This document shows, piece after piece, positions 1 to 50,873 of a DNA stretch of 50,873 bases; within the stretch, counting starts at the first letter, position 1; each line of letters starts with the position of its first letter. The stretch spans positions 848 to 51,720 of the forward strand of contig CAYJRY010000003.1 in assembly GCA_964372855.1 (NCBI GenBank), in the 5' to 3' direction. This DNA is from an uncultured Gammaproteobacteria bacterium. GTDB taxonomy: Bacteria; Patescibacteriota; Microgenomatia; Levybacterales; UBA12049. A model generated the notes under the pieces. It was not told where the DNA came from. It saw nothing but the letters and a program-made list of their open reading frames with translations, and searched no databases. The position numbers were made by a program, and so were the translations under genes.

Positions 1-1
1 G

Positions 2-2053
2 TTTAACTATCTTCTTTACCAGGGTACCTCTATGGCAGCTCCTCATGTGGCAGGAGTAGTTGCTCTTATGCACGCAAAGGATATGACGCTTACCCCTGAT
101 CAAATAGAAATTGATTTAAGAGATAGAGGAGACGTTATTTTCTCTGATAAAGCAATTGGCAAAAGACTAAATGCATGCAAAACTCTTGGAGACGAAAACT
201 ATTGCCCTCCTAATCCCACCCCTACTCCGATTCCAACACCTATACCTTTTGCTATGAATAGTTTTGGAAAAACAGCTGTGTTCGATGGAAAAACTTCGTA
301 TATTAGTATACCTGGATTTAATACAAATCTACAATCGGACTTTACTATAGAAGTCTGGTTTAAAGGTCCTAAACGTTTAACGACGTCTCTATTGCCGATA
401 ATTGATAAAGTTAATCCTATAGGTAATCCTACCCCTCTTTTTCTTGGTATAGGAAATACCAAATTTGATAGTAATCTACTACAGCACTATTTTGCGGGAG
501 TAAGTGAACAAGATAATAATTCTTCTTCCTGCCTTTTTGGTGCTGAAGGAGGAAAATTCATTGATTTTTATAAACAAGTAGATGAAGAGACAATTAGTGC
601 TTGGCAACATATTGCAATTGTAATATCTAAAGAGGGAGTATTAGATCTTTTCATAGATGGACACAAGGTGGAACAAGAGTCTGCAGTAAAAGTAGCTAGG
701 CCATGTAAAAACGATCTACCTCTAACTATTGGGGCTTTAATGAATGTGAATAAAAATCCTGAAGCTTTCTTCGAAGGATTGATAGATGAAGTCCGTATCT
801 CAAATATAGCAAGATATTCGTCCAACTTTATTCCTATTGCAGAGCCATTCATTCCGGACACAAACACAATGGCGCTATATCATTTTGATGGAGAAGCTCA
901 AGATGCAACTGGGAATGGTAATGATGGACAGATATTTGGTGATTTACACTTTGTAGGTGAACTTCCTCGTCCCGACCTCCTACCTACCTCCCTCTCAACC
1001 ACAACCTTCGTCCAATACCCAGGAGGGAATATTAAGGTTCCTCATTCAATCAAAAACCAAGGAACAGCAACAGCTTCTGCTATTGTCACAGAGTTTCATC
1101 TATCAAAGGACCAAGTATACGGTGGAGCAGATGATATAGTCTTTACTAACAAAAGAAATATATCTTCTTTAGCACCCGGACAAACAAGCTCTACTACTGC
1201 CTGGACAATATCTATTCCCTCATCAACTCCTCTTGGCAACTATTATATCTGTGCAATGGCAGATAGTATTAATACCAATACAGAGTCTTCGGAAACAAAC
1301 AATACTTTGTGTACCACATCAACTATAAAAGTAGCTTTACCTGATCTTGTAGTAACATCTCATGGTAGTGTAACTTCTGCTTACACAGGAACTAATATTT
1401 CTATACCAATAACCATCTCAAATAAGGGTGAAGGACCATCGAAATCTATTGATATTGGAATATATCTTTCCAAAGACAATATAATCACAACCTCTGATAC
1501 TCGTATCTCAACTCTTACTTTGTCTTCTGGACTTTCCCCTAACGCAACTAAATCTTCTAACCCTTCAGGAAATTTAGCCTCAACTCTTACCCCAGGAGTT
1601 TACTACCTTGGAGCTATAGCTGATTACAATCAAAAAGTAAAAGAAACCAATGAATGGAATAATACACTCCTTGGTAATCAAATCACAATTCTTCCTGGAG
1701 CAGATCTTGTTGTAACATCTGTCACTGGTCCATCAGAGGCAATTATTGGTACTTCAATTGGTATTACTACAACAACCAAAAACCAAGGATTAGGATCAGT
1801 CTCCTACTCAACAACAGGAATATATCTCTCAACTGATCAGTCTATTACAACCTCCGATATTCGTATCGGTACAATATCTGTTGGCTCTTTAGCTATTAAC
1901 CAATTACGTACTGCAACTGCAACTCTTACTCTTCCATCAACCCTAACACCAGGAGAATACTACCTAGGAGCCATTGCTGATTATGACAATAAAAGATATG
2001 AATCAGATGAGAATAATAATGGACTGGTGGGGAATGGGATTACGGTGCAGTAA
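2..2053 (+). CDS. Secreted subtilisin-like (S8) serine peptidase, C-terminal part (5' end lies off-window), fused to a LamG/concanavalin-like domain and three CARDB-like repeats
   Basis: The frame is open from nt 2 and reads ...GTSMAAPHVAG, the S8 catalytic-Ser motif. A PTPTPIPTPIP linker follows, then a LamG-like pattern (FTIEVWFK..WQHIAIV..LFIDG..EVRISN). Three ~120-aa repeats start PDL(L/V)xTS / ADLVVTS at nt 971, 1340 and 1700 and end YY(L/I)(G/C)A(I/M)AD..E..NN. Confidence 0.8.
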   Translation, partial: FNYLLYQGTSMAAPHVAGVVALMHAKDMTLTPDQIEIDLRDRGDVIFSDKAIGKRLNACKTLGDENYCPPNPTPTPIPTPIPFAMNSFGKTAVFDGKTSYISIPGFNTNLQSDFTIEVWFKGPKRLTTSLLPIIDKVNPIGNPTPLFLGIGNTKFDSNLLQHYFAGVSEQDNNSSSCLFGAEGGKFIDFYKQVDEETISAWQHIAIVISKEGVLDLFIDGHKVEQESAVKVARPCKNDLPLTIGALMNVNKNPEAFFEGLIDEVRISNIARYSSNFIPIAEPFIPDTNTMALYHFDGEAQDATGNGNDGQIFGDLHFVGELPRPDLLPTSLSTTTFVQYPGGNIKVPHSIKNQGTATASAIVTEFHLSKDQVYGGADDIVFTNKRNISSLAPGQTSSTTAWTISIPSSTPLGNYYICAMADSINTNTESSETNNTLCTTSTIKVALPDLVVTSHGSVTSAYTGTNISIPITISNKGEGPSKSIDIGIYLSKDNIITTSDTRISTLTLSSGLSPNATKSSNPSGNLASTLTPGVYYLGAIADYNQKVKETNEWNNTLLGNQITILPGADLVVTSVTGPSEAIIGTSIGITTTTKNQGLGSVSYSTTGIYLSTDQSITTSDIRIGTISVGSLAINQLRTATATLTLPSTLTPGEYYLGAIADYDNKRYESDENNNGLVGNGITVQ

Positions 2054-2107
2054 TCAGTTAACTTGTCAGTTTATGTAATGCTATAGCGGTGTGATATTAT
2101 CTAAATT

Positions 2108-3355
2108 ATGGAATTTCAAGATGTAATCGAAGAAAAATATTTTACTAAAAATTCCTCTTTTCCTAGTAACCCAAAACCTAAAAGAAAATTATTTTTTAAA
2201 TTAGTTTCTATATTTTTGCCTATTTTAATAATTATCATTCTTTCATATCTTTTCCTAATTCATCCTTACCAAGTGTCTGGATCGCCCATAAAACCATTTG
2301 CGTATAGAGATATTGTACTGACTGAAAGAATATCGTATCTTTTTAAAAAACCACAAGTGGGTGATAGAGTAATTTTCAAACCAGAAGATTATCAAAATGA
2401 TTTCGTAGGTGTAATTACGAAAATAGACAATAACAATACATATACGGTACAATCATCTAAAGGAAGTCCGTGGAATGTAACTAAAGATAAAATAAAAAAT
2501 AAAATTTATTATCCTTTTATTTCAAATGAGGAAGTGTTAAAAATAGTATCTGAAGAAGAAAAAACTTTTCCATCTCCTACAGTTACACCTTCCCAAGTTA
2601 TATTCCCTACAATGAAACAGCTAATACCAACAAAGACCTTGTCTCAAATAACGCCTTCTGCGAAAAATACTATAACATCTACCCTAACTCCTAAGCCAAC
2701 TAGTATACGAGATACCACTGCTCCACAGATAACTCAGATGACTGGACCAGGCGATGGTTCTGTTATAGAATTTAATAATTTTTGCTTTCCAATTTATGCA
2801 ACTGATAATATATCTAAATCTTCAGGTATAAAAGTTAGATCTAGATTTGATTCCCAGGATTGGACAGCATGGTCAACAGATTTTTCTCAATGTTTTCAGA
2901 ATATTTCAAGTGGTAATCATACATTTTCAGCACAAGTTAGAGATGAAGCAGGTAATGAATCAAATATTATTACAAGAACTTTTACTGTCAGTGTGCCGCA
3001 AGATATATCAGTTGCGATAGGAGGACATAATTTTTCTGATACAAATTGCAATGGAATTAGAGATGCGGGCGAAAGTAATATTAACAACAATAGCACAACT
3101 GCATATCTTTATCGTATGCCAGAGTTTAGCATATTTACTTCAACATCAACAGATAACTTAGGATACTATTATCTCTCAAAAAATATAAAGGAAAATGAAT
3201 CTATAACTGTACAGCTAAGCCTTGTAGCGCCGTCAGGTTATAAAAGTAATCCTAACTTCAATCTTCCTCAATTCACTTTTAATAAAAATAATAAATCTGC
3301 AACTATTGACTGGCCTTCAGTACCATACGAGAATATTTATTCATGCTCTCCTTAA
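2108..3355 (+). CDS. Membrane-anchored protein: degenerate signal-peptidase-I (S26)-like domain, then an Ig-like domain, then an SdrD-B/Cna-B-like domain
   Basis: N-terminal TM segment. 'VSGSPIKP' and 'GDRVIFKP' resemble S26 boxes B and C, but no GDNxxxSxDSR box is visible. 'GNHTFSAQVRDEAGNES' looks like an Ig-like/Y_Y_Y-type strand. 'FSDTNCNGIRDAGE...GYYYL' resembles an SdrD B-repeat. Confidence 0.5.
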   Translation: MEFQDVIEEKYFTKNSSFPSNPKPKRKLFFKLVSIFLPILIIIILSYLFLIHPYQVSGSPIKPFAYRDIVLTERISYLFKKPQVGDRVIFKPEDYQNDFVGVITKIDNNNTYTVQSSKGSPWNVTKDKIKNKIYYPFISNEEVLKIVSEEEKTFPSPTVTPSQVIFPTMKQLIPTKTLSQITPSAKNTITSTLTPKPTSIRDTTAPQITQMTGPGDGSVIEFNNFCFPIYATDNISKSSGIKVRSRFDSQDWTAWSTDFSQCFQNISSGNHTFSAQVRDEAGNESNIITRTFTVSVPQDISVAIGGHNFSDTNCNGIRDAGESNINNNSTTAYLYRMPEFSIFTSTSTDNLGYYYLSKNIKENESITVQLSLVAPSGYKSNPNFNLPQFTFNKNNKSATIDWPSVPYENIYSCSP

Positions 3356-3445
3356 CATCTTAACGGAATTATATGTTGTTTTTATCTCCACTTATTTCTG
3401 GGATTGACAGAGTTAATGTCTTGGTAGTAGTATTAAACTTGAAAT

Positions 3446-3949
3446 ATGAAAACATTGTATTGGTTACTAATACAGCTATTGCCTTATAAAGTTGCGTATG
3501 CACATTGTGATATTCCGTGTGGGATATATGATCCTCATATGGCGCAAATGGCAGCTCATACCGTGATAAGAATGACACAAATGATAAATGATTTGACTGT
3601 AAAAGGAGAGCCAGAATTTGAAGAAAGAAAAAAGATTATTCATCAAATTGCGCGGCTTACAAAAGTAAAAGAAGAGCACGCAGAGCTAGTAAAACATGAG
3701 GTAAGGGTTTTGTGGGCAGATTATTTCAAAGAAGAACATCTTAAAAAATATCCAGATCTTCATGAATTAGTATTTAAAATTATGAAGCTTGCTTCGCGTG
3801 CAAGACAGGAAATAAATATTGATGCTGCTGAAGAACTTTTAAAGAATGTGCAAAAGTTGGCAATAATATTTTTCGAAACAAAAGGATTGCAATCTGTGCG
3901 AGTTAAATCTCCTTATCCCACAGGATTAGAAATTGTTCTACATAAGTAA
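3446..3949 (+). CDS. sodN: Nickel superoxide dismutase precursor
   Basis: A 19-aa leader is followed by HCDIPCGIYDP, the Ni-hook motif H-C-x-x-P-C-G-x-Y at the predicted mature N-terminus. Size (167 aa) and helical remainder are typical of NiSOD. Confidence 0.9.
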   Translation: MKTLYWLLIQLLPYKVAYAHCDIPCGIYDPHMAQMAAHTVIRMTQMINDLTVKGEPEFEERKKIIHQIARLTKVKEEHAELVKHEVRVLWADYFKEEHLKKYPDLHELVFKIMKLASRARQEINIDAAEELLKNVQKLAIIFFETKGLQSVRVKSPYPTGLEIVLHK

Positions 3950-3950
3950 C

Positions 3951-4250
3951 ATGTTTTTTGCAATCTTTAAGATTTCAGGCCACAGTATGGAGCCCACAAT
4001 TCAGGATAATCAAATGGTTTTTGTAAGCAGACTCCCCTTCTTATTATTCAAGCCAAGAATTGGAGATATTATAGCTTTTAGAAATAAGGATCAGGTGTTT
4101 ATAAAAAGGATTATTAAAATAAATAGTGAAAAATATTTTATAGCTGGAGATAATAAGAAAGATAGTTTTGATAGTAGAAGATTAGGATGGATAGATAAAA
4201 AACAAATTCTTGGTAAAGTAATAATAAATTCCAAATTCAAAAAGTTTTGA
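3951..4250 (+). CDS. sodX: NiSOD maturation protease (S26 signal-peptidase family)
   Basis: SGHSMEPT (Ser box), FIKRII (Lys box) and GDNKKDSFDSRRLGW (box E) are all present. It lies immediately downstream of sodN. The ATG at 3951 is preferred over the TTG at 3933, which overlaps sodN. Confidence 0.85.
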   Translation: MFFAIFKISGHSMEPTIQDNQMVFVSRLPFLLFKPRIGDIIAFRNKDQVFIKRIIKINSEKYFIAGDNKKDSFDSRRLGWIDKKQILGKVIINSKFKKF

Positions 4251-4310
4251 GTTTTGATCATTGGGATTTTGAGCATTATTTAGAATTTGGTGCTTAAGAT
4301 TTAGAATTTT
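4245..4310. repeat. 7-nt-periodic array filling the sodX to methyltransferase spacer
   Basis: Reads in phase as tttgagt|tttgatc|attggga|ttttgag|cattatt|tagaatt|tggtgct|taagatt|tagaatt. Contains the core ATTTGGTGCTTAAGAT, shared with 17986 and 19783. Confidence 0.75.
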
Positions 4311-4315
4311 CTTAT

Positions 4316-4840
4316 ATGTTTTTTTGGATTTTCAATTTAGTATTAATTTTGATAATTATATTTTTGTTGATTTTACTGTCTTGGTTTTGGCCGCCTGATA
4401 GTCCATGGGCGCCATGGTGGAGAACGGATAGAAAAACTGCACGAGCTATGTGTAGATTGGCAAAGGTGGGTAAGAAAGATATTGTTTATGATCTGGGATC
4501 AGGCGATGGAACAGCTCTTATTGTTGCTGCTAAAGAATTTGGCGCTAAGTGCGCTGGAATAGAAATAGATCCGCTTCGAGCAATTCTTTCTACTTTAATA
4601 ATATATATTATTAAAGCGTACGACAAAGTGAAAATTAAGAGAGAAAACTTTTTTAATACTAACATCTCCGAGGCGACAGTTGTATTTGTTTATCTAGTCC
4701 CGAGAGCATTAAATAGACTTTTGCCAAAATTCAAAAAAGAGCTTCGCAAAGGAACGCGAATAGTTAGTTATCGATATGAAATAAACTTACCATTGGAAAA
4801 ATATGATAAAGAAAATAATATCAGGATGTATAAAATTTGA
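4316..4840 (+). CDS. Membrane-anchored class I SAM-dependent methyltransferase
   Basis: N-terminal hydrophobic segment. Motif I 'VYDLGSGDGTALIVAA' followed by 'GIEIDP' (acidic post-I). Confidence 0.7.
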   Translation: MFFWIFNLVLILIIIFLLILLSWFWPPDSPWAPWWRTDRKTARAMCRLAKVGKKDIVYDLGSGDGTALIVAAKEFGAKCAGIEIDPLRAILSTLIIYIIKAYDKVKIKRENFFNTNISEATVVFVYLVPRALNRLLPKFKKELRKGTRIVSYRYEINLPLEKYDKENNIRMYKI

Positions 4841-4844
4841 ACGT

Positions 4845-5912
4845 TTAAAATTTAAGTTTCAAAAAAAACCAACGTATTTTATCTAAGAATTTATACACCT
4901 GATAAAGAAGGAAATTTACAACAAGATCATAACTTCCGATAAATTCTACAAGTTGCGGTCCATATCCTTGCTTGAATCTATGAAATCCATACCATGGATC
5001 TTTGGGGTCAGGCGTTGGGCCGAGCGAACCCCACATATCAAATCTTTTTAATCCTAATTTTTTGCCAAATTTAATTACTTCCCACATCATAAGATTTGAT
5101 GCCATAACTTCTCTATAATGAGTTGATGATGCGCCATATGGATAATAAAGAGTGTCACCATAAACAAAGACGATCCAAGCCACAAGAGGTATTGGTTGTT
5201 GGCTATTAATTTTTGGTTGATAGTTTGCTAGAAATAAATGGGCAGTGAGTTTATCTTTATCTAAATTTCCCATCTTCGATTTTCCCTGTCTCACCATCAG
5301 GCGGGTATTTTCCATTTTCCGAGGACTTAAGGCTTCCCACATCAATCTATGATAGTTTTCTGTATGCGCATAGAAGCCCTGACGTTTAGTTGTTTCTTTG
5401 GTTAGTTTTAGATACGTTTCAAATGCATCATCAGAGTTATCCTCAACTATTTTTACACCATGTTTTAGCGCAACCCTTATATTGTATCGAGTCTTAGGAT
5501 GCATATCAGCCAGCAGCTCTTGTTCACTTTTGGTAAGATCCAAGATAAAAGTATATCTTGTAAATAACGGATGCGCTGCTGGCTGCAATTTCCAATTTCC
5601 AATTTCCAATTTCCAATCATTTTGAGATTTGGGATTTGAAATTTGAGATTTTTCGATGTTTGGTTCCAATTGAATAAAAATGCATTTTTCCTGTTTTCCA
5701 ATTTCTATTAATTTAGTCAACATTTCTTTATCTGGAAGTGGGCCTTTTGGTATATAACCGATAGTCCAAGGAAGGTGGGCCTTGCCTGCCGGCAGGCAGG
5801 GGATTTTGTGAATAGTTAATTGAAAATTCTTTTCTCTAATTACTTTAATTCCTGTTTTTTGCCTAAATTCACCCCACTGCCTTGACTGAAGAGGATGTAT
5901 ATTCATAACCAT
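4845..5912 (-). CDS. FemAB-family peptidyltransferase (peptidoglycan cross-bridge formation type)
   Basis: N-terminus 'HPLQSRQWGEFRQKTG' and C-terminal 'GASSTHYREVMASNLMMWEVIKFGKKLGLKRFDMWG..GFHRFKQGYG' match the FemAB/lipid II aminoacyl-transferase pattern. Confidence 0.75.
   Translation of the reverse strand: MVMNIHPLQSRQWGEFRQKTGIKVIREKNFQLTIHKIPCLPAGKAHLPWTIGYIPKGPLPDKEMLTKLIEIGKQEKCIFIQLEPNIEKSQISNPKSQNDWKLEIGNWKLQPAAHPLFTRYTFILDLTKSEQELLADMHPKTRYNIRVALKHGVKIVEDNSDDAFETYLKLTKETTKRQGFYAHTENYHRLMWEALSPRKMENTRLMVRQGKSKMGNLDKDKLTAHLFLANYQPKINSQQPIPLVAWIVFVYGDTLYYPYGASSTHYREVMASNLMMWEVIKFGKKLGLKRFDMWGSLGPTPDPKDPWYGFHRFKQGYGPQLVEFIGSYDLVVNFLLYQVYKFLDKIRWFFLKLKF
5586..5653. repeat. Composite double heptamer array inside the FemAB-like CDS
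   Basis: (caatttc)x4 + caatcat + tttgaga|tttggga|tttgaaa|tttgaga, with the 7-nt phase kept across the junction. Translates in frame to KSQISNPKSQNDWKLEIGNWKLQ. Confidence 0.85.
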
Positions 5913-7720
5913 TCTGTATTTTCGGTTTTTTCAATCTTAAATCCATATAGGTTTTTTTCAAGTACTTCTTGCGGAAGCTCCAGGACAAAACGTGAAACAA
6001 TATTTGAAGTCCTTTGTCCAAAAAATAACCTTTTTTGGGAATAGCTTAAAAAAAGTTTTTGCTTTGCCCTGGTCATTCCCACATAGCAAAGTCTTCTTTC
6101 TTCTTCAAGTTCCTGTTTTTCCATAAGACTTCTGCTATGTGGAAACAATCCTTCTTCCATACCAATCATAAATACAACCGGGAATTCTAACCCTTTTGCA
6201 GCATGAAGTGTCATAAGTGTTATTGCATTTTTCTTAAACCCATTTGACTTGGGATGATCAGGCAGGTATTCTTGCTCAACAAGCGCAACATTTTCCAAAA
6301 ATTGTGATAAATTTGGAAATTCAATAGCAACAGAACGAAGCTCTTTGATATTTTCGAGTCTTTCCTGATCTTGCGGATCATGTTCGTCGTAAAGAGTTAA
6401 ATATTCAGTTTTTTTTAAGACCTCATCTAAAATTTCAATGGTGGGTTTATCGCTAAAGCGTTTTTGAAATTCAAGAAATTTCTGAAGTCTACCTTTTCCC
6501 AGCTTTTCAATTCGTTTTAATGACACTTTGTCTTTGGGGTTTGAAAGTACTCGTAAATATGAAAGCACATCTTTTATTTCGCGTCTTTCATAAAATCGTG
6601 TTCCTCCAATTAAAAGATATGGTATTCCATGATGCAGAAAAACTTCCTCCAGCACTCTTGATTGCGCGTTTGTTCTATATAAGACTGCAATGTCAGAAAG
6701 GGAATATCCTTGAATTTGCCGCAAGATAAATTCTACTTCATCTTGCTCGTTTCTTGCTTCATAAATAACAATATCTTCTCCATTTTCATTTTCTGTCCAA
6801 AGCTTAAGTACTGGATGAGTTGTATTTTTAGCAATTACAGAAGAGGCCGCATCCAGAATTTTTTGCGTTGATCTGTAGTTTTGTGATAAAGAAAATATTT
6901 TTGTGTCGTTGAAATCTTCTCTAAATTTACTAAGATTGGTAAAATCTGCGCCTCGCCAAGAATAAATGCTTTGAGAAAAGTCTCCAACAACACATATATT
7001 TTTATATTTACTTGCCAAGAGTTTTGTAAGAGAATATTGAGCATGATTGGTATCTTGGTATTCATCAATTAAGATATATTTATATTTATTTTGGTATTTA
7101 TCCAAAACTTCATTGTAGCTTTCAAAAAGATAAACTGTTTTTAGTAATAAATCATCAAAATCAAGCGCATGATTTTCCTTAAGCAATCTTTGGTAGACAG
7201 GATATATTCTTGCGACAATTTCTTGGAAATTCCCTCTTGCAACTTTTGAATATTCAGTTTCTGTTATTAGCTCATTTTTTGCTTGGGAGATGCTTGCTAA
7301 GATAGATGATGGTTTGTAATCTCTAATAGAAATATTTATCATTTTCATAGCTTCTTTTATTACATCTAATTGATCTTGAGTGTCATATATTGCAAAATCG
7401 GCAGGAATCCCAATGTGTATTCCATCCAGTCTTAATATTTTTGCGCATAGGGAATGAAATGTTGATATTGTTACCGAACCTGAGCTTGGAATTGCTCTTT
7501 GGACTCTTTCTTTCATTTCGTTTGCGGCTTTATTAGTGAATGTGACCATTAGGATATTAAAAGGATCTATGTTTTTTTCTTGAATTAGATATATGACTTT
7601 ATGCGTTAATACTCTTGTTTTCCCGGATCCTGCACCTGCTAGAATTATTATTGGACCGTCAGCGTGTTTAACGGCACGAGATTGATCTTTATTTAAGTCC
7701 TTGAAGATATCTTTGCGCAT
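5903..7720 (-). CDS. UvrD/PcrA/Rep-family ATP-dependent DNA helicase (short form, 605 aa)
   Basis: Walker A 'AGAGSGKT', motif II 'IDEYQDTN', 'TLHAAKGLEF' and 'YVGMTRAK'. Confidence 0.9.
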   Translation of the reverse strand: MRKDIFKDLNKDQSRAVKHADGPIIILAGAGSGKTRVLTHKVIYLIQEKNIDPFNILMVTFTNKAANEMKERVQRAIPSSGSVTISTFHSLCAKILRLDGIHIGIPADFAIYDTQDQLDVIKEAMKMINISIRDYKPSSILASISQAKNELITETEYSKVARGNFQEIVARIYPVYQRLLKENHALDFDDLLLKTVYLFESYNEVLDKYQNKYKYILIDEYQDTNHAQYSLTKLLASKYKNICVVGDFSQSIYSWRGADFTNLSKFREDFNDTKIFSLSQNYRSTQKILDAASSVIAKNTTHPVLKLWTENENGEDIVIYEARNEQDEVEFILRQIQGYSLSDIAVLYRTNAQSRVLEEVFLHHGIPYLLIGGTRFYERREIKDVLSYLRVLSNPKDKVSLKRIEKLGKGRLQKFLEFQKRFSDKPTIEILDEVLKKTEYLTLYDEHDPQDQERLENIKELRSVAIEFPNLSQFLENVALVEQEYLPDHPKSNGFKKNAITLMTLHAAKGLEFPVVFMIGMEEGLFPHSRSLMEKQELEEERRLCYVGMTRAKQKLFLSYSQKRLFFGQRTSNIVSRFVLELPQEVLEKNLYGFKIEKTENTEWL

Positions 7721-7777
7721 AACGTATAATTAATAGTATTGTCATTCTGACAATGAAACTTATTGTCATTTTACCAC

Positions 7778-8479
7778 ATGAGAAAGTTTTATATTATCGC
7801 TAATTGGAAATCGAATAAGACATTATCAGAGGCTGAAGATTGGATTGAGGGATTAAAGATTAAAGATTTAGAATTAATGAGTAAAGAAGCTATTGTTTGT
7901 CCTTCATTCACAAATCTTTCAATTCTTAAATCATTAATCATTAATCACAAATCAAATATTAAATTGGGGGCGCAGGATATTTCTCCGTTTGATGAAGGAG
8001 CCTTTACTGGAGAAGTCAATGGTAAACAAATCAAAGAATTCGCTGATTATGTGATTGTTGGCCATTCAGAAAGAAGAAATAATTTTGGAGAAGACGATGG
8101 AACAGTGAATCAAAAGTTAGATCGGGCTTTAAAATATGAACTCACTCCAATATTATGTGTTTCAAATCTTGATCAAGTTCAAAGTTCAAAATTCAAAGTT
8201 CAAAGTTACAGTTCAAAGTTCAAAATTGCGGAAATAATGTTAATAGCCTACGAGCCACTCTTTGCAATTGGGTCAGGAAATCCAGATACACCAGAGAACG
8301 CAGATAAGATGGCAAAAAATATAAAAGAAATTTTAGGTGAAATTCCAGTTTTGTATGGAGGAAGCGTTGATAAAAATAATGTCAAAAGTTTTACGACTAT
8401 GCCCAATATTGATGGAGTTTTGGTTGGAAAATCTAGTCTTGATGTCAAAGAATTTACGCAAATTATTCATAACTCGTAA
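7778..8479 (+). CDS. tpiA: Triosephosphate isomerase
   Basis: ANWKSN (Lys), GHSERR (His), AYEPLFAIGSG (Glu loop) and YGGSV. The ATG at 7778 is preferred over the TTG at 7763. Confidence 0.9.
   Translation: MRKFYIIANWKSNKTLSEAEDWIEGLKIKDLELMSKEAIVCPSFTNLSILKSLIINHKSNIKLGAQDISPFDEGAFTGEVNGKQIKEFADYVIVGHSERRNNFGEDDGTVNQKLDRALKYELTPILCVSNLDQVQSSKFKVQSYSSKFKIAEIMLIAYEPLFAIGSGNPDTPENADKMAKNIKEILGEIPVLYGGSVDKNNVKSFTTMPNIDGVLVGKSSLDVKEFTQIIHNS
8175..8224. repeat. GTTCAAA heptamer array inside tpiA
   Basis: gttcaaa|gttcaaa|attcaaa|gttcaaa|gttaca|gttcaaa|gttcaaa. Encodes VQSSKFKVQSYSSKFK between the 'ILCVS' strand and 'IAYEP'. The stretch 8175-8208 matches 20003-20036 at 33 of 34 positions. Confidence 0.9.
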
Positions 8480-9566
8480 AAAACTAATTGCGATAATCCT
8501 TCTTTTTCTTTTTGTTATCTTTTTTGGAAGGCTTATTGTTGAAGTTATAAGATGGATGCCTACTTTACTTCAATATTTTTTCCAGAAAGAAATTGCCCTA
8601 CAAAAAACAGAGGAAAGGGTAAATGTGTTGTTTTTGGGAATTGGAGGAGGCAGACATGAGGGACCTCTTCTTACAGACACTATTATCTATGCAAGTATTG
8701 ACCCAGAAAAAGAAAAAGTAACACTTATCTCAATTCCAAGAGATTTGTGGATTGAGGATTTGAGAGCAAAGATAAACACAGCATATTCTTATGGGGAGGA
8801 AAAAAGAAAAGATGGTGGAATTATTCTTACAAAAACTTTAGTTTCGAAAATTTTAAATCAGCCGGTTGATTATGTCTTAAGGATTGATTTTAATGGATTT
8901 GTAAGGGCAATTGATATGGTTGGGGGCATAGATGTTGAGGTTGAGAGGAGCTTTGAAGATCAGGAATATCCAATTTCTGGTAAAGAGACTGATACTTGTG
9001 GTTTTGAGGGTGAAGAATTTGAAAAACGTGCAACCTCCAGTGCAATATTTGAAGCATTTCCGTGTCGGTATGAACATATATCATTTCAAGAAGGCATACA
9101 GCATATGGATGGAGTTACTGCTTTAAAATTTGTCCGCTCACGTCATGCAAAAGGAGTTGAGGGGACTGATTTTGCAAGAAGCAAAAGGCAGGAGTTAGTA
9201 ATACAGGCATTTAGAAATAAAGCGTTTTCTCTAACAACCCTTCTTAATCCTGCGAAAGTTATGAGTTTGTACGATGTTTTTCAAGACTCTCTTCATACAG
9301 ATATAAAACAAAGCGAATATGATGATTTTGTGAAGCTTGCTAAAAAAATGAAAGATACGAAAATAAATAATGTGGTTTTTTTCTACACAGATGCCTATTC
9401 AAATGATCCGGGGATCTTTGTTAACCCGCCGACATCTGGAGAATTTGGTAATCAGTGGGTTTTAATACCTAGAAGAGGAGCTTCAGATTTTTCAGAAATT
9501 CAGCAGCTTGTTGATTGTGAAATAAAAATAGGCAACTGCAACATAATCCCAATCCCTACACAGTGA
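8442..9566 (+). CDS. LytR-CpsA-Psr (LCP) family cell-wall glycopolymer ligase
   Basis: TM anchor, then 'VNVLFLGIGGGRHEGPLLTDTIIYASIDPEKEKVTLISIPRDLW' and 'LKFVRSRH..DFARSKRQ'. The start was moved to the ATG at 8442; the ORF-track start at 8337 lies deep inside tpiA. Confidence 0.85.
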   Translation: MSKNLRKLFITRKKLIAIILLFLFVIFFGRLIVEVIRWMPTLLQYFFQKEIALQKTEERVNVLFLGIGGGRHEGPLLTDTIIYASIDPEKEKVTLISIPRDLWIEDLRAKINTAYSYGEEKRKDGGIILTKTLVSKILNQPVDYVLRIDFNGFVRAIDMVGGIDVEVERSFEDQEYPISGKETDTCGFEGEEFEKRATSSAIFEAFPCRYEHISFQEGIQHMDGVTALKFVRSRHAKGVEGTDFARSKRQELVIQAFRNKAFSLTTLLNPAKVMSLYDVFQDSLHTDIKQSEYDDFVKLAKKMKDTKINNVVFFYTDAYSNDPGIFVNPPTSGEFGNQWVLIPRRGASDFSEIQQLVDCEIKIGNCNIIPIPTQ

Positions 9567-9576
9567 CGGTGGATTT

Positions 9577-9617
9577 GTCATTGTGATCTCGAGCGAAGCC
9601 GAGAGAGAAGCAATCTC
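9577..9617. repeat. Solo arm of the GTCAT-type hairpin repeat family
   Basis: gtcattgtgatctcgagcgaagccgagagagaagcaatctc. It shares GTCATTxTGA...GCGAAG...GAAGxAATC with 12385, 44505 and 45896. No complementary arm was seen. Confidence 0.5.
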
Positions 9618-9683
9618 TTGTTAAATGATTCAAATCATTTTACAAATTTGACATCTTTGAGATTTGTATGTCATAGTTTAGAA

Positions 9684-10379
9684 ATGGATAATCCGCAAGA
9701 ACAATTACAAGCACAACAGCCGACGAATCCAACGCCATCGCAGGTTAATTCATCTCGCAAATCAATTATTATTCCTCTTGGTCTTGGAATACTTTTTGTA
9801 TTAATTACTATTGGTGCTTATCTTTTGGGAACAAGACAAAGTCAGACAGTCGTCCAAAACCAACAAAACCAAGTCATACCAACCTCAATCCCAACTCCAA
9901 TCCCCGATGAGACTGCGAACTGGACGACATATAAAAGCACTCAGTTGCCTGAAAATTCGCTTAAGGCATATTCTATTAAACATCCAACTGACTGGAATTT
10001 AAAGATAGATACAGATAAAATTGGATATCATAAATTAACACTCTCAAAACAGAACCATTTAATTACAATTTTTCAGGATGCCTTTGGTGGTGGCGGATGT
10101 ATATTTGAAGGTGAAGTTCCTGAAGGACCATATGGTGATTATAGGAATAAAAAATACACACAAATTGAATCTGGGATTGGGACACTACGAAGGCTTGAGC
10201 TAGATACTCAAACAAATAATCCTAATGTGACTACCTTCGGTTTTTGTATTAGCACTGATGGCAAAAATTATGGTAGTCCGACACATATTGGTATCATCAC
10301 ATACGAGGTACCTAAAAACTATAATCAAATATTAATTGATGAGATGGATAAAATTATCAAAACTGTAGCAATAGAATAA
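9684..10379 (+). CDS. Hypothetical membrane-anchored exported protein
   Basis: Q/P-rich N-terminus and one TM segment (IIIPLGLGILFVLITIGAYLL), then a ~170-aa domain with no motif I recognise. The ATG at 9684 is preferred over the TTG at 9618. Confidence 0.5.
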   Translation: MDNPQEQLQAQQPTNPTPSQVNSSRKSIIIPLGLGILFVLITIGAYLLGTRQSQTVVQNQQNQVIPTSIPTPIPDETANWTTYKSTQLPENSLKAYSIKHPTDWNLKIDTDKIGYHKLTLSKQNHLITIFQDAFGGGGCIFEGEVPEGPYGDYRNKKYTQIESGIGTLRRLELDTQTNNPNVTTFGFCISTDGKNYGSPTHIGIITYEVPKNYNQILIDEMDKIIKTVAIE

Positions 10380-10490
10380 TCACCAAATGCTCGCGACCTT
10401 TCAATTCACTCAGTAAAGAGTATTATTCTTCCCTTTTAATTCTTATTTAGCTAAAAATTAATGGTAGTAGTTAATTTAGAATTTGTAAAT

Positions 10491-10516
10491 ACTTTAATAA
10501 TATATATTATTAAAGT
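10491..10516. terminator. Perfect 26-bp AT-rich palindrome between convergent genes (candidate bidirectional terminator)
   Basis: actttaataatat|atattattaaagt is perfectly self-complementary. A second inverted repeat, cactctaat-N10-attagagtg, sits at 10534-10561. Confidence 0.35.
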
Positions 10517-10554
10517 GAAATATTGGATTATAAACACTCTAATAATACGTATCA

Positions 10555-13080
<2,526 letters not shown>

Positions 13081-13081
13081 A

Positions 13082-13621
13082 TCAGGAAAACATTTCAGGA
13101 AGAGTTTTGATAGCAAAAAGATTTTTTCCTAAGTTTTTTTTGATTTTTTTATTCAACCAGAAAAATTTAGTTTTAGCATTATTCTGTGCTAGGTACTTTA
13201 AGAGGTGAAGATCATCGTCAACATACATATCAATTTTGAGCTTTTGGATAATTTCATTTTTAAATATATGCGCTTGTTTGTTTTCAAAATTAAAATATAA
13301 ATCTTCAAAAAGTTTGTTAAGTTGGTGTTTTTTGACAAGATGCAAAGTTTTTTCTTTTAAAAAACCAAGCCTACTTGAAATTAGATAATGTTTGTGTGTA
13401 TTTTTGGATGCCAAATCTTTCATAAATTCTACATTTTCTTTAATTGGCTGGCGAAGAAATGGATGGTGAATCAGTAGGCGAAGCATTTGTTCGGGTTTGT
13501 TGGGAATCCTATAAATAAGCTGCCCATTTGCTTTTTTCTTGTAAAGTCTGTCTATTATAAAATCTGGGAGAAAAAATGGATAATCAATAAAAACTTTGTC
13601 AAGATCAAATCCAATATTCAT
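13082..13621 (-). CDS. HAD-superfamily-like hydrolase (putative phosphatase)
   Basis: FDLDKV (DxDxV motif I), LISSR (motif II Ser) and MYVDDD (motif IV) in the right order within a 179-aa protein. Confidence 0.5.
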   Translation of the reverse strand: MNIGFDLDKVFIDYPFFLPDFIIDRLYKKKANGQLIYRIPNKPEQMLRLLIHHPFLRQPIKENVEFMKDLASKNTHKHYLISSRLGFLKEKTLHLVKKHQLNKLFEDLYFNFENKQAHIFKNEIIQKLKIDMYVDDDLHLLKYLAQNNAKTKFFWLNKKIKKNLGKNLFAIKTLPEMFS

Positions 13622-13668
13622 ACCTTGTATTAAGATTATATTATAATTAAGATTATAGCATTAATTTT

Positions 13669-14709
13669 ATGAAAATTTTAGTCACAGGCGGAGCAGGATT
13701 TTTAGGCATGCACCTCGCATGGTATCTTCATAAAAAGTTTAATAACATTACGCTTATTGATGTTGCACAGTTTAATAAGAAAGAATATCCTTCAAATTCC
13801 CAACTAGCTGTTTGTGACGTTAGAAATAAAAATAAACTTGAAAGTTTTGTTAGAGGACAAGACGTTATTATCCATGCTGCTGCTGCTCTTCCTCTTTGGA
13901 AAGAAAAAGATATTTATACGACAAATATTGATGGGACAAAGAATATCTTAGAACTTGCAAAAATACATAAGGTAAAAAGAGTTATTTTTATATCATCAAC
14001 CGCTGTTTACGGTGTTCCCAAAAAACATCCAATAGTTGAAGATGATCCTCGTGTCGGAGTAGGAGCATATGGTAAATCAAAGATTGTCGCTGAAGATTTA
14101 TGTTTTGATGCAATTGAAAAAGGCCAAAACATAACAATAATTCGACCAAAAACATTTGTTGGCACAGGGAGATTGGGAGTTTTTGAAATACTTTTCGACT
14201 GGATCCATGATGGCAAAAAAATCCCGGTAATCGGAAGTGGCAAAAATAAATATCAACTTTTGGATGTTGATGATCTTGTTGATGTGATTTATAGATTTTG
14301 TCTTAAACACAAAAAATCATACAATGGAGTTTTTAATATTGGAGCAGAAAGATTTAATACAGTTAAAGAAGACTTGGAGGAATTATTTAAGTTTTCCAAA
14401 TCAGGTTCTAAAATTCTCAAAACACCAGCATTTTTGGTAAAAAACATATTGTGGTTTTTTGAGAAAATCGGAGTTTCCCCATTATATCAATGGGTTTATG
14501 ATACGGCAGATAAAGATTCATTTGTCTCAAATGAAAAGCTAAAAAAAGCTTTGAATTGGAAACCAAAATATTCAAATTCACAAGCTCTAATAAAAGCGTA
14601 TAAGTGGTATTTGGATAATTATAAAGAAGTTAAATCAATAGCATCTGGAATTACACATACCACTGGATGGAAACAGGGAATCTTAAAGCTTTTCAAGAGA
14701 TTGGTATAG
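13669..14709 (+). CDS. NAD-dependent epimerase/dehydratase (extended SDR)
   Basis: 'KILVTGGAGFLGMHL' Rossmann motif, 'SSTAVYG' and the 'YGKSK' YxxxK catalytic motif. Confidence 0.85.
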   Translation: MKILVTGGAGFLGMHLAWYLHKKFNNITLIDVAQFNKKEYPSNSQLAVCDVRNKNKLESFVRGQDVIIHAAAALPLWKEKDIYTTNIDGTKNILELAKIHKVKRVIFISSTAVYGVPKKHPIVEDDPRVGVGAYGKSKIVAEDLCFDAIEKGQNITIIRPKTFVGTGRLGVFEILFDWIHDGKKIPVIGSGKNKYQLLDVDDLVDVIYRFCLKHKKSYNGVFNIGAERFNTVKEDLEELFKFSKSGSKILKTPAFLVKNILWFFEKIGVSPLYQWVYDTADKDSFVSNEKLKKALNWKPKYSNSQALIKAYKWYLDNYKEVKSIASGITHTTGWKQGILKLFKRLV

Positions 14710-14723
14710 TAAAATACTGATTT

Positions 14724-16259
14724 TTAATTTATTCTTTTTATTTCGTAAGTCCAAAAAGAAGGAGAATTGTCGACACCATTGAAAAAGTGCTGTTCTTTAC
14801 CATATGGATAAGTATACTTAATTTTACTCATTGAAGGAGAATTTGGCGGCATAATGTATACTATATTTTTAGAAGTTGAATTAGAAATAGGAATTACTTG
14901 TTCTGAATTATCTATATCAACTCCTTCTAATTCAGGATTAATGAATCGTATTGTCCCATGATTGAAATAAAGCCATGTATTTTCGCGAAGCATGTAAACC
15001 TTCCAGTTTAGGCCTAGATTTTTTAGATAGTAAGCGATTTGTGTTGCTGGTTCTCTTTGAGCCCAACCATCCTTTGAGCGTATATAATCATTAAAATAAA
15101 TTTTATAATCCCAAAATCCATTAATGACGAAAATCATAATTAATATTAATTTTAAAAAACGAATTTTATATCTTAGAAACTCTTCAATGGTTATGCCAGC
15201 AAAGAGAAAAAGCACCGGTATAAGTCCTACTAGTCTTTGACTTGATGGAGGATCTATAGTAATTGTCCCGCCGAAAAGTATAATAACAAAAAACCAAATC
15301 AGCAATAATTGCGATTTATTACTTTTATATTTAAAAAAAGATATTAATAATCCCCCAATAGTAAAAAATCCAATAATTGGGGCAAGTAATCCTTTTTGAT
15401 ATCCATAAAAGTAAAAACCAATATCTCCACCGAAATTAAATACTTTTAATGTATTTATAAATTGCCAGAATAAAACACTTGGGACATTATCTGTATTGTA
15501 GCGCTTGTAATACTCATCAAGATGATTAAATACGGAAACTTCATTGAGCCGAGGTGAGTAGGTGCCAGGATTTGAAAAATAATAAATACCTTGCGGTAAA
15601 AAAACGACCCCTGCAGTTATAAAAATGAAAAATATTTTCTTAAAAACTAATATTTTTTTTCTATTTTGAATAATAAATATAAAGGTAAAAACTCCTACAA
15701 TTATAGGGAGAGCTTTTGTTGTATGGTGAAAATATAAAGATAATCCAAGAAATATACCTGCAATTATTGCATTTATATAATTTTGTTCTTTAATTGTCCT
15801 ATACAAAAAATAAATAATAATACATGCAAAAAGAGGCGTCCAAATATTTGAAAGGGCAAGCCTACTATATGCAATGTGATAATGGGATGTTGCAAATGAT
15901 AAAGCTATAAGCAATATAATCAGTTTATTTTGAAATATTAATTTTGCCAAGATAATAAAAAAAATAATCGTAAGAAATCCTGCAAATGCAGATGATGATC
16001 GAATACCAAACACAGTATCTCCAAAAATTCTAAGAAATAAACCTTGAACCTTATAACTCAGTATTGAAAAATCAAAATACTGTCCAATATTACCGAGTGA
16101 GAAAAAACTAGTATATTCTCCTCTGTTCACTTTTTGTTCTATAAGTCCCCACTCTGCCTCATCTCCATGAATCCCGGGAGGAATATGTCCAAGATCATAG
16201 AATCTTAGAGTAAATGCTAGTATCAAAATAAGAAATAAAGCAATCCAATAAACCCTCAT
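14724..16259 (-). CDS. GT-C fold membrane glycosyltransferase (GT39/ArnT/PMT-like)
   Basis: About 12 TM segments. First-loop acidic motif 'GIHGDEAEWG' after TM1 'LRFYDLG'. Soluble C-terminal domain. Confidence 0.7.
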   Translation of the reverse strand: MRVYWIALFLILILAFTLRFYDLGHIPPGIHGDEAEWGLIEQKVNRGEYTSFFSLGNIGQYFDFSILSYKVQGLFLRIFGDTVFGIRSSSAFAGFLTIIFFIILAKLIFQNKLIILLIALSFATSHYHIAYSRLALSNIWTPLFACIIIYFLYRTIKEQNYINAIIAGIFLGLSLYFHHTTKALPIIVGVFTFIFIIQNRKKILVFKKIFFIFITAGVVFLPQGIYYFSNPGTYSPRLNEVSVFNHLDEYYKRYNTDNVPSVLFWQFINTLKVFNFGGDIGFYFYGYQKGLLAPIIGFFTIGGLLISFFKYKSNKSQLLLIWFFVIILFGGTITIDPPSSQRLVGLIPVLFLFAGITIEEFLRYKIRFLKLILIMIFVINGFWDYKIYFNDYIRSKDGWAQREPATQIAYYLKNLGLNWKVYMLRENTWLYFNHGTIRFINPELEGVDIDNSEQVIPISNSTSKNIVYIMPPNSPSMSKIKYTYPYGKEQHFFNGVDNSPSFWTYEIKRIN

Positions 16260-18007
16260 AAAGAATTATAATTTTGGAATATCAATATTTTTGGGTGGTC
16301 ATAGACAGTAAATGATTCATCGGCGCTTTGGTCATTAATTGAGATGTTTAAAAATGGAATCGTTGGAGGATTTTCAAACTCAGCGACTTTCCTGTATCCC
16401 AATTCTCCGTTAAAAAGCCTTTGGTAATATTTATTGGCATTATGAGAGCATTTGTCTTTGGGAAGAATCCATTTTTGACAATTTTTATAAATCCTCTGAA
16501 GTGGAGTATATAAGCGGTTGCTGGCGATAATTATATAATCTGCCTCTTGAACTTTTTGGTAAATTTCTCTCTCCAAAGAAGGATCAGACATTCCGTAAAT
16601 AGGAAGTTCCAAAGTTTTATAGATAATATTTCCACCAATCGGCATCCCATCGTCCCAATGTTCGATAGCTAGAGTTTTGTCAGAGGGAATATTTTCATAA
16701 ATCCATTCCGAGGCCAAAACACGAGTGTTTGGTCTGGTATAGATATTCATGAAAGACAAAGGCCAAACTAATAAGAAAGTATAAAGTATTAAGTATAAAG
16801 TATTAAGTATAAAATTGGATTTAATGCGATGCCTTAGATATTTATATATTTGATAAATAAAAACCGCAGCAAAAATGGCTAAAAGAGGATATAGAGGAAG
16901 CAAGTAGCGCATCCAACCAACCGCGAAGTTGCCAACGATAATGAAATAGGTTAAGAAAAATAATAATATTATAATTGTTCCATTATTCCATTGTTTCATT
17001 GTTTTATAACAGACATAAAAAATTCCTAAGAAAGAAGGCATTGCGAGTATAGGGCCTAATCCCCATAAAAACATATTTTTTAATTCGTACCAATATGGAA
17101 TTTTTCCAACATATTGTAATGTATAGGGAAAAGTGAATGCATCGTATGTCATTTTTCTTTGCTCATTACTTTGTTTCCAAAATTCTTGAAAGTCAATAAG
17201 CGCGTAAGGTTGAAATATTGCAAAAGTTATAATGGTAACAACAATAATCGTTAAACCATCAATTATTAGTCTTTTCAAAAAACTTGGCACATGTGGGAAC
17301 CAAATATGAGGCTTATGTGGTTGTTTTAGGAAAATGAGTATAAAATCAACAGTAATTGCGGCAAAAATTGCAACTACAAGAGGAATAGCACTAATTTTTG
17401 TTACAAGCGACAATCCAAAACATACACCAACAATAGCTGCGTTTTTACGTGAAGGTTTTTCATAGAATCGTATAAGTTGAAAAAGTGTAAGGGTTATAAA
17501 AAATGTCAAAAGTGTATCTACAGCATAGAAATGCGCTGTTTGGATAGGAAATACTGATATTGCATAAAAAAAAGAGGCAAGAAGTGCTACTTTACTATTA
17601 AATAATTTTTTGGCAATTAGAAAAATTATAAAAATTGTTCCAATGTCTGCGATTCCTGAGATAGCTCTTCCGACCAGATTTATTTTGTCGTAAGAAAGAT
17701 ATAAAGGGTCAAAGTTTGCTAAAAAAGACGCGGTTATTTTAAGTAAATAAAGTGGAAAATTACCATAAGCAAAAAAATGAGGATTTAATGGACTTTCAGT
17801 ACTTAAAAATTCTTCAAGACTGTTGGGAAATTCAAGAGGCATTGCAAACATTACGATCGCTCGTTCATCAGGATGAAGATGGTGACCTTGATCCCAATTT
17901 AATCCATAGAATCTTAAAAAACTAGCCAAGCAAAGTATAGCAATCAAATACAGTAATTGTATTTTGATATTATTTAGAATTTGAAATTTAGTGCTTAGGA
18001 TATTCAT
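16256..18007 (-). CDS. GT-C fold membrane glycosyltransferase (GT39-like), tandem paralog 1
   Basis: 'LRFYGLNWDQGHHLHPDE' first-loop motif. Polytopic. The C-terminal 'ADYIIIASNRLY..LFNGELGYRKVAEF..ADESFTVYDHPKILIF' is shared with the next gene. Confidence 0.7.
   Translation of the reverse strand: MNILSTKFQILNNIKIQLLYLIAILCLASFLRFYGLNWDQGHHLHPDERAIVMFAMPLEFPNSLEEFLSTESPLNPHFFAYGNFPLYLLKITASFLANFDPLYLSYDKINLVGRAISGIADIGTIFIIFLIAKKLFNSKVALLASFFYAISVFPIQTAHFYAVDTLLTFFITLTLFQLIRFYEKPSRKNAAIVGVCFGLSLVTKISAIPLVVAIFAAITVDFILIFLKQPHKPHIWFPHVPSFLKRLIIDGLTIIVVTIITFAIFQPYALIDFQEFWKQSNEQRKMTYDAFTFPYTLQYVGKIPYWYELKNMFLWGLGPILAMPSFLGIFYVCYKTMKQWNNGTIIILLFFLTYFIIVGNFAVGWMRYLLPLYPLLAIFAAVFIYQIYKYLRHRIKSNFILNTLYLILYTFLLVWPLSFMNIYTRPNTRVLASEWIYENIPSDKTLAIEHWDDGMPIGGNIIYKTLELPIYGMSDPSLEREIYQKVQEADYIIIASNRLYTPLQRIYKNCQKWILPKDKCSHNANKYYQRLFNGELGYRKVAEFENPPTIPFLNISINDQSADESFTVYDHPKILIFQNYNSL
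16779..16813. repeat. AGTATWA x5 heptamer array inside the GT-C CDS
   Basis: agtataa|agtatta|agtataa|agtatta|agtataa. Encodes part of a TM-like stretch, ILNTLYLILYTFLL. Confidence 0.8.
17973..18001. repeat. Heptamer array forming the first ~11 codons of the GT-C CDS
   Basis: tttagaa|tttgaaa|tttagtg|cttagga. Contains the core ATTTAGTGCTTAGGAT (17986-18001), related to 4285 and 19783. Confidence 0.7.
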
Positions 18008-18024
18008 AGCCGATATTAAAAAGG

Positions 18025-19716
18025 TTATTCAGTAAATCTAGCATACTCTTCTCTAGTTAATTGTTTCTTTTTCTCAAAAACTCTTATCACTGGATGGTCA
18101 AAAACACTCCAGGTTTCTTCAGCTTCTTCATCAGGAAACTCTATTTTTAATCCAAAAAAAGATAGTTTTGGGAATGAACTAAATTCTTTTATTTTCTCAA
18201 ATCCTAAATTCCCATCGAATAACGAATCATATACTTTAGCAGTTTTTGGATAAAAATTTTTAAGTCTTTGATGATTGTAAAATACTCGTCTACTTTGCAC
18301 TAAGAAATAATCAGATGAATATAAAGCGTCAATAATTTTTTCTCTTGTTAAGATATCTTTTTCTAAGGCATAAAAATCCAATGAGATTCTTTGAAAATTA
18401 CCATTAAGAGGTAGATCAACAGTATTTCCTCCCTCAACTAAAATGTTCGAACCAGGTTTCAAATAAGATTCTAACCATCTCGACGCAGTTATTCGAACAT
18501 CTGGATTATCATAAATTGAAAAAAACGTTATAGCCCAAATAAAACTAAAAGTAGCTACTGCAAAAGATAATAAGTAGCCTAAAGTTTTCATTTTGTTTGT
18601 AAGTTGGCATAAGAAATACGCTGAGAAAATTGAAAAAAAAGGGAAAGTTGGGGCAATAAATCTAGTCCATTTTGCGAAAAGAAAAGCATTTGGTAGGAAC
18701 AGAGACAGTAATACAATTATAATTAGAATTAGAATAAAAATTAACGTATTGTTAAATTGCTTCGTTGCTTTATTGTTGTAGATTTCTGAGATAATTCTTA
18801 CAATAAGATAGATAAATCCTAAAATCCCAAAAATATAAAGAGATGGGCCTAAGGTATAAGGGAAGATTTTTTCTAGCTGAAACAATACGGGAGTGGTGTT
18901 GATAAATTGCCTTGTGTAAAAAACTGGTATTTTTCCAATTGCCAGTCCTCCTTCATAATCAACATTTCCCTTGAAGGCTTTGTAGTCAAGAAAAACATAA
19001 GGCGCAACAATTGCAAATGTGGCAAAGGCAATAACTATATTTATTAATAATAAACTACTAAATTTTAGCGTGGTTTTTAAGAATGATTTTAGATGAGATT
19101 TGTTTTTAGAATATGATTTGAATAAGATAGCTAAAATAAAAGGCAATACAAGAACAATAGAGCTTATTTTTACTCCTAACGCGAAACCAAAAGATATTGA
19201 TGAGAAGACAATAAAAAGTAATTTGTTGTTCTGTAGAAATTTTATCATTAAAAGTAAAGACAATAGTAAAAAAAATATTAGAGTAGATTCTGGCGTAGCA
19301 AAATGAGCCTGTTGAATAAGTCCGGCTGTTATAGCAACAAAAAAAGCTGCAAGAAGAGAAAATCTCTTATCCATAAAAGCTCTTGAGATTTTATAAATAA
19401 GGAAAATAGTTAAAGTAGAAAACAGAGCTGAATAAAATCGTCCAATTAAGAAAGGATTAAATATTTGACTAATAGAGTTAAGTAATTCTTTCGTGAAATA
19501 GATTAGATAGATAGTTACTGTTCCGTATGAAAAAAAGTGGGGATGCATTTGGTCAGGGTATGATAATTGATTAACAGAAGCAACTATATGATATTCATCA
19601 GGATGAGTATATAAACCTTCTCCCCAATCAAGTTTATAGAAGCGAAAAAAAGCACCTATCAGTATAACAAGGAATATAATGATTAACGAGCGATGTTTTT
19701 TAATGATGTAGAGCAT
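18025..19716 (-). CDS. GT-C fold membrane glycosyltransferase (GT39-like), tandem paralog 2
   Basis: 'FRFYKLDWGEGLYTHPDE' motif. Polytopic. C-terminal 'SDYFLVQSRRVF..LFDGNLGFEKIKEF..AEETWSVFDHPVIRVF' is paralogous to 16256-18007. Confidence 0.7.
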   Translation of the reverse strand: MLYIIKKHRSLIIIFLVILIGAFFRFYKLDWGEGLYTHPDEYHIVASVNQLSYPDQMHPHFFSYGTVTIYLIYFTKELLNSISQIFNPFLIGRFYSALFSTLTIFLIYKISRAFMDKRFSLLAAFFVAITAGLIQQAHFATPESTLIFFLLLSLLLMIKFLQNNKLLFIVFSSISFGFALGVKISSIVLVLPFILAILFKSYSKNKSHLKSFLKTTLKFSSLLLINIVIAFATFAIVAPYVFLDYKAFKGNVDYEGGLAIGKIPVFYTRQFINTTPVLFQLEKIFPYTLGPSLYIFGILGFIYLIVRIISEIYNNKATKQFNNTLIFILILIIIVLLSLFLPNAFLFAKWTRFIAPTFPFFSIFSAYFLCQLTNKMKTLGYLLSFAVATFSFIWAITFFSIYDNPDVRITASRWLESYLKPGSNILVEGGNTVDLPLNGNFQRISLDFYALEKDILTREKIIDALYSSDYFLVQSRRVFYNHQRLKNFYPKTAKVYDSLFDGNLGFEKIKEFSSFPKLSFFGLKIEFPDEEAEETWSVFDHPVIRVFEKKKQLTREEYARFTE

Positions 19717-19775
19717 ATAAATTTCTAAAATCTATTTGACCTAATTTCTAATAAATGACTTATGTCTAAATACCC

Positions 19776-19831
19776 AATTGGTATTTGGTGCTTGGGATTT
19801 ATTTAGAAATTAGTAATTAAGAATTAGTCAA
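19776..19831. repeat. 7-nt-periodic array spanning the FAD-oxidoreductase stop and the spacer upstream of the GT-C gene
   Basis: aattggt|atttggt|gcttggg|atttatt|tagaaat|tagtaat|taagaat|tagtcaa. Core ATTTGGTGCTTGGGAT at 19783-19798. Confidence 0.7.
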
Positions 19832-21106
19832 TATTAATTTTGCTACTTTTTCTCCTAACTCAACTGCGTAGTTGGTTCCCCTATCCCAAGGGTAGACTTG
19901 TTGTATATTAGCAAGGTAGACATTCTTAAGTGGTGTTTCAAATGGAGGAATAATTTTTGAATAATTGAGCGGGATTATAGGCTGAGCAAAAGGAACCTTA
20001 AAAAGTTCAAAGTTCAAAATTAAAAGTTCAAAGTTAGGATTTATCCTTTTTAGATAAGGGGTATAGACTTTTAAGAGTTCGGGAGCACTCATTTTCATAT
20101 ACGGATGGTCATAGGGAAGATAATTACCCAAATATACAATATGTTCATTATCGTAATATTTCTTATCCATAAAGTTAGTGTGTTCGACAATTGCCATTAT
20201 AGGCGAATCTTTATCGCAGATATTTAGCCAGTAAGTCCCATCTTTGAGGAATGGTTGTTTTAAACGAAGAATTAAATTGATTGCGCCTATACCCTTCAAA
20301 TTCATAAGTTTATTTTTGTAAACTTGCGGAAGATGTGGTGCAATTTTTAGGAAGTGAAATGAAGGAAGCGTTGCAATAACTTTGTCATAATTTTCCATTT
20401 TCCACCTTCCATTTTCCATTTTATACTTTATTTGTACACCAATTTCTTGCGCATCTATTTCTTCTACTTGAGTATTAAAAAAAACTTTTCCTCCTAATTT
20501 CTCGATTTTCTTAACAAGGATATTTGCGAACTCCAAAAAACCTCCTTTCGGATAACTTAAAGTTGACGTTCTTTTATTTATTCTCGCCCAAAACCATGCA
20601 AGGGAAATATCATCTTTATAATTTCCAAATTTTTTGGTAAATAGAGGATTCCATATCATTTCATAGCTACTTTTACCCATTATTTTTGGAAGAAAATCAG
20701 TAGCCTTAATATTTTCTAATGTCTGCCAAAAAGGGTTGTATTTCAAGGAAGCTAGAGCAAATGCCATACGAACACGATCAAAAATAGGCAATTTCGGAAA
20801 AGCCAGTAATGATTTTACCGAGTCTAGCTGATAAATTAAATTATTAATTAAAGTGGATGTTTTTGGACGTTTTGTAATGACTTCAAAATTTAGTTCTTTC
20901 GCTAAATTGAGCGTAGAATAGTCATTTGTAAACCAGTGATGATAATGTTTTTCCAAAGACCAATTCCATTTGGGTAATTTAAAGCCAACAGCCAATCCAC
21001 CAGGATTTTCATCTTTTTCAAATAAAGTTAAAGTATTGCCTAATTTTGATAGGTAGTAGGCTGCCGATAGTCCGGTAAAACCAGCACCAATTATTGCAAT
21101 TTTCAT
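19817..21106 (-). CDS. FAD/NAD(P)-binding oxidoreductase (amine-oxidase/PPOX/phytoene-desaturase-like fold)
   Basis: 'MKIAIIGAGFTGLSAAYYLSKLGNTLTLFEKDENPGGLA' is a dinucleotide-binding GxGxxG...E...GG motif. The length (429 aa) is typical of the family. Confidence 0.8.
   Translation of the reverse strand: MKIAIIGAGFTGLSAAYYLSKLGNTLTLFEKDENPGGLAVGFKLPKWNWSLEKHYHHWFTNDYSTLNLAKELNFEVITKRPKTSTLINNLIYQLDSVKSLLAFPKLPIFDRVRMAFALASLKYNPFWQTLENIKATDFLPKIMGKSSYEMIWNPLFTKKFGNYKDDISLAWFWARINKRTSTLSYPKGGFLEFANILVKKIEKLGGKVFFNTQVEEIDAQEIGVQIKYKMENGRWKMENYDKVIATLPSFHFLKIAPHLPQVYKNKLMNLKGIGAINLILRLKQPFLKDGTYWLNICDKDSPIMAIVEHTNFMDKKYYDNEHIVYLGNYLPYDHPYMKMSAPELLKVYTPYLKRINPNFELLILNFELFKVPFAQPIIPLNYSKIIPPFETPLKNVYLANIQQVYPWDRGTNYAVELGEKVAKLILTNS
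20003..20038. repeat. GTTCAAA heptamer array inside the FAD-oxidoreductase CDS
   Basis: agttcaa|agttcaa|aattaaa|agttcaa|agttagg. Matches the tpiA array at 33 of 34 positions on the same DNA strand, but here the gene is on the opposite strand, so it encodes NFELLILNFELF. Confidence 0.9.
20391..20418. repeat. TTTTCCA heptamer array inside the FAD-oxidoreductase CDS
   Basis: ttttcca|ttttcca|ccttcca|ttttcca. Encodes KMENGRWKMEN, which compares with 11143-11170. Confidence 0.85.
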
Positions 21107-22155
21107 AAGGATTTTCTTGAGGCAGTAAGCAGAAACAAAATTATGCCAGCAGAAGTTATCAAAAGCGCTAGAATAGCAAAAAACATTACATTTTTATCTC
21201 CTGTTTGGGAGATTTGATTTACATAGGTCAAGTCGGGAGATGGTATAGGTGTATTTGTCGGCGTTGAAGATGGAAAATTTGTTGGAGATGGGTTCGCAGT
21301 AAATACAGTAGCTATTTTTTTAGGAATAGGTGTGGAAGTTATTGCATCAGGAGAGAATGCTCCAAATCCTCCAATTCTCCCAGATTTTGTTGAGGAAGGG
21401 GTTTTATCGTCAAGAGTAAAGTCATAATTATTGGATAAAGTAATCGTTGGCAGAGGATTTGATTCAGAATAAGTCGACAAAACTCGGGATGTAAAAAAAT
21501 CATTGACAAATGTTATCTTAATGTTTGCATCTTTATCAACAGTATAAAAGGTTGATAAATCTTCAGAACGAAGAGAATCTAAGTCGAAAATAAACAGACC
21601 ATCCGGTTTCACAAGAGTAGATAAGGTTTGGGCTCCTTTTATAGTAAGATATGCGATTGTTACTGATGGAATATTTGTGTTTGGAACAATAACCTTCCCT
21701 GTTATTGGGTTTTGTTTGGGAAAAGTTGAAGAAATTGCTTGAGGTGTTTGAATTTCGAATGCGGCATTGTTATTTAAATAGGTTGTTTGACCAGAGTTTA
21801 TTACAAAAAAGTATTTAGTATTTGGCGTAAGCTTATTAAGCGTAGTTGAATGAATAATACGAGGTGTTACAACACTTTTTTCTCTATCTAAATCTTCTAT
21901 TTCAAAAGTACCAACACTTGGATCTTTACCATAATTGATGGTTCCTGTTAAATTTTCATCTGTAATGTAAGAAATAGTAAATGATGTGTCAGATATGTTT
22001 GTTATAGTTATATTTTTAGGTTCATCTGAGGTTATCGCAGTACTTATAAACCCAGTTTTACTTCTTATAGAAATTGACAGTAGTATTACGCTAAATGCTA
22101 TCAAGCTAATACCCAATAGAGTTGGAATGCGTTTGTCAAGAATGCTTTTGATCAT
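21103..22155 (-). CDS. Membrane-anchored surface protein with Fn3-like beta-domains, a P/T/S-rich stalk and a C-terminal sorting-signal-like tail
   Basis: N-terminal TM. 'ITITNISDTSFTISYITDENLTGTINYG' is Fn3-like. 'PSPTNFPSSTPTNTPIPSP' forms a stalk. The C-terminus reads 'SQTGD', then a 22-aa hydrophobic stretch, then 'RKSL'. Confidence 0.5.
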   Translation of the reverse strand: MIKSILDKRIPTLLGISLIAFSVILLSISIRSKTGFISTAITSDEPKNITITNISDTSFTISYITDENLTGTINYGKDPSVGTFEIEDLDREKSVVTPRIIHSTTLNKLTPNTKYFFVINSGQTTYLNNNAAFEIQTPQAISSTFPKQNPITGKVIVPNTNIPSVTIAYLTIKGAQTLSTLVKPDGLFIFDLDSLRSEDLSTFYTVDKDANIKITFVNDFFTSRVLSTYSESNPLPTITLSNNYDFTLDDKTPSSTKSGRIGGFGAFSPDAITSTPIPKKIATVFTANPSPTNFPSSTPTNTPIPSPDLTYVNQISQTGDKNVMFFAILALLITSAGIILFLLTASRKSL

Positions 22156-22460
22156 GGAATATTTAGATCGTCAATTTCGGATTCTTCTTCTGGCTCTTCT
22201 TCTATAATAACTGCGGATCCTGTCGTTTCCTGAATAGTGGGAGTTGGAATTGTAACCTCGAAATTAGGAGAGATTACTCTTCTTTTTTTAAGATCTTCAA
22301 TTATATTTGTGTCAAAAGTAGGATTTATTGGTAAAATCTCCTGTTTTGTGACTTCAGAAATTGTTGATTTAGTCAGATTGTGGTAGACACTTCCTCCAAT
22401 CCAGACCATAACAAATATTAATAACAAAGCTAAAATTATAAGCTGCCTATTTTGTACCAT
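22152..22460 (-). CDS. Small single-pass membrane protein with an acidic C-terminus
   Basis: TM segment 'LIILALLLIFVMVWIGG' and tail 'EEEPEEESEIDD'. Translationally coupled (4-nt overlap) to the downstream gene. Confidence 0.4.
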   Translation of the reverse strand: MVQNRQLIILALLLIFVMVWIGGSVYHNLTKSTISEVTKQEILPINPTFDTNIIEDLKKRRVISPNFEVTIPTPTIQETTGSAVIIEEEPEEESEIDDLNIP

Positions 22461-22465
22461 ATTGT

Positions 22466-23086
22466 TTATTTTTTAAAAAATGACTCTGCGTTAATTGAAA
22501 ATACCAAATTCTGATTGTCAAGACTTTGTGATTTTTCAATTGTCAATGTATCAATGACAACGATTCTTTGCATCGAGATTAAATTCGAAATGAATTCATT
22601 TATACTTGCATAGCTGCCTTCACCGGTCAAGGAAAAATTGAAAGTGTAATAATCTTTTTTCTCCATTTGGTTTTTGATTAGTTCAACTTCAAAGTTTTGA
22701 AAGTTATTTATCTTAATATTTGAGTCTCTGGCAATCGATTGAATTTGAGCCACAAGAGTAGGTATATTGGCTTTTTTTGGCAGAATATCATCTATTATTG
22801 GTAAATCGTTTTGAATATTTCCATACTGAGTTCTTAATTTATAGAGATTTGTTATTTTTTCCTCAAGAGATTTGCTTACGAATTCATTCTCCTTAATTTC
22901 ATTAACTAGCTTAGCAATAGTTGAAAAAGTAGGGCTGATAGCAAAAAAACCAAAAAAAGATAAAGCAAGCAGTGTTAAGGTAACCCCAGTTATTTTTTGA
23001 GCTTTTTCCTCTTTCAAAAAAGTTAATGAAGTATTAAAGTAGCTCTCTTTGACTTTATTATTTTGGTTATCTTTTTGTGATATCAT
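22466..23086 (-). CDS. PilO-like type IV pilus assembly protein
   Basis: Architecture is a short cytoplasmic N-terminus, a TM segment, a coiled coil, 'LP..ANIPTLVAQIQSIARDSNIKI', then a ferredoxin-like C-terminus 'FSLTGEGSYASINEFISNLISMQRIVVIDTLTI'. Confidence 0.55.
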   Translation of the reverse strand: MISQKDNQNNKVKESYFNTSLTFLKEEKAQKITGVTLTLLALSFFGFFAISPTFSTIAKLVNEIKENEFVSKSLEEKITNLYKLRTQYGNIQNDLPIIDDILPKKANIPTLVAQIQSIARDSNIKINNFQNFEVELIKNQMEKKDYYTFNFSLTGEGSYASINEFISNLISMQRIVVIDTLTIEKSQSLDNQNLVFSINAESFFKK

Positions 23087-23088
23087 AT

Positions 23089-23619
23089 TTATTTCAAAAG
23101 TCCCGTTATAGCAACAGAAATTCCAACATTTGGAACATTTTCTATCTTATCTATACTTAAAGATTTAATATTTGGATAAGCTTTTAAAGAATTAACAAAA
23201 ACATTCAAAGAAGAAATAGATATAACATCCAAATTTATCACAACTCTGTCTTTGCTAAGTGTTAAATCATTAAAATTTAAATCTTCAGGGGTAAGTTCGA
23301 CTATGTCTTGAAAAGTATTATAAACGGAAGCGCCATTTTTTGATAAATTAGACGCTAAAGAAAGTCTACCTTGTAAATTCCTAAAGTTTTCCTCATCTTT
23401 TTTAAGAGAAGCAAGAGAATTTTGTTTTTGTTTTATTTCTGCATGAAGCTGAATTAATCTCTCATCTAATGAAAATCTATAAATAAATGCTCCAATGGCA
23501 ATAATTTCAGTTATGATTACAATTAAGCGACCAATGCTTAGAGCCCAATCGATAAACTTGTCAAAAGAAGATTCAGTTTCTTTTTTAATTAAGTTTATAG
23601 AGGCAGATGGGTTTTCCAT
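23089..23619 (-). CDS. PilN-like type IV pilus assembly protein
   Basis: N-terminal 'INLIKK' resembles the PilN INLLP motif. A TM segment, a coiled coil and a small alpha/beta C-terminal domain follow. It lies directly upstream of the PilO-like gene. Confidence 0.55.
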   Translation of the reverse strand: MENPSASINLIKKETESSFDKFIDWALSIGRLIVIITEIIAIGAFIYRFSLDERLIQLHAEIKQKQNSLASLKKDEENFRNLQGRLSLASNLSKNGASVYNTFQDIVELTPEDLNFNDLTLSKDRVVINLDVISISSLNVFVNSLKAYPNIKSLSIDKIENVPNVGISVAITGLLK

Positions 23620-23643
23620 TACAGATTTAGTGTAGGTGTTTTT

Positions 23644-23889
23644 TCAATTTTTGTCAAAGCGGAGAAAATTTGATAATTTTGATTTAAGTCTTGCGGCTTT
23701 ATTTTTATGAATAATATTTTTCTTTACAGCTTTATCTAAAATACTTATTGCTTTTTTAAAATCTTTTTCTGACTTTACTTTTTTTACCTTTTTAATAGAT
23801 AATTCAATACTTTTAGAAAATTTAGCATTTTGCTTACTTCGTTTTCTATCAGCTCTTAATTTTTTTTTAGCAGACTTTATTATTGGCAT
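23644..23889 (-). CDS. rpsT: 30S ribosomal protein S20
   Basis: 'MPIIKSAKKKLRADRKRSKQN...' The 81-aa, highly basic, helical protein matches the S20 pattern. Confidence 0.9.
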   Translation of the reverse strand: MPIIKSAKKKLRADRKRSKQNAKFSKSIELSIKKVKKVKSEKDFKKAISILDKAVKKNIIHKNKAARLKSKLSNFLRFDKN

Positions 23890-23925
23890 TAAAATATTTT
23901 ATCATGCTATACTTGTAAATACAAT

Positions 23926-25593
23926 ATGCCCCAAAATCTTATCAAAAAAAGCATTGAAATTTTACTTGCTCGCCAAACAAATATCTTGTCAGCTGCATTT
24001 GTTATAATGGCTACTGTTGTCTTATCTCAAATTTTGGGGCTTCTTAAGACAAGATTGTTATTTTCAATTTTTGGACCATCAAATACTTTGGGCATCTATA
24101 GTTATGCCTCGATTCTCCCTGATACTGTTTTTCAGCTGACTATCATCGCAGCACTTGCATCTGCTTTTATACCAGTATTTTCTGAGTATTTATCAAAAGG
24201 AGAAGAACAGAACGCGCACACGATGGCATCAACTCTTTTGGCGCTAGGTCTAGTGATTTTTATTACGATTTCTTTAGTTCTCGTTGTTTTTTCACGGGAG
24301 ATCCTTTCTATTTTTAATGGTGGGCAAAATTTCTCAAATGAAGATATGACCCTTATGGCTAACCTCACGAAGATTATTGTTGTTGGCCAACTAATCTATA
24401 TAATTGGAGTTTTTTTCAGCGCGTTGCTTCAATCATATAACCATTTTTTCATTCCTGGCATAGCAGCCTCATTTTATAATCTGGGAATTATAGCAGGTAT
24501 ATTATTGTTTCATGAGTTTGCCGGAATTTACGCGGTGCCTTTAGGTATCGTTTTGGGTGCGATAATTTTTGTTGCGCTTCAATTTCCTCTTGCCCGAAAA
24601 GTCGGATTTAATTTCAAGCCAACAATCGATTTTCTAAAAGGAGGAGGATTAAATAAAGTATTTTTTCTTATGTGGCCGCGCACTGTTCAAGTCGGCGTGC
24701 AACAGTTAGGAACTATTATTCTTGCGGCAATTATCGCGTATATGGCACAGCCTGGACGTATGCATTTACTTTTTGATTCAGCAAAAACTCTTATGTTTGC
24801 TCCAATATCCCTGATTGGATTCAGTATCGCCCAGGCGGCATTTCCAATTTTATCAAGGGAGAAAAATAACTTAGCTGAATTTAAGACAACTTTTTTGACT
24901 AGCTTTACTCAGATGCTTTATCTTATCTTACCAGCATCGGTTTTGATTCTTGTTCTTCGTATCCCCATTGTCAGGCTTGCCTATGGTGCAGATAAATTTG
25001 ACTGGCCAGCCACAGTTTTGACTGGCCATATTCTAGCTTTTCTTTCTATTTCTATTTTTGCGCAAGCATTGATTGTTCTTTTGTACAGAGCGTTTTATGC
25101 ACTACATAATTCCTTAATTCCTCTTATTGTTAGCTCCATAGCAACAGTTATTCTTATAATTTTTGGTTATTACTTTGTAATGATTCAAGGCTTGAGTATT
25201 GAAAGTATCGGCTTGTCATTTACAATCGCAAATATTATTCAGCTTATTATACTTATGATTTTGCTCAATAAGTATGTAGGAGGACTTGATAAGAAAATGC
25301 TGTTTTTCCCAACAATTAAAATTTTTCTAGCAACATTTTTTACTGGGATTGCTCTTTACGTCCCGATTAAACTTCTTGATCAGTTAGTTTTTGATACTAC
25401 ACGCACAATAAACCTAATCATCTTAACAGGAATATCAAGTTTTAGCGGTTTGACTTTGTATCTTTTTCTAACCTGGCTTTTCAATGTAAAAGAAGCTACA
25501 ACATACCTTTTAATTTTTAGGAAAATCGGCAATTGGAAGGATATCCTCAGTAAAAGTTCAGAGGTCATAGATACTTCACAACTTAAACCATAA
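23926..25593 (+). CDS. murJ: Lipid II flippase MurJ/MviN
   Basis: 555 aa with ~14 TM segments. The N-terminal 'SAAFVIMATVVLSQILGLLKTRLLFSIFG' and overall MOP-family pattern fit MurJ. Confidence 0.85.
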   Translation: MPQNLIKKSIEILLARQTNILSAAFVIMATVVLSQILGLLKTRLLFSIFGPSNTLGIYSYASILPDTVFQLTIIAALASAFIPVFSEYLSKGEEQNAHTMASTLLALGLVIFITISLVLVVFSREILSIFNGGQNFSNEDMTLMANLTKIIVVGQLIYIIGVFFSALLQSYNHFFIPGIAASFYNLGIIAGILLFHEFAGIYAVPLGIVLGAIIFVALQFPLARKVGFNFKPTIDFLKGGGLNKVFFLMWPRTVQVGVQQLGTIILAAIIAYMAQPGRMHLLFDSAKTLMFAPISLIGFSIAQAAFPILSREKNNLAEFKTTFLTSFTQMLYLILPASVLILVLRIPIVRLAYGADKFDWPATVLTGHILAFLSISIFAQALIVLLYRAFYALHNSLIPLIVSSIATVILIIFGYYFVMIQGLSIESIGLSFTIANIIQLIILMILLNKYVGGLDKKMLFFPTIKIFLATFFTGIALYVPIKLLDQLVFDTTRTINLIILTGISSFSGLTLYLFLTWLFNVKEATTYLLIFRKIGNWKDILSKSSEVIDTSQLKP

Positions 25594-25596
25594 ATC

Positions 25597-27345
25597 ATGA
25601 ACCAAAATAATATTAGAAATTTTGCAATTATTGCGCATGTAGATCATGGTAAATCAACTTTAGCAGATAGACTTTTGGAATTGACGAATACTATTCCAAG
25701 AGAAAAATTAAGAGAGCAATTTTTGGACCAAAATCCAATTAGCAGACGTCGTGGAATTACTATTAAACTTGCGCCAGTTAGAATGAACTATACACTAAAC
25801 GCTACACCTTATATCCTAAATCTTATCGATACTCCTGGGCATGTTGATTTTTCTTACGAAGTTTCCCGAACTCTTGCTTGCTGTGAGGGAGCAATACTTT
25901 TGGTAGATGCAACCCAAGGAGTTCAAGCTCAAACTGTTGCTCATTTCAGAGAAGCAAAAAGGGAGAAACTAACAATAATTCCAGCAATTAATAAAATAGA
26001 TTTAGCAAGTGCTAATGTAGACTTGGTGATTAGGCAGCTTGGTGAAACTTTTGGATTTAAGAAAGAAGAGATCCTCCTGATCTCTGCCAAAACTGGGGAA
26101 AATGTGGATTTTTTACTTTCAGAAATCGTTAGAAAAATACCTGCACCTTCTGGTCAAAAAGAAAAACCACTTCGATCTCTCATATTCGATGCAGTATATG
26201 ATGAGTTTAGGGGTGTTGTTGCCTATGTTAGGGTGGTTGATGGTGAAGTCAAAAAAGGAGAAAGGGTCAGATTTTACCAAAACAACATAGAGTCTGAAGT
26301 TACTGACCTTGGATTTTTCACTCCGCACTTAGCGTCATCAAGTATATTATTATCTGGAGAAATAGGATATATAATAACTGGTATAAAAGATATCAAGAAA
26401 GTTAGAGTTGGTGACACTATAACAATATCAAATATCAAAAATCAAATATCAAATATAGAACCACTTCCAGGGTATAAGATTCCAAAGCCAATGGTTTTTT
26501 TTGGAATGTACCCTAGGAATACGGAAAACTATTTAAACCTTAAAGAATCTTTGACCAAATTAACCCTTAACGACACAGCCTTAACCTATAAAGAAGAATA
26601 CTCTTCGTATTTAGGAAGTGGATTTCGAGTAGGATTTTTGGGGCTTTTGCATGCGGAAATTATAAAAGACAGGATAAAACAAGAATTTAACTTGGAAATT
26701 TTACTTGCTATGCCCCAAGTTTTATATGAAAGGATAGGAGATAAAATACTAGAACCATATATGAAGCTGAACGTATATACCCCAAAGCAATATTTGGGAG
26801 ATATTATGAATATATGTCAAAATAAAAAAGGCCAGTTATTAGATATAGCTTATTATGAAAGTTTTGTTCGTATAATTTATGACATGCCTTTTTCTATGTT
26901 TATACGAGGACTTTCATCAGACCTTAAGTCAGCCTCAAATGGATTTGCAAGTATCGATTACGAGCTTACCGACTATAAAGAAGCAGATCTTGTAAGAACT
27001 GAAATAAAAGTGAATGATGTGGTAATTGATGTATTCTCCGAACTAGTTTATAAAGATGAGGCACAATTTGTCGCAAGGGCAAAAACAGAAAAACTAAAAC
27101 ATACTCTTCCTCGTCAGCAATTTAGACAGATTATTCAGGGAGTGGTAGATGGAAATATTGTTGCCAGATCAGAAATTCCTCCTTTTAGAAAAGATGTTTT
27201 ACAAAAAATGAGTGGCGGAGATAGGAGAAGAAAAGATAAACTTCTGGAGGCTCAAAAGAAAGGTAAATCTCGGTTAATTACTCATGCCAAAATCTCAATT
27301 CCCCAAGAAGCACTAATGACAATGATTGAAAAAAATAAAATATAA
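25597..27345 (+). CDS. lepA: Translation elongation factor 4 (LepA)
   Basis: 'NIRNFAIIAHVDHGKSTLADRLLE', 'DTPGHVDF' and 'NKIDL' form the G domain. The LepA-specific C-terminal domain includes 'LYERIGDKILEP'. Confidence 0.95.
   Translation: MNQNNIRNFAIIAHVDHGKSTLADRLLELTNTIPREKLREQFLDQNPISRRRGITIKLAPVRMNYTLNATPYILNLIDTPGHVDFSYEVSRTLACCEGAILLVDATQGVQAQTVAHFREAKREKLTIIPAINKIDLASANVDLVIRQLGETFGFKKEEILLISAKTGENVDFLLSEIVRKIPAPSGQKEKPLRSLIFDAVYDEFRGVVAYVRVVDGEVKKGERVRFYQNNIESEVTDLGFFTPHLASSSILLSGEIGYIITGIKDIKKVRVGDTITISNIKNQISNIEPLPGYKIPKPMVFFGMYPRNTENYLNLKESLTKLTLNDTALTYKEEYSSYLGSGFRVGFLGLLHAEIIKDRIKQEFNLEILLAMPQVLYERIGDKILEPYMKLNVYTPKQYLGDIMNICQNKKGQLLDIAYYESFVRIIYDMPFSMFIRGLSSDLKSASNGFASIDYELTDYKEADLVRTEIKVNDVVIDVFSELVYKDEAQFVARAKTEKLKHTLPRQQFRQIIQGVVDGNIVARSEIPPFRKDVLQKMSGGDRRRKDKLLEAQKKGKSRLITHAKISIPQEALMTMIEKNKI
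26425..26459. repeat. ATATCAA heptamer array inside lepA
   Basis: atatcaa|atatcaa|aaatcaa|atatcaa|atataga. Encodes ISNIKNQISNIE between GDTIT and LPGYK. The 21-mer at 26432-26452 is identical to 47919-47939. Confidence 0.9.
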
Positions 27346-27414
27346 ATTGCTACTTGCAATTGTTAAAATGTATGATAATATGTTATGCATTGCAATTTCT
27401 TGACAAACAAAAAG

Positions 27415-29445
27415 ATGAAGTTTTCTACTATTTTACTTCTAATACTCTTTCTTCCAGCAATACTTTTTACTACTACCTTTTCAATACCCTCTTCTGTTCT
27501 AGCTCAAACAGTTGAAATTGTAACTTTTCCTGATCCAAATCTTGAGACCGCAGTAAGAGAAGCCTTAAATAAACCCACTGGAGATATAACGAGTGAAGAT
27601 ATGGCTAGTTTGACCCTATTGGATGCGTCAAATAGAGATATTGTCAACCTAACTGGTTTGGAATATGCAATAAACCTTGACCGCCTCACGCTTTGGCAAA
27701 ACCAAATATCCGATCTTTCACCACTTGCTGGATTAACGAAACTAACCAAACTAAAACTCTACCGTAACCAAATAGTTGATATTTCACCCATTGCCAATTT
27801 GACGAACCTTAACGGCTTGTACCTCGAGCAGAATCAAATAGTAGATCTCTCGCCACTTGCTGGCTTAACCGGAATCACGGAAATGGACCTCGCGGAAAAT
27901 CGAATATCTGACGTTTCGCCTTTGGCTAACCTGATTAATTTAGGACACTTGGAAATTTCTAGAAATCAGATAACTGACATCTCTGCATTCGCCGCTCTCC
28001 CATTAAATTGGCTGGAAGTTCATGAGAATCAAATAGCTGATATCTCGCCTTTGGCAAATAATATGGCATTAGGACTGGGGGATTTTCTGAACTTACAACT
28101 CAACCCACTAAATGAACAGGCATATAATATTCATATTCCAGAACTTCAACAAAGAGGTGTTGAGGTATTGTTTTCTCCTCCTGTTGGAGGAGGGTGTATT
28201 CCTTTAAATTTTGGGTCAACAACCTCGGACGCAATCAGCACACTAGGAGAGGAAGATTGTTACTCCTTTAATGGAGTAATCGGTGAAGCATTCTTGGCAA
28301 GGATGGTTAGGACATCCGGCACCATGCAGCCTGAAATACGGCTATATCGACCGGATGGTAGCACAGTTCTATGCTCCAAGTCGGGTACTTCGCTCGCAGA
28401 TATGCTGTGCCTTCTGAAGAACACTGGCACGCATACCTTACGTCTGGGCGACCTAAACGATGATGAGACTGGAGACTACAATCTTTATTTCCAACGCACT
28501 AATAATCCTGTAAATGCTACTCCACTGAATTTGAGTGAAACCATTTCAGGGACAGTGAGTGCTTTGGCTGAAATGAAAACTTACACCTTCACAGGAGCGA
28601 TAAATGATCGCATTGTGATAAATACAGTCAAAACTTCTGGACTTTTTCAACCTGAAGTTCGGGTTTATAGCCAAAATGGAAAACTTCTTTGTTATAAAAT
28701 CGGCAGTCTTATATCTCATCTATTGTGCACAGTGAAAATTAGCGGCACTCACACTGTTTTGGCTGGCGATAACGGCGGCAATGAGACTGGCGATTACAAC
28801 CTTTATATCCAGCGCACAAACAGCCCCATGATCGCTACTCCACTGAATTTGAGCGATACTGTTTCAGGAGATATCACTGTTGCTTCCCAAATGAACACCT
28901 ACACCTTTACAGGCGCAATAGGCGACAGGGTAGTAACAAGAATGGTCAAAACATCAGGTGCGCTTGCACCTTACGTGAGAGTCTACCGCCCAGATGGCAC
29001 ACTAAAATGTTCTAAGAGTGGCACTCTTATTTCTGACACGCTTTGCACTTTGGATAAAGATGGCGTTCATACGGTGTTATTAAGCGACGGTGGATCTGCC
29101 ACTGGGAGCTATACATTCTACATTCAGCGCACCAACAATCCAGTTAATGCAACGCCTATCAACCCAGGCGAGACCATAGCTTTAGAAATTAGTATGACCT
29201 CTGAAATGGATTCTTTCACATTTTCTGGTGTAGCAGGTACAAGCGTTGTGGTAACAATGACTGCCACCTCTTCAGTCTTCCAACCAGAGATGAGAGTTTA
29301 TCGTCCAGATGGAACATTACGATGCTCAAAGAAAGGCACCTCACCTATTACTCTAACTTGTTTACTTGACGTAACCGGCACTCACACTATCTTAGCCGGC
29401 GACATGAATGGCGAACAAACAGGTAGCTACACAATTACCTTTTAG
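27415..29445 (+). CDS. Secreted leucine-rich-repeat protein with four ~105-aa PPC-like beta-sandwich repeats
   Basis: Signal peptide (MKFSTILLLILFLPAILF..VLA). About eight 22-aa LRRs (LxxLxLxxNQIxDISPLAxLTxL). Four repeats start near nt 28195, 28519, 28837 and 29152, each with two conserved Cys and ending TG(D/S)Y(N/T)(L/F)Y(F/I)QRTN. The ATG at 27415 is preferred. Confidence 0.75.
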   Translation: MKFSTILLLILFLPAILFTTTFSIPSSVLAQTVEIVTFPDPNLETAVREALNKPTGDITSEDMASLTLLDASNRDIVNLTGLEYAINLDRLTLWQNQISDLSPLAGLTKLTKLKLYRNQIVDISPIANLTNLNGLYLEQNQIVDLSPLAGLTGITEMDLAENRISDVSPLANLINLGHLEISRNQITDISAFAALPLNWLEVHENQIADISPLANNMALGLGDFLNLQLNPLNEQAYNIHIPELQQRGVEVLFSPPVGGGCIPLNFGSTTSDAISTLGEEDCYSFNGVIGEAFLARMVRTSGTMQPEIRLYRPDGSTVLCSKSGTSLADMLCLLKNTGTHTLRLGDLNDDETGDYNLYFQRTNNPVNATPLNLSETISGTVSALAEMKTYTFTGAINDRIVINTVKTSGLFQPEVRVYSQNGKLLCYKIGSLISHLLCTVKISGTHTVLAGDNGGNETGDYNLYIQRTNSPMIATPLNLSDTVSGDITVASQMNTYTFTGAIGDRVVTRMVKTSGALAPYVRVYRPDGTLKCSKSGTLISDTLCTLDKDGVHTVLLSDGGSATGSYTFYIQRTNNPVNATPINPGETIALEISMTSEMDSFTFSGVAGTSVVVTMTATSSVFQPEMRVYRPDGTLRCSKKGTSPITLTCLLDVTGTHTILAGDMNGEQTGSYTITF

Positions 29446-29484
29446 ATTTCTAACGCTGGGATTTCTAATCTAAACTATAGGATC

Positions 29485-29514
29485 TTGACAAGTGAATGGG
29501 TTTTGTTGTATATA
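29485..29514 (+). promoter_or_regulatory. Putative sigma70-type promoter of groES-groEL
   Basis: TTGACA (29485-29490), an 18-nt spacer, then TATATA (29509-29514), about 50 nt upstream of the groES ATG. No CIRCE-like inverted repeat is visible here. Confidence 0.45.
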
Positions 29515-29564
29515 TTTATTACTGACCATTTTAAATAATGTGATTTTTTGTTGATTAAATTTAT

Positions 29565-29866
29565 ATGGCAAATAATAAAAATTTAACTTACAAACCACTT
29601 TTTGACAATGTCTTTATAAAACCTCTTGAAGCTGAGTCAAAAACAAAAAGTGGAATTATTCTTCCAGATTCTGTAAAAGAAAAACCTCAAATTGGCCTTG
29701 TAATGGCAGTTGGTCCTGGTAAAATAACATCAGATGGGAAACTTAATCCAATGGTTGTTAAAAAGGGACAGAAAGTTATGTATAAAAAATGGGGCGGTAA
29801 TGAAGTAAAAGTGAATGGTGAGGAATGGACAATGGTTAGTCAAGAAGATATACTTGCAGTAGTAAG

Positions 29867-29870
<4 letters not shown>
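29565..29870 (+). CDS. groES: Co-chaperonin GroES
   Basis: 'KPLFDNVFIKPLEAESKTKSGIILPDS' contains the mobile loop. 101 aa, directly upstream of groEL. Confidence 0.95.
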
Positions 29871-31587
<1,717 letters not shown>

Positions 31588-31589
31588 AA

Positions 31590-31617
31590 ATATCAAAAAT
31601 TAAATATCAAATATCAA
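31590..31617. repeat. ATATCAA-type heptamer array starting 3 nt after the groEL stop
   Basis: atatcaa|aaattaa|atatcaa|atatcaa. Confidence 0.8.
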
Positions 31618-31620
31618 AAA

Positions 31621-31645
31621 TTTTCCCCGAAAGGGGATTTTTAAT
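31621..31645. terminator. Short GC hairpin with a T-tract between convergent genes (groEL terminator, possibly bidirectional)
   Basis: ttttCCCCgaaaGGGGattttt. It overlaps the stop codon of the minus-strand gene 31641-32555. Confidence 0.55.
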
Positions 31646-32555
31646 TTGAGGGAGTTTTTATTTTCTTTACTCTATAGCGTTTATATAGAATATAAATTAC
31701 AATAATGGCTGCAACTAAAGGAGAATAAACTGCGAGCCAGATTAGAGCTTCGGCGCCAATTCGCAAGGTATTTAAGAGACTTCTTACAGCGTGTTTGAAA
31801 ACAACATCGGGTCTAAATACTTTATCTGGAGTATATGGAAGTGCTAGCTCATCTGTTGAGAGATAAATAGTAATTTTTGTAAGCTTCGCGTTTTTCTCAA
31901 TTGCAAGTTTCTGTCCAACAAACGCATCAATCTGTGACTGGATATTTATAATTTCTCGATTAACAGTTAAAATATCCGCAACATCAGTGGCTTTATCCAA
32001 AATTTCCTCAAACTTAGCTTTGGTTTTTTGAAGAGTAGATAATCTTGCTTCAATATCAGTGTATTCCTCTGTTACATCAGTTCCCACCAAATTTTCACTC
32101 GCTACTTTAACAGCCAGACTTCTGAAATAATAAAGGGCTTGGTCTAATTTATCTGTAGGTACTCTTACAGTTATACTTGCGAAAGGAGATTCAGTTGGTC
32201 TTGTATAAGATGTATAAACCAAATATCCGCCATTACTTTTTACATATTCAAGTATTTGATCTCCAATTTTTCGAACATCCTCAACAAGAAGTGAGATATT
32301 AGATTCTTGAATTACAATTCGATTTCCCGAAAAATCATTCGATTCTTGAGTTTTTAATTGAGAGAATTCAGGTACCCCACCTTCGCCCATGTTAGGCAAT
32401 TCTTGTCTACTGTAAGGTCCATAGTCAATTGAAGGAGTAGTAAATAAAGGTCTTTGTGGGAAAAGTAAAATATTGTCTTTGAATAAAAGGTAGATAATTA
32501 CTAAGACAAGAAGAGAAATTAATTTATGTGTTTTAACCCAATTAAATAACGCCAT
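31641..32555 (-). CDS. DUF4349-like membrane-anchored protein
   Basis: N-terminal and C-terminal TM segments flank 'SLLVEDVRK..VRVPTDKLDQALYYFRSLA.V.SENLVGTDVTEEYTDIEARL..L...KAKFEEIL', which follows the DUF4349 pattern. Confidence 0.65.
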   Translation of the reverse strand: MALFNWVKTHKLISLLVLVIIYLLFKDNILLFPQRPLFTTPSIDYGPYSRQELPNMGEGGVPEFSQLKTQESNDFSGNRIVIQESNISLLVEDVRKIGDQILEYVKSNGGYLVYTSYTRPTESPFASITVRVPTDKLDQALYYFRSLAVKVASENLVGTDVTEEYTDIEARLSTLQKTKAKFEEILDKATDVADILTVNREIINIQSQIDAFVGQKLAIEKNAKLTKITIYLSTDELALPYTPDKVFRPDVVFKHAVRSLLNTLRIGAEALIWLAVYSPLVAAIIVIYILYKRYRVKKIKTPSN

Positions 32556-32628
32556 TTATTTTAATATATCTATTATATTTTTAATTTGCAAGAGATACGC
32601 TCTGACTTTGCTATAATATTTCAAGTTT

Positions 32629-33450
32629 ATGAAAAAGATTTTAGTGTTTATTCTTCCAATACTTATATCAATAAGTATCTTTTTGGGTATCATATATTAT
32701 TTTGAATTAGGCTCAAGAAAAGGAGCTCTTCAAGTTAATTCCACTCCCAAAAGTAAAGTTTACCTGAATGATAAACTGGTTGGGGAAACACCTTTGTGTC
32801 TGTGTAAAGACCCAAATCTTCTAAAAGTGGGAGATTACACGATTAGACTTACTCCAGCAAATAATCTAAATCCATTTGAGGAAAAAATAAATATCAACAA
32901 ATCTACAGTAACCGTTGTTGATAAAATCTTTATCAATAAGAGTAATTCTGAGGGAAGTATTGTCTCCCTTTCTCCAATAAAAAGTAAGGATGATGCTGAA
33001 ATTATGGTCGAAACATTACCTTCGAATGCAAATATTTTTTTGGATGAAAAACCAGTTGGTATATCAAATATAGTCTTAAAAAATGTCGACGCTTCGGATC
33101 ACGATCTTAGAATTACTCATAAAGGATATAAAGATAAGTTACTAAAAATTAAAACAACCTTGGGTTATAGATTAGTCTCAAAAGTTTATTTGGAGGCAAT
33201 GCCAAAGAATGAAGTCGCGACTAAATCAGCATTAATCTCAAGGGTATTAATACTTGACACGCCAGTTGGATTTTTAAGAGTAAGAGAATCAAGTTCTTTA
33301 TCGTCTACTGAGATTGGTAAAGTTACGCCAGGAGAAATTTACGAATTATTGGATGAGAAAGAAGGTTGGTTTGAGATTAAACTAAGCTCACCCTCTGGGG
33401 CTATAACGAGTGGCTGGATAAGTTCTACATATGCTGAAAAACAAAAATAA
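32629..33450 (+). CDS. Exported protein with two PEGA-like domains and a C-terminal bacterial SH3 domain
   Basis: 'LQVNSTPKSKVYLNDKLVGETPL' and 'VETLPSNANIFLDEKPVGISN' are PEGA-like. 'GFLRVRESSSLSSTEIGKVTPGEIYELLDEKEGWFEIKL' is SH3b-like. Confidence 0.65.
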   Translation: MKKILVFILPILISISIFLGIIYYFELGSRKGALQVNSTPKSKVYLNDKLVGETPLCLCKDPNLLKVGDYTIRLTPANNLNPFEEKININKSTVTVVDKIFINKSNSEGSIVSLSPIKSKDDAEIMVETLPSNANIFLDEKPVGISNIVLKNVDASDHDLRITHKGYKDKLLKIKTTLGYRLVSKVYLEAMPKNEVATKSALISRVLILDTPVGFLRVRESSSLSSTEIGKVTPGEIYELLDEKEGWFEIKLSSPSGAITSGWISSTYAEKQK

Positions 33451-34395
33451 TTAAGAACCAATAAGGTAGATTATAGAAATAACTAGAAAAACCCAAATTA
33501 TAACGGTTGCTAGAAGAGGTTTATCTGAAAGAAGAACTCTTTCCGGACTTTCTCCCTCATGCTTTTCATATATATCTTGTAAATATCGCATGAGTCCATA
33601 CACAACAGGAGCAATGGTTATCATCAGCCATTTTTTGTGGAAAAAAGCTGGCAAAAAATCTGGCAGAAGAATGTCAATGTTTATTTTAAATCCAATTGGG
33701 TTTTCCAAAAAAGTAAAAAGTGAGTAAGAAATAAATGTGGATGTTGCAAATACCGAAGCATAGACATCAAGAAGCCTATCAGAATAATGAGAAAGTGTTT
33801 TCCTGATATCGGCAATATTCAAAGATTTGTTTTGAGAAACAAGAGTTAACTCAGACCTTCGCTTGCCGATTGCCAAAAAAAGTGAGAGTGATATTGTTGT
33901 CAAAAGAAGCCATACAGAAATATGAAATCCACCTGCTAGCGCTCCGGCATAAACTCTTAGGATATAACCGCTTGCAATAGCTAGGATATCTATAACAGCT
34001 AATGTTTTAAGAATAGTTGAATAAAAAAATTGAATGAGTAAATATATGATTGATAAGATGAAAAAAGTAGGATTTATTGTTATGGCAACAGTCAATGATC
34101 CGATTATTAAAACTGTTGCGACTAAACGGGCATAGTTTAGAGATAAATCATTATGCGCAAGAGGCCGAAATCTTTTAAACGGATGAAGTCTATCTTTTTT
34201 TATGTCAAAAATATCATTTATTATATAGCTTGCCGATGATAAGCCACAAAAAACTAGAAAAGCTAAGATAGTTATTTGTAAATATTTGAAATTGAAAAGC
34301 TCTCCAGAGAAGGTTATTGCTGCAAAAATTGCAAAATTTTTTATCCATTGCCTAGGCCGAGTAAGTTTTAGCGTATAGTAAAATAATTTCGTCAT
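33451..34395 (-). CDS. UbiA-family prenyltransferase, decaprenyl-phosphate phosphoribosyltransferase (DPPR synthase)-like
   Basis: 'RPRQWIKNFAIFAA' N-terminal signature and 'NDIFDIKKDRLHPFKRFRPLA' (NDxxDxxxD), with ~8 TM segments. Both resemble the Rv3806c-type subfamily, recognised from memory. Confidence 0.75.
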   Translation of the reverse strand: MTKLFYYTLKLTRPRQWIKNFAIFAAITFSGELFNFKYLQITILAFLVFCGLSSASYIINDIFDIKKDRLHPFKRFRPLAHNDLSLNYARLVATVLIIGSLTVAITINPTFFILSIIYLLIQFFYSTILKTLAVIDILAIASGYILRVYAGALAGGFHISVWLLLTTISLSLFLAIGKRRSELTLVSQNKSLNIADIRKTLSHYSDRLLDVYASVFATSTFISYSLFTFLENPIGFKINIDILLPDFLPAFFHKKWLMITIAPVVYGLMRYLQDIYEKHEGESPERVLLSDKPLLATVIIWVFLVISIIYLIGS

Positions 34396-35423
34396 ATGTT
34401 TTTTTTAAGCACTCGATTTAGGAAAAGCAATGTACCCAGAACAACAACCATAAGCATTATTATTGCAAATAGTTTTCCTTTACTAGACAGAATAAGAGCG
34501 AGTGATCCCAATATAGCAGAGTTTGTCCAGTAAAACAACGCAATGCCTCTTTGACTTACACCAATACCTAGCAATAAGTGATGGAGGTGTTTCTTATCAT
34601 GCCAGAAAGGTGAGCGTCCGGAAAGCAAACGTCTGATAATCGTGAAGATTCCATCTGTCATAGGAATTCCCATTACCAAAATAGCAGTTGCTAATTTAGC
34701 CCCAGAAAGTATAGAGGCTGCGCTTAGAAGAAGATAGACTGCAGTTGCACCATAACCCGGAAATATACGTGCAGGATAAAAATTGAATATTAAGAAACCT
34801 AACGCTGCACCCGCTATAATAAAGGATAAATTTGCACTTAGCATATTTGCGTAATCAAAATTAGCAAACCTTAGACTTAAAATTCCAATTACAAAAGCTG
34901 ATATTGCAACAATTCCAGGCATTTGACCATCCACACCTTTACTCCAATTCAACATGTTCATCACCCAAACTATCCAGAAAATTGCAAGGATATCAGAAAG
35001 TGTAAAGATCGTGACTTTTATTGAATCTAAATATATTATCCCACCAAAAGGATTAGTAATATAGGGAATACTAATTCCAGATAAAACAACAATTAAAGCA
35101 GAAGCTATATTAGCTACAAATCTAGCGTACGGAGAGATATCGTATAGATCATCCATTATTCCAACAATTAGCGAAATTAATGAGGCTACAAAAAGAGCAA
35201 TTGTAATTTTTGTAATTGGAAGGAAAAACAAACAGGTTACAAAAATACCCAGAAATAAGGGAATTCCTCCCCCTCTTGGTATTGGTTTTGAGTGTATAAC
35301 TGCCGGATGTTTGCGTTTGCCTGGATCATCAAGTAAACCAATTTTTTTAATTATTTTTATCGATAAAAATGTAAGTATTACAGTTAACAGAAAAGAAACA
35401 AAAAAGGCAAGCTGCAAAGTCAT
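34392..35423 (-). CDS. Polyprenyl-phosphate sugar-1-phosphate transferase (MraY/WecA family, GT4)
   Basis: 'IMDDLYDISPYARF', 'NMLNWSKGVDGQ' and 'FNFYPARIFPG', with ~10 TM segments. 4-nt overlap with the UbiA-like gene. Confidence 0.85.
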   Translation of the reverse strand: MTLQLAFFVSFLLTVILTFLSIKIIKKIGLLDDPGKRKHPAVIHSKPIPRGGGIPLFLGIFVTCLFFLPITKITIALFVASLISLIVGIMDDLYDISPYARFVANIASALIVVLSGISIPYITNPFGGIIYLDSIKVTIFTLSDILAIFWIVWVMNMLNWSKGVDGQMPGIVAISAFVIGILSLRFANFDYANMLSANLSFIIAGAALGFLIFNFYPARIFPGYGATAVYLLLSAASILSGAKLATAILVMGIPMTDGIFTIIRRLLSGRSPFWHDKKHLHHLLLGIGVSQRGIALFYWTNSAILGSLALILSSKGKLFAIIMLMVVVLGTLLFLNRVLKKNI

Positions 35424-35424
35424 A

Positions 35425-35790
35425 TTAAAGAATACGTATTATAGTTCTTATTATAAAAAGAAAAGTGAGTAGCGAAATAAGAAGAGTTGTTCCAGCTAAT
35501 AAGCGCGATACAAGGGGTATGCTTTTATAAATTAAACTTGATGTAATTAAGTTTATAACAAAGAATAGTACTGAAATAAAAATAGGAATAAATATTGTGA
35601 GAGTTATACCTAGTCTTTCTTCTCCCCATGGGAGTTGATTAAAAATGGGGATAAATGGAGGTAAATGATTATAAAAAAAAGCGGTGAATATAAATGCAAT
35701 TATTATAACCACTAGAGACATTAAAAATCCCCAATTTGTAGTTTTATCTTCTATAACATCTTTAAAAAATTCTTTCATAGACTGATGCAC
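35425..35790 (-). CDS. Small polytopic membrane protein, unknown function
   Basis: Three to four hydrophobic segments and no recognisable motif. Embedded in the glycan operon. Confidence 0.4.
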   Translation of the reverse strand: MHQSMKEFFKDVIEDKTTNWGFLMSLVVIIIAFIFTAFFYNHLPPFIPIFNQLPWGEERLGITLTIFIPIFISVLFFVINLITSSLIYKSIPLVSRLLAGTTLLISLLTFLFIIRTIIRIL

Positions 35791-37237
35791 CGTTAATATT
35801 TATTTTATTGAAATATTCAGATAAGGAGAAAGGATAAGGTTTCTGATCGGGCATAATTATAATAAATTTAGGTTTTGTTTTTTCAAGCGCAACTTTAGTC
35901 GTATATAGTCCATCTTTATAATTTGAAATGTGATACTCAACAATATACTTTGTTGCGGGTGCAACATTGGATAATTTGTATAATTGAGCATTGTTTCCCC
36001 AAATAAAGATTGAGTCATCTTTGTTAAGCTTGGGCTTTATGAAAAATGAAATTTCATAATCAATTGTCGTATTTTTATCAAAAAAAGAATAATAGGACAT
36101 GGAGTTAATATTACCAGAAATATAACCCACGAAATTTAAATAGTAAAGAAATGTTTTTTTTAAGCCAAAAAAATTAAAATTTGTGAGTAGAATTATTAGA
36201 ACTAATAATGTAATAACTATAATTTTTTTTTGATATTTCCTGTCAACAAATAATTCTCCAAGCATAAGTGATAAACTAGGCAGTAAAACAATCATGTAAT
36301 GGGTGTAGGGACGCTGAGAGAAAAGAGCATTGAAAATGGAAAATGTCAGCCAAATTAAAATAAATAGTAAAGACTTGGTAAGATGTTTTTTTCTTACGTA
36401 AAGATAATAAATTATTGATATCAAGATTATAAACTTAAGAAAAATTAATAAGGGGATATTTCCTAGAATGGTATTTTCATAATTTACATAAGATATGTTT
36501 GACGTAAATACTGCGAAAATAAAATCAGAAAATGCTCCTTTATACAGGAAATATATTGATGTAATAACTATTGGGATAAGGAGACTAACAGTAAATAGCT
36601 TCAGTTTTGAAAGAACAATTTGATTGGATTTTGTGTTAACAAATAAATAAAAAGTTAAAAAAGCAATAAAATCAAAAATCGCAACAGCCTTAAAAAGAAA
36701 AGCAATGCCCAAAAGGAATCCGGAAATTAAAAATTTTAAAAACTTACCGTTCGATTGAACTGCACTATAGACTAAAAGCGAGGACAATGTAATTGGTAGA
36801 AGCATAAAGTTTTCTGCGTTTGCGATATTTCCTTCAATTAAAGGAAGGCTGAAAAATAAAGCAAATACCGAGGTTGCTATAAAACAAGCTATTTTGGCTA
36901 ATTTATGGTCCTCATAAACCCTTCTTGCAAGATAGAAAAAAGAAGTGACTGTAAAAATACCAAAAATTAATGATAAAAGTCTGACTAGAAATTGATCAGA
37001 CTTCAGAATTGAGTAAATTATATATAGCAATGGTAGTTTATTATCAAATATTTCTTTATATAGTATTTTCCCTTTATTTAGAGCAATACCAATTGATTGA
37101 TAGATTCCTTCATCTCCATACCAGTATGGTTCATAGAGAGAAGGGAATCTAAGTAGGAAAAATATGAGAGTTATAAAAAGCAGAAACCAATAGCTTACAT
37201 TATCTTTAAGTGCTTCAATTCCTTTCATGAAGAGCAA
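35762..37237 (-). CDS. GT-C fold membrane glycosyltransferase
   Basis: 'LRFPSLYEPYWYGDEGIY' is a first-loop acidic motif. About 11 TM segments and a soluble C-terminal domain. Confidence 0.6.
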   Translation of the reverse strand: MLFMKGIEALKDNVSYWFLLFITLIFFLLRFPSLYEPYWYGDEGIYQSIGIALNKGKILYKEIFDNKLPLLYIIYSILKSDQFLVRLLSLIFGIFTVTSFFYLARRVYEDHKLAKIACFIATSVFALFFSLPLIEGNIANAENFMLLPITLSSLLVYSAVQSNGKFLKFLISGFLLGIAFLFKAVAIFDFIAFLTFYLFVNTKSNQIVLSKLKLFTVSLLIPIVITSIYFLYKGAFSDFIFAVFTSNISYVNYENTILGNIPLLIFLKFIILISIIYYLYVRKKHLTKSLLFILIWLTFSIFNALFSQRPYTHYMIVLLPSLSLMLGELFVDRKYQKKIIVITLLVLIILLTNFNFFGLKKTFLYYLNFVGYISGNINSMSYYSFFDKNTTIDYEISFFIKPKLNKDDSIFIWGNNAQLYKLSNVAPATKYIVEYHISNYKDGLYTTKVALEKTKPKFIIIMPDQKPYPFSLSEYFNKININGASVYERIF

Positions 37238-38731
37238 CTATAGTTTTTCTGTGACTTTATATTCAATTTTTTTACCAATCATTAAACGGGTATGAGAAAT
37301 AAGTGCTGGGAGAGTTGAAAGAAAGAATCCAACTACCGGGAGAAATAGAAATTCTAGAAGAAATAAAAATTTTCTCAATCTGGAAGCTGCAGCGTTTTTT
37401 GGTCTATTTTGGAAATCAATAAATATCATGGCAAAAGTTGCGACCAAACAAAAAGTCAAAATAATTCCTGCTAAACTAGGTAATTTATAACCCAGTGTTG
37501 TTCTTGAAAAGACCGGGTTTATTAAGGGGATGATATTTGCAGCCACTGTGATTACAAACCAATTTACAGGCCAGAGAAAATGATCCAAAAGAACATGGAA
37601 AAGCATTATTGTCTTTCTGAAAAAAGGAACATTGGGAACTGTTAGCCACCATTTGATAAATAGCGGATCATCCGATACTCCCCATGACCAACGCTGTTCC
37701 TGTTGGTATTTACTTTTTAGGGTTTTCCAATAACTTGAAGAACGAGGTGAATCCATGGATGTTTTTAAAAATATCGGCTCAACCCAAGCTTGGCCATGAA
37801 GTTTGTAAAAAACTTTAAAGAATATTCGATAGTCTTCAGGAATTACATCGGTATCCCAAAACCCGACTTTTTTAAGAAGGTTAAAAGATAGCGAATATGT
37901 TGAATTAGATATAAGCCTATCTCCCTGAACTAAGACCGCTGTTCTCCACAAACTTCCAAAAAATGCAATAATACGAACAGGAGCAGGTATTTTCCAGAAA
38001 TTGTTATGATACACATTTGCCGACTGCCAAAATTTATTATATGGATGGGGATCAGTTAAAAATTTGTATGTTAAATATGAAAAGTATTGTTTGTCAAATA
38101 TAGAGTCAGCATCAACTGATGAAACAGTTGTAAAATTTAAATCTAGGGTATCATCTCGTAAAAGTTTTTGATAAATCATTTTGGCAGCATAAGATTGATT
38201 TGAAGATTTACCTTTTACTTCTCCTTGAATGTCCGGGTGATATGTTGCTAAAATAGCACCGAATGTGTTTTTGAATTCGTTAATCAAAATATTTGCTTTT
38301 TCTTTAGCATTTTTTTCTCTCTGTTCCATTCCTAGAACAACTAAAAGACGTTTTTTAGGAAATGTTTGATTTGAAATTGAGTAAAGAGTATCTCTTAGCT
38401 TTTCAATAGATTCAGTAAAGTTAGGAATTATTATGACATGCGTAACTCTTTCAAAGTTACTAAGTTTCTTTGCTTTTTCCAGCCAATTTTCTTTTTCGGA
38501 GTCTCTTATTTTTTTTGATGCTATATATGCAGAAATTGCAAGAGAAAAAGATTTATATAGCCAATATACATCAAAAAACAATATAAAATATGCAACAACA
38601 AAAGGAATAGTTAAAGATCCCCAAATAGGAAAAAGAATGAGAGTCCAGGAGGCAATACCTGGAAACATCTCCAGAAACCTTTGCGTTTTGATTGGATAAC
38701 GTGTAAAAATTATCTGAAAGAATTTAGTCAT
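37238..38731 (-). CDS. Membrane-embedded family-2 glycosyltransferase (processive synthase type)
   Basis: 'HVIIIPNFTES..', 'SSVDADS' (DxD) and 'QQEQRWSWG' (the Q(Q/R)xRW motif of cellulose/chitin/hyaluronan-type synthases). TM segments lie at both ends. Confidence 0.75.
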   Translation of the reverse strand: MTKFFQIIFTRYPIKTQRFLEMFPGIASWTLILFPIWGSLTIPFVVAYFILFFDVYWLYKSFSLAISAYIASKKIRDSEKENWLEKAKKLSNFERVTHVIIIPNFTESIEKLRDTLYSISNQTFPKKRLLVVLGMEQREKNAKEKANILINEFKNTFGAILATYHPDIQGEVKGKSSNQSYAAKMIYQKLLRDDTLDLNFTTVSSVDADSIFDKQYFSYLTYKFLTDPHPYNKFWQSANVYHNNFWKIPAPVRIIAFFGSLWRTAVLVQGDRLISNSTYSLSFNLLKKVGFWDTDVIPEDYRIFFKVFYKLHGQAWVEPIFLKTSMDSPRSSSYWKTLKSKYQQEQRWSWGVSDDPLFIKWWLTVPNVPFFRKTIMLFHVLLDHFLWPVNWFVITVAANIIPLINPVFSRTTLGYKLPSLAGIILTFCLVATFAMIFIDFQNRPKNAAASRLRKFLFLLEFLFLPVVGFFLSTLPALISHTRLMIGKKIEYKVTEKL

Positions 38732-39531
38732 ATATTAAATATCTTTCTAGCATTAATACTTGTTTGTTCAGACACTTTTAGAAATGATTCTTCTTTAAGA
38801 TTAGCTATAAATTTACCTATAAGTATAACATATTCTGGCTTGTTTTTGGTTCCTCTTAGAGGCTGCGGTGTTAAATAAGGGCTATCTGTTTCAGTCACGA
38901 TTTTATCAAGCGGAGTGTATTTTACAAGTTCTTTTAGCTCAACTGTTTCTCCAGGCGGCAGTCCTTTATAAGTGATATTCCCATCAAATCCTATATAAAA
39001 ACCCAAGTTAAGAACTTTTTTAAGATAATCTAAATCTCCTGACATACAATGAAACATGCCGGGAGGGTTTAGTAAACTTGATTTATGACTTAATAGTATA
39101 TTAAGAATTTCCGCTCCTGCATGGCGATTATGTATTTGAAGCGGTAATTTGAGTTTATAAGCAAGCTCGATTTGTTTAGTGAATACATTCTCTTGAATAT
39201 TTGGATCTACAATACCATTCGATTTGTATCTAAAAAAATCCATGCCAATCTCTCCAATTGCCACTACTTTTTTCGAGCTTTTAGCGAGTATCTCGAGTTC
39301 TTTCTCCCAACCTTCCTCTAATTTATCTGCATGATGGGGATGAATACCAATAATTGAATACAAATTTTCGTATTTATTTGCTAGCTCAACAGCTTTTATA
39401 CTTGAATCAATTTTGGTACCAACATTAATAATCTTACTTACGCCAGCATTGAATGCACTTTTAATAACTTCATCGTAGTCTTTTTCGAATGCATGAAAAT
39501 TCAAATGACAATGAACATCAACCATATCCAA
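38728..39531 (-). CDS. tatD: TatD-family metal-dependent hydrolase/DNase
   Basis: 'VDVHCHLNF', 'GEIGMDF', 'IHNRHA' and 'TETDSPYL'. Confidence 0.9.
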   Translation of the reverse strand: MDMVDVHCHLNFHAFEKDYDEVIKSAFNAGVSKIINVGTKIDSSIKAVELANKYENLYSIIGIHPHHADKLEEGWEKELEILAKSSKKVVAIGEIGMDFFRYKSNGIVDPNIQENVFTKQIELAYKLKLPLQIHNRHAGAEILNILLSHKSSLLNPPGMFHCMSGDLDYLKKVLNLGFYIGFDGNITYKGLPPGETVELKELVKYTPLDKIVTETDSPYLTPQPLRGTKNKPEYVILIGKFIANLKEESFLKVSEQTSINARKIFNI

Positions 39532-39734
39532 ATATTATCAGATTTCTTTACACTTTTTTTACATAAACTTTGTTGAATATATATGTGCGCATGAGAGTAT
39601 CTGAGCATATGAATAATATAGATATACTTCTTACAATGGGAAGTATGGCAGCATTTTATATCCTTTTTAGATTGCAAAATAAGGCGGGATAAATTATGAA
39701 AATACCATTTTTAATAAAGATAAAACGACAGGAT

Positions 39735-39764
39735 AAAAAGCAGTCAAATCAAAGACTGCTTTTT
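39735..39764. terminator. Perfect 11-bp stem hairpin, likely the terminator of the glucan phosphorylase gene
   Basis: aaaaagcagtc-aaatcaaa-gactgcttttt, about 80 nt downstream of the minus-strand stop at 39847. The A/T tracts on both sides allow either orientation. Confidence 0.5.
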
Positions 39765-39846
39765 AAGATCTGTAGAGAGCAATTTAAAAAATTGGTAAGA
39801 CTTGGGCTAGATATCCCTATAACTTCGCCCTCATATTAGTAAGTTT

Positions 39847-41727
39847 TTAAAATTTTGAAGGAAAACCAAGGTTTATATAATCTGCCTCCATTCTCGCGCC
39901 GGAAATAATAGGAAGATAAGCTGCAAGTTGCTGTGTTATATAATCTTTCCATGCATCATCCGAATCTTGTATATTTGCAGCTTTTCTCATTTGTTGATAT
40001 AAAGAGTCTACCTCATCATTATAATTATCCCCGTTAATCTGAAGATAACTAGGTCTAAAATTGGAATTTCCTTTTTCTTCAGCTTCTACTGTTAAATCAG
40101 CAATTCCTCCATCATCAGTTGAAATTAAAATAACATTATTAAGTATATCTTTTTCCCACGAAGTTCCGCACGCTTCAGTGGTAATTCTTCTTCCTCTTGA
40201 GTCTTTTACAACTGGTGTATTAATAGATATATCTGCTCCATGAACTAAAACTCTAGCTAAATCTTCGTCATAATTTTGTATAAAATGCACTCTTTCTTTA
40301 AGAACTGGATTTTTATCAACTATATCTAAGATCCTTTTGAGTTCAAAGATCATGTTTGTATCTGAAGGGTGAGCATTCCCAGCCATAATAAGATGACTGT
40401 TTTCCTCTTTGAGAATGTTTGCAAGTTTTTCTGGATGTTCAAACAACATACCCGGTCTTTTATAGTCTGCAATCCTTCTTCTCCAATTAAAAATTTTGGC
40501 ATCATGCGGAATATTCACTACATTTCCATATTGATCTTGTCTTTCCTTCAGAGCTTCAATCAGTCTTATTTTTGCAGCTTTTTTTATTCGCCTTAGTTCC
40601 GAAACATCTATATAGTTTATATTTTCAACAAAATCTCGCATTGGTAAGTCAAAATCATCAATAACCCCGCTTCTTCTGTATAATTCTAAAATATCTGGGT
40701 CTCCCCAACGCGTTAATGATATGCCATTCGTTACTTCTTCAAACTTAACTTCATTACCATCATAATCCTTATAAGCCCTACTTGCTTCTCTTGCATGCGC
40801 TTTACTAACTCCATTCTTTTTGCTGGATAAATCAATAGCAAGAGTACTTAGTTTTATACTTCCTCCTTTTCCATGGATTTTATTTCTTAACCATTGTTTA
40901 ACTTCAACGCTTGTTATATTTGGAAAAACAAAATGCTCAAATTGTCTTAAATCAAACTCTGCTTCAGCTGCTTGAACAAGGGTATGATTTGTATAAATGG
41001 TTTTTTCTTTATTCTCAATTAAGGCTTTTGCAAATATCGCTAAAGGCTCGGCTTCAGGATGAGTGGATTTTAATTCTTGCACTCTGGCATCTAACCGAGC
41101 TAATGCAGCAAAAACAGTGGGAGCTTCATTCAATTGCTGATTCATCGATGGTTTTACTCCTAGCAAATTCAATGCTTTCCACCCTCCAAAACCTAAAGCT
41201 ATTTCTTGATAAAATCTATGGTCGCTGTTATTAAAATCTTGATATAGCTCCCCAATATTAGGTTCCGAAACAGTTAATATTGTTACGCTACCCTCTTTTT
41301 TTACGAAAATTCCCAAGGGGACTTTATCGTGAACTTTAGTTCGTATCTGCGTTTCTCCAACCTTGTTAAAACCTCTTTCTTCAGGAGTTATTCTTTGTCT
41401 TGTTTCTTTTTGTTGAAAATTTTCTATTTTATGAGACCGTTCCAGAGTATAAAATGGTGTTACTACTACCATTGGAATCTCAAGTTTTTCCGCAATTTCT
41501 ACAGTATCTGAAGCCAACATGCCAAGCCCGCCTTGCCCCTTTATATCTTTTCTATAAATTTCCATAGTCCAATACGACCAAGGATTTTCCGAAGTTATAA
41601 TTTCTTTTAATTCACTTCTTCCTATTCTATCCAAAAAAACAGGGAATCTGCGGGTTTCATGCGCTTCGACGAAAGAACCTTTGAAGACTTTTGTATCTCT
41701 TCTTTCTAAGGCCTCAACAGAAGGCAT
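39847..41727 (-). CDS. glgP: Alpha-glucan phosphorylase family protein (GT35)
   Basis: 'TIYTNHTLVQAAEAEF', 'NGVSKAHAREA' and 'TEACGTSWEK' (equivalent to the EASGTSxMK PLP-lysine motif). 626 aa. Confidence 0.8.
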   Translation of the reverse strand: MPSVEALERRDTKVFKGSFVEAHETRRFPVFLDRIGRSELKEIITSENPWSYWTMEIYRKDIKGQGGLGMLASDTVEIAEKLEIPMVVVTPFYTLERSHKIENFQQKETRQRITPEERGFNKVGETQIRTKVHDKVPLGIFVKKEGSVTILTVSEPNIGELYQDFNNSDHRFYQEIALGFGGWKALNLLGVKPSMNQQLNEAPTVFAALARLDARVQELKSTHPEAEPLAIFAKALIENKEKTIYTNHTLVQAAEAEFDLRQFEHFVFPNITSVEVKQWLRNKIHGKGGSIKLSTLAIDLSSKKNGVSKAHAREASRAYKDYDGNEVKFEEVTNGISLTRWGDPDILELYRRSGVIDDFDLPMRDFVENINYIDVSELRRIKKAAKIRLIEALKERQDQYGNVVNIPHDAKIFNWRRRIADYKRPGMLFEHPEKLANILKEENSHLIMAGNAHPSDTNMIFELKRILDIVDKNPVLKERVHFIQNYDEDLARVLVHGADISINTPVVKDSRGRRITTEACGTSWEKDILNNVILISTDDGGIADLTVEAEEKGNSNFRPSYLQINGDNYNDEVDSLYQQMRKAANIQDSDDAWKDYITQQLAAYLPIISGARMEADYINLGFPSKF

Positions 41728-41806
41728 ATTTAATAAATATTATTGCAGAATTATTTATCATATATTCTTTCATAAAATACTTGACGACAACCTGACAAAT
41801 CTAATT

Positions 41807-42208
41807 TTAATCAATCAGGTTTTTCTTTTTTAGATCAGCGAAAATGAGATAGTCTACTGGAGAAAGGGGTTCTTTTGTATTAGATGTAAAAAAATCAAAT
41901 TTTTCTATCTCATTATTTGGAGTTATTTTTCCATCAAGCTCAGCCATGTAACAAGTCATTCTTACTTGAACTCCTATTGGTTTTCCATGTGCTTGAGCTT
42001 TAAAGGCGCCATAATATTTTATTGTTTCTGGCAGAATTACAATATTAAGTTCTTCTTTTACTTCACGGATTAGAGTTTCTTCGTCTGTTTCTCCAGATTC
42101 TCTTTTTCCTCCTGGTAAATACCATGCATCTTTACCAATGCTGCGAGTAACAAGAATCTTTTTGTCTTTGATAAAAATAAACGCTATTTTATCTATAAAA
42201 TTATTCAT
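41807..42208 (-). CDS. NUDIX hydrolase
   Basis: Nudix box 'GGKRESGETDEETLIREVKEELN'. Confidence 0.85.
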   Translation of the reverse strand: MNNFIDKIAFIFIKDKKILVTRSIGKDAWYLPGGKRESGETDEETLIREVKEELNIVILPETIKYYGAFKAQAHGKPIGVQVRMTCYMAELDGKITPNNEIEKFDFFTSNTKEPLSPVDYLIFADLKKKNLID

Positions 42209-42210
42209 TG

Positions 42211-43629
42211 TTATATTCTTGGGAAAAGAGGTTTTTGGCTATTTATTTTTGGTTCCTTAAATTGCTCTTCGATTTTTTGAGAGGCTTCGGGGAGGAAAGG
42301 TTTGAGTTTATATGCAATAGAGATAATTTTATTTACAATTGGTTGCAAGAACTGTTTTAATTTATCTTTATTTGTAATAGTCCATGGCTTTGATTCATTA
42401 ATTTGTTGATCAAGTCTACGAATTTCACCCCAGATATTTTCCAGAGATTCGTTAAATTTAAAATTATCTAAGCCTTTTTTATATTCAGTCGATAATATTG
42501 GATTTTGTGGTTTTTCCAAGATTACTTTCTCGCATAGTTTAGCAACTCTTGCAACAAGATTACCCAACCCATTTGCCAAGTCGGCGTTATAAGTTTCTTT
42601 GAATTTCTCTTCTGAAAAATCACCATCAGAAAAAGGTGAAATTTTGGCAAGAAAATAGTATCTTATTGCATCTTCTCCGTATTTTTCAATTAAAGGAATT
42701 GGATCAAGCACATTTCCTAAAGTTTTTGACATTTTTTGACCATTAACAGTTATGTATTCATGTACAAATATTTTTTTAGGGAGTTTTAGATGGGCAGAAA
42801 GTAAAAATGCCGGCCAATAAATTGCATGAAACCTAAGAATTCCTTTTCCGATGACATGAAGGTCTGCTGGCCACCATTTATTATATTTTTTTTCATCTAG
42901 CCCAAAACCAACTCCTGATTGGTAAATATTTAATGCATCAAACCAAACATACATTCTTTGGGTTGAGTCATTAGGAACTGGTACTCCCCAATTTTTTGCC
43001 CGTTCATTTGAGCGGGATATACTTATGTCCTCAAGTGGTTGATTAAGAAATGCTAACATTTCATTTTTTCGATGAACTGGCACAATCTCTAACTCATTTG
43101 ACTTTAATAAATCTTGAAGCTGATTTTGATACTTAGAAAGTCTAAAAAAATAATTTTCTTCTTCAACCACTTCCAATTTTTTTCCAGGGTGTTCAAAACA
43201 CTCACCATTTTTATCCAACTCATGTGTTGTATAAAATAATTCACATCCAATGCAATATAGGCCTTTATATTTTTTCTTGTAAATATCGCCATTTTCCAAG
43301 CATAGTTCCCATAATTTCTGTGAAGAAAGATGATGTTTTGTATCGCTTCCTTTTTGCCAGACATTAAATTGGACATTTAGTTTTTTTGAAAGAACATAAA
43401 AGCTTTTTGTATTTTCATCAATAAATTCTTGAATCGGTCTTTTTGCTTTTATAGCTTCTTGGACATTTTTAATCGCGTTTTCATCGCCTCCGCAAAGAAG
43501 AAGAGTGTCATCTCCTAAGACTTTGTGATATCTTGTAATTGTATCTGACTGTACAAATTCCAATGCATGTCCAATATGAGGTTTTGCATTGACATATGGA
43601 ATAGCATTTGTTATAAAAAATTTAGGCAT
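42211..43629 (-). CDS. metG: Methionine--tRNA ligase (short form without a C-terminal tRNA-binding domain)
   Basis: 'PYVNAKPHIGHALE' (HIGH) and 'GQKMSKTLGN' (KMSKS). 472 aa. Confidence 0.95.
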   Translation of the reverse strand: MPKFFITNAIPYVNAKPHIGHALEFVQSDTITRYHKVLGDDTLLLCGGDENAIKNVQEAIKAKRPIQEFIDENTKSFYVLSKKLNVQFNVWQKGSDTKHHLSSQKLWELCLENGDIYKKKYKGLYCIGCELFYTTHELDKNGECFEHPGKKLEVVEEENYFFRLSKYQNQLQDLLKSNELEIVPVHRKNEMLAFLNQPLEDISISRSNERAKNWGVPVPNDSTQRMYVWFDALNIYQSGVGFGLDEKKYNKWWPADLHVIGKGILRFHAIYWPAFLLSAHLKLPKKIFVHEYITVNGQKMSKTLGNVLDPIPLIEKYGEDAIRYYFLAKISPFSDGDFSEEKFKETYNADLANGLGNLVARVAKLCEKVILEKPQNPILSTEYKKGLDNFKFNESLENIWGEIRRLDQQINESKPWTITNKDKLKQFLQPIVNKIISIAYKLKPFLPEASQKIEEQFKEPKINSQKPLFPRI

Positions 43630-43644
43630 GAGAACAATTATATC

Positions 43645-43965
43645 ATGGTGAAGACTTTTGGAAAAAGTATTTTGGTTTTCTTAGGAACATTAATTATTGG
43701 CTACCTCTCAATGCTATTGTCAATTCTTGTTACTGGTGTTTCATTTTTTGGCAGATATGCGATAGTCCCAGTAGAGTCAGCTCCATCTTTTCGCAATATT
43801 ATTTTTATTATACAGTTCATAATTGTCCTGCTTTTTGGTATAACTTTTATTAGATTTTTTCAGCATAAGTTTGGAGGTAGGATAGGAGTCTTTGTTGGTG
43901 GCGCACTTGCTTTAGCAATAATTACTATTATATTCCTTGGTTTAATGTCTTTTTCTGTTAATTAA
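43645..43965 (+). CDS. Small membrane protein, unknown function
   Basis: Three hydrophobic segments. The ATG at 43645 is preferred because the ORF-track start overlaps metG. Confidence 0.4.
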   Translation: MVKTFGKSILVFLGTLIIGYLSMLLSILVTGVSFFGRYAIVPVESAPSFRNIIFIIQFIIVLLFGITFIRFFQHKFGGRIGVFVGGALALAIITIIFLGLMSFSVN

Positions 43966-43967
43966 GT

Positions 43968-44309
43968 CTATCGACGCTTGGAGAAAAAAAGCTCAAGAGT
44001 GAAAAAAAGCGAGATTAAAAGGAATAAAAAGAAGATATTAGTTAGCTTATAGAAACGAAGAAGTGAATAGAGTGTTATAAATGTAGCTACAAAAGCTCCT
44101 CTTCTTATATTGTTAAATAAATATGAGAAGAAAGATATACCAAAAAGAAAAAGAAGTAGGAAAAAGACCACTAGAATATGAAATTTGATCTGTCGATACG
44201 GCAGGTGAAATTCAAAAGAGGGCGGGAAGGATAAGATCAGATAAATAAGTGAAGCTAGTGACAAGAAGCTCGTGACTAAGAGCCAAATAGATTTTTTCTT
44301 ACGGCGCAT
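43968..44309 (-). CDS. Small membrane protein, unknown function
   Basis: Basic N-terminus (MRRKKKS) followed by three to four hydrophobic segments. Confidence 0.4.
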   Translation of the reverse strand: MRRKKKSIWLLVTSFLSLASLIYLILSFPPSFEFHLPYRQIKFHILVVFFLLLFLFGISFFSYLFNNIRRGAFVATFITLYSLLRFYKLTNIFFLFLLISLFFTLELFFSKRR

Positions 44310-44452
44310 ATTTTAAGTTTAACATAATATTATTTCCTTCTTGCCTGATCCCGCTACTTCGCTTACTTGTTCTTATGATTTACATCCAATGCGTCGTAAG
44401 AGTGCGCATGCGGGATTTGAGGAGTAAAGTGAGTAAAGCTCTACTTTACCCC

Positions 44453-44490
44453 TTGACAATAATTAGCACTCGTGTTATATTAATTGCTAA
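44453..44490 (+). promoter_or_regulatory. Sigma70-type promoter overlapping a CIRCE-like HrcA operator
   Basis: TTGACA (44453-58), a 17-nt spacer, then TATATT (44476-81). TTAGCACTC (44463-71), N10, then AATTGCTAA (44482-90) compares with the CIRCE consensus TTAGCACTC-N9-GAGTGCTAA: the left arm is perfect, the right arm matches 7 of 9, and the spacer is 10 rather than 9. Confidence 0.65.
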
Positions 44491-44504
44491 TTTTCATTCT
44501 CACT

Positions 44505-44531
44505 GTCATTCTGAACAAAGTGAAGAATCTC
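44505..44531. repeat. Solo arm of the GTCAT-type repeat in the hrcA 5' leader
   Basis: gtcattctgaacaaagtgaagaatctc. No complementary arm was seen before the hrcA ATG at 44553. Confidence 0.5.
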
Positions 44532-44552
44532 AAGATGATATGGTGAAATATT

Positions 44553-45281
44553 ATGAATGATTTAACACAAAGACAAGTGGAAATTTTAAGATCCCTTATT
44601 GAAGAGTATATTGCAACAGCTGAGCCTGTTGGATCAGAAACACTTGAGAAAAAATACAGCTTATCCTCATCCCCTGCTACTATTCGTAATGAAATGGTGG
44701 CTCTAACAAAAAAAGGCTATCTTCGAAAAACACATACTTCTTCAGGGCGAGCTCCAACACCAACGGGAATGAAGTTTTATGTAAAAACTCTTATGAAAGA
44801 AAAAGATCTTTCTGTAACTGAAGAAACAGCTGTAAAAGAAAGTTTGTGGGATTTTAGAAATAAAGAAGTAAAATTTTTACGAGAGACCGCTAAATCATTG
44901 GCCAATAAAACCAAAGCATTAGCGGTAATATCTACAATGGATGGGAATGTATATTGCTCAGGCTATGCAAATATATTGGATATGCCTGAGTTTTTTGATA
45001 TAGATGTAACAAAAAATTTACTCTCCTCTCTTGATGAATTTGAGAATTGCAGAAAATTTTTTGAGAATATTGAGGCAAATGATGTACAAGTACTTTTGGG
45101 TGATGAATTAGGCCCAACTCTTAGAGGCCCATACGGATTTGTTTTTACTCGCTATCAAACTCCCATGAAGCTAACAGGTGAGGTAGGAGTTTTGGGGCCA
45201 AGCCGTCTTAATTACACTCAAATTGTCCCTACAGTTAGATATTTTGGAGATTTGATAGAAGAAATTGCTTCGGGATGGTAA
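44553..45281 (+). CDS. hrcA: Heat-inducible transcription repressor HrcA (short, 242 aa)
   Basis: 'LTQRQVEILRSLIEEYIATAEPVGSETLEKKY..SPATIRNEMVALTKKGYL.K.HTSSGRAPT..G' is the HrcA wHTH signature. It sits at the head of grpE-dnaK-dnaJ. Confidence 0.85.
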   Translation: MNDLTQRQVEILRSLIEEYIATAEPVGSETLEKKYSLSSSPATIRNEMVALTKKGYLRKTHTSSGRAPTPTGMKFYVKTLMKEKDLSVTEETAVKESLWDFRNKEVKFLRETAKSLANKTKALAVISTMDGNVYCSGYANILDMPEFFDIDVTKNLLSSLDEFENCRKFFENIEANDVQVLLGDELGPTLRGPYGFVFTRYQTPMKLTGEVGVLGPSRLNYTQIVPTVRYFGDLIEEIASGW

Positions 45282-45324
45282 AAGTAGTATTAAATATTAA
45301 AAATAAAATACAAAAATAACAAAT

Positions 45325-45888
45325 ATGGATAAAAACGATACAAAAAGCAAAAACAAGGATTCTATAAAGCAGAATGAAGACAATGGTGATCGTAAGGCTG
45401 AAAAAGAAAATAGCGAACTTTTAAAACGAAGAATAGAAGAATTAGAGAATCAGAATAAGCGGTTATTGGCAGATTATAGAAATTTAGAAAAAAGAGTTGA
45501 GACGGAGAGAAGAGATTGGATATTAAAAGCCAACAAACAGCTTATATTGCATCTTTTACCAGTTTTATATACACTAATATTTGCGGCTAAAACTAGTAAA
45601 GATGAAGGAATAAAATTAGCCGTAAAACAATTTGAAGATATTTTAACTCAGGAAGGTCTTGAAAAGATTGAAACAAAAGGAAAACAGTTCGATCCAAGAT
45701 TAATGAGGGCGATCGATACCAAGAATGGTCGTGAAGGAGAAGTTCTAGAAGAAGTATATCCAGGTTATATACACAGGGTTGACAAATCCTTATTAAAAGA
45801 AGCAGATGTAATAGTTGGGAAAGAAAAAATAGAGAATGAAGTAGAAGAGAAAGCTAAAAAAGAATTGCAAAAAGGAGACTATATGTGA
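45325..45888 (+). CDS. grpE: Nucleotide exchange factor GrpE
   Basis: Coiled-coil 'LLADYRNLEKRVETER' and 'FDPRLMRAI...PGY' in the C-terminal beta-domain. Confidence 0.9.
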   Translation: MDKNDTKSKNKDSIKQNEDNGDRKAEKENSELLKRRIEELENQNKRLLADYRNLEKRVETERRDWILKANKQLILHLLPVLYTLIFAAKTSKDEGIKLAVKQFEDILTQEGLEKIETKGKQFDPRLMRAIDTKNGREGEVLEEVYPGYIHRVDKSLLKEADVIVGKEKIENEVEEKAKKELQKGDYM

Positions 45889-45895
45889 CATGATA

Positions 45896-45967
45896 ATGTC
45901 ATCCTGAACGAAGTCGAAGGATCCCATGAATAAATAAAAAGATTCTTCGTTGCACTCAGAATGACAT
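45896..45967. repeat. GTCAT-type hairpin element in the grpE-dnaK spacer
   Basis: atgtcatcctgaacgaagtcgaaggatc...gattcttcgttgcactcagaatgacat. The termini atgtcat/atgacat are perfectly complementary. Same family as 12385-12450. Confidence 0.8.
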
Positions 45968-45981
45968 AAGAATAGGAATAT

Positions 45982-47913
45982 ATGGGAAAAATTATTGGAA
46001 TAGATTTAGGTACTACCAATTCATGCGTTGCGGTAATGGAGGGTGGAGCTCCCAAAGTCATCCATTCACTAGAGGGAAGGAATGTAATTCCTTCAGTTGT
46101 TGATCCTATAAGCCATATAGTTGGTGACGTTGCAAAACGCCAGTTAGTTCTAAAGCCTAAGCGAACAATTTTCTCTATAAAGCGATTGATGGGTCGTAAG
46201 CTTACTGATCCGTCGGTTCAGTTTGACATGAAATGGCTTCCTTATACGATCAAATCAGGCCGCGATGGAATGGCAGTTGTTGAGGTTGAAGGAAGAACAT
46301 TTACTCCACAGGAGATTTCAGCAATGATTCTTCAGAAAATAAAAGGCGATGCTGAGAGTTATTTGGGCGGAAAAGTTACACAAGCAGTCATTACAGTTCC
46401 TGCGTATTTTGACGATTCTCAGCGTCAAGCTACCAAACAAGCTGGGGAAATTGCAGGACTTGAGGTTTTAAGAATTATTAATGAGCCCACAGCATCAGCT
46501 TTAGCTTATGGACTTGACAAGAAAAATGCCCATACAGTTGCTATATATGATTTGGGTGGAGGAACTTTTGATATCTCTGTTCTTGAGTTAGGTGAAGGAG
46601 TATACGAGGTAAAATCAACAAATGGAGATACACATTTAGGCGGAGATGACTTTGATCAGGTAATTATAAATCATATTGCAGAAGAGTTCAAAAAGCAAAA
46701 TGGTATCGACCTAAGAAAAGACCCTCAAGCTTTACAAAGACTTCGAGAATCTGCGGAAAAAGCAAAAATTGAATTGTCAAGTTCTCAGCAAGCAGAAATC
46801 AATCAGCCATTTATAACTCAAGGAAAAGAAGGTCCTCTACATCTTACAATGACTTTAACTCGTGCCAACCTTGAGAAATTAGTGGATCAGCTTATTCAAA
46901 AAACACTTAAACCAGTTGAGCAAGCATTAAAAGATGCGAAAATAACAGCGTCAGACATTGATGAGGTCGTATTGGTTGGCGGAATGACTAGAATGCCAAA
47001 GGTGATTGAGGTTGTTTCAAAGTTTTTTGGCAAAGAACCCAATAAATCAGTTAATCCAGATGAGGTTGTCGCAGTTGGCGCAGCAGTCCAAGCAGGCGTA
47101 TTAGGAGGAGAGGTAAAAGACGTGTTGCTATTGGATGTGACTCCTTTGACTTTGGGAATTGAAACATTAGGCGGAGTTTCAACACCTTTAATTTCTAAAA
47201 ACACAACAATCCCAACTTCTAAATCTCAAGTATTCTCAACTGCGGGAGATAACCAAACCCAAGTTGAGATAAATGTTTTGCAAGGTGAGCGTCCAATGGC
47301 AATTGATAACAAAAGCCTAGGAAGGTTCATATTAAGTGGTATTCCGCCAGCGCCACGTGGTATTCCTCAAATTGAAGTAACTTTTGATATTGACGCAAAT
47401 GGGATTTTAAATGTGAAAGCAAAAGATAAAGCAACTGGGAAAGAACAAAGCATCAAGATTACTGGTTCAACAGGTCTTTCTAAAGATGAAGTTGAAAGAA
47501 TGACCAAAGAGGCAGAAGCTCATGCCGCTGAGGATCAACAGAAGAAAGAAAAAATTGAAGCAAGAAATGCAGCAGATTCATTAATTTTTACCGCAGAAAA
47601 ATCAATTAAAGATGCGGGAGATAAGATTGACATAGGTGCTAAGAAAGAAGTTGAGGAAAAGATTTCTTCTCTCAAATCCATTCTTGATAGTGGTACAAAA
47701 GAAGATTTAGAGGCAAAGACAAAAGATCTGTCAGATAGTCTTCAAAAAATTGGTCAGGCAATGTATGGCTCATCGCAACAGACAACTCCCAACAACCAAC
47801 AAACAACAGGAGATAGTCAACAAGGCCCGGGAACTGGTGAACAAAAAACTGAAGGAAAGGGAGAAAAGAAAAAAGACAAAGACGAGCCGATTGAGGGCGA
47901 AGTAGTGAACTAA
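45982..47913 (+). CDS. dnaK: Molecular chaperone DnaK (Hsp70)
   Basis: '[13 protein letters not shown]', 'DLGGGTFD' and '[10 protein letters not shown]'. 643 aa. Confidence 0.97.
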
Positions 47914-47918
47914 ATTAA

Positions 47919-47939
47919 ATATCAAAAATCAAATATCAA
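47919..47939. repeat. ATATCAA-type heptamer array 6 nt after the dnaK stop
   Basis: atatcaa|aaatcaa|atatcaa, identical to lepA nt 26432-26452. Confidence 0.85.
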
Positions 47940-47943
47940 AATG

Positions 47944-47971
47944 ACCCCGCGGAGTTTTAACGAAGTGGGGT
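47944..47971 (+). terminator. Hairpin after dnaK (weak terminator or attenuator)
   Basis: accccgc-N14-gtggggt is a 7-bp stem with one G.T pair, followed by a short T-rich run (atttagt). A TATAAT at 47976-47981 lies 9 nt upstream of the dnaJ ATG (47991). Confidence 0.4.
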
Positions 47972-47990
47972 ATTTAGTATAATATGAATT

Positions 47991-48887
47991 ATGGAAAATA
48001 AAGACTACTATCAAATTTTAGGGGTTTCAAAAACTGCTTCTGTAGATGAGATAAAAAGAGCTTATAGAAAGCTAGCTCTTCAATATCATCCGGATCGAAA
48101 CAAATCGAAAGAAGCTGAGGGTAAGTTTAAAGAGGTGACAAAAGCTTATGAAGTTTTGTCTGATCCTCAAAAAAGACAGGCTTATGACCAGTTTGGCCAT
48201 GCTGCTTTCGAGCAAGGTCAAGGACCATTTGGTGCGGGTGGACCTTTTGGAGGATTTGGAGGGACAAGAACAGGACGATACGGTCCATTTACCTATACAT
48301 ACTCAACTTCCGGAGGAGAGGGGGGATTTGATTTCGGCGGGTTTTCTGATCCATTTGAAATTTTTGAGCAGTTTTTTGGTGGAGCCTCCCCATTTGGTAC
48401 TCGTCAGAGACGGCCTACTTATTCTCTAGGTATTGATTTTATGGAGGCTGTTCATGGAGCAACAAAAACTGTCACAATCGATGGTAAGCGTCAAACTATA
48501 AAAATTCCAGCCGGTGTTGATGATGGATCAAGAATTCGTTTTGGAGAATATGATGTTGTTCTTGAAGTAACTGCCGACAGAAGATTTCGCCGAGAAGGGG
48601 TAGATATAGTAACAGAGCAAGAGATTTCTTTTTCTCAAGCAGCACTGGGGGATGAGGTGAATGTTGAGACAATTGATGGTGAAGTAAAAGTTCGGATTCC
48701 ATCTGGAACGCAACCAGATAGTCTAATAAGACTTAGGCAAAAAGGAGTGCCCCATATTCATGGCAGCGGACGGGGAGATCATTATGTGCGGATAAAAGTC
48801 GTCGTCCCAAAACACCTCACCCGCCGCCAGAAAGATTTACTCAGAGAGTTTCAAGAAGAAGGCTCGTCAAGAAAAGGATGGTTTTAG
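47991..48887 (+). CDS. dnaJ: J-domain co-chaperone, DnaJ/CbpA type without the zinc-finger domain
   Basis: 'DYYQILGV...[13 protein letters not shown]' (HPD) and a G/F-rich region, then the C-terminal substrate-binding domains. No CxxCxGxG repeats are present. Confidence 0.85.
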
Positions 48888-48905
48888 CGTGCTATAATAA
48901 ATATT

Positions 48906-49355
48906 ATGAATAATGATTTAGAAGAGTTTTTAAGTCGTTTGTCAAAACGTAGAGAGTTGGAGAGAGAGTCTCCTATAACAAAAGAAGTAAGAGAGTTAAT
49001 GGATGAGATCAATAAAGAGACTTTGCGGGGAAAAGGTAATTTTGTTGTTGTTCAGGATGTGGGAGGTTATCCTGGAGAAGTTACTTTTCAGCTTTCTTGG
49101 GAAGGAGCTATCACAAAGAGACAAAAACAAAAAGTTGGTCCTTTAAAACTTGAAGTTGACCCGTTTCATCTAAATATTCGACCATTTAAAGATGAAGAGA
49201 GCGGGTCCTCTCGCTTCAAAGTTACTGCTAAATATGAAGGTGGCATAGACGATCCAGATATTGAATTAGGTATGACTACAAAACTGGATATAGGGGAATT
49301 AAAAACTTTAGTGCAAGGACAAATGGATAACATAAGACAATCTTCGCAATCTTAA
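48906..49355 (+). CDS. Hypothetical soluble protein at the 3' end of the heat-shock operon
   Basis: 149-aa charged protein with no recognisable motif, 18 nt downstream of dnaJ. Confidence 0.4.
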   Translation: MNNDLEEFLSRLSKRRELERESPITKEVRELMDEINKETLRGKGNFVVVQDVGGYPGEVTFQLSWEGAITKRQKQKVGPLKLEVDPFHLNIRPFKDEESGSSRFKVTAKYEGGIDDPDIELGMTTKLDIGELKTLVQGQMDNIRQSSQS

Positions 49356-49502
49356 TAATTAATAACTTCCTTAATTTGTTCGAATATGCGGAACATTGAC
49401 GAAATTAACCGATCGGCATAAATTGTCAATATAAACCAGAAGCTAGTTGACAAATAACGCTGTGTATTTGTAATTTAACGCCAAAGTTTCTATACTAAAT
49501 TC

Positions 49503-49817
49503 ATGCTGCCTGTGAGGTTTTTGAGATTTTGGTATTTTGAGGTTCCTAAAGGATTAATAGCGTATTTTGTCTCACTTGATAACGCCTTTTTGCACCTTTT
49601 CTCTCTCCCTCTTTTAATAAAAACTTATTTTAAACCCTGGAAAAATGAATATCGAGAAGGGTTGATTGGATTCTCAATTGGGATGGGAATTTTTATCAAA
49701 ACATGGTTTATTTTGGTTGGTATCTTGTTATTTGTCTTTCTTTTGCTAATACAGGCGATAATTTTTATAACTTTTATAATTTGGCCAATAATAACTATAA
49801 AACTTTTCTTTTTCTAA
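49503..49817 (+). CDS. Small membrane protein preceding the Clp-like ATPase
   Basis: Two to three hydrophobic segments, 6 nt upstream of the next ORF. Confidence 0.4.
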   Translation: MLPVRFLRFWYFEVPKGLIAYFVSLDNAFLHLFSLPLLIKTYFKPWKNEYREGLIGFSIGMGIFIKTWFILVGILLFVFLLLIQAIIFITFIIWPIITIKLFFF

Positions 49818-49823
49818 GACCAT

Positions 49824-50873
49824 ATGTTTGATTTTGCAAGAATCTTTCATTTTTATAATCTTTTATTAGTAAAGGTTATTAGAATATTTGCCTTTATATT
49901 TTTGTCATGGGTTATTATTATTCAAGCCTTAACTTCGCCCACATTTACAATAAATCAAAATCCCTTTTTATTTTTCCTATCAATTCTTATAATGTTTGAG
50001 GTTTTTTTCCGCTTCAAAATCGCCAGGATGAGACCTTCTGTTTTTGTAAAAGATAATGATAGAAAAAATATTTATAATTCTTTCACGATAGAGGCTTTGA
50101 GTATATTTATTTCATCCAAAAGTTCGAATGATATAGTAAATAGTCTCTTAAATAAACCTCAGATTAGATTTATTTTACAAAAGTCAGATTTAGTGGTGTC
50201 AGATATTAAACTTTTGAAGATTCCAAAAGAATCAATGGCTACGTATGCATTTGAAACTGCAAAAAAATTAAGCGGTAAATTTGTCACAACAATGGATTTA
50301 TTTGTATCTTATCTTCTGATGACTGAATATCAAACAAACGTGCTATTTAATAAGAAATTAAAAAAAGAAGAATTTTTAGACATTCTATTTTGGGCAAGAA
50401 ATTCCTATATGGAGGAAGAGATAGTTAGGCCAATAAGATTTGAATTCTGGGGCGAAGGAATTGGAGAATCATGGGTTTATGGGTGGACTGTTGAAACACA
50501 AAAATATATGGTTGATATTACTTCAGATGCATTAAACAAAAAGCCTCTACTTGTTGGTAGGGAGAAAGAATACAGACAGGTTTTGGAGGCAATGAGTGCT
50601 AAAAAATCAGTAGTTTTAGTAGGTGAGGCAGGAAGTGGCAGAAATACACTTGTTGAGTCTCTGGCATATGAAAGTTTTATGGGAAATCTGAAGGGTAATT
50701 TGTATCACAAGAGATTTCATCAACTTTTAGTTGATGTGCTTCTTGCAGGTACGCAAAATCAAGGGGAACTTGAAGAGCGCTTAGATGCAGTAATAGCAGA
50801 GATTGCACATTCAATAAATATTATTATTTATATTCCGAATTTTGAAAGTATTATGGGAGCCAGTTCATTCAAT
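49824..50873 (+). CDS. Membrane-anchored Clp/Hsp100-like AAA+ protein, N-terminal 350 aa (3' end off-window)
   Basis: I translated this myself; the frame is open from the ATG at 49824 to the window end. Two N-terminal TM segments and Clp_N-like repeats are followed by 'LLVGREKEYRQVLEAMSAKKSVVLVGEAGSGRNTLVESLA', colinear with ClpB/ClpC 'LIGR..E......L.R..KNNP.L.GEPGVGKTAIVEGLA'. Confidence 0.7.
   Translation, partial: MFDFARIFHFYNLLLVKVIRIFAFIFLSWVIIIQALTSPTFTINQNPFLFFLSILIMFEVFFRFKIARMRPSVFVKDNDRKNIYNSFTIEALSIFISSKSSNDIVNSLLNKPQIRFILQKSDLVVSDIKLLKIPKESMATYAFETAKKLSGKFVTTMDLFVSYLLMTEYQTNVLFNKKLKKEEFLDILFWARNSYMEEEIVRPIRFEFWGEGIGESWVYGWTVETQKYMVDITSDALNKKPLLVGREKEYRQVLEAMSAKKSVVLVGEAGSGRNTLVESLAYESFMGNLKGNLYHKRFHQLLVDVLLAGTQNQGELEERLDAVIAEIAHSINIIIYIPNFESIMGASSFN

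What the first reader, a model, noticed from the sequence alone, without database searches (positions are those of the whole stretch)
4245..47939. Short arrays with a strict 7-nt period at 15 or more loci, both intergenic and in frame inside genes
Reading the DNA directly, I find arrays of 4-9 imperfect heptamers at 4245, 5586, 8175, 11143, 11361, 11961, 16779, 17973, 19776, 20003, 20391, 26425, 29867, 31590 and 47919. Several unit types share the loose form WNWTCNA: AGTTCAA, AATTCGA, ATATCAA, ATTTCCA, TTTTCCA and ATCTCAA. Two unit types do not fit it: AGTATWA at 16779 and the YTAGCGT-type units at 29867. Ten loci lie inside six ORFs without breaking the frame. Three heptamers equal seven codons, so these give 7-aa-periodic peptides such as KSQISNPKSQ, SKFKVQSSKFK and ISNIKNQISNI. 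Tandem heptanucleotide families are known from heterocystous cyanobacteria (STRR repeats). Palindromic elements inserted in frame into genes are known from Rickettsia (RPEs). I am not aware of a description combining both properties in a CPR-like genome. The cause could be a small non-autonomous mobile element, a recombination or replication-slippage product, or a structured nucleic-acid signal.
Basis: partly seen in the sequence, partly recalled or inferred. Interest (0 to 1): 0.8.

Follow-up and report, generated by a model that had tools for sequence, protein, structure and literature searches.

The report
Heptamer repeat arrays inside CPR genes
This Levybacteria (candidate phyla radiation) genome piece is peppered with short runs of 7-base repeats, most sitting in frame inside housekeeping genes; several are the arms of a small hairpin-forming repeat element that also turns up in unrelated bacterial phyla.

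Summary
Period-7 arrays are hugely over-represented in the window: 8 strong arrays against 0 in shuffles, and essentially none at other periods. About 600 kb of related Levybacteria DNA shows the same (70 period-7 arrays against 12 or fewer for any other non-harmonic period). Distant homologues and diverse bacteria do not. Twelve of the 15 listed loci are convincing and three are degenerate. Ten listed loci do lie in frame in six genes: FemAB-like, TIM, DUF2298, PMT_2, amine oxidase and LepA.

Two things are superimposed. First, a palindromic element of roughly 110-160 nt, whose arms are runs of AAATNNN heptamers, is dispersed in Microgenomates and other Patescibacteria. It also occurs in an Aminicenantes contig, with about 93% identity over one 45-nt arm. 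It sits in intergenic spacers and, in Levybacteria, in frame in protein loops. Second, runs of about 4.4 units are amplified or homogenised in 7-nt register, for example exactly +21 nt (7 aa) relative to an orthologue. Selection then removes frame-breaking and stop-containing products.

The arrays did not vary in length among 17 pairs of near-identical proteins. The mechanism and the reason for a period of 7 remain inferred. I rate this a new variant of known kinds: heptanucleotide repeats (STRR-like) combined with RPE/MITE-like in-frame palindromes.

The parts
4222..4312 (.). Degenerate intergenic copy of the heptamer-built palindromic element, just upstream of the DOT1-like methyltransferase gene (4316-4840).
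   Evidence: nhmmer with the element model hits 4225-4311 on both strands. blastn matches copies in L081, L083, L085 and L092. An orthologous copy lies before the same gene in L092. RNA fold z = -2.7 on the + strand.
5586..5651 (-). Two abutting arrays in the FemAB-like gene: (CAATTTC)4.6 at 5586-5617 and (TTTGAGA)4.4 at 5621-5651. They encode KSQISNPKSQNDWKLEIGNWKL and probably form a short, internally deleted copy of the palindromic element.
   Evidence: The segment is an insertion or variable loop relative to orthologues. The same loop carries (AATTCGC)n in L001, (CAATTCA)n in L007 and an identical (AAATTGG)4 in L084. There is a weak nhmmer hit to the element model, E = 9.5e-4.
7851..7954 (+). 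Two short imperfect arrays in the N-terminal part of TIM: GATTAAA (7851-7887) and AATCATT (7927-7954, encoding KSLIINHKS).
   Evidence: There is no length change relative to orthologues. The same AATCATT unit and KSLIINH peptide recur in L001 FemAB and in many DUF2298 homologues.
8175..8224 (+). (AAGTTCA)7.3 array in TIM, encoding QVQSSKFKVQSYSSKFK, in the position of helix 5.
   Evidence: The segment is 8 aa longer than in L001. L091 has only AAATTCATAATTC at this site, 20-21 nt less. It maps to the beta5-alpha5 region of solved TIM 6bve. It matches the array at 20003 at 33 of 34 positions, including the variant third unit.
11142..11172 (-). (ATTTTCC)4.4, which reads (GGAAAAT)4 on the gene strand, in a DUF2298 loop. 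It encodes NGKWKMENGK.
   Evidence: A codon alignment with L001 shows exactly +21 nt (+7 aa): one CGTAAAT in L001 against four GGAAAAT here. The same loop carries other heptamer peptides in dozens of homologues.
11355..11490 (-). Palindromic element copy E1, in frame in DUF2298 (NPKHEARNPKQYQNTNDKNSKRIEHSVFENLNLFRVSSFEFRIS). It includes the array at 11360-11392.
   Evidence: The hairpin folds at -41 kcal/mol as RNA, z = -4.6 and -5.6 on the two strands, and z = -3.0 as DNA. It is absent from orthologues L002, L005 and L006. It belongs to the family in alignments A4/A6. One arm (about 45 nt compared) closely matches the Aminicenantes L189 copy.
11715..11846 (-). Second kind of heptamer palindrome, with arms (AAAATGA)n and (TCATTTT)n, in frame in DUF2298.
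   Evidence: Inverted repeat I1 has 64-nt arms, 70% complementary, with no spacer. RNA fold z = -3.4 on the - strand. It is an insertion relative to L001, L002, L005 and L006. A related copy lies in L085 at 5180-5277.
11955..12085 (-). Palindromic element copy E2, in frame in DUF2298 (ISNFKAQNPKQYQNSNEQITKTFLNFVNLNLLRISNFEFRIL). It includes the perfect (AAATTCG)4.3 array at 11961-11990.
   Evidence: It is 79% identical to E1 over 117 nt. RNA fold z = -3.3 on the + strand. Orthologous copies lie in L001, L083 and L085, where the outer four units are imperfect or use a different unit.
16776..16813 (-). (AAAGTAT/AAGTATT)5.4 array with a 14-nt super-period in a PMT_2 glycosyltransferase gene. It encodes NTLYLILYTFLL.
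   Evidence: The 34-nt array is 100% identical in the window, L001 and L084, while the flanks are about 80% identical or unalignable.
17969..18008 (-). This locus is weak.
   Evidence: Lag-7 identity is 0.46. It is 73% similar to 4275-4314 (family D16).
19776..19826 (.). Degenerate heptamer-like stretch in and just after the spacer between 19716 and 19817. This locus is weak.
   Evidence: Lag-7 identity is 0.50. It falls in family D12 together with 4280-4303.
20002..20035 (-). (AAAGTTC)4.9 array in the amine-oxidase-like gene, encoding NFELLILNFELF.
   Evidence: All orthologues have the same length here. Close relatives are 7-periodic and distant ones are not. The variant third unit removes the in-frame TGA that a perfect array would create.
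20390..20422 (-). (ATTTTCC)4.7 array in the same gene, encoding MENGRWKMEN.
   Evidence: It is 94% identical to the array at 11141-11172 (family D2).
26424..26456 (+). (AATATCA)4.7 array in LepA, encoding ISNIKNQISNI.
   Evidence: It falls in family D5 together with 31585 and 47907.
29864..29938 (.). Hairpin built of TTAGCGT-type units in the groES-groEL spacer.
   Evidence: DNA fold -15 kcal/mol, z = -2.6. The same ACGCTAA/ACGCTAT unit forms arrays in L081, L104 and L107.
31588..31618 (+). (AAATATC)4.4 array filling the space between the groEL stop codon and a bidirectional terminator hairpin (31623-31637).
47912..47941 (+). (AAATCAA/ATATCAA)4.3 array directly after the dnaK stop codon and before a GC-rich hairpin.

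Best explanation
The arrays are the visible parts of a repeat system built from heptamers. It has two linked components.

(1) Dispersed palindromic element [shown]. A small palindromic element of about 110-160 nt has arms made of runs of AAATNNN heptamers and their complements. It occurs in Levy-, Curtiss- and Roizmanbacteria, in other Patescibacteria, and in at least one other phylum (an Aminicenantes contig). Copies lie in short intergenic spacers. In Levybacteria they also lie in frame in tolerant loops of housekeeping proteins. Presence or absence differs between homologues, and in one case between proteins that are about 96% identical.

(2) Change in 7-nt register [pattern shown, mechanism inferred]. 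Inside such copies, and at other sites, runs of about four heptamers are amplified, contracted and homogenised in 7-nt register. The simplest mechanism is slipped-strand mispairing or template switching during replication or repair, probably favoured by the hairpins.

(3) Selection [pattern shown]. Selection keeps only products whose net length change is a multiple of 3 (for example +21 nt = 3 units = 7 aa). Because 7 is not divisible by 3, all three phases of the unit are translated, so surviving products must have no stop codon in any phase and must lie in permissive loops.

The outcome is 7-aa-periodic peptides in conserved proteins, with no evidence here of a function for the host. Why the unit is 7 nt, and why about 4.4 units is preferred, is not explained.
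For: Enrichment and lineage:
- The window has 8 strong period-7 arrays against 0 in shuffles.
- Levy-like loci total 608 kb and carry 70 period-7 arrays, against 12 or fewer for every other non-harmonic period.
- Distant DUF2298 loci (423 kb) carry 1. Diverse bacteria (1.1 Mb) carry 12, similar to their counts for periods 9, 12 and 15.

Amplification in register:
- 11142 is exactly +21 nt relative to L001, one heptamer against four.
- 8175 has about 21 nt more than L091, and L089 16628 has 21 nt more than L002.
- Perfect arrays cluster at 29-34 nt. None have 3.3-3.6 copies and one has 5.6.

Turnover and homogenisation in place:
- The same FemAB loop carries AATTGGA, AATTCGC or AATTCAC arrays in three lineages.
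- At the amine-oxidase site, total length is the same across orthologues, with perfect, imperfect or no periodicity.
- The outer four arm units of the element are imperfect in L083 and L085, but perfect in the window (AAATTCG) and in L001 (AAATCAC).

Selection:
- All high-scoring genic arrays have a stop-free unit on the coding strand.
- The 21 genic arrays whose consensus unit contains a stop are all imperfect, and variant units remove the stop.
- 88% of arrays lie in ORFs, against 93% of bases, so coding DNA is not avoided.

The element:
- Nine copies align in A4.
- The consensus hairpin has 35 pairs, 9 of them with changes on both sides.
- Fold z-scores range from -3 to -5.6.
- A peptide HMM finds 71 copies at four different loop sites in 52 of 120 DUF2298 homologues.
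- Intergenic copies lie at four other loci.
- P0046 and P0149 differ by a 34-aa element-coded segment at about 96% identity elsewhere.
- A profile search finds 81 tiny spurious ORFs on copies in many metagenomes.
- Copies occur in a Patescibacteria contig, in an Aminicenantes contig (about 93% identity over a 45-nt arm to Levybacteria L083) and in a 60% GC contig.
Against: - No DNA-level polymorphism in units of 7 nt was seen. Seventeen pairs of near-identical DUF2298 proteins have identical lengths. Slippage is therefore rare, or not the mechanism.
- Going from 1 to 4 copies in one step is not what simple slippage predicts, and frameshifted intermediates should be lethal in essential genes.
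- Intergenic arrays, which are free of frame constraint, also peak at about 31 nt (5 of 10). The preference for about 4.4 units is therefore not only a frame filter.
- Some arrays at unrelated loci share the same variant unit (8175 and 20003; 26420, 31585 and 47907). An identical 31-nt (AAGTTCA AAGTGCA)n array occurs in a Levybacteria locus and in a Bacteroidales MAG. This points to copying between loci rather than local birth.
- A 34-nt array is 100% conserved across three species whose flanks have diverged. That could mean constraint on the sequence itself.
- No target-site duplication, defined non-periodic termini or transposase was found for the element.
Confidence: 0.55

Rival explanations
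1. Every array is a whole or partial copy of a small non-autonomous mobile element (MITE/RPE/SDR-like). Simple arrays are solo arms left after internal deletion of the hairpin. No local amplification is needed.
For: - At DUF2298 site B some homologues carry the full element (KSQITNHKSQIN...NWNLFGIWNLEFGIL), while others carry only KLEIGNWKLEI, which is its right arm.
- The FemAB insert reads left arm, then ND, then right arm.
- Arrays at unrelated loci share variant units.
- Identical arrays and near-identical arms occur across phyla.
- The roughly 31-nt mode also holds for intergenic arrays.
- P0046 and P0149 differ by presence or absence of an element-coded segment.
Against: - There are 48 canonical unit types among 90 arrays.
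- The exact +21 nt gain at 11142 uses a unit that matches the local seed.
- At the amine-oxidase site, arrays replace sequence of equal length inside a segment of conserved length.
- No target-site duplication, fixed termini or partner transposase was seen.
- Several window arrays (8175, 16776, 20002, 26424) have no inverse arm nearby.
Confidence: 0.25
2. The arrays arise by purely local replication slippage of heptamers, as proposed for heptanucleotide long simple sequence repeats in general. Nothing is mobile, and the similarities between loci and phyla are convergent.
For: - Heptanucleotide repeats are reported as the commonest long simple sequence repeats in many prokaryotes. A slippage model invokes the DNA length contacted by the polymerase (Mrazek 2007, as summarised in PMC4679880 and PMC4692102).
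- The +21 nt case.
- Different units occur in the same loop in different lineages.
Against: Arms in an Aminicenantes contig and in Levybacteria share the same order of non-identical units, about 93% over 45 nt. The element occurs at 7 or more non-orthologous loci. Convergence cannot give that. No copy-number variation was seen among near-identical strains.
Confidence: 0.12
3. The arrays are selected cis-elements: binding sites or structured signals in DNA or RNA. One example would be sites for a single-strand-binding protein with a 7-nt footprint, such as cold-shock proteins. Another would be hairpins acting in termination or mRNA stability.
For: - One array is 100% conserved in three species.
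- The hairpin is maintained, with some changes on both sides of pairs.
- Arrays sit between stop codons and terminators of groEL and dnaK.
- CspB binds heptamer repeats, one protein per heptamer (PMC4679880).
Against: - Unit sequences differ widely between loci and between orthologous sites.
- Most arrays lie inside coding regions of unrelated genes, on either strand.
- Presence and absence vary among close homologues.
- No Rfam family matches.
Confidence: 0.08
4. The arrays are a chance or compositional artefact of an A/T-rich genome, or protein-level selection for heptad peptides.
For: The genome is 33% G+C. Seven-residue periodicity is typical of coiled coils.
Against: - Dinucleotide shuffles give 0 arrays.
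- Equally A/T-rich relatives such as L002 and L006 have none.
- Arrays also occur in intergenic DNA and in contigs of 50-68% G+C.
- Periodicity at the protein level does not require 7-nt DNA periodicity.
Confidence: 0.02

Closest known systems
Heptanucleotide long simple sequence repeats and cyanobacterial STRR sequences. Related cases are the TAACTGA repeats of Beggiatoaceae (PMC4679880) and the GGGAATC/GGGGAYT repeats of Xanthomonas and Nostoc (PMC4692102).
   Same: - Tandem 7-nt units in short arrays of 2-7 copies at many dispersed loci.
- Over-representation specific to certain lineages.
- Some arrays occur as inverted pairs able to form stem-loops.
- A contig with the classical STRR2-like unit TTGGTCA also carries (CAATTTC)n arrays like those of the window.
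   Different: - The published families are essentially intergenic and have one or a few dominant units per genome.
- Here 88% of arrays lie inside ORFs, in frame, in housekeeping genes.
- Dozens of unit variants coexist.
- Copy number clusters at about 4.4.
- The host is a CPR bacterium.
Rickettsia palindromic elements (RPE) and in-frame MITEs of Coxiella (PMC5896051, PMC10969869)
   Same: - Palindromic repeats of about 100-150 nt.
- Insertion in frame into conserved protein genes, adding a peptide segment in tolerant regions.
- Copies also occur in intergenic DNA.
- No coding capacity of their own.
   Different: - The arms are themselves heptamer arrays, which get homogenised.
- No target-site duplication was seen.
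- The family is shared across phyla rather than confined to one genus.
- Sequence relationship to RPE families was not tested.
Small dispersed repeats (SDR) of Nostocaceae (Elhai et al. 2008, Genome Res 18:1484). This is cited from memory. The paper could not be opened here, and its existence is confirmed only through the reference lists seen.
   Same: A 21-nt GC-rich palindrome (CCTGCCTGCCGGCAAGGCAGG) is nested precisely inside a perfect heptamer array with no target duplication (L161). The same palindrome is also inserted in frame in genes (window 5780-5800, L089). As I recall the paper, SDRs are 21-27 nt and are often embedded in tandem heptamers.
   Different: The sequence and host lineage differ. 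Only three copies were seen here. Hits in GC-rich viral contigs look like chance palindromes.
Tandem repeats of Borg elements that create disordered protein regions (PMC9879509)
   Same: Recently formed perfect tandem repeats inside genes add low-complexity peptide segments. This comparison rests on the abstract seen.

Membership tests
Heptanucleotide long simple sequence repeats (Mrazek-type LSSR) | Tandem repeat with a 7-nt unit, longer than composition predicts. | tested here: met
   8 arrays against 0 in 30 dinucleotide shuffles.
Heptanucleotide long simple sequence repeats (Mrazek-type LSSR) | Period 7 over-represented relative to neighbouring periods in the genome or lineage. | tested here: met
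   Levy-like loci have 70 arrays at period 7, against 0-12 at periods 4-6 and 8-13.
Cyanobacterial STRR | Unit families STRR1-3 (CCCCAGT, TTGGTCA, CAACAGT; quoted from memory). | tested here: not met
   The window units are A/T-rich, for example AAATTGG, AAATTCG, AAAGTTC and AAATATC. TTGGTCA was seen only in the unrelated contig L164.
Cyanobacterial STRR | Mainly intergenic location in heterocystous cyanobacteria. | tested here: not met
   The host is Levybacteria. 72 of 82 arrays lie inside ORFs.
RPE-like in-frame palindromic element | Palindromic repeat of 100-150 nt that can fold as a hairpin. | tested here: met
   z-scores from -3 to -5.6, and a consensus hairpin of 35 pairs.
RPE-like in-frame palindromic element | Inserted in frame in conserved protein genes and absent from orthologues. 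| tested here: met
   four sites in DUF2298, absent from L002, L005 and L006, and P0046 differs from P0149.
RPE-like in-frame palindromic element | Sequence homology to the Rickettsia RPE families. | not tested
MITE | Target-site duplication flanking the copies. | tested here: not met
   No direct repeats flank E1, E2 or the aligned copies. The 21-nt mini-insert in L161 also lacks one.
MITE | A related autonomous insertion sequence with matching terminal repeats. | not testable with these tools
   No transposase was found among the window ORFs scanned with Pfam. Whole genomes were not available.
REP/REPIN | GC-rich palindrome of 20-40 nt with a GTAG or CGTC tag, and an associated RAYT transposase. 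| tested here: not met
   The arms are A/T-rich heptamers, and no RAYT-like gene is in the window.
Phase-variable contingency repeat | Copy number differs between closely related strains and switches the gene on or off. | tested here: not met
   Seventeen near-identical protein pairs have identical length. The arrays sit in essential genes and are always in frame.

The most novel reading that the evidence does not exclude
The heptamer-built palindromes and the roughly 31-nt arrays belong to one ultra-small, cross-phylum mobile system. It would have its own copying mechanism working in 7-nt (or 21-nt) register, for example templated patch synthesis or an RNA intermediate, as was suggested for cyanobacterial SDRs. 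It moves between phyla and, in CPR bacteria, routinely rewrites loops of essential proteins in frame.
Probability: 0.2. Interest if true: 0.85.

Novelty: new variant of a known kind. Interest (0 to 1): 0.6.

Why it matters
If this holds genome-wide, Levybacteria and their relatives carry a steady source of in-frame peptide insertions in housekeeping proteins such as TIM, FemAB, LepA and membrane glycosyltransferases. That would help explain why CPR proteins so often have odd extra segments.

The palindromic element is shared by CPR, an Aminicenantes contig and GC-rich bacteria at high identity. I found no description of it in the papers I could search. It is also a source of spurious small ORFs in metagenome annotation. 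It offers a tractable case for two open questions: why 7 nt is the favoured unit of long bacterial simple repeats, and how tiny elements without a transposase spread.

Tried and rejected
- Structure prediction: a single-sequence AlphaFold run on the TIM gave pLDDT 37 and is unusable.
- Protein search with the 45-aa E1 peptide found nothing, because too few words are shared.
- blastn of E1 against the plasmid and phage collections gave no match. The low-complexity filter may have masked the query.
- Rfam and tRNA scans of the window found nothing.
- Clustering units by rotation, strand and one mismatch gave a giant component of 42 units, against a null of 34 ± 5. This neither supports nor refutes a shared motif.
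- The viral-contig scan for the 21-nt GC-rich palindrome returned mostly GC-rich contigs that look like chance palindromes.
- P0149 has no DNA on record, so the boundaries of the polymorphic element could not be read.
- The Elhai 2008 and Mrazek 2007 papers could not be opened.
- I considered and rejected the idea that the units are -1 frameshift slippery heptamers (XXXYYYZ). Only AAATTTC fits that pattern.
- I considered and rejected transposon footprints (7-bp target duplications left by repeated insertion and excision). Each step would frameshift an essential gene.

Full report
- Tandem Repeats Finder reports more than 17 period-7 rows in the 50.9-kb window.
- Exact self-matches of at least 14 nt occur only at lag 7.
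- A mismatch-tolerant scan gives 8 arrays at period 7, against none in 30 dinucleotide-preserving shuffles. It gives none at periods 4-6, 9-13 or 15, one at period 8, and four period-14 harmonics.
- Of the 15 listed loci, ten have lag-7 identity of 0.71-0.89. Locus 29867 has 0.64 and 47919 is a short array. Loci 4245, 17973 and 19776 are only degenerate.
- Ten listed loci lie in frame in six genes, which Pfam identifies as FemAB-like, triosephosphate isomerase, DUF2298, a PMT_2 glycosyltransferase, an amine-oxidase-type flavoprotein and LepA.

**Source organism and lineage spread.**
- The helicase at 5903-7720 is 72% identical to one in a Candidatus Levybacteria MAG, and gene order is conserved.
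- In 608 kb of Levy-like loci there are 70 period-7 arrays, against 0-12 for the other non-harmonic periods.
- In 423 kb around distant DUF2298 homologues there is 1.
- In 1.1 Mb of diverse bacteria there are 12, no more than at periods 9, 12 or 15.
- Some equally A/T-rich relatives (L002, L006) have none, so base composition is not the cause.
- Among 120 DUF2298 homologues, 47 peptide stretches are 7-aa periodic, against 2-11 for periods 3-12. The same peptides recur, for example KSQITNHKSQI, KLEIGNWKLEI and FRISNFEFRIS.

**Where the arrays sit.**
- Alignments with syntenic orthologues show the arrays in variable loops between conserved blocks.
- In TIM the array occupies the helix-5 region.
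- Arrays are spread roughly in proportion to sequence: 88% lie in ORFs, and 93% of bases lie in ORFs.
- The few intergenic arrays fill the short spacers right next to stop or start codons. Examples lie between the groEL stop and its terminator, and after the dnaK stop.
- Because 7 is not divisible by 3, all three phases of the unit are translated. All near-perfect genic arrays have a unit that is stop-free on the coding strand.
- The 21 genic arrays whose consensus unit contains a stop are all imperfect, and the variant units remove the stop. At 20003, TGA is changed to TTA, and to TGC in L158.

**Evidence for change in 7-nt register.**
- At 11142 the window has four GGAAAAT where L001 has one CGTAAAT. 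That is exactly +21 nt and +7 aa, with collinear flanks.
- Differences of about 21 nt are also seen at 8175 against L091 and at L089 16628 against L002.
- Perfect arrays cluster at 29-34 nt (4.1-4.9 units). None have 3.3-3.6 units and one has 5.6. One seed plus three units would give this.
- The same loop can carry different units in different lineages. The FemAB loop has AATTGGA in the window and L084, AATTCGC in L001 and AATTCAC in L007.
- At the amine-oxidase site every orthologue has the same length. The DNA there ranges from non-periodic (L092, L005, L101) through imperfect (L113, L089) to perfect (TCAGTTG)4 in L117.
- So arrays are also homogenised in place.
- These arrays are not hypervariable. 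Seventeen pairs of near-identical DUF2298 proteins have the same length, and an array is unchanged between proteins that are 90% identical.
- One 34-nt array in the PMT_2 gene is 100% identical in three species whose flanks have diverged. This remains unexplained.

**A dispersed palindromic element.**
- Three segments of the DUF2298 gene (11355-11490, 11715-11846 and 11955-12085) are long imperfect hairpins whose arms are heptamer runs. Fold z-scores range from -3 to -5.6.
- These segments are absent from orthologues L002, L005 and L006.
- E1 and E2 belong to a family with copies in L001, L081, L083, L085, L092, L008, L009, L010 and L161.
- The family's consensus hairpin has 35 pairs, 9 of them with changes on both sides.
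- The family occupies four different loops of DUF2298, with 71 copies in 52 of 120 homologues.
- It also occupies at least four intergenic loci. These include window 4222-4312, whose orthologous copy precedes the same gene in L092.
- Two DUF2298 proteins that are about 96% identical differ by a 34-aa segment coded by the element.
- The FemAB insert (5586-5651) reads as left arm plus right arm of the same family.
- Simple KLEIGNWKLEI arrays at DUF2298 site B look like solo right arms.

**The element is not confined to CPR.**
- A profile of the element-coded peptide finds 81 tiny ORFs without Pfam domains in many metagenomes. These are evidently spurious calls on intergenic copies. Some come from MAGs labelled Elusimicrobia, Saprospiraceae and Bacteroidales.
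- Copies were read in a Patescibacteria contig. There the element starts with a perfect (AAATCCC)4.4 array in the gatCAB operon.
- Copies were also read in a contig whose proteins cluster with Candidatus Aminicenantes, and in a 60% G+C contig with 15 period-7 arrays in 7.7 kb.
- The right arm of the Aminicenantes copy keeps the same order of non-identical units as the Levybacteria copy, about 93% over 45 nt. That is homology, not convergence.
- (GAAATTG)4 arrays also occur in contigs of 51-68% G+C, one of which carries the STRR2-like unit TTGGTCA.
- An identical (AAGTTCA AAGTGCA)n array is present in a Levybacteria locus and a Bacteroidales MAG.

**Interpretation.** I conclude that the arrays are parts of a heptamer-based repeat system with two components. 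One is a dispersed, probably mobile palindrome built of heptamers. The other is local amplification and homogenisation in 7-nt register, filtered by selection for reading frame, absence of stops and tolerant loops. The following are shown:
- the enrichment;
- the lineage distribution;
- the in-frame loop location;
- the +21-nt case;
- the element family and its cross-phylum presence;
- the one presence/absence case.

The mechanism (slippage or template switching, and the means of dispersal) is inferred. The choice of 7 nt and the preference for about 4.4 units also hold for intergenic arrays and remain unexplained. The window ORFs scanned with Pfam include no transposase or reverse transcriptase, and no Rfam family matches.

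**Relation to what is known.**
- Heptanucleotide repeats are reported as the most abundant long simple repeats in many prokaryotes. Polymerase slippage has been proposed as the cause (Mrazek 2007, as summarised in PMC4679880 and PMC4692102).
- Specific families are known from cyanobacteria (STRR), Beggiatoaceae (TAACTGA), and Xanthomonas and Nostoc (GGGAATC, GGGGAYT). All of these are essentially intergenic.
- In-frame palindromic elements are known from Rickettsia (RPE) and Coxiella MITEs.
- The combination here is an in-frame, heptamer-built palindrome plus about 4-unit arrays inside housekeeping genes of a CPR lineage, with the element shared across phyla. I did not find this in the searchable literature.
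- I therefore class it as a new variant of known kinds, of moderate to high interest.

Noticed in passing
window 5780-5800; L161 11068-11088; L089 16111-16131: A 21-nt GC-rich palindrome (CCTGCCTGCCGGCAGGCAAGG) adds 7 aa (CLPAGKA) to the FemAB-like protein and is absent from all 8 orthologues. In L161 the same 21-mer splits a perfect (AAATCAC)4.4 array with no target duplication. The LPAGKAG variant recurs in P0077 and P0090. It resembles the cyanobacterial SDR mini-elements.
   Followed up: partly
window 12376-12450 (in frame in DUF2298), 45897-45966 (grpE-dnaK spacer), 44505-44530 (half copy upstream of hrcA): A different palindromic repeat family (GTCATCCTGAGC...GAAGGATCC / GGATTCTTCG...CTCAGAATGAC). 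One copy adds about 17 aa (VILSKRSASKDSMGFFANTQNDK) to DUF2298 that L001, L002, L005 and L006 lack. A related piece is nested inside an element copy in P0167.
   Followed up: partly
window 16776-16810; L001 2130-2163; L084 7865-7898: The 34-nt array ATACTTAATACTTTATACTTAATACTTTATACTT is 100% identical in three species, although the flanks are about 80% identical or unalignable. No explanation was found for this conservation at synonymous positions.
   Followed up: partly
window 16974-17003: A period-8 array, (ATTGTTCC)3.8, lies in the PMT_2 gene. Period 8 is the second most common non-harmonic period in Levy-like loci, with 12 arrays against 70 at period 7.
   Followed up: no
window 7763-8479: The TIM proteins of these Microgenomates are short (about 215-238 aa). 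Between strand 5 and strand 6 they have about 12-25 residues, where solved TIMs have a full helix 5.
   Followed up: no
window 4592-4616 and 10492-10516: A 25-nt perfect palindrome, ACTTTAATAATATATATTATTAAAG, occurs twice. One copy is inside the methyltransferase-like ORF and the other is in the spacer before DUF2298 (pair I3).
   Followed up: no
L191 3044-3190 (Bacteroidales MAG) and L191 10001-10219: There is a long intergenic heptamer array of about 23 units, (A/G)GTTCC(G/A). There is also a tandem array of a 35-nt higher-order unit made of five heptamers. This shows that arrays can grow much longer where no reading frame constrains them.
   Followed up: no
L193 (IMG/VR contig, 60% G+C): This contig has 15 period-7 arrays in 7.7 kb, plus a full copy of the palindromic element. 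It is the densest case seen, and the host is unknown.
   Followed up: no

Follow-up and report, generated by a model that had tools for sequence, protein, structure and literature searches.

Among the tandem heptanucleotide repeats of bacteria are the STRR sequences of the Cyanobacteria, which are mainly intergenic and have the consensus units CCCCAGT, TTGGTCA and CAACAGT. Heptanucleotide repeats make up the most abundant class of long simple sequence repeat in most genomes, and polymerase slippage has been put forward as their source, as the work of Mrazek et al. (2007) is summarised in PMC4679880 and PMC4692102. Arrays of four units are reported to be preferred among them; in Xanthomonas (GGGAATC) and Nostoc (GGGGAYT), where the repeats are G-rich, mostly intergenic and depleted from coding sequence, this number has been ascribed to the formation of a G-quadruplex (PMC4692102). 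Geobacter metallireducens has four tandem heptanucleotides of the type GGGACCG at 49 sites and of the type MTYCTGA at 15, both intergenic and intragenic (PMC2700814). The TAACTGA direct repeats, present in 2-6 copies in marine Beggiatoaceae, some Cyanobacteria and Bacteroidetes, have a single unit, lie mostly just upstream of start codons and have been proposed to spread by horizontal transfer (PMC4679880). Heptamers repeated about four times are on record from Cyanobacteria, Xanthomonas, Geobacter and Beggiatoaceae, with no consensus on their cause, and our literature search for heptamer repeats in the Candidate Phyla Radiation (CPR) found nothing.

Here, we analyze such repeats in a 50,873-nucleotide stretch of a metagenome assembly of the Levybacteria (CPR), hereafter called the window, and in its relatives. 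Two genes of the window are of particular concern. The tpiA gene (7778..8479 on the + strand; ORF 7763/7778-8479) encodes a triose-phosphate isomerase of 233 aa from the ATG at 7778, with matches to PF00121. The other gene (19817..21106, minus strand) encodes an FAD-dependent amine-oxidase-like oxidoreductase of 429 aa with matches to Amino_oxidase, DAO and NAD_binding_8. The original prediction held that these genes contain the same 34 nt of DNA, translated from opposite strands, and that this sequence had spread at the DNA level, for instance by insertion or gene conversion. The observation is real: read along a single DNA strand, 8175-8208 (AAGTTCAAAGTTCAAAATTCAAAGTTCAAAGTTA) and 20003-20036 agree in 33 of their 34 bases and differ solely by a C to A change at 20022, and the two ORFs do lie on opposite strands. 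The matching stretch is translated as QVQSSKFKVQSY in TpiA and as NFELLILNFELF in the oxidoreductase, and the wider translations (...QVQSSKFKVQSYSSKFKI... and ...PNFELLILNFELF..., respectively) agree with those given earlier. A chance match of the 34-nt stretch was ruled out (0 in 100 shuffles), and nothing else in the window matches 8175-8208 with three or fewer mismatches. It was also correctly anticipated that the match belongs to the DNA level, where it takes the form of a heptanucleotide tandem repeat, and that convergence of the proteins is not its cause.

In tpiA the repeat belongs to a longer array (8175..8224, + strand; slot 3) which encodes QVQSSKFKVQSYSSKFK, residues 133-149 of TpiA. 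It consists of 4.7 units of GTTCAAA, the third of which is ATTCAAA, followed by TAC-A and two more units; TRF gives it a period of 7, 7.3 copies and 86% matches. Upstream on the same strand are a decayed period-7 array detected by TRF (7851..7887, GATTAAA), at a site (slot 1) that is filled by well-preserved arrays in 13 orthologs, and a further array (7929..7964, AATCATT; slot 2) encoding KSLIINHKSNIK. The placement of the slot 3 array between two strands of the enzyme is upheld by an AlphaFold model, in which residues 133-150 separate the strand 123-128 (PILCVS) from the strand 155-158 (IAYEP); the confidence of the model is low within the array segment (pLDDT <50 for residues 141-151). In the oxidoreductase gene the array concerned (20002..20035, minus strand; slot 2; TRF period 7, 4.9 copies) has on its sense strand the successive units AACTTTG, AACTTTT, AATTTTG, AACTTTG and AACTTT. 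A second array on that strand (20390..20422, GGAAAAT in the sense direction; slot 1) encodes KMENGRWKMEN and has its unit in common with an array at 11142-11172 in a DUF2298 gene.

These are not isolated features. With our own run finder, the window contains 13 period-7 arrays of ~31-34 nt and 0-1 arrays of any other period from 4 to 12; in 100 first-order Markov simulations of the window the mean number of period-7 arrays was 0.01. A FemAB-family gene on the minus strand has two adjacent arrays (5586..5651), a perfect one at 5586-5617 (CAATTTC) and another at 5621-5651 (TTTGAGA). Four more (11142..11990, minus strand) are in the DUF2298 membrane-protein gene, at 11142-11172, 11360-11392, 11729-11760 and 11961-11990. 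An array in a PMT_2 glycosyltransferase gene (16776..16810, minus strand) has alternating units and so also a period of 14 (AAAGTAT/TAAGTAT), and lepA has an AATATCA array (26424..26456, + strand). Two lie outside these genes: an intergenic AAATATC array directly 3' of the groEL stop codon (31588..31618), and a weaker one that begins at the dnaK stop codon (47912..47941; period 7, also period 14, AAATCAA). Searches found no tRNA, tmRNA or Rfam element. Among the 13 arrays, 3 pairs have the same unit and 2.54 such pairs are expected from the family unit frequencies; hence, that tpiA and the oxidoreductase gene should share a unit is expected by chance.

The same class of repeat is spread widely through the lineage. 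In 80 related Levybacteria loci (1.30 Mb) there are 208 period-7 arrays, against at most 14 at any other period, and their length is sharply peaked at 30-34 nt with a mode of 31 (4x7+3). ORFs cover ~95% of the sequence and contain 203 of 218 arrays (~93%); the intergenic arrays have the same length as the intragenic ones. With respect to gene starts and ends no positional preference was found, the distribution being proportional to coding density. The density itself varies among the loci between 0 and 11 per 10 kb; about 30 loci are array-free over up to 20 kb, and in some lineages arrays have decayed without loss of the gene. CP066685.1, from which L004 derives, is an example of an array-rich genome, and OZ246394.1, from which L060 derives, of an array-free one. 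We counted 88 canonical units, which are AT-rich and occur in both orientations relative to transcription. At least 120 metagenome contigs, with a GC content of 31-69%, contain the 33-nt AAGTTCA array in exact form; their GC range and gene content suggest diverse lineages, and the arrays of unrelated metagenome contigs have the same length preference. In scans of viral contigs AAGTTCA gave 11 matches, two controls of the same composition 6 and 3, and AAATTTC 3; AAGTTCA is therefore only mildly favoured. A hexamer array gave 19 matches there and an octamer array 0, counts that are uninformative on the exclusivity of period 7, since in-frame hexamer repeats are abundant in viruses.

Because seven bases cycle through all three reading frames, a coding array is translated into a peptide with a 7-residue repeat. 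The open frame is under selection: wherever the unit would create an in-frame stop, one off-pattern base has been fixed. The unit has a sense-strand stop in only 2 of 67 perfect coding arrays as opposed to 69 of 138 imperfect ones, and an antisense stop in 141 of 205 coding arrays. The sole mismatch between the tpiA and oxidoreductase copies (20022..20022; minus-strand gene) is a base of this kind, which changes a would-be in-frame TGA to TTA (Leu); placed in the oxidoreductase frame, the tpiA version would read PNFEL*ILNFELF. Only the oxidoreductase copy has this stop-escape base, and relatives avoid the same stop with TGC (L201, L203) or TTC (L202).

The sites of the arrays recur as "slots" in orthologous genes, where the units of different genomes are related but not the same; at one slot they differ by 1-2 bases, in register, as in slot 5 of the DUF2298 gene (ATTTCAA, ATTTGCG, ATTTCGA and ATTTCGG). 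Slots retain their arrays when species diverge, but the units of an array all change together, and in many slots, if not in all, the length stays unchanged. Between two loci with 85% DNA identity (L012 and L024), 20 of 37 array differences are changes made in parallel at one position of the unit (null 8.5, P=0.0008). Most of their arrays have the same length; differences of 21 nt (3 units) and of 24 nt occur in one array each. The genes involved are housekeeping genes (TpiA, LepA and the FemAB family among them), the arrays are imperfect, and their architecture and frame are kept across orthologs that are 55-72% identical. On these grounds, gene type and conserved architecture, an interpretation as phase-variable contingency loci was rejected.

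Both of the arrays in question are resident at their sites in other genomes. At the tpiA site, L001, L005 and L006 have GTTCAAA/ATTCAAA arrays of like construction (~4 units, TTAC-A, ~2 units) in orthologs of 57-63% identity, and the same peptide is present in P0009 and P0012. Across genomes the units of this slot are GTTCAAA, ATTCAAA, CTCAAAA and ATTAAAA, and its length (37 residues versus 34 in distant orthologs) is about equal. The array is ancestral and the slot ancient. A search for genomes closely related to that of the window gave, as the nearest sequences, a TpiA of 65% and an oxidoreductase of 72% identity. At the oxidoreductase site, L201, L202 and L203 (P0122, P0157 and P0181; 72, 67 and 65% identical) have AACTTTG-type arrays. 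All three have the third-unit T variant that is common to the oxidoreductase and tpiA copies of the window, and hence this variant is ancestral in the oxidoreductase gene. With or without an array, slot 2 occupies 17 residues (the array +/- 2 alignment columns) in all 26 aligned orthologs, and ~85 of 120 database homologs agree with them in the length of this segment; in orthologs that lack the array it ends in ...TTTGAACTTTT. Since the orthologs are equal in length, slot 2 is not an insertion, and the proposal that the sequence had spread between the two genes by insertion is not supported. Nor is recent gene conversion between them, the array types being resident at the same sites in orthologs, and the array and third-unit variant of L201-L203 led us to reject recent copying from tpiA to the oxidoreductase gene. 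Comparison of orthologs and flanks revealed neither insertion boundaries nor a target-site duplication. The original prediction had also been said to fail if orthologs devoid of any repeat had the same residues. This is partly so: at the tpiA site of L018, from a locus without arrays, the DNA is non-periodic yet encodes QVISAKLQLQSYGSKAK.

We consider that the two arrays were inherited vertically and independently of each other, as part of a population of heptamer arrays of ~4.5 units that extends across the lineage and occupies tolerant loop slots of ordinary Levybacteria genes, and that the match joins two long-resident members of this genome-wide class instead of reflecting DNA passed from one gene to the other (probability about 0.7). 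Their best classification is with the bacterial heptanucleotide repeats (STRR/LSSR-like). The two slots would then have complementary versions of one heptamer, GTTCAAA in tpiA slot 3 and TTTGAAC in oxidoreductase slot 2, the latter presumably derived from an ancestral local sequence TTT GAA CTT TT (FELF), and the identity of 33 out of 34 positions would result from the length typical of the class and one coincident G to A transition. Such a coincidence in the third unit of tpiA has, by our own estimate, a chance of about 1 in 10 under independence. The periodicity could be made and kept by repeat-templated replication errors, in which the growing strand would pair briefly with its template at an offset of one unit (7 nt) and copy the base of the neighboring unit, so that the array would be homogenized at constant length; this follows the polymerase slippage that Mrazek et al. 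(2007) suggested for heptanucleotide repeats. In-frame slippage products of 21 nt may occasionally be fixed, and translation would act as a filter on the arrays. Simple slippage, in contrast, proceeds in steps of +/-7 nt that would frameshift these genes. An excess of unit sharing within genomes, described below, is also not predicted by a purely local process, except where composition or the preferred units vary from genome to genome.

This excess is an argument for ectopic gene conversion, or copying between slots, either recently (a short tract from the oxidoreductase gene to tpiA) or as an ancient seeding. Different slots share a unit in 19 of 362 comparisons within a genome (5.2%) and in 290 of 12467 between genomes (2.3%), a ~2.2x difference (permutation P=0.0025) that may nonetheless stem from genome-specific base composition. 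In one locus (L004) the unusual unit CTATACG recurs in the slots of tpiA and of the oxidoreductase gene and in two of DUF2298, and the G to A change in the third tpiA unit, which is peculiar to the window, agrees with the oxidoreductase array. However, the oxidoreductase unit type and third-unit variant, when examined as a possible mark of the donor, proved to be already present in L201, L202 and L203 and so to be older than the window's lineage; same-unit pairs in the window do not exceed chance; different 7-nt units offer little homology for recombination; and L010 and L203, which appear to be one genome, combine the same oxidoreductase array type with a tpiA unit (ATTAAAA) unlike that of the window. 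Conversion is on balance unlikely, and for this particular pair it is unsupported. Far less probable is a miniature mobile element of ~33 nt (a MITE, or an element like the Rickettsia palindromic elements or SDRs) of which the two copies would represent two in-frame insertions. The wide occurrence of the AAGTTCA array would fit an element of this sort, as would FemAB slots 3 and 4 and DUF2298 slots 4 and 6, which are ~10-14 residues longer in array-bearing orthologs, and insertion-like GC-rich mini-palindromes do occur in these genomes. Yet the length of the oxidoreductase slot is invariant in every ortholog, the 88 canonical units are not a few element families, the units of one slot differ between genomes by in-register changes of 1-2 bases, and arbitrary control heptamers also make 31-nt arrays in the viral collection. 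At the two arrays we found no terminal inverted repeats, no flanking direct or inverted repeats and no target duplication; their DNA is no more stably folded than shuffled versions of it (z +1.9 and +0.45) and forms no hairpin, and the flanks of 105 arrays have no information content that could constitute a conserved motif. For the tpiA/oxidoreductase pair the mobile element is largely refuted.

It is also improbable, if slightly less so than a mobile element, that the arrays are functional nucleic-acid signals whose periodicity is maintained by selection, for example because a heptamer-binding protein of the OB-fold or cold-shock type, or a different regulator, recognizes them. Periodicity and a length of ~4.5 units are indeed retained while the sequence changes, four-unit heptamers have been proposed to be regulatory in Geobacter (PMC2700814), Xanthomonas and Nostoc (PMC4692102) and Beggiatoaceae (PMC4679880), and the binding of CspB to heptamer repeats has been noted (PMC4679880). 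A signal is nevertheless difficult to reconcile with 88 unrelated units in both orientations to transcription, a spread that follows coding density with no preference for gene starts or ends, the lack of secondary structure or of an Rfam match, and decay in lineages that retain the genes. Lastly, the window comes from a metagenome assembly, in which short repeats can cause errors; but a chimeric or collapsed repeat, or another sequencing artefact, has a negligible likelihood, given that long ORFs are preserved through the arrays, that orthologous arrays occur at the same sites in dozens of independent assemblies from different projects and that 34 nt is shorter than a sequencing read.

If the vertical inheritance of independent arrays is the correct reading, the presence of the same DNA on both strands is a by-product of the repeat class, with little significance alone and no value as evidence of gene-to-gene transfer. 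The Levybacteria slots would offer a natural system for the study of repeat-templated mutation and of the tolerance of protein loops. Annotators of CPR genomes will meet such arrays repeatedly, as loops of low complexity and low confidence and as the cause of spurious DNA "matches" that link unrelated genes. A more speculative extension, which we regard as rather unlikely, is that the length-preserving rewriting of ~31-33 nt tracts in a 7-nt register is an active, lineage-specific process in the Levybacteria and the other lineages represented by the metagenome contigs, one that homogenizes or re-seeds fixed slots and sometimes copies between them. Otherwise conserved housekeeping and envelope proteins would then have hypervariable, disordered loops, and the four-unit rule would reflect a molecular ruler in replication, repair or an unknown enzyme, not a G-quadruplex or the binding of a regulator. 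A G-quadruplex is in any case disfavoured as the general explanation, because AT-rich arrays that are unable to form one have the same copy-number preference.

As far as the long simple sequence repeats of bacteria (the Mrazek class, with Calothrix and Nostoc STRR, Xanthomonas GGGAATC and Nostoc GGGGAYT) are portrayed in the accounts cited here, they and the Levybacteria arrays both consist of head-to-tail 7-nt units with an excess of period 7, and both are found at many loci per genome, in ~four units and with a patchy distribution among lineages (PMC4692102). Unlike the G-rich repeats, the Levybacteria arrays are AT-rich, cannot form G4, lie to ~93% in ORFs, are read in three frames and sit in slots conserved across species, and the host is a CPR bacterium. 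They are not cyanobacterial STRR in the strict sense, having a Levybacteria host, AT-rich and different units and an intragenic share of ~93%. The Geobacter elements resemble them in having four to five heptamers at many sites, between genes and within them, sometimes several per gene, but have one or two dominant units per genome and are interpreted as regulator-binding or RNA elements (PMC2700814); the Levybacteria arrays are built from at least 88 units, and one unit gives way to another while the site stays fixed. Some TAACTGA repeats lie in ORFs, in the stop-free orientation that the stops dictate, and yield a 7-residue repeat, LSVISYQ (PMC4679880), whereas the Levybacteria arrays have many units, are mainly intragenic and are inherited vertically slot by slot.

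Two further systems are more distant. The units of the genic repeats of Borgs are reportedly multiples of three, and their arrays can be long. Like the Levybacteria arrays, these repeats are A-enriched and fast-evolving, of local origin with partial repeats flanking them, and situated at conserved hotspots of homologous proteins, where they produce low-complexity or disordered segments, but they are under strong selection and form perfect amino-acid repeats (PMC9879509). The Levybacteria arrays differ in their 7-nt unit, their cap near 4.5 units and their location in bacterial chromosomes. The palindromic elements of Rickettsia and the small dispersed repeats in Nostoc, the latter reportedly treated by Elhai et al. 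(2008), are palindromic or hairpin insertions with defined ends; they are likewise short DNA-level repeats tolerated in frame in conserved protein genes. The Levybacteria arrays have no inverted repeat or hairpin and add no length at the oxidoreductase site; with no extra sequence in that slot and no TIR, hairpin or duplication, they do not belong among the in-frame miniature insertion elements. Separately from the arrays, the window contains a 21-nt GC-rich palindrome (5780-5800) that has a likeness to the palindromic-insertion kind.

The 34 nucleotides at 8175–8208 and those at 20003–20036 differ at a single position, a C to A change at 20022. The first copy lies in tpiA (plus strand, 7778–8479), whose close database matches are all PF00121 triose-phosphate isomerases, and the second lies inside a minus-strand gene (19817–21106) for an FAD oxidoreductase of the Amino_oxidase/DAO type; the peptides encoded are QVQSSKFKVQSYSSKFKI in TpiA and NFELLILNFELF in the oxidoreductase. 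The 34-mer search and the translations of the ORFs bear out the original prediction that near-identical DNA in these two genes is read from opposite strands, and no further copy with three or fewer mismatches was found in the window, or in 100 shuffles. TRF describes both sites as period-7 arrays, of 7.3 copies at 8175–8224 and of 4.9 copies at 20002–20035. It had also been proposed that the sequence spread at the DNA level, by insertion or gene conversion. A DNA-level cause is upheld, but there was no insertion and no demonstrable transfer between tpiA and the oxidoreductase gene. Neither terminal inverted repeats nor the target-site duplications that were looked for are present at either array, and both arrays are old residents of their sites.

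The two arrays are members of a larger population. A run finder that scores self-similarity at offsets from 4 to 12 detected 13 arrays in the window at offset 7 versus 0–1 at each of the others, and first-order Markov simulations of the window gave a mean of 0.01 period-7 arrays. Twelve of the 13 lie in frame within ORFs: a FemAB-family gene (5586–5617 and 5621–5651), tpiA (7929–7964 and 8175–8207), the gene of a DUF2298 membrane protein (11142–11172, 11360–11392, 11729–11760 and 11961–11990), a PMT_2 glycosyltransferase gene (16776–16810, where two unit variants alternate to give also a period of 14), the oxidoreductase gene (20002–20035 and 20390–20422) and lepA (26424–26456); the other is intergenic, after groEL (31588–31618). 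A weaker array, also with period 14, runs from the dnaK stop codon onward (47912–47941), and an A-rich repeat of period 8 or 17 adjoins the heptamer arrays of the DUF2298 gene at 11077–11137.

By its TpiA homologs, the closest of which is just 65% identical, the host belongs to the Levybacteria (Levyibacteriota; Microgenomates, CPR). Scanning one genome per species gave 80 syntenic Levybacteria loci (1.30 Mb in total) with 208 period-7 arrays versus 0–14 at each other period; a locus has between 0 and 11 arrays per 10 kb, and about 30 loci have none. When pooled with those of the window, the 221 arrays comprise 88 canonical units and their lengths are sharply peaked at 30–34 nt, with a mode of 31 (4 × 7 + 3). 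Leaving out L011, a locus near-identical to L009, 203 of 218 arrays are intra-ORF, roughly in proportion to ORF coverage, and the few intergenic ones have the same length.

When the proteins of five genes were aligned across the loci, 169 arrays fell into 20 slots that recur. Within one slot the genomes differ in their unit, but the units are related and in the same register. At slot 3 of tpiA, for example, the unit is GTTCAAA in the window, L001 and L005, ATTCAAA in L006, CTCAAAA in L003 and ATTAAAA in L009–L011, and all have a common architecture of about four units, TTAC-A and about two units; at slot 5 of DUF2298 the units are ATTTCAA, ATTTGCG, ATTTCGA, ATTTCGG and ATTTGGA. Between L012 and L024, two loci with 85% DNA identity, orthologous arrays are mostly unchanged in length, and of 37 array differences 20 repeat one change at an identical unit position in at least two units (null mean 8.5, P = 0.0008), as in ATTTGAA versus ATTTGCC throughout a FemAB slot; in-frame array indels of 21 nt and 24 nt also occur. 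Slot length is equal with or without an array in about half of the slots (slots 1 and 2 of both tpiA and the oxidoreductase gene, slot 1 of FemAB) and is 6–14 residues greater with an array at slot 3 of tpiA, slots 3 and 4 of FemAB and slots 4 and 6 of DUF2298. In the array-free locus L018 the DNA of tpiA slot 3 is non-periodic, yet it encodes QVISAKLQLQSYGSKAK and, judged from its sequence, looks like a decayed array.

Each array of the pair has a history of its own. At the tpiA site the orthologs P0009 and P0012 (62% identical) have the peptides QVQSSKFKVQSYSSKFKV and QVKSSKLQVQSYSSKFKV. The G to A change in the third unit of tpiA is private to the window, L001 having G. The simplest reading is that one of about 10 G/C sites underwent an independent GC to AT transition, a coincidence that we estimate at roughly 1 in 10. 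At slot 2 of the oxidoreductase, the 13-residue segment is constant in length across the 26 aligned orthologs, and about 85 of 120 homologs from the database match that length. In distant orthologs without DNA periodicity it ends GGT TTT GAA CTT TTC (GFELF), so the window's unit AACTTTG/TTTGAAC was already seeded by native sequence; in other genomes it is the opposite end that was amplified, for example L024 ((AACTATC) × 4.7, NYQLSTINYQLF). The window's array type is present in three orthologs: P0122 (L201, 72% identical; AACTTTG AACTTTG CATTTTG AACTTTG AACTTTT), P0157 (L202, 67%; GACTTTG AACTTTT CATTTTG AATTTTG AACTTTT) and P0181 (L203, 65%; GATTTTG AATCTTG CATTTTG AACTTTG AACTTTT). In all three the third position of unit 3 is T (Ile codon ATT), as in the window's oxidoreductase and tpiA copies; hence the variant common to these two copies is ancestral at the oxidoreductase slot. 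The in-frame TGA was escaped there differently by lineage, through TTA, TGC or TTC. Judged by the matching length of their contigs (94,433 nt), P0181 and the locus L010 very probably come from one genome, whose tpiA array has the unit ATTAAAA.

Nor is the coincidence of units exceptional: with unit frequencies taken from the other genomes, chance would give the window's 13 arrays 2.54 same-unit pairs, and 3 are observed. Since 6 of 19 within-genome same-unit pairs across the loci are likewise opposite in sense, the opposite-strand reading of the pair is not special. Ectopic conversion, or a genome-specific preference for certain units, may nonetheless contribute to the array class, though it is unsupported for the tpiA/oxidoreductase pair. 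Different slots have the same canonical unit in 5.2% of pairs within a genome versus 2.3% between genomes (permutation P = 0.0025), and in L004 (CP066685.1) the unusual unit CTATACG occupies slot 3 of tpiA, slot 2 of the oxidoreductase gene and slots 6 and 7 of DUF2298; no other observation hints as strongly that units can spread from slot to slot or arise preferentially. This comparatively GC-rich unit (peptide NYTLYAIRYTL) also recurs in L003, L012 and L071. No conserved flank motif was found around 105 good arrays, and the arrays of tpiA and the oxidoreductase gene fold no better than shuffles.

We infer that the arrays are maintained by the copying of a unit onto its neighbor. A nascent strand would be misaligned transiently by one unit and then realigned, leaving a templated substitution at unchanged length, with rare 21-nt slippage on top; as a net change of ±7 nt would destroy these genes, this is the route that we favor. 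Such copying predicts blocks of two unit types, period-14 alternation and parallel substitutions between neighboring units. Single arrays often contain two unit types in contiguous blocks (at 11360–11392, GAAATTC × 2 then GAAACTC × 2.5), and both alternating-unit arrays, which suggest two-unit copying steps, and adjacent parallel substitutions occur. Alternating variants such as AAGTATA/AAGTATT and ATTCTTG/ATTCTCA are seen at 16776–16813, at 47912–47941 and in the FemAB slot of L030. The model leaves unexplained the exclusivity of 7 nt and why arrays stop near 4.5 units. As a speculation, a 31-nt array leaves 24 nt of out-of-register homology, about the length of the minimal efficient processing segment in RecA-dependent recombination of E. 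coli, and longer arrays might be lost by unequal exchange. The distribution is patchy and array-free lineages contain decayed arrays, which together suggest that the process is modulated by some lineage-specific factor.

Selection acts as a filter on the arrays, which are translated. Each 7-nt unit shifts the frame by one, so that three units yield a 7-residue peptide repeat. A sense-orientation stop falls within the unit in just 2 of 67 perfect coding arrays and in half of the 138 imperfect ones; read on the antisense strand, the unit contains a stop in 141 of 205 arrays. In arrays of units such as ATTGAAA or TTTGAAC, one off-pattern base falls exactly at the would-be in-frame TGA. The lone mismatch of the pair is such a stop-avoiding base, for with the tpiA version the frame of the oxidoreductase would be PNFEL*ILNFELF. 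The window's TpiA, as modeled by AlphaFold (mean pLDDT 85, pTM 0.86), is a normal TIM barrel except at residues 141–151 (pLDDT below 50), with residues 137–149 as coil. The model places the array between strands 123–128 and 155–158, the latter bearing the catalytic Glu of AYEP, in agreement with its predicted position between the 'ILCVS' and 'IAYEP' strands. In canonical TIM barrels helix 4 would occupy this position; distant Levybacteria orthologs have DSYVNRGRQIIGRSEE there, and a Tyr found in most orthologs lines up with the TAC codon (Tyr) by which the array is interrupted. The longest ORF of the downstream gene (8337–9566) overlaps the 3′ end of the tpiA ORF (7763–8479) by about 140 nt; judged by its sequence, the product would be a LytR/Cps2A-type protein, and the true start is probably 3′ of the tpiA stop codon.

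Short tandem arrays of heptanucleotides are a known kind in bacteria, and the window's arrays belong to it. Mrazek et al. (2007), as cited in PMC4679880 and PMC4692102, found heptanucleotide repeats to be the commonest class of long simple sequence repeats in most genomes and proposed that the polymerase contacts about 7 nt of DNA, which would favor slippage; four units are reported to be a preferred copy number (PMC4692102). Four tandem GGGACCG units occur at 49 intergenic and intragenic sites of Geobacter metallireducens (Aklujkar et al., PMC2700814), and TAACTGA repeats, some intragenic and in the stop-free orientation, encode LSVISYQ repeats (MacGregor, PMC4679880). The tandem repeats of Borgs (PMC9879509) are a functional analogue, being A-rich, locally arisen and hotspot-bound and yielding disordered regions. 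In the literature we found no account of such arrays in CPR bacteria, and none of the combination of AT-richness, nearly exclusive intragenic location, conserved slots and concerted, often length-preserving turnover; what the class offers is mainly a view of repeat-templated mutation within genes. Judged from the GC range and gene content of metagenome contigs, short heptamer arrays extend well beyond Levybacteria: at least 120 such contigs (L081–L200; GC 31–69%; array-length mode 33–35 nt) contain the exact AAGTTCA array of 33 nt. Their 761 kb hold 245 period-7 arrays, whereas no other period exceeds 25, and the lengths of the non-selected period-7 arrays peak again at about 30–34 nt. Examples in frame within ORFs are AQVQSSKFKVQSS, from a large L110 membrane protein, and EESSKFKVQSSKF, from a 795-aa ORF of L096. 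Among viral contigs, 31-nt arrays of AAGTTCA gave 11 matches and those of control heptamers 6, 3 and 3; no particular unit is needed for array formation.

Inserts of another kind were also seen. On the minus strand at 5780–5800, the FemAB-family gene contains a 21-nt GC-rich palindromic mini-insert, CCTTGCCTGCCGGCAGGCAGG, which encodes CLPAGKA and folds as a hairpin (−10 kcal/mol); of 66 orthologs, only those of the window and L021 have it at this site. Its 14-nt palindrome core, GCCTGCCGGCAGGC, is also found in L052, L070 and L098, where the surroundings are unrelated. In contrast to the heptamer arrays, this insert has the look of a very small mobile element that sits in frame. GC-rich inserts of 21–24 nt, such as CTCGCCCTGAGCGAAGCCGAAGGG and GCCCGCTTCGCCGCGAGGCGA, lie within or replace heptamer arrays in DUF2298 and neighboring genes of L012 (ortholog of L024:10067–10098) and L030 (orthologs of L012:2607–2634 and L012:6389–6422); they are missing from relatives that are 83–85% identical, and are reminiscent of the small dispersed repeats of Nostoc.

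Follow-up and report, generated by a model that had tools for sequence, protein, structure and literature searches.

The repetitive segment inside the lepA gene of this Ca. Levybacteria (CPR) genome is, taken as a whole, best explained as an in-frame heptanucleotide simple-sequence repeat (SSR) belonging to a genome-wide population of 7-nt arrays in a low-GC Ca. Levybacteria subclade, a reading to which we assign a probability of roughly 0.6. The window, by which we mean the whole 51-kb stretch of DNA analysed, carries 19 period-7 arrays against about 0.16 expected in shuffled sequence, and periods 5, 6 and 8-11 yield 0-2 arrays each. Fifteen of the 19 lie in frame within genes (FemAB, triosephosphate isomerase (TIM), DUF2298, glycosyltransferase, amine oxidase, LepA and DnaK), and four lie in spacers; per kilobase, array density is about 5 times higher in the non-coding 5% of the window.

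The lepA array and the chaperone-gene spacers

The lepA (EF4) gene (25597-27345, + strand) encodes 582 aa, and its reading frame is intact across a period-7 array at 26424-26460 (+), which consists of about five AATATCA units, the third being AAATCAA. TRF reports 4.7 copies with 92% matches (26424-26456). The array encodes ISNIKNQISNIE (aa 277-288), flanked, as previously described, by GDTIT and LPGYK. Pfam places EFTU_D2 at residues 206-276 and EFG_III at 295-368 of LepA, and the array falls between them, in the domain II-III linker.

The first-pass annotation had reported a 21-mer, ATATCAAAAATCAAATATCAA, shared between lepA and the dnaK 3' end, with a related array at the groEL stop. These observations were all confirmed: the copies at 26432-26452 (lepA) and 47919-47939 (dnaK) are exact, the latter beginning 6 nt past a stop codon that ends at 47913, and a copy with one mismatch (31590-31610) lies within an array at 31588-31621, just after a groEL stop ending at 31587. 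The 21-mer is also above chance frequency, with 5 window matches at 3 or fewer mismatches versus 0.03 expected. Its sequence amounts to three repeat units of a tandem array with period 7, (AWATCAA)n. In the dnaK-dnaJ spacer the array (47912-47940, +) runs AAATTAA, ATATCAA, AAATCAA, ATATCAA and a final A, and the tract from the groEL stop to the terminator (31588-31621, +) is built of AAATATC/AAAAATT units. The lepA, dnaK and groEL copies in the window have in common just 21-30 nt of repeat units. Because the lepA and dnaK arrays are both (AWATCAA)n, the exact identity of the 21-mer says little more than that they belong to one repeat family; by a rough, uncomputed estimate, two such arrays would match in the three-unit T/A pattern about 1/4 to 1/3 of the time.

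It had further been proposed that lepA captured a terminator-associated module. This did not hold. The 21-mer is three units of one of about 19 period-7 tracts in the window, which indicates a genome-wide repeat phenomenon rather than a captured terminator fragment; the 15 arrays within genes occupy unrelated genes and use many different units. The lepA array is followed by no hairpin, has no predicted structure (z +0.77) and shows no terminator at the site.

A C4/G4-core hairpin does follow the array at both chaperone genes. After groEL, the hairpin CCCCGAAAGGGG with its T-run (31623-31637) is terminator-like on both strands and lies between groEL and a convergent DUF4349 gene (31641-32555, -). 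After dnaK, the GC hairpin ACCCCGCG...GUGGGGU (47944-47971, +; centroid -13.4 kcal/mol, z -2.1) has a weak T-run, just TATTTAGTAT, and is followed by the dnaJ ATG at 47991. The suggestion that these form a reusable 3'-end module stands in part. The array-then-GC-hairpin arrangement recurs at the 3' end of groEL in many relatives, and numerous metagenome contigs show it too, but neither of the dnaK and groEL hairpins is a copy of the other, and they share only the C4/G4 core. In relatives, a heptamer-periodic tract of 30-45 nt separates the groEL stop from a hairpin, and its units are lineage-specific.

Two further spacers carry arrays. The groES-groEL spacer (29868-29946, +) contains a TAGCGTT-type array with an inverted copy, forming a long hairpin (29870-29938, -30.2 kcal/mol, z -3.3), and the hrcA-grpE spacer contains an A-rich period-7 array (45286-45315, +). 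The arrays were also considered as CIRCE/HrcA operators. Although hrcA is present, a search of the window found no TTAGCACTC-N9-GAGTGCTAA match within 3 mismatches, and the arrays are thus not HrcA operators. A promoter/terminator scan of the window flagged the groEL hairpin, with counts not clearly above shuffled expectation. The same scan flagged weak antisense -35/-10-like matches within (TTGATAT)n. Scans of the whole window with Rfam 15 (at gathering score) and for tRNA/tmRNA genes returned no matches.

Period-7 arrays in other genes and in relatives

The remaining in-gene arrays are spread along the window. A FemAB-family gene carries two adjoining in-frame arrays, (ATTGGAA)n and (AAATCTC)n (5575-5651, -), and its ortholog in the syntenic relative L207 (relatives are designated here by L numbers) carries, at the corresponding site, an array built of another unit. 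The TIM gene has three in-frame tracts between 7848 and 8213 (+; 7848-7877, 7917-7964 and 8175-8213), which stand in for surface-helix segments with little net insertion. A DUF2298 membrane-protein gene has five in-frame arrays between 11139 and 11990 (-; 11139-11182, 11355-11392, 11729-11763, 11763-11796 and 11961-11990); a palindromic array module of about 110 nt occurs in it twice in frame, the array plus 20 nt of flank being 46/50 identical between copies and the first copy folding with z -3.1. A PMT_2 glycosyltransferase gene contains an in-frame ACTTTAT/ACTTAAT array (16770-16815, -), and an amine-oxidase gene contains two arrays between 19999 and 20431 (-), at 19999-20035 and 20390-20431. 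The second of these lies within a 14-aa (42-nt) insertion that the L207 ortholog lacks. Finally, a weak period-7 tract (CCAACAA) is found in the DnaK C-terminal tail (47783-47808, +). In four of the in-gene arrays, perfect repeats would give six in-frame stops, all of which are removed by variant units.

L207 has arrays at matching sites in FemAB, TIM, DUF2298 and amine oxidase, with different units. In TIM, most units differ between the window and L207 by a G to A change with the array layout preserved. Compared with L207, the window also has cleanly inserted segments of 7 aa and 14 aa; indels between orthologs at arrays include 21 and 42 nt, and some are not multiples of 21 nt.

The LepA linker provides the most detailed comparison. 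The first-pass annotation had described this segment as short and variable elsewhere, and it is indeed 8-10 aa in all non-Levybacteria LepA proteins examined; alignment with Aquifex LepA (2ywe) likewise puts the array in the domain II-III linker and shows 4 additional residues in the window LepA. The alignment of orthologs that had been recommended confines the repeat-bearing linker to one Levybacteria subclade. All outgroups and one Levybacteria group have a linker of 8-10 aa without repeats, and the other Levybacteria group has linkers of 11-31 aa encoded by arrays with differing units. The bare linker of some groups can be set beside genomes in which the ancestral loop is kept next to an array: L023, L025 and L026 have exactly 14 additional aa (42 nt, six units) directly after GDTI, and L029 has a longer addition, giving a 27-aa loop. 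The array has probably replaced the 8-10-aa linker and lengthened it to 13 aa, with a probably neutral effect on function.

The units at this site form a single-base-step series (AAGTTCA, AAATTCA, AATTTCA, AATATCA), and the window and L002 arrays differ at one and the same unit position in 5/5 units. The encoded peptides differ fully among relatives (ISNIKNQ, AEDGRWK, MANGKWQ, INNLQLT), whereas the 7-nt periodicity of the DNA is kept. Between the window and L048 the loops are 36/39 identical, versus 55% identity in the flanks and 33% at third codon positions.

The clade comparison further supports a lineage-specific phenomenon. Array-bearing Levybacteria loci contain 48 arrays in 354 kb and other Levybacteria 9 in 210 kb, versus 2 arrays in 440 kb across 38 non-Levybacteria loci of even lower GC. 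The arrays use dozens of distinct AT-rich units rather than a few defined element sequences. By a hand count on a small sample, a unit is shared by about 2-3% of the array pairs inside the window and by about 1% of those that pair a window array with one from other Levybacteria, compared with about 0.1-0.2% expected from composition only. Within the limits of that sample, these rates point to a clade-wide preferred vocabulary rather than genome-specific homogenisation.

A direct difference in unit number was seen once. The all-against-all comparison of fetched loci gave one informative near-identical pair, the contigs L194 and L202 (unrelated to the window), which are 99.6% identical over 6.4 kb and have as their sole indel 14 nt, equal to two ATTTGTC units. 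No close strain of this genome turned up in the collections searched: exact-protein look-ups in Logan returned source-sample contigs only, 100% identical and ending within arrays, and clustering at 90% identity gave no full-length relative for any of seven window proteins, six being singletons and the seventh adding only two 42-aa fragments.

Origin of the arrays and competing explanations

Under the SSR interpretation, a DNA-level process with a 7-nt register would repeatedly create and homogenise arrays in weakly constrained sequence, such as protein linkers, surface helices, stop-to-terminator spacers and other intergenic spacers. The generating process would most likely be slipped-strand or template-switch errors during replication. 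Within genes, selection would then act in three ways: survival would be limited to orientations and variants free of in-frame stops; mainly frame-preserving length changes would be kept, with a natural quantum of 21 nt (three units); and variant units would be shaped by amino-acid acceptability. The dnaK and groEL 3' arrays would be independent members of the common (AWATCAA)n family, filling the unstructured A-rich spacer before the hairpin. The identity of the 21-mer would stem from the arrays' common family, perhaps strengthened now and again by copying from one array to another, and not from the transfer of a terminator module into lepA.

Among the long simple-sequence repeats of prokaryotes, heptamers are the most frequent, and a slippage hypothesis based on the polymerase footprint has been proposed for them (PMC4692102, PMC4679880, PMC6344855). 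Slippage alone does not readily account for the birth of 7-nt arrays within genes such as TIM, since a single-unit slip shifts the frame. The layout-preserving unit changes are not the outcome to be expected from random expansion and contraction, and several near-identities between loci are closer than arrays growing in place would be predicted to show. The TIM array at 8175-8208 is identical at 33/34 positions to the amine-oxidase array at 20003-20036, on opposite coding strands, and the two have in common a variant unit that is synonymous in TIM; similarly, 11141-11172 and 20389-20420 are 30/32 identical, and the closely matching LepA loops of the window and L048, set in divergent flanks, are a third such case. 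The patchy spread of array types over the LepA tree, the ortholog indels that are not multiples of 21 nt and the origin of the one slippage-type polymorphism in an unrelated contig also weigh against the SSR reading. The near-identities make a copy-and-paste mechanism conceivable.

Alternatively, the arrays, whether or not they include a central GC hairpin and inverted partner, could be tiny mobile or copy-and-paste elements that spread between loci and can land in frame, resembling Rickettsia palindromic elements (RPEs), cyanobacterial small dispersed repeats (SDRs) and pneumococcal SPRITE, so that the lepA, dnaK and groEL copies would come from one element family. This is possible, although we consider it unlikely. 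Besides the near-identical arrays just described and the paired DUF2298 module, L134 carries a 124-nt array-hairpin-inverted-array module twice, 8 kb apart, at 94% identity. The LepA linker, bare in one Levybacteria group and all outgroups but joined by an array in L023, L025, L026 and L029, likewise shows the presence-or-absence pattern that inserted elements would give. At least 120 metagenome contigs, ranging from 25 to 57% GC, contain the same 21-mer; many are palindromes of A-rich array, hairpin and inverted T-rich array, and a conserved palindromic heptamer element of about 100 nt is seen in L101, L119, L139, L144, L149 and L154. Array types are patchily distributed on the LepA tree, and L008, L028 and L037 have GC-rich palindromic sequence within the LepA linker ORF; folding of these is convincing for L037 (z -3.9), gives an 8-bp stem for L008 (z -1.8) and is not above shuffles for L028 (z -0.6). 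The lepA array itself argues against such an origin, as it has no inverted partner array or hairpin, shows no target-site duplication at its boundaries and has nothing in common with the dnaK or groEL copies beyond repeat units. Moreover, the dnaK and groEL hairpins are unlike each other, the window ORFs include no transposase, recombinase or reverse transcriptase, the single-base unit steps at orthologous sites fit evolution in place, and dozens of units are in use where a few defined sequences would be anticipated.

A bolder form of the same idea is marginally more doubtful: a dedicated copy-and-paste or templated mechanism, in CPR and other uncultured lineages, that makes and spreads heptamer arrays, alone or as array/GC-hairpin/inverted-array modules. 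If real, it would lay down short stretches of 7-nt periodicity in either orientation, among other places in frame in conserved proteins such as LepA and TIM, and would account for the near-identical arrays at unrelated loci, the occurrence of the 21- to 28-mer in distant lineages and the architecture-preserving unit changes.

It is improbable that (AWATCAA)n is a functional cis element linking lepA to the dnaK/groEL stress genes, whether as a platform for an oligomeric RNA/DNA-binding protein or as a premature 3'-end or pause signal. Some ring proteins, such as HutP, recognise triplets spaced 7 nt apart, the (AWATCAA)n family occurs at three loci of which two are chaperone 3' ends, and arrays keep their position across relatives after groEL and in the groES-groEL spacer. 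In L003 the unit AACAATT is common to the LepA and groEL 3' arrays, as the window pairs its own. Against this, the groEL 3' and LepA units vary among relatives and match in only about 2/8 genomes, array orientation relative to groEL differs among relatives, and similar arrays occupy many unrelated genes. The absence of structure or terminator at the lepA site, and of Rfam or CIRCE matches in the window, likewise speaks against a regulatory role.

Still less probable is that protein-level selection for a heptad-like low-complexity linker (ISNIKNQ repeats) made the DNA repetitive. Three 7-nt units do give a 7-residue peptide period, the TIM arrays fall in surface helices, the T-to-A variant unit of lepA changes Tyr to Asn, and similar peptides recur in LepA and TIM orthologs. 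Yet the DNA units are identical in all three codon phases, synonymous positions included, and the same units appear in untranslated spacers and on both coding strands; the complete divergence of the LepA-site peptides under a constant 7-nt periodicity points the same way.

Chance similarity in AT-rich DNA or an assembly artefact, to which the 33.6% GC of the genome and the breaks of source-sample Logan contigs within arrays might lend colour, is effectively refuted by the 5 matches versus 0.03 expected, the restriction of the excess to period 7, the lower-GC loci without arrays, and the orthologous-site arrays with intact frames in independent assemblies from many projects.

Comparison with known repeat systems

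No class of short repeat is more abundant in prokaryotic intergenic DNA than tandem heptamers (PMC6344855). The Levybacteria subclade is an extreme and informative case, in which arrays invade the reading frames of conserved housekeeping genes, array sites hold over long divergence while units turn over, and the marks of selection are visible in the removed stops and in the frame-preserving 21-/42-nt (7-/14-aa) insertions among the length differences. It offers a natural system in which to separate the generating mechanism (slippage, inter-locus copying or mobile elements) from selective filters. There are practical consequences as well: lineage-specific insertions in the marker proteins LepA and TIM affect CPR alignments and phylogenies, arrays break short-read assemblies, and they put A-rich or U-rich periodic tracts around terminators. 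Our search of the literature on heptamer repeats in CPR, Patescibacteria or Levybacteria found nothing.

Membership in the cyanobacterial STRR/SDR families was considered and rejected, as the window uses a wide variety of AT-rich units and the host is Ca. Levybacteria, not a cyanobacterium. STRR units have the sequences CCCCAGT, TTGGTCA and CAACAGT; they are few, contain G/C and lie mostly between genes, whereas this other phylum has dozens of AT-rich units. Small dispersed repeats are reportedly nested in cyanobacterial STRR heptamer arrays, an observation credited to Elhai in 2008; STRR/SDR resemble the L008 and L037 LepA genes in having small hairpin elements embedded in arrays, sometimes within genes. 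STRR also form genome-wide heptamer tandem arrays, as here (Mazel 1990, cited in PMC4692102).

Prokaryotic heptanucleotide long SSRs are a close match. As published, these consist of tandem 7-nt units in few to several copies, with period 7 far above neighbouring periods, as in the window (Mrazek et al. 2007, via PMC4692102 and PMC4679880; Mori et al. 2018, PMC6344855). The same sources describe sequence and length variation among relatives at the same intergenic positions, a further likeness, and propose an origin by slippage (PMC4692102, PMC4679880, PMC6344855). They also place these repeats mainly between genes, with units of a multiple of three expected within genes; this predominantly intergenic placement, reported for other prokaryotes, is not found here, where 15/19 arrays (about 80%) lie in frame in housekeeping genes. 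The many AT-rich heptamers and the persistence of sites across a phylum-level clade while units turn over set the present arrays further apart.

TAACTGA direct repeats (marine Beggiatoaceae, cyanobacteria and Bacteroidetes; MacGregor 2015, PMC4679880) likewise show one heptamer array across distant phyla, adjoin gene ends or starts, are limited by stop codons in their in-gene orientation and give a 7-residue peptide repeat. They have a single favoured unit and lie mostly just upstream of starts, whereas the arrays here have many units and lie mostly in genes or between stop and terminator. GGGAATC/GGGGAYT repeats (Xanthomonas, Nostoc; Rehm 2015, PMC4692102) are similar in that they occur between the same genes in relatives, vary in length and sequence and include some inverted pairs; unlike those here, they are G-rich, quadruplex-forming and intergenic.

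Finally, RPEs and MITE-like repeats (reviewed in PMC10969869) also make short in-frame insertions in unrelated conserved genes where the fold tolerates them, and SPRITE, which are terminator-like elements, show that terminator-like modules can disperse (PMC10969869). RPEs are elements of about 150 bp with a defined sequence (PMC10969869), whereas the lepA tract spans 37 nt of tandem units and lacks an inverted partner, and the window's three copies of the 21-mer family have no element-wide homology.

Period-7 arrays in the window

The 21-mer ATATCAAAAATCAAATATCAA is present in exact copy at 26432-26452, inside lepA (25597-27345), and at 47919-47939, starting 6 nt beyond the stop codon of dnaK (45982-47913), a member of the hrcA-grpE-dnaK-dnaJ operon. 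A one-mismatch copy at 31590-31610 starts 3 nt beyond the stop codon of groEL (29947-31587). Both the shared sequence and the three gene assignments are as the first-pass annotation had described them. Allowing up to three mismatches, five matches were observed in the window versus 0.03 expected.

The 21-mer spans three units of a tandem array with period 7, which Tandem Repeats Finder places at 26424-26456 (AATATCA x 4.7); it also lists related arrays at 31588-31618 and 47912-47941. The groEL- and dnaK-side arrays are, like the lepA array, members of a common (AWATCAA)n family. By rough estimate rather than computation, two such arrays share a three-unit T/A pattern about one quarter to one third of the time, so the exact identity of the 21-mer adds little.

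Period 7 is in marked excess. The same program found the window rich in further period-7 arrays built from other units, and in an exact-repeat scan covering periods 4 to 15, only period 7 gave perfect runs of three copies or more, four in all. A tolerant scan gave 19 period-7 arrays, versus 0-2 at periods 5, 6 and 8-11 and 0.16 period-7 arrays in shuffles. Fifteen of the 19 lie in frame within genes: five in that for a DUF2298 membrane protein, three in that for triosephosphate isomerase (TIM), two in that for an amine oxidase, and the rest in the genes for a FemAB-family protein, a PMT_2 glycosyltransferase, LepA and DnaK (in its tail). The other four are found after groEL, after dnaK and in the groES-groEL and hrcA-grpE spacers. 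Although the majority of arrays are genic, their density is ∼5-fold higher in spacers, coding sequence making up 95% of the window.

A GC hairpin stands behind both chaperone copies (31623-31637 for groEL, 47944-47971 for dnaK), as had been noticed. The groEL hairpin, CCCCGAAAGGGG followed by a T-run, is terminator-like on both strands; the dnaK hairpin has a weak T-run, and the two have a C4/G4 core in common and nothing more. The lepA array site has no hairpin and no predicted structure, so a terminator role inside lepA is unsupported. The earlier proposal of a captured terminator module is partly supported, in the order of array and hairpin after groEL and dnaK, and lacks support for lepA.

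In-frame stops are removed from the translated arrays. Because 7 and 3 have no common factor, translation takes such an array through all three phases. The unit ATATCAA is stop-free in every phase, while its reverse complement has a stop. Perfect repeats in four of the in-gene arrays would give six in-frame stops, each of which is removed by a variant unit. A perfect lepA array would encode ISNIKYQ, and its AAATCAA variant turns Tyr into Asn. Array units are identical in all codon phases and are found in untranslated spacers and on both coding strands, which speaks against a protein-level origin.

Other features of the window were recorded alongside. The groES-groEL spacer (29870-29938) folds as a long hairpin (-30.2 kcal/mol, z -3.3, folding energy against shuffles) with arms of TAGCGTT-type heptamer arrays and their inverse; this unit type also occurs in the groES-groEL spacer of a distant relative (L033). 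The hrcA-grpE-dnaK-dnaJ operon (44553-48887) encodes a short HrcA (242 aa), and a search of the window for the CIRCE operator with up to three mismatches found none. On the minus strand of 26424-26452 and 31589-31617, (TTGATAT)n scores as weak sigma-70-like -35/-10 pairs (TTGATA-17-GATATT) and could act as antisense promoters. Three Logan contigs (L203, L204, L205) from the source sample, ERR3478686, match the window at 100% identity (positions 16786, 26428-26452, 47916). Four of their six ends fall inside heptamer arrays, indicating that short-read assembly breaks at the arrays, perhaps because of repeated k-mers or length heterogeneity. A 26-nt AT palindrome, TACTTTAATAATATATATTATTAAAG, has two identical copies, at 4591-4616 and 10490-10515, one within a DOT1-like ORF and the other intergenic. 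A nickel superoxide dismutase (Ni-SOD) gene, also present in the syntenic relative L207, overlaps a gene for an S26/S24-type peptidase (3446-4250), which is probably its maturation protease. Just downstream of lepA, an LRR/PPC-domain protein gene carries an 88-nt direct repeat (28463-28550 and 28781-28868, 80% identity).

Array sites and the LepA linker in Levybacteria

The window belongs to Ca. Levybacteria (CPR/Patescibacteria), judging by the relatives of its LepA, of which the top match is 79% identical. Arrays are concentrated in part of this clade. At a threshold slightly stricter than that of the window scan, Levybacteria with a LepA array (window included) contain 48 period-7 arrays in 354 kb, 37 of them in long open frames, and other Levybacteria contain 9 in 210 kb (3 in long open frames). 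The 38 non-Levybacteria loci, with a mean GC of 34%, yielded 2 arrays in 440 kb, both in long open frames; AT-richness alone is therefore insufficient to yield arrays.

Pfam assigns residues 206-276 of the window LepA to EF-Tu domain 2 and residues 295-368 to EF-G domain III, so that residues 277-288, the peptide encoded by the array, fall in the domain II-III linker; Aquifex LepA (2ywe) has four residues fewer there. The ortholog alignment that the first-pass annotation had proposed, comprising 67 LepA genes, limits the long repeat-coded linker to a lower-GC group of Levybacteria. All outgroups and one Levybacteria group (GC 39-46%) have an 8-10-aa linker (e.g. EQNSTVEP) with no DNA periodicity. 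In the lower-GC group the linker spans 11-31 aa and is coded by period-7 DNA with differing units: AATATCA (window and relatives L011 and L048), ATTTCAA (L002), AAATTCA (L006, L023), AAGTTCA (L026), GAAGATG (L009, L045), AATGGCA (L027), GAGTTCR (L004) and AACAATT-type (L001, L003). Single-base steps connect several of these types, and in a unit-by-unit alignment of the L002 array with that of the window, all five units differ at the same position.

Three relatives (L023, L025, L026) keep an ancestral-type loop (e.g. AEDEEGNRVEP) and carry exactly 14 added residues directly after GDTI, corresponding to 42 nt or six units; a fourth (L029) is arranged likewise, its longer addition giving a 27-aa loop. 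In L008, L028 and L037, a GC-rich palindromic sequence (CCCCGATTCAATCGGGG in L008) lies in frame in the linker, adjoining heptamer units. Its folding is convincing in L037 (12-bp stem, z -3.9), takes the form of an 8-bp stem in L008 (z -1.8) and is no better than shuffles in L028 (z -0.6). The linker would appear to be neutral. Separately, L023 has a long pure array, (TACTTAC)x11 at 7753-7833, beginning 1 nt past its lepA stop.

Array position is conserved while units turn over. In L207, a 20.7-kb locus, arrays with different units occupy the same positions as in the window in FemAB, TIM, DUF2298 and amine oxidase. Clean insertions absent from L207 add 14 aa (42 nt) to the amine oxidase of the window and 7 aa (21 nt) to its DUF2298 protein. 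The TIM arrays stand in place of helix parts, with a small net insertion; among 52 homologs, the segment after PILCVS ranges from ∼7 to 25 residues and is composed of VQSSKFK-, IQNSKFK- and SKLK-type peptides. Its DNA is (AAGTTCA)n in the window and the comparison locus L206 and (AAATTCA)n in L207, the same interruption being retained. In many relatives a heptamer-periodic stretch of 30-45 nt, its units specific to the lineage, separates the groEL stop from a terminator hairpin, and arrays recur in the groES-groEL spacer.

Arrays and palindromic modules in metagenomes

Exact matches to the 21-mer come from at least 120 metagenome contigs and from two viral ones, over a GC range of 0.25-0.57. 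Long open frames contain ∼40% of the matches listed, among them one in another lepA (L084, identical to L048); from their flanking translations, further in-frame hosts resemble a glycosyltransferase, a sugar kinase and a glutamyl-tRNA synthetase. By rough classification, many other listed sites are palindromes composed of an A-rich array, an optional GC hairpin and an inverted T-rich array. The listed contigs contain 253 period-7 arrays in 735 kb, versus 0-14 at other periods.

One contig, L134, carries a 124-nt module of array, GC hairpin and inverted array twice, 8 kb apart (122-245 and 8423-8546, 94% identity), with a third, weaker copy at 3624. Contigs L194 (array at 4981-5026) and L202 (11751-11810) are 99.6% identical over 6.4 kb, and their sole indel is 14 nt, or two ATTTGTC units, the only direct sign of unit-wise slippage found.

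A conserved ∼100-nt AT-rich palindromic element built of heptamers (excerpt ATATCAAAATGACAATGCAAAATTCAAAAATTTTGGATTTTGATTTGTAATTTTGATTTTTGCATTTTGATTTTTGA) was also seen in six contigs of GC 40-48% (L101, L119, L139, L144, L149, L154) and may be a MITE-like family. Further long pure arrays are found in L169, where (AWATCAA)n, apparently pure, is continuous for about 200 nt, and in L193, where one contig end consists of a 171-nt (ATAAYCA)n array (1-171).

Origin of the arrays and relation to known repeats

The evidence best supports reading the lepA tract as an in-frame heptanucleotide simple-sequence repeat, one of a genome-wide population. Such arrays would colonise weakly constrained sequence, including linkers, surface helices, stop-to-terminator spacers and other spacers, and selection would filter them for stop-free reading and a kept frame. 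They would be generated by slippage or template switching. A single-unit slip within a gene shifts the frame, which makes array birth inside genes such as TIM difficult to ascribe to slippage alone.

Several observations do not fit this reading neatly. TIM 8175-8208 and amine oxidase 20003-20036 are identical at 33 of 34 positions on opposite coding strands and have a common variant unit, synonymous in TIM, which hints at copying between loci; 11141-11172 and 20389-20420 match at 30 of 32. The DUF2298 gene contains a ∼110-nt palindromic module twice in frame (11355-11480 and 11955-12075), consisting of A-rich arrays, a spacer and inverted T-rich arrays. Palindromic folding is stronger in the first copy (z -3.1) than in the second (z -1.9), and the L207 ortholog has array-rich peptides at both positions. 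Finally, the LepA loop of the window agrees with that of L048 at 36 of 39 positions, versus 55% identity in the flanks and 33% at third codon positions, and the arrays of LepA relatives closer than L048 are unrelated to that of the window. Such matches would be accounted for if arrays were copied from locus to locus or belonged to a very small mobile element, a rival reading that is less likely but still live. Arrays converging on a limited set of stop-free, AT-rich units, with peptide selection acting as well, can account for some of the near-identities. On composition alone, two arrays have the same unit with a chance of ∼0.0013 per pair.

As a kind, the simple-sequence repeats favoured here are already known. 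In their passages summarising Mrazek 2007, PMC4679880 and PMC4692102 describe heptamers as the commonest long simple-sequence repeat in prokaryotes, put forward polymerase-footprint slippage to explain them, and expect repeats in genes to have units in multiples of three. Mori et al. found the intergenic repeats of many prokaryotes dominated by tandem heptamers, with 'no clear clue' on function (PMC6344855). Related cases are the cyanobacterial STRR, the TAACTGA repeats of Beggiatoaceae and the GGGAATC repeats of Xanthomonas; Rickettsia RPEs are in-frame selfish repeats and pneumococcal SPRITE are terminator-like mobile elements (PMC10969869). A literature search for heptamer arrays in CPR bacteria found nothing. 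As far as could be found, what is new is the mass occupation of conserved-gene reading frames, at sites that persist while units turn over, across a CPR clade.
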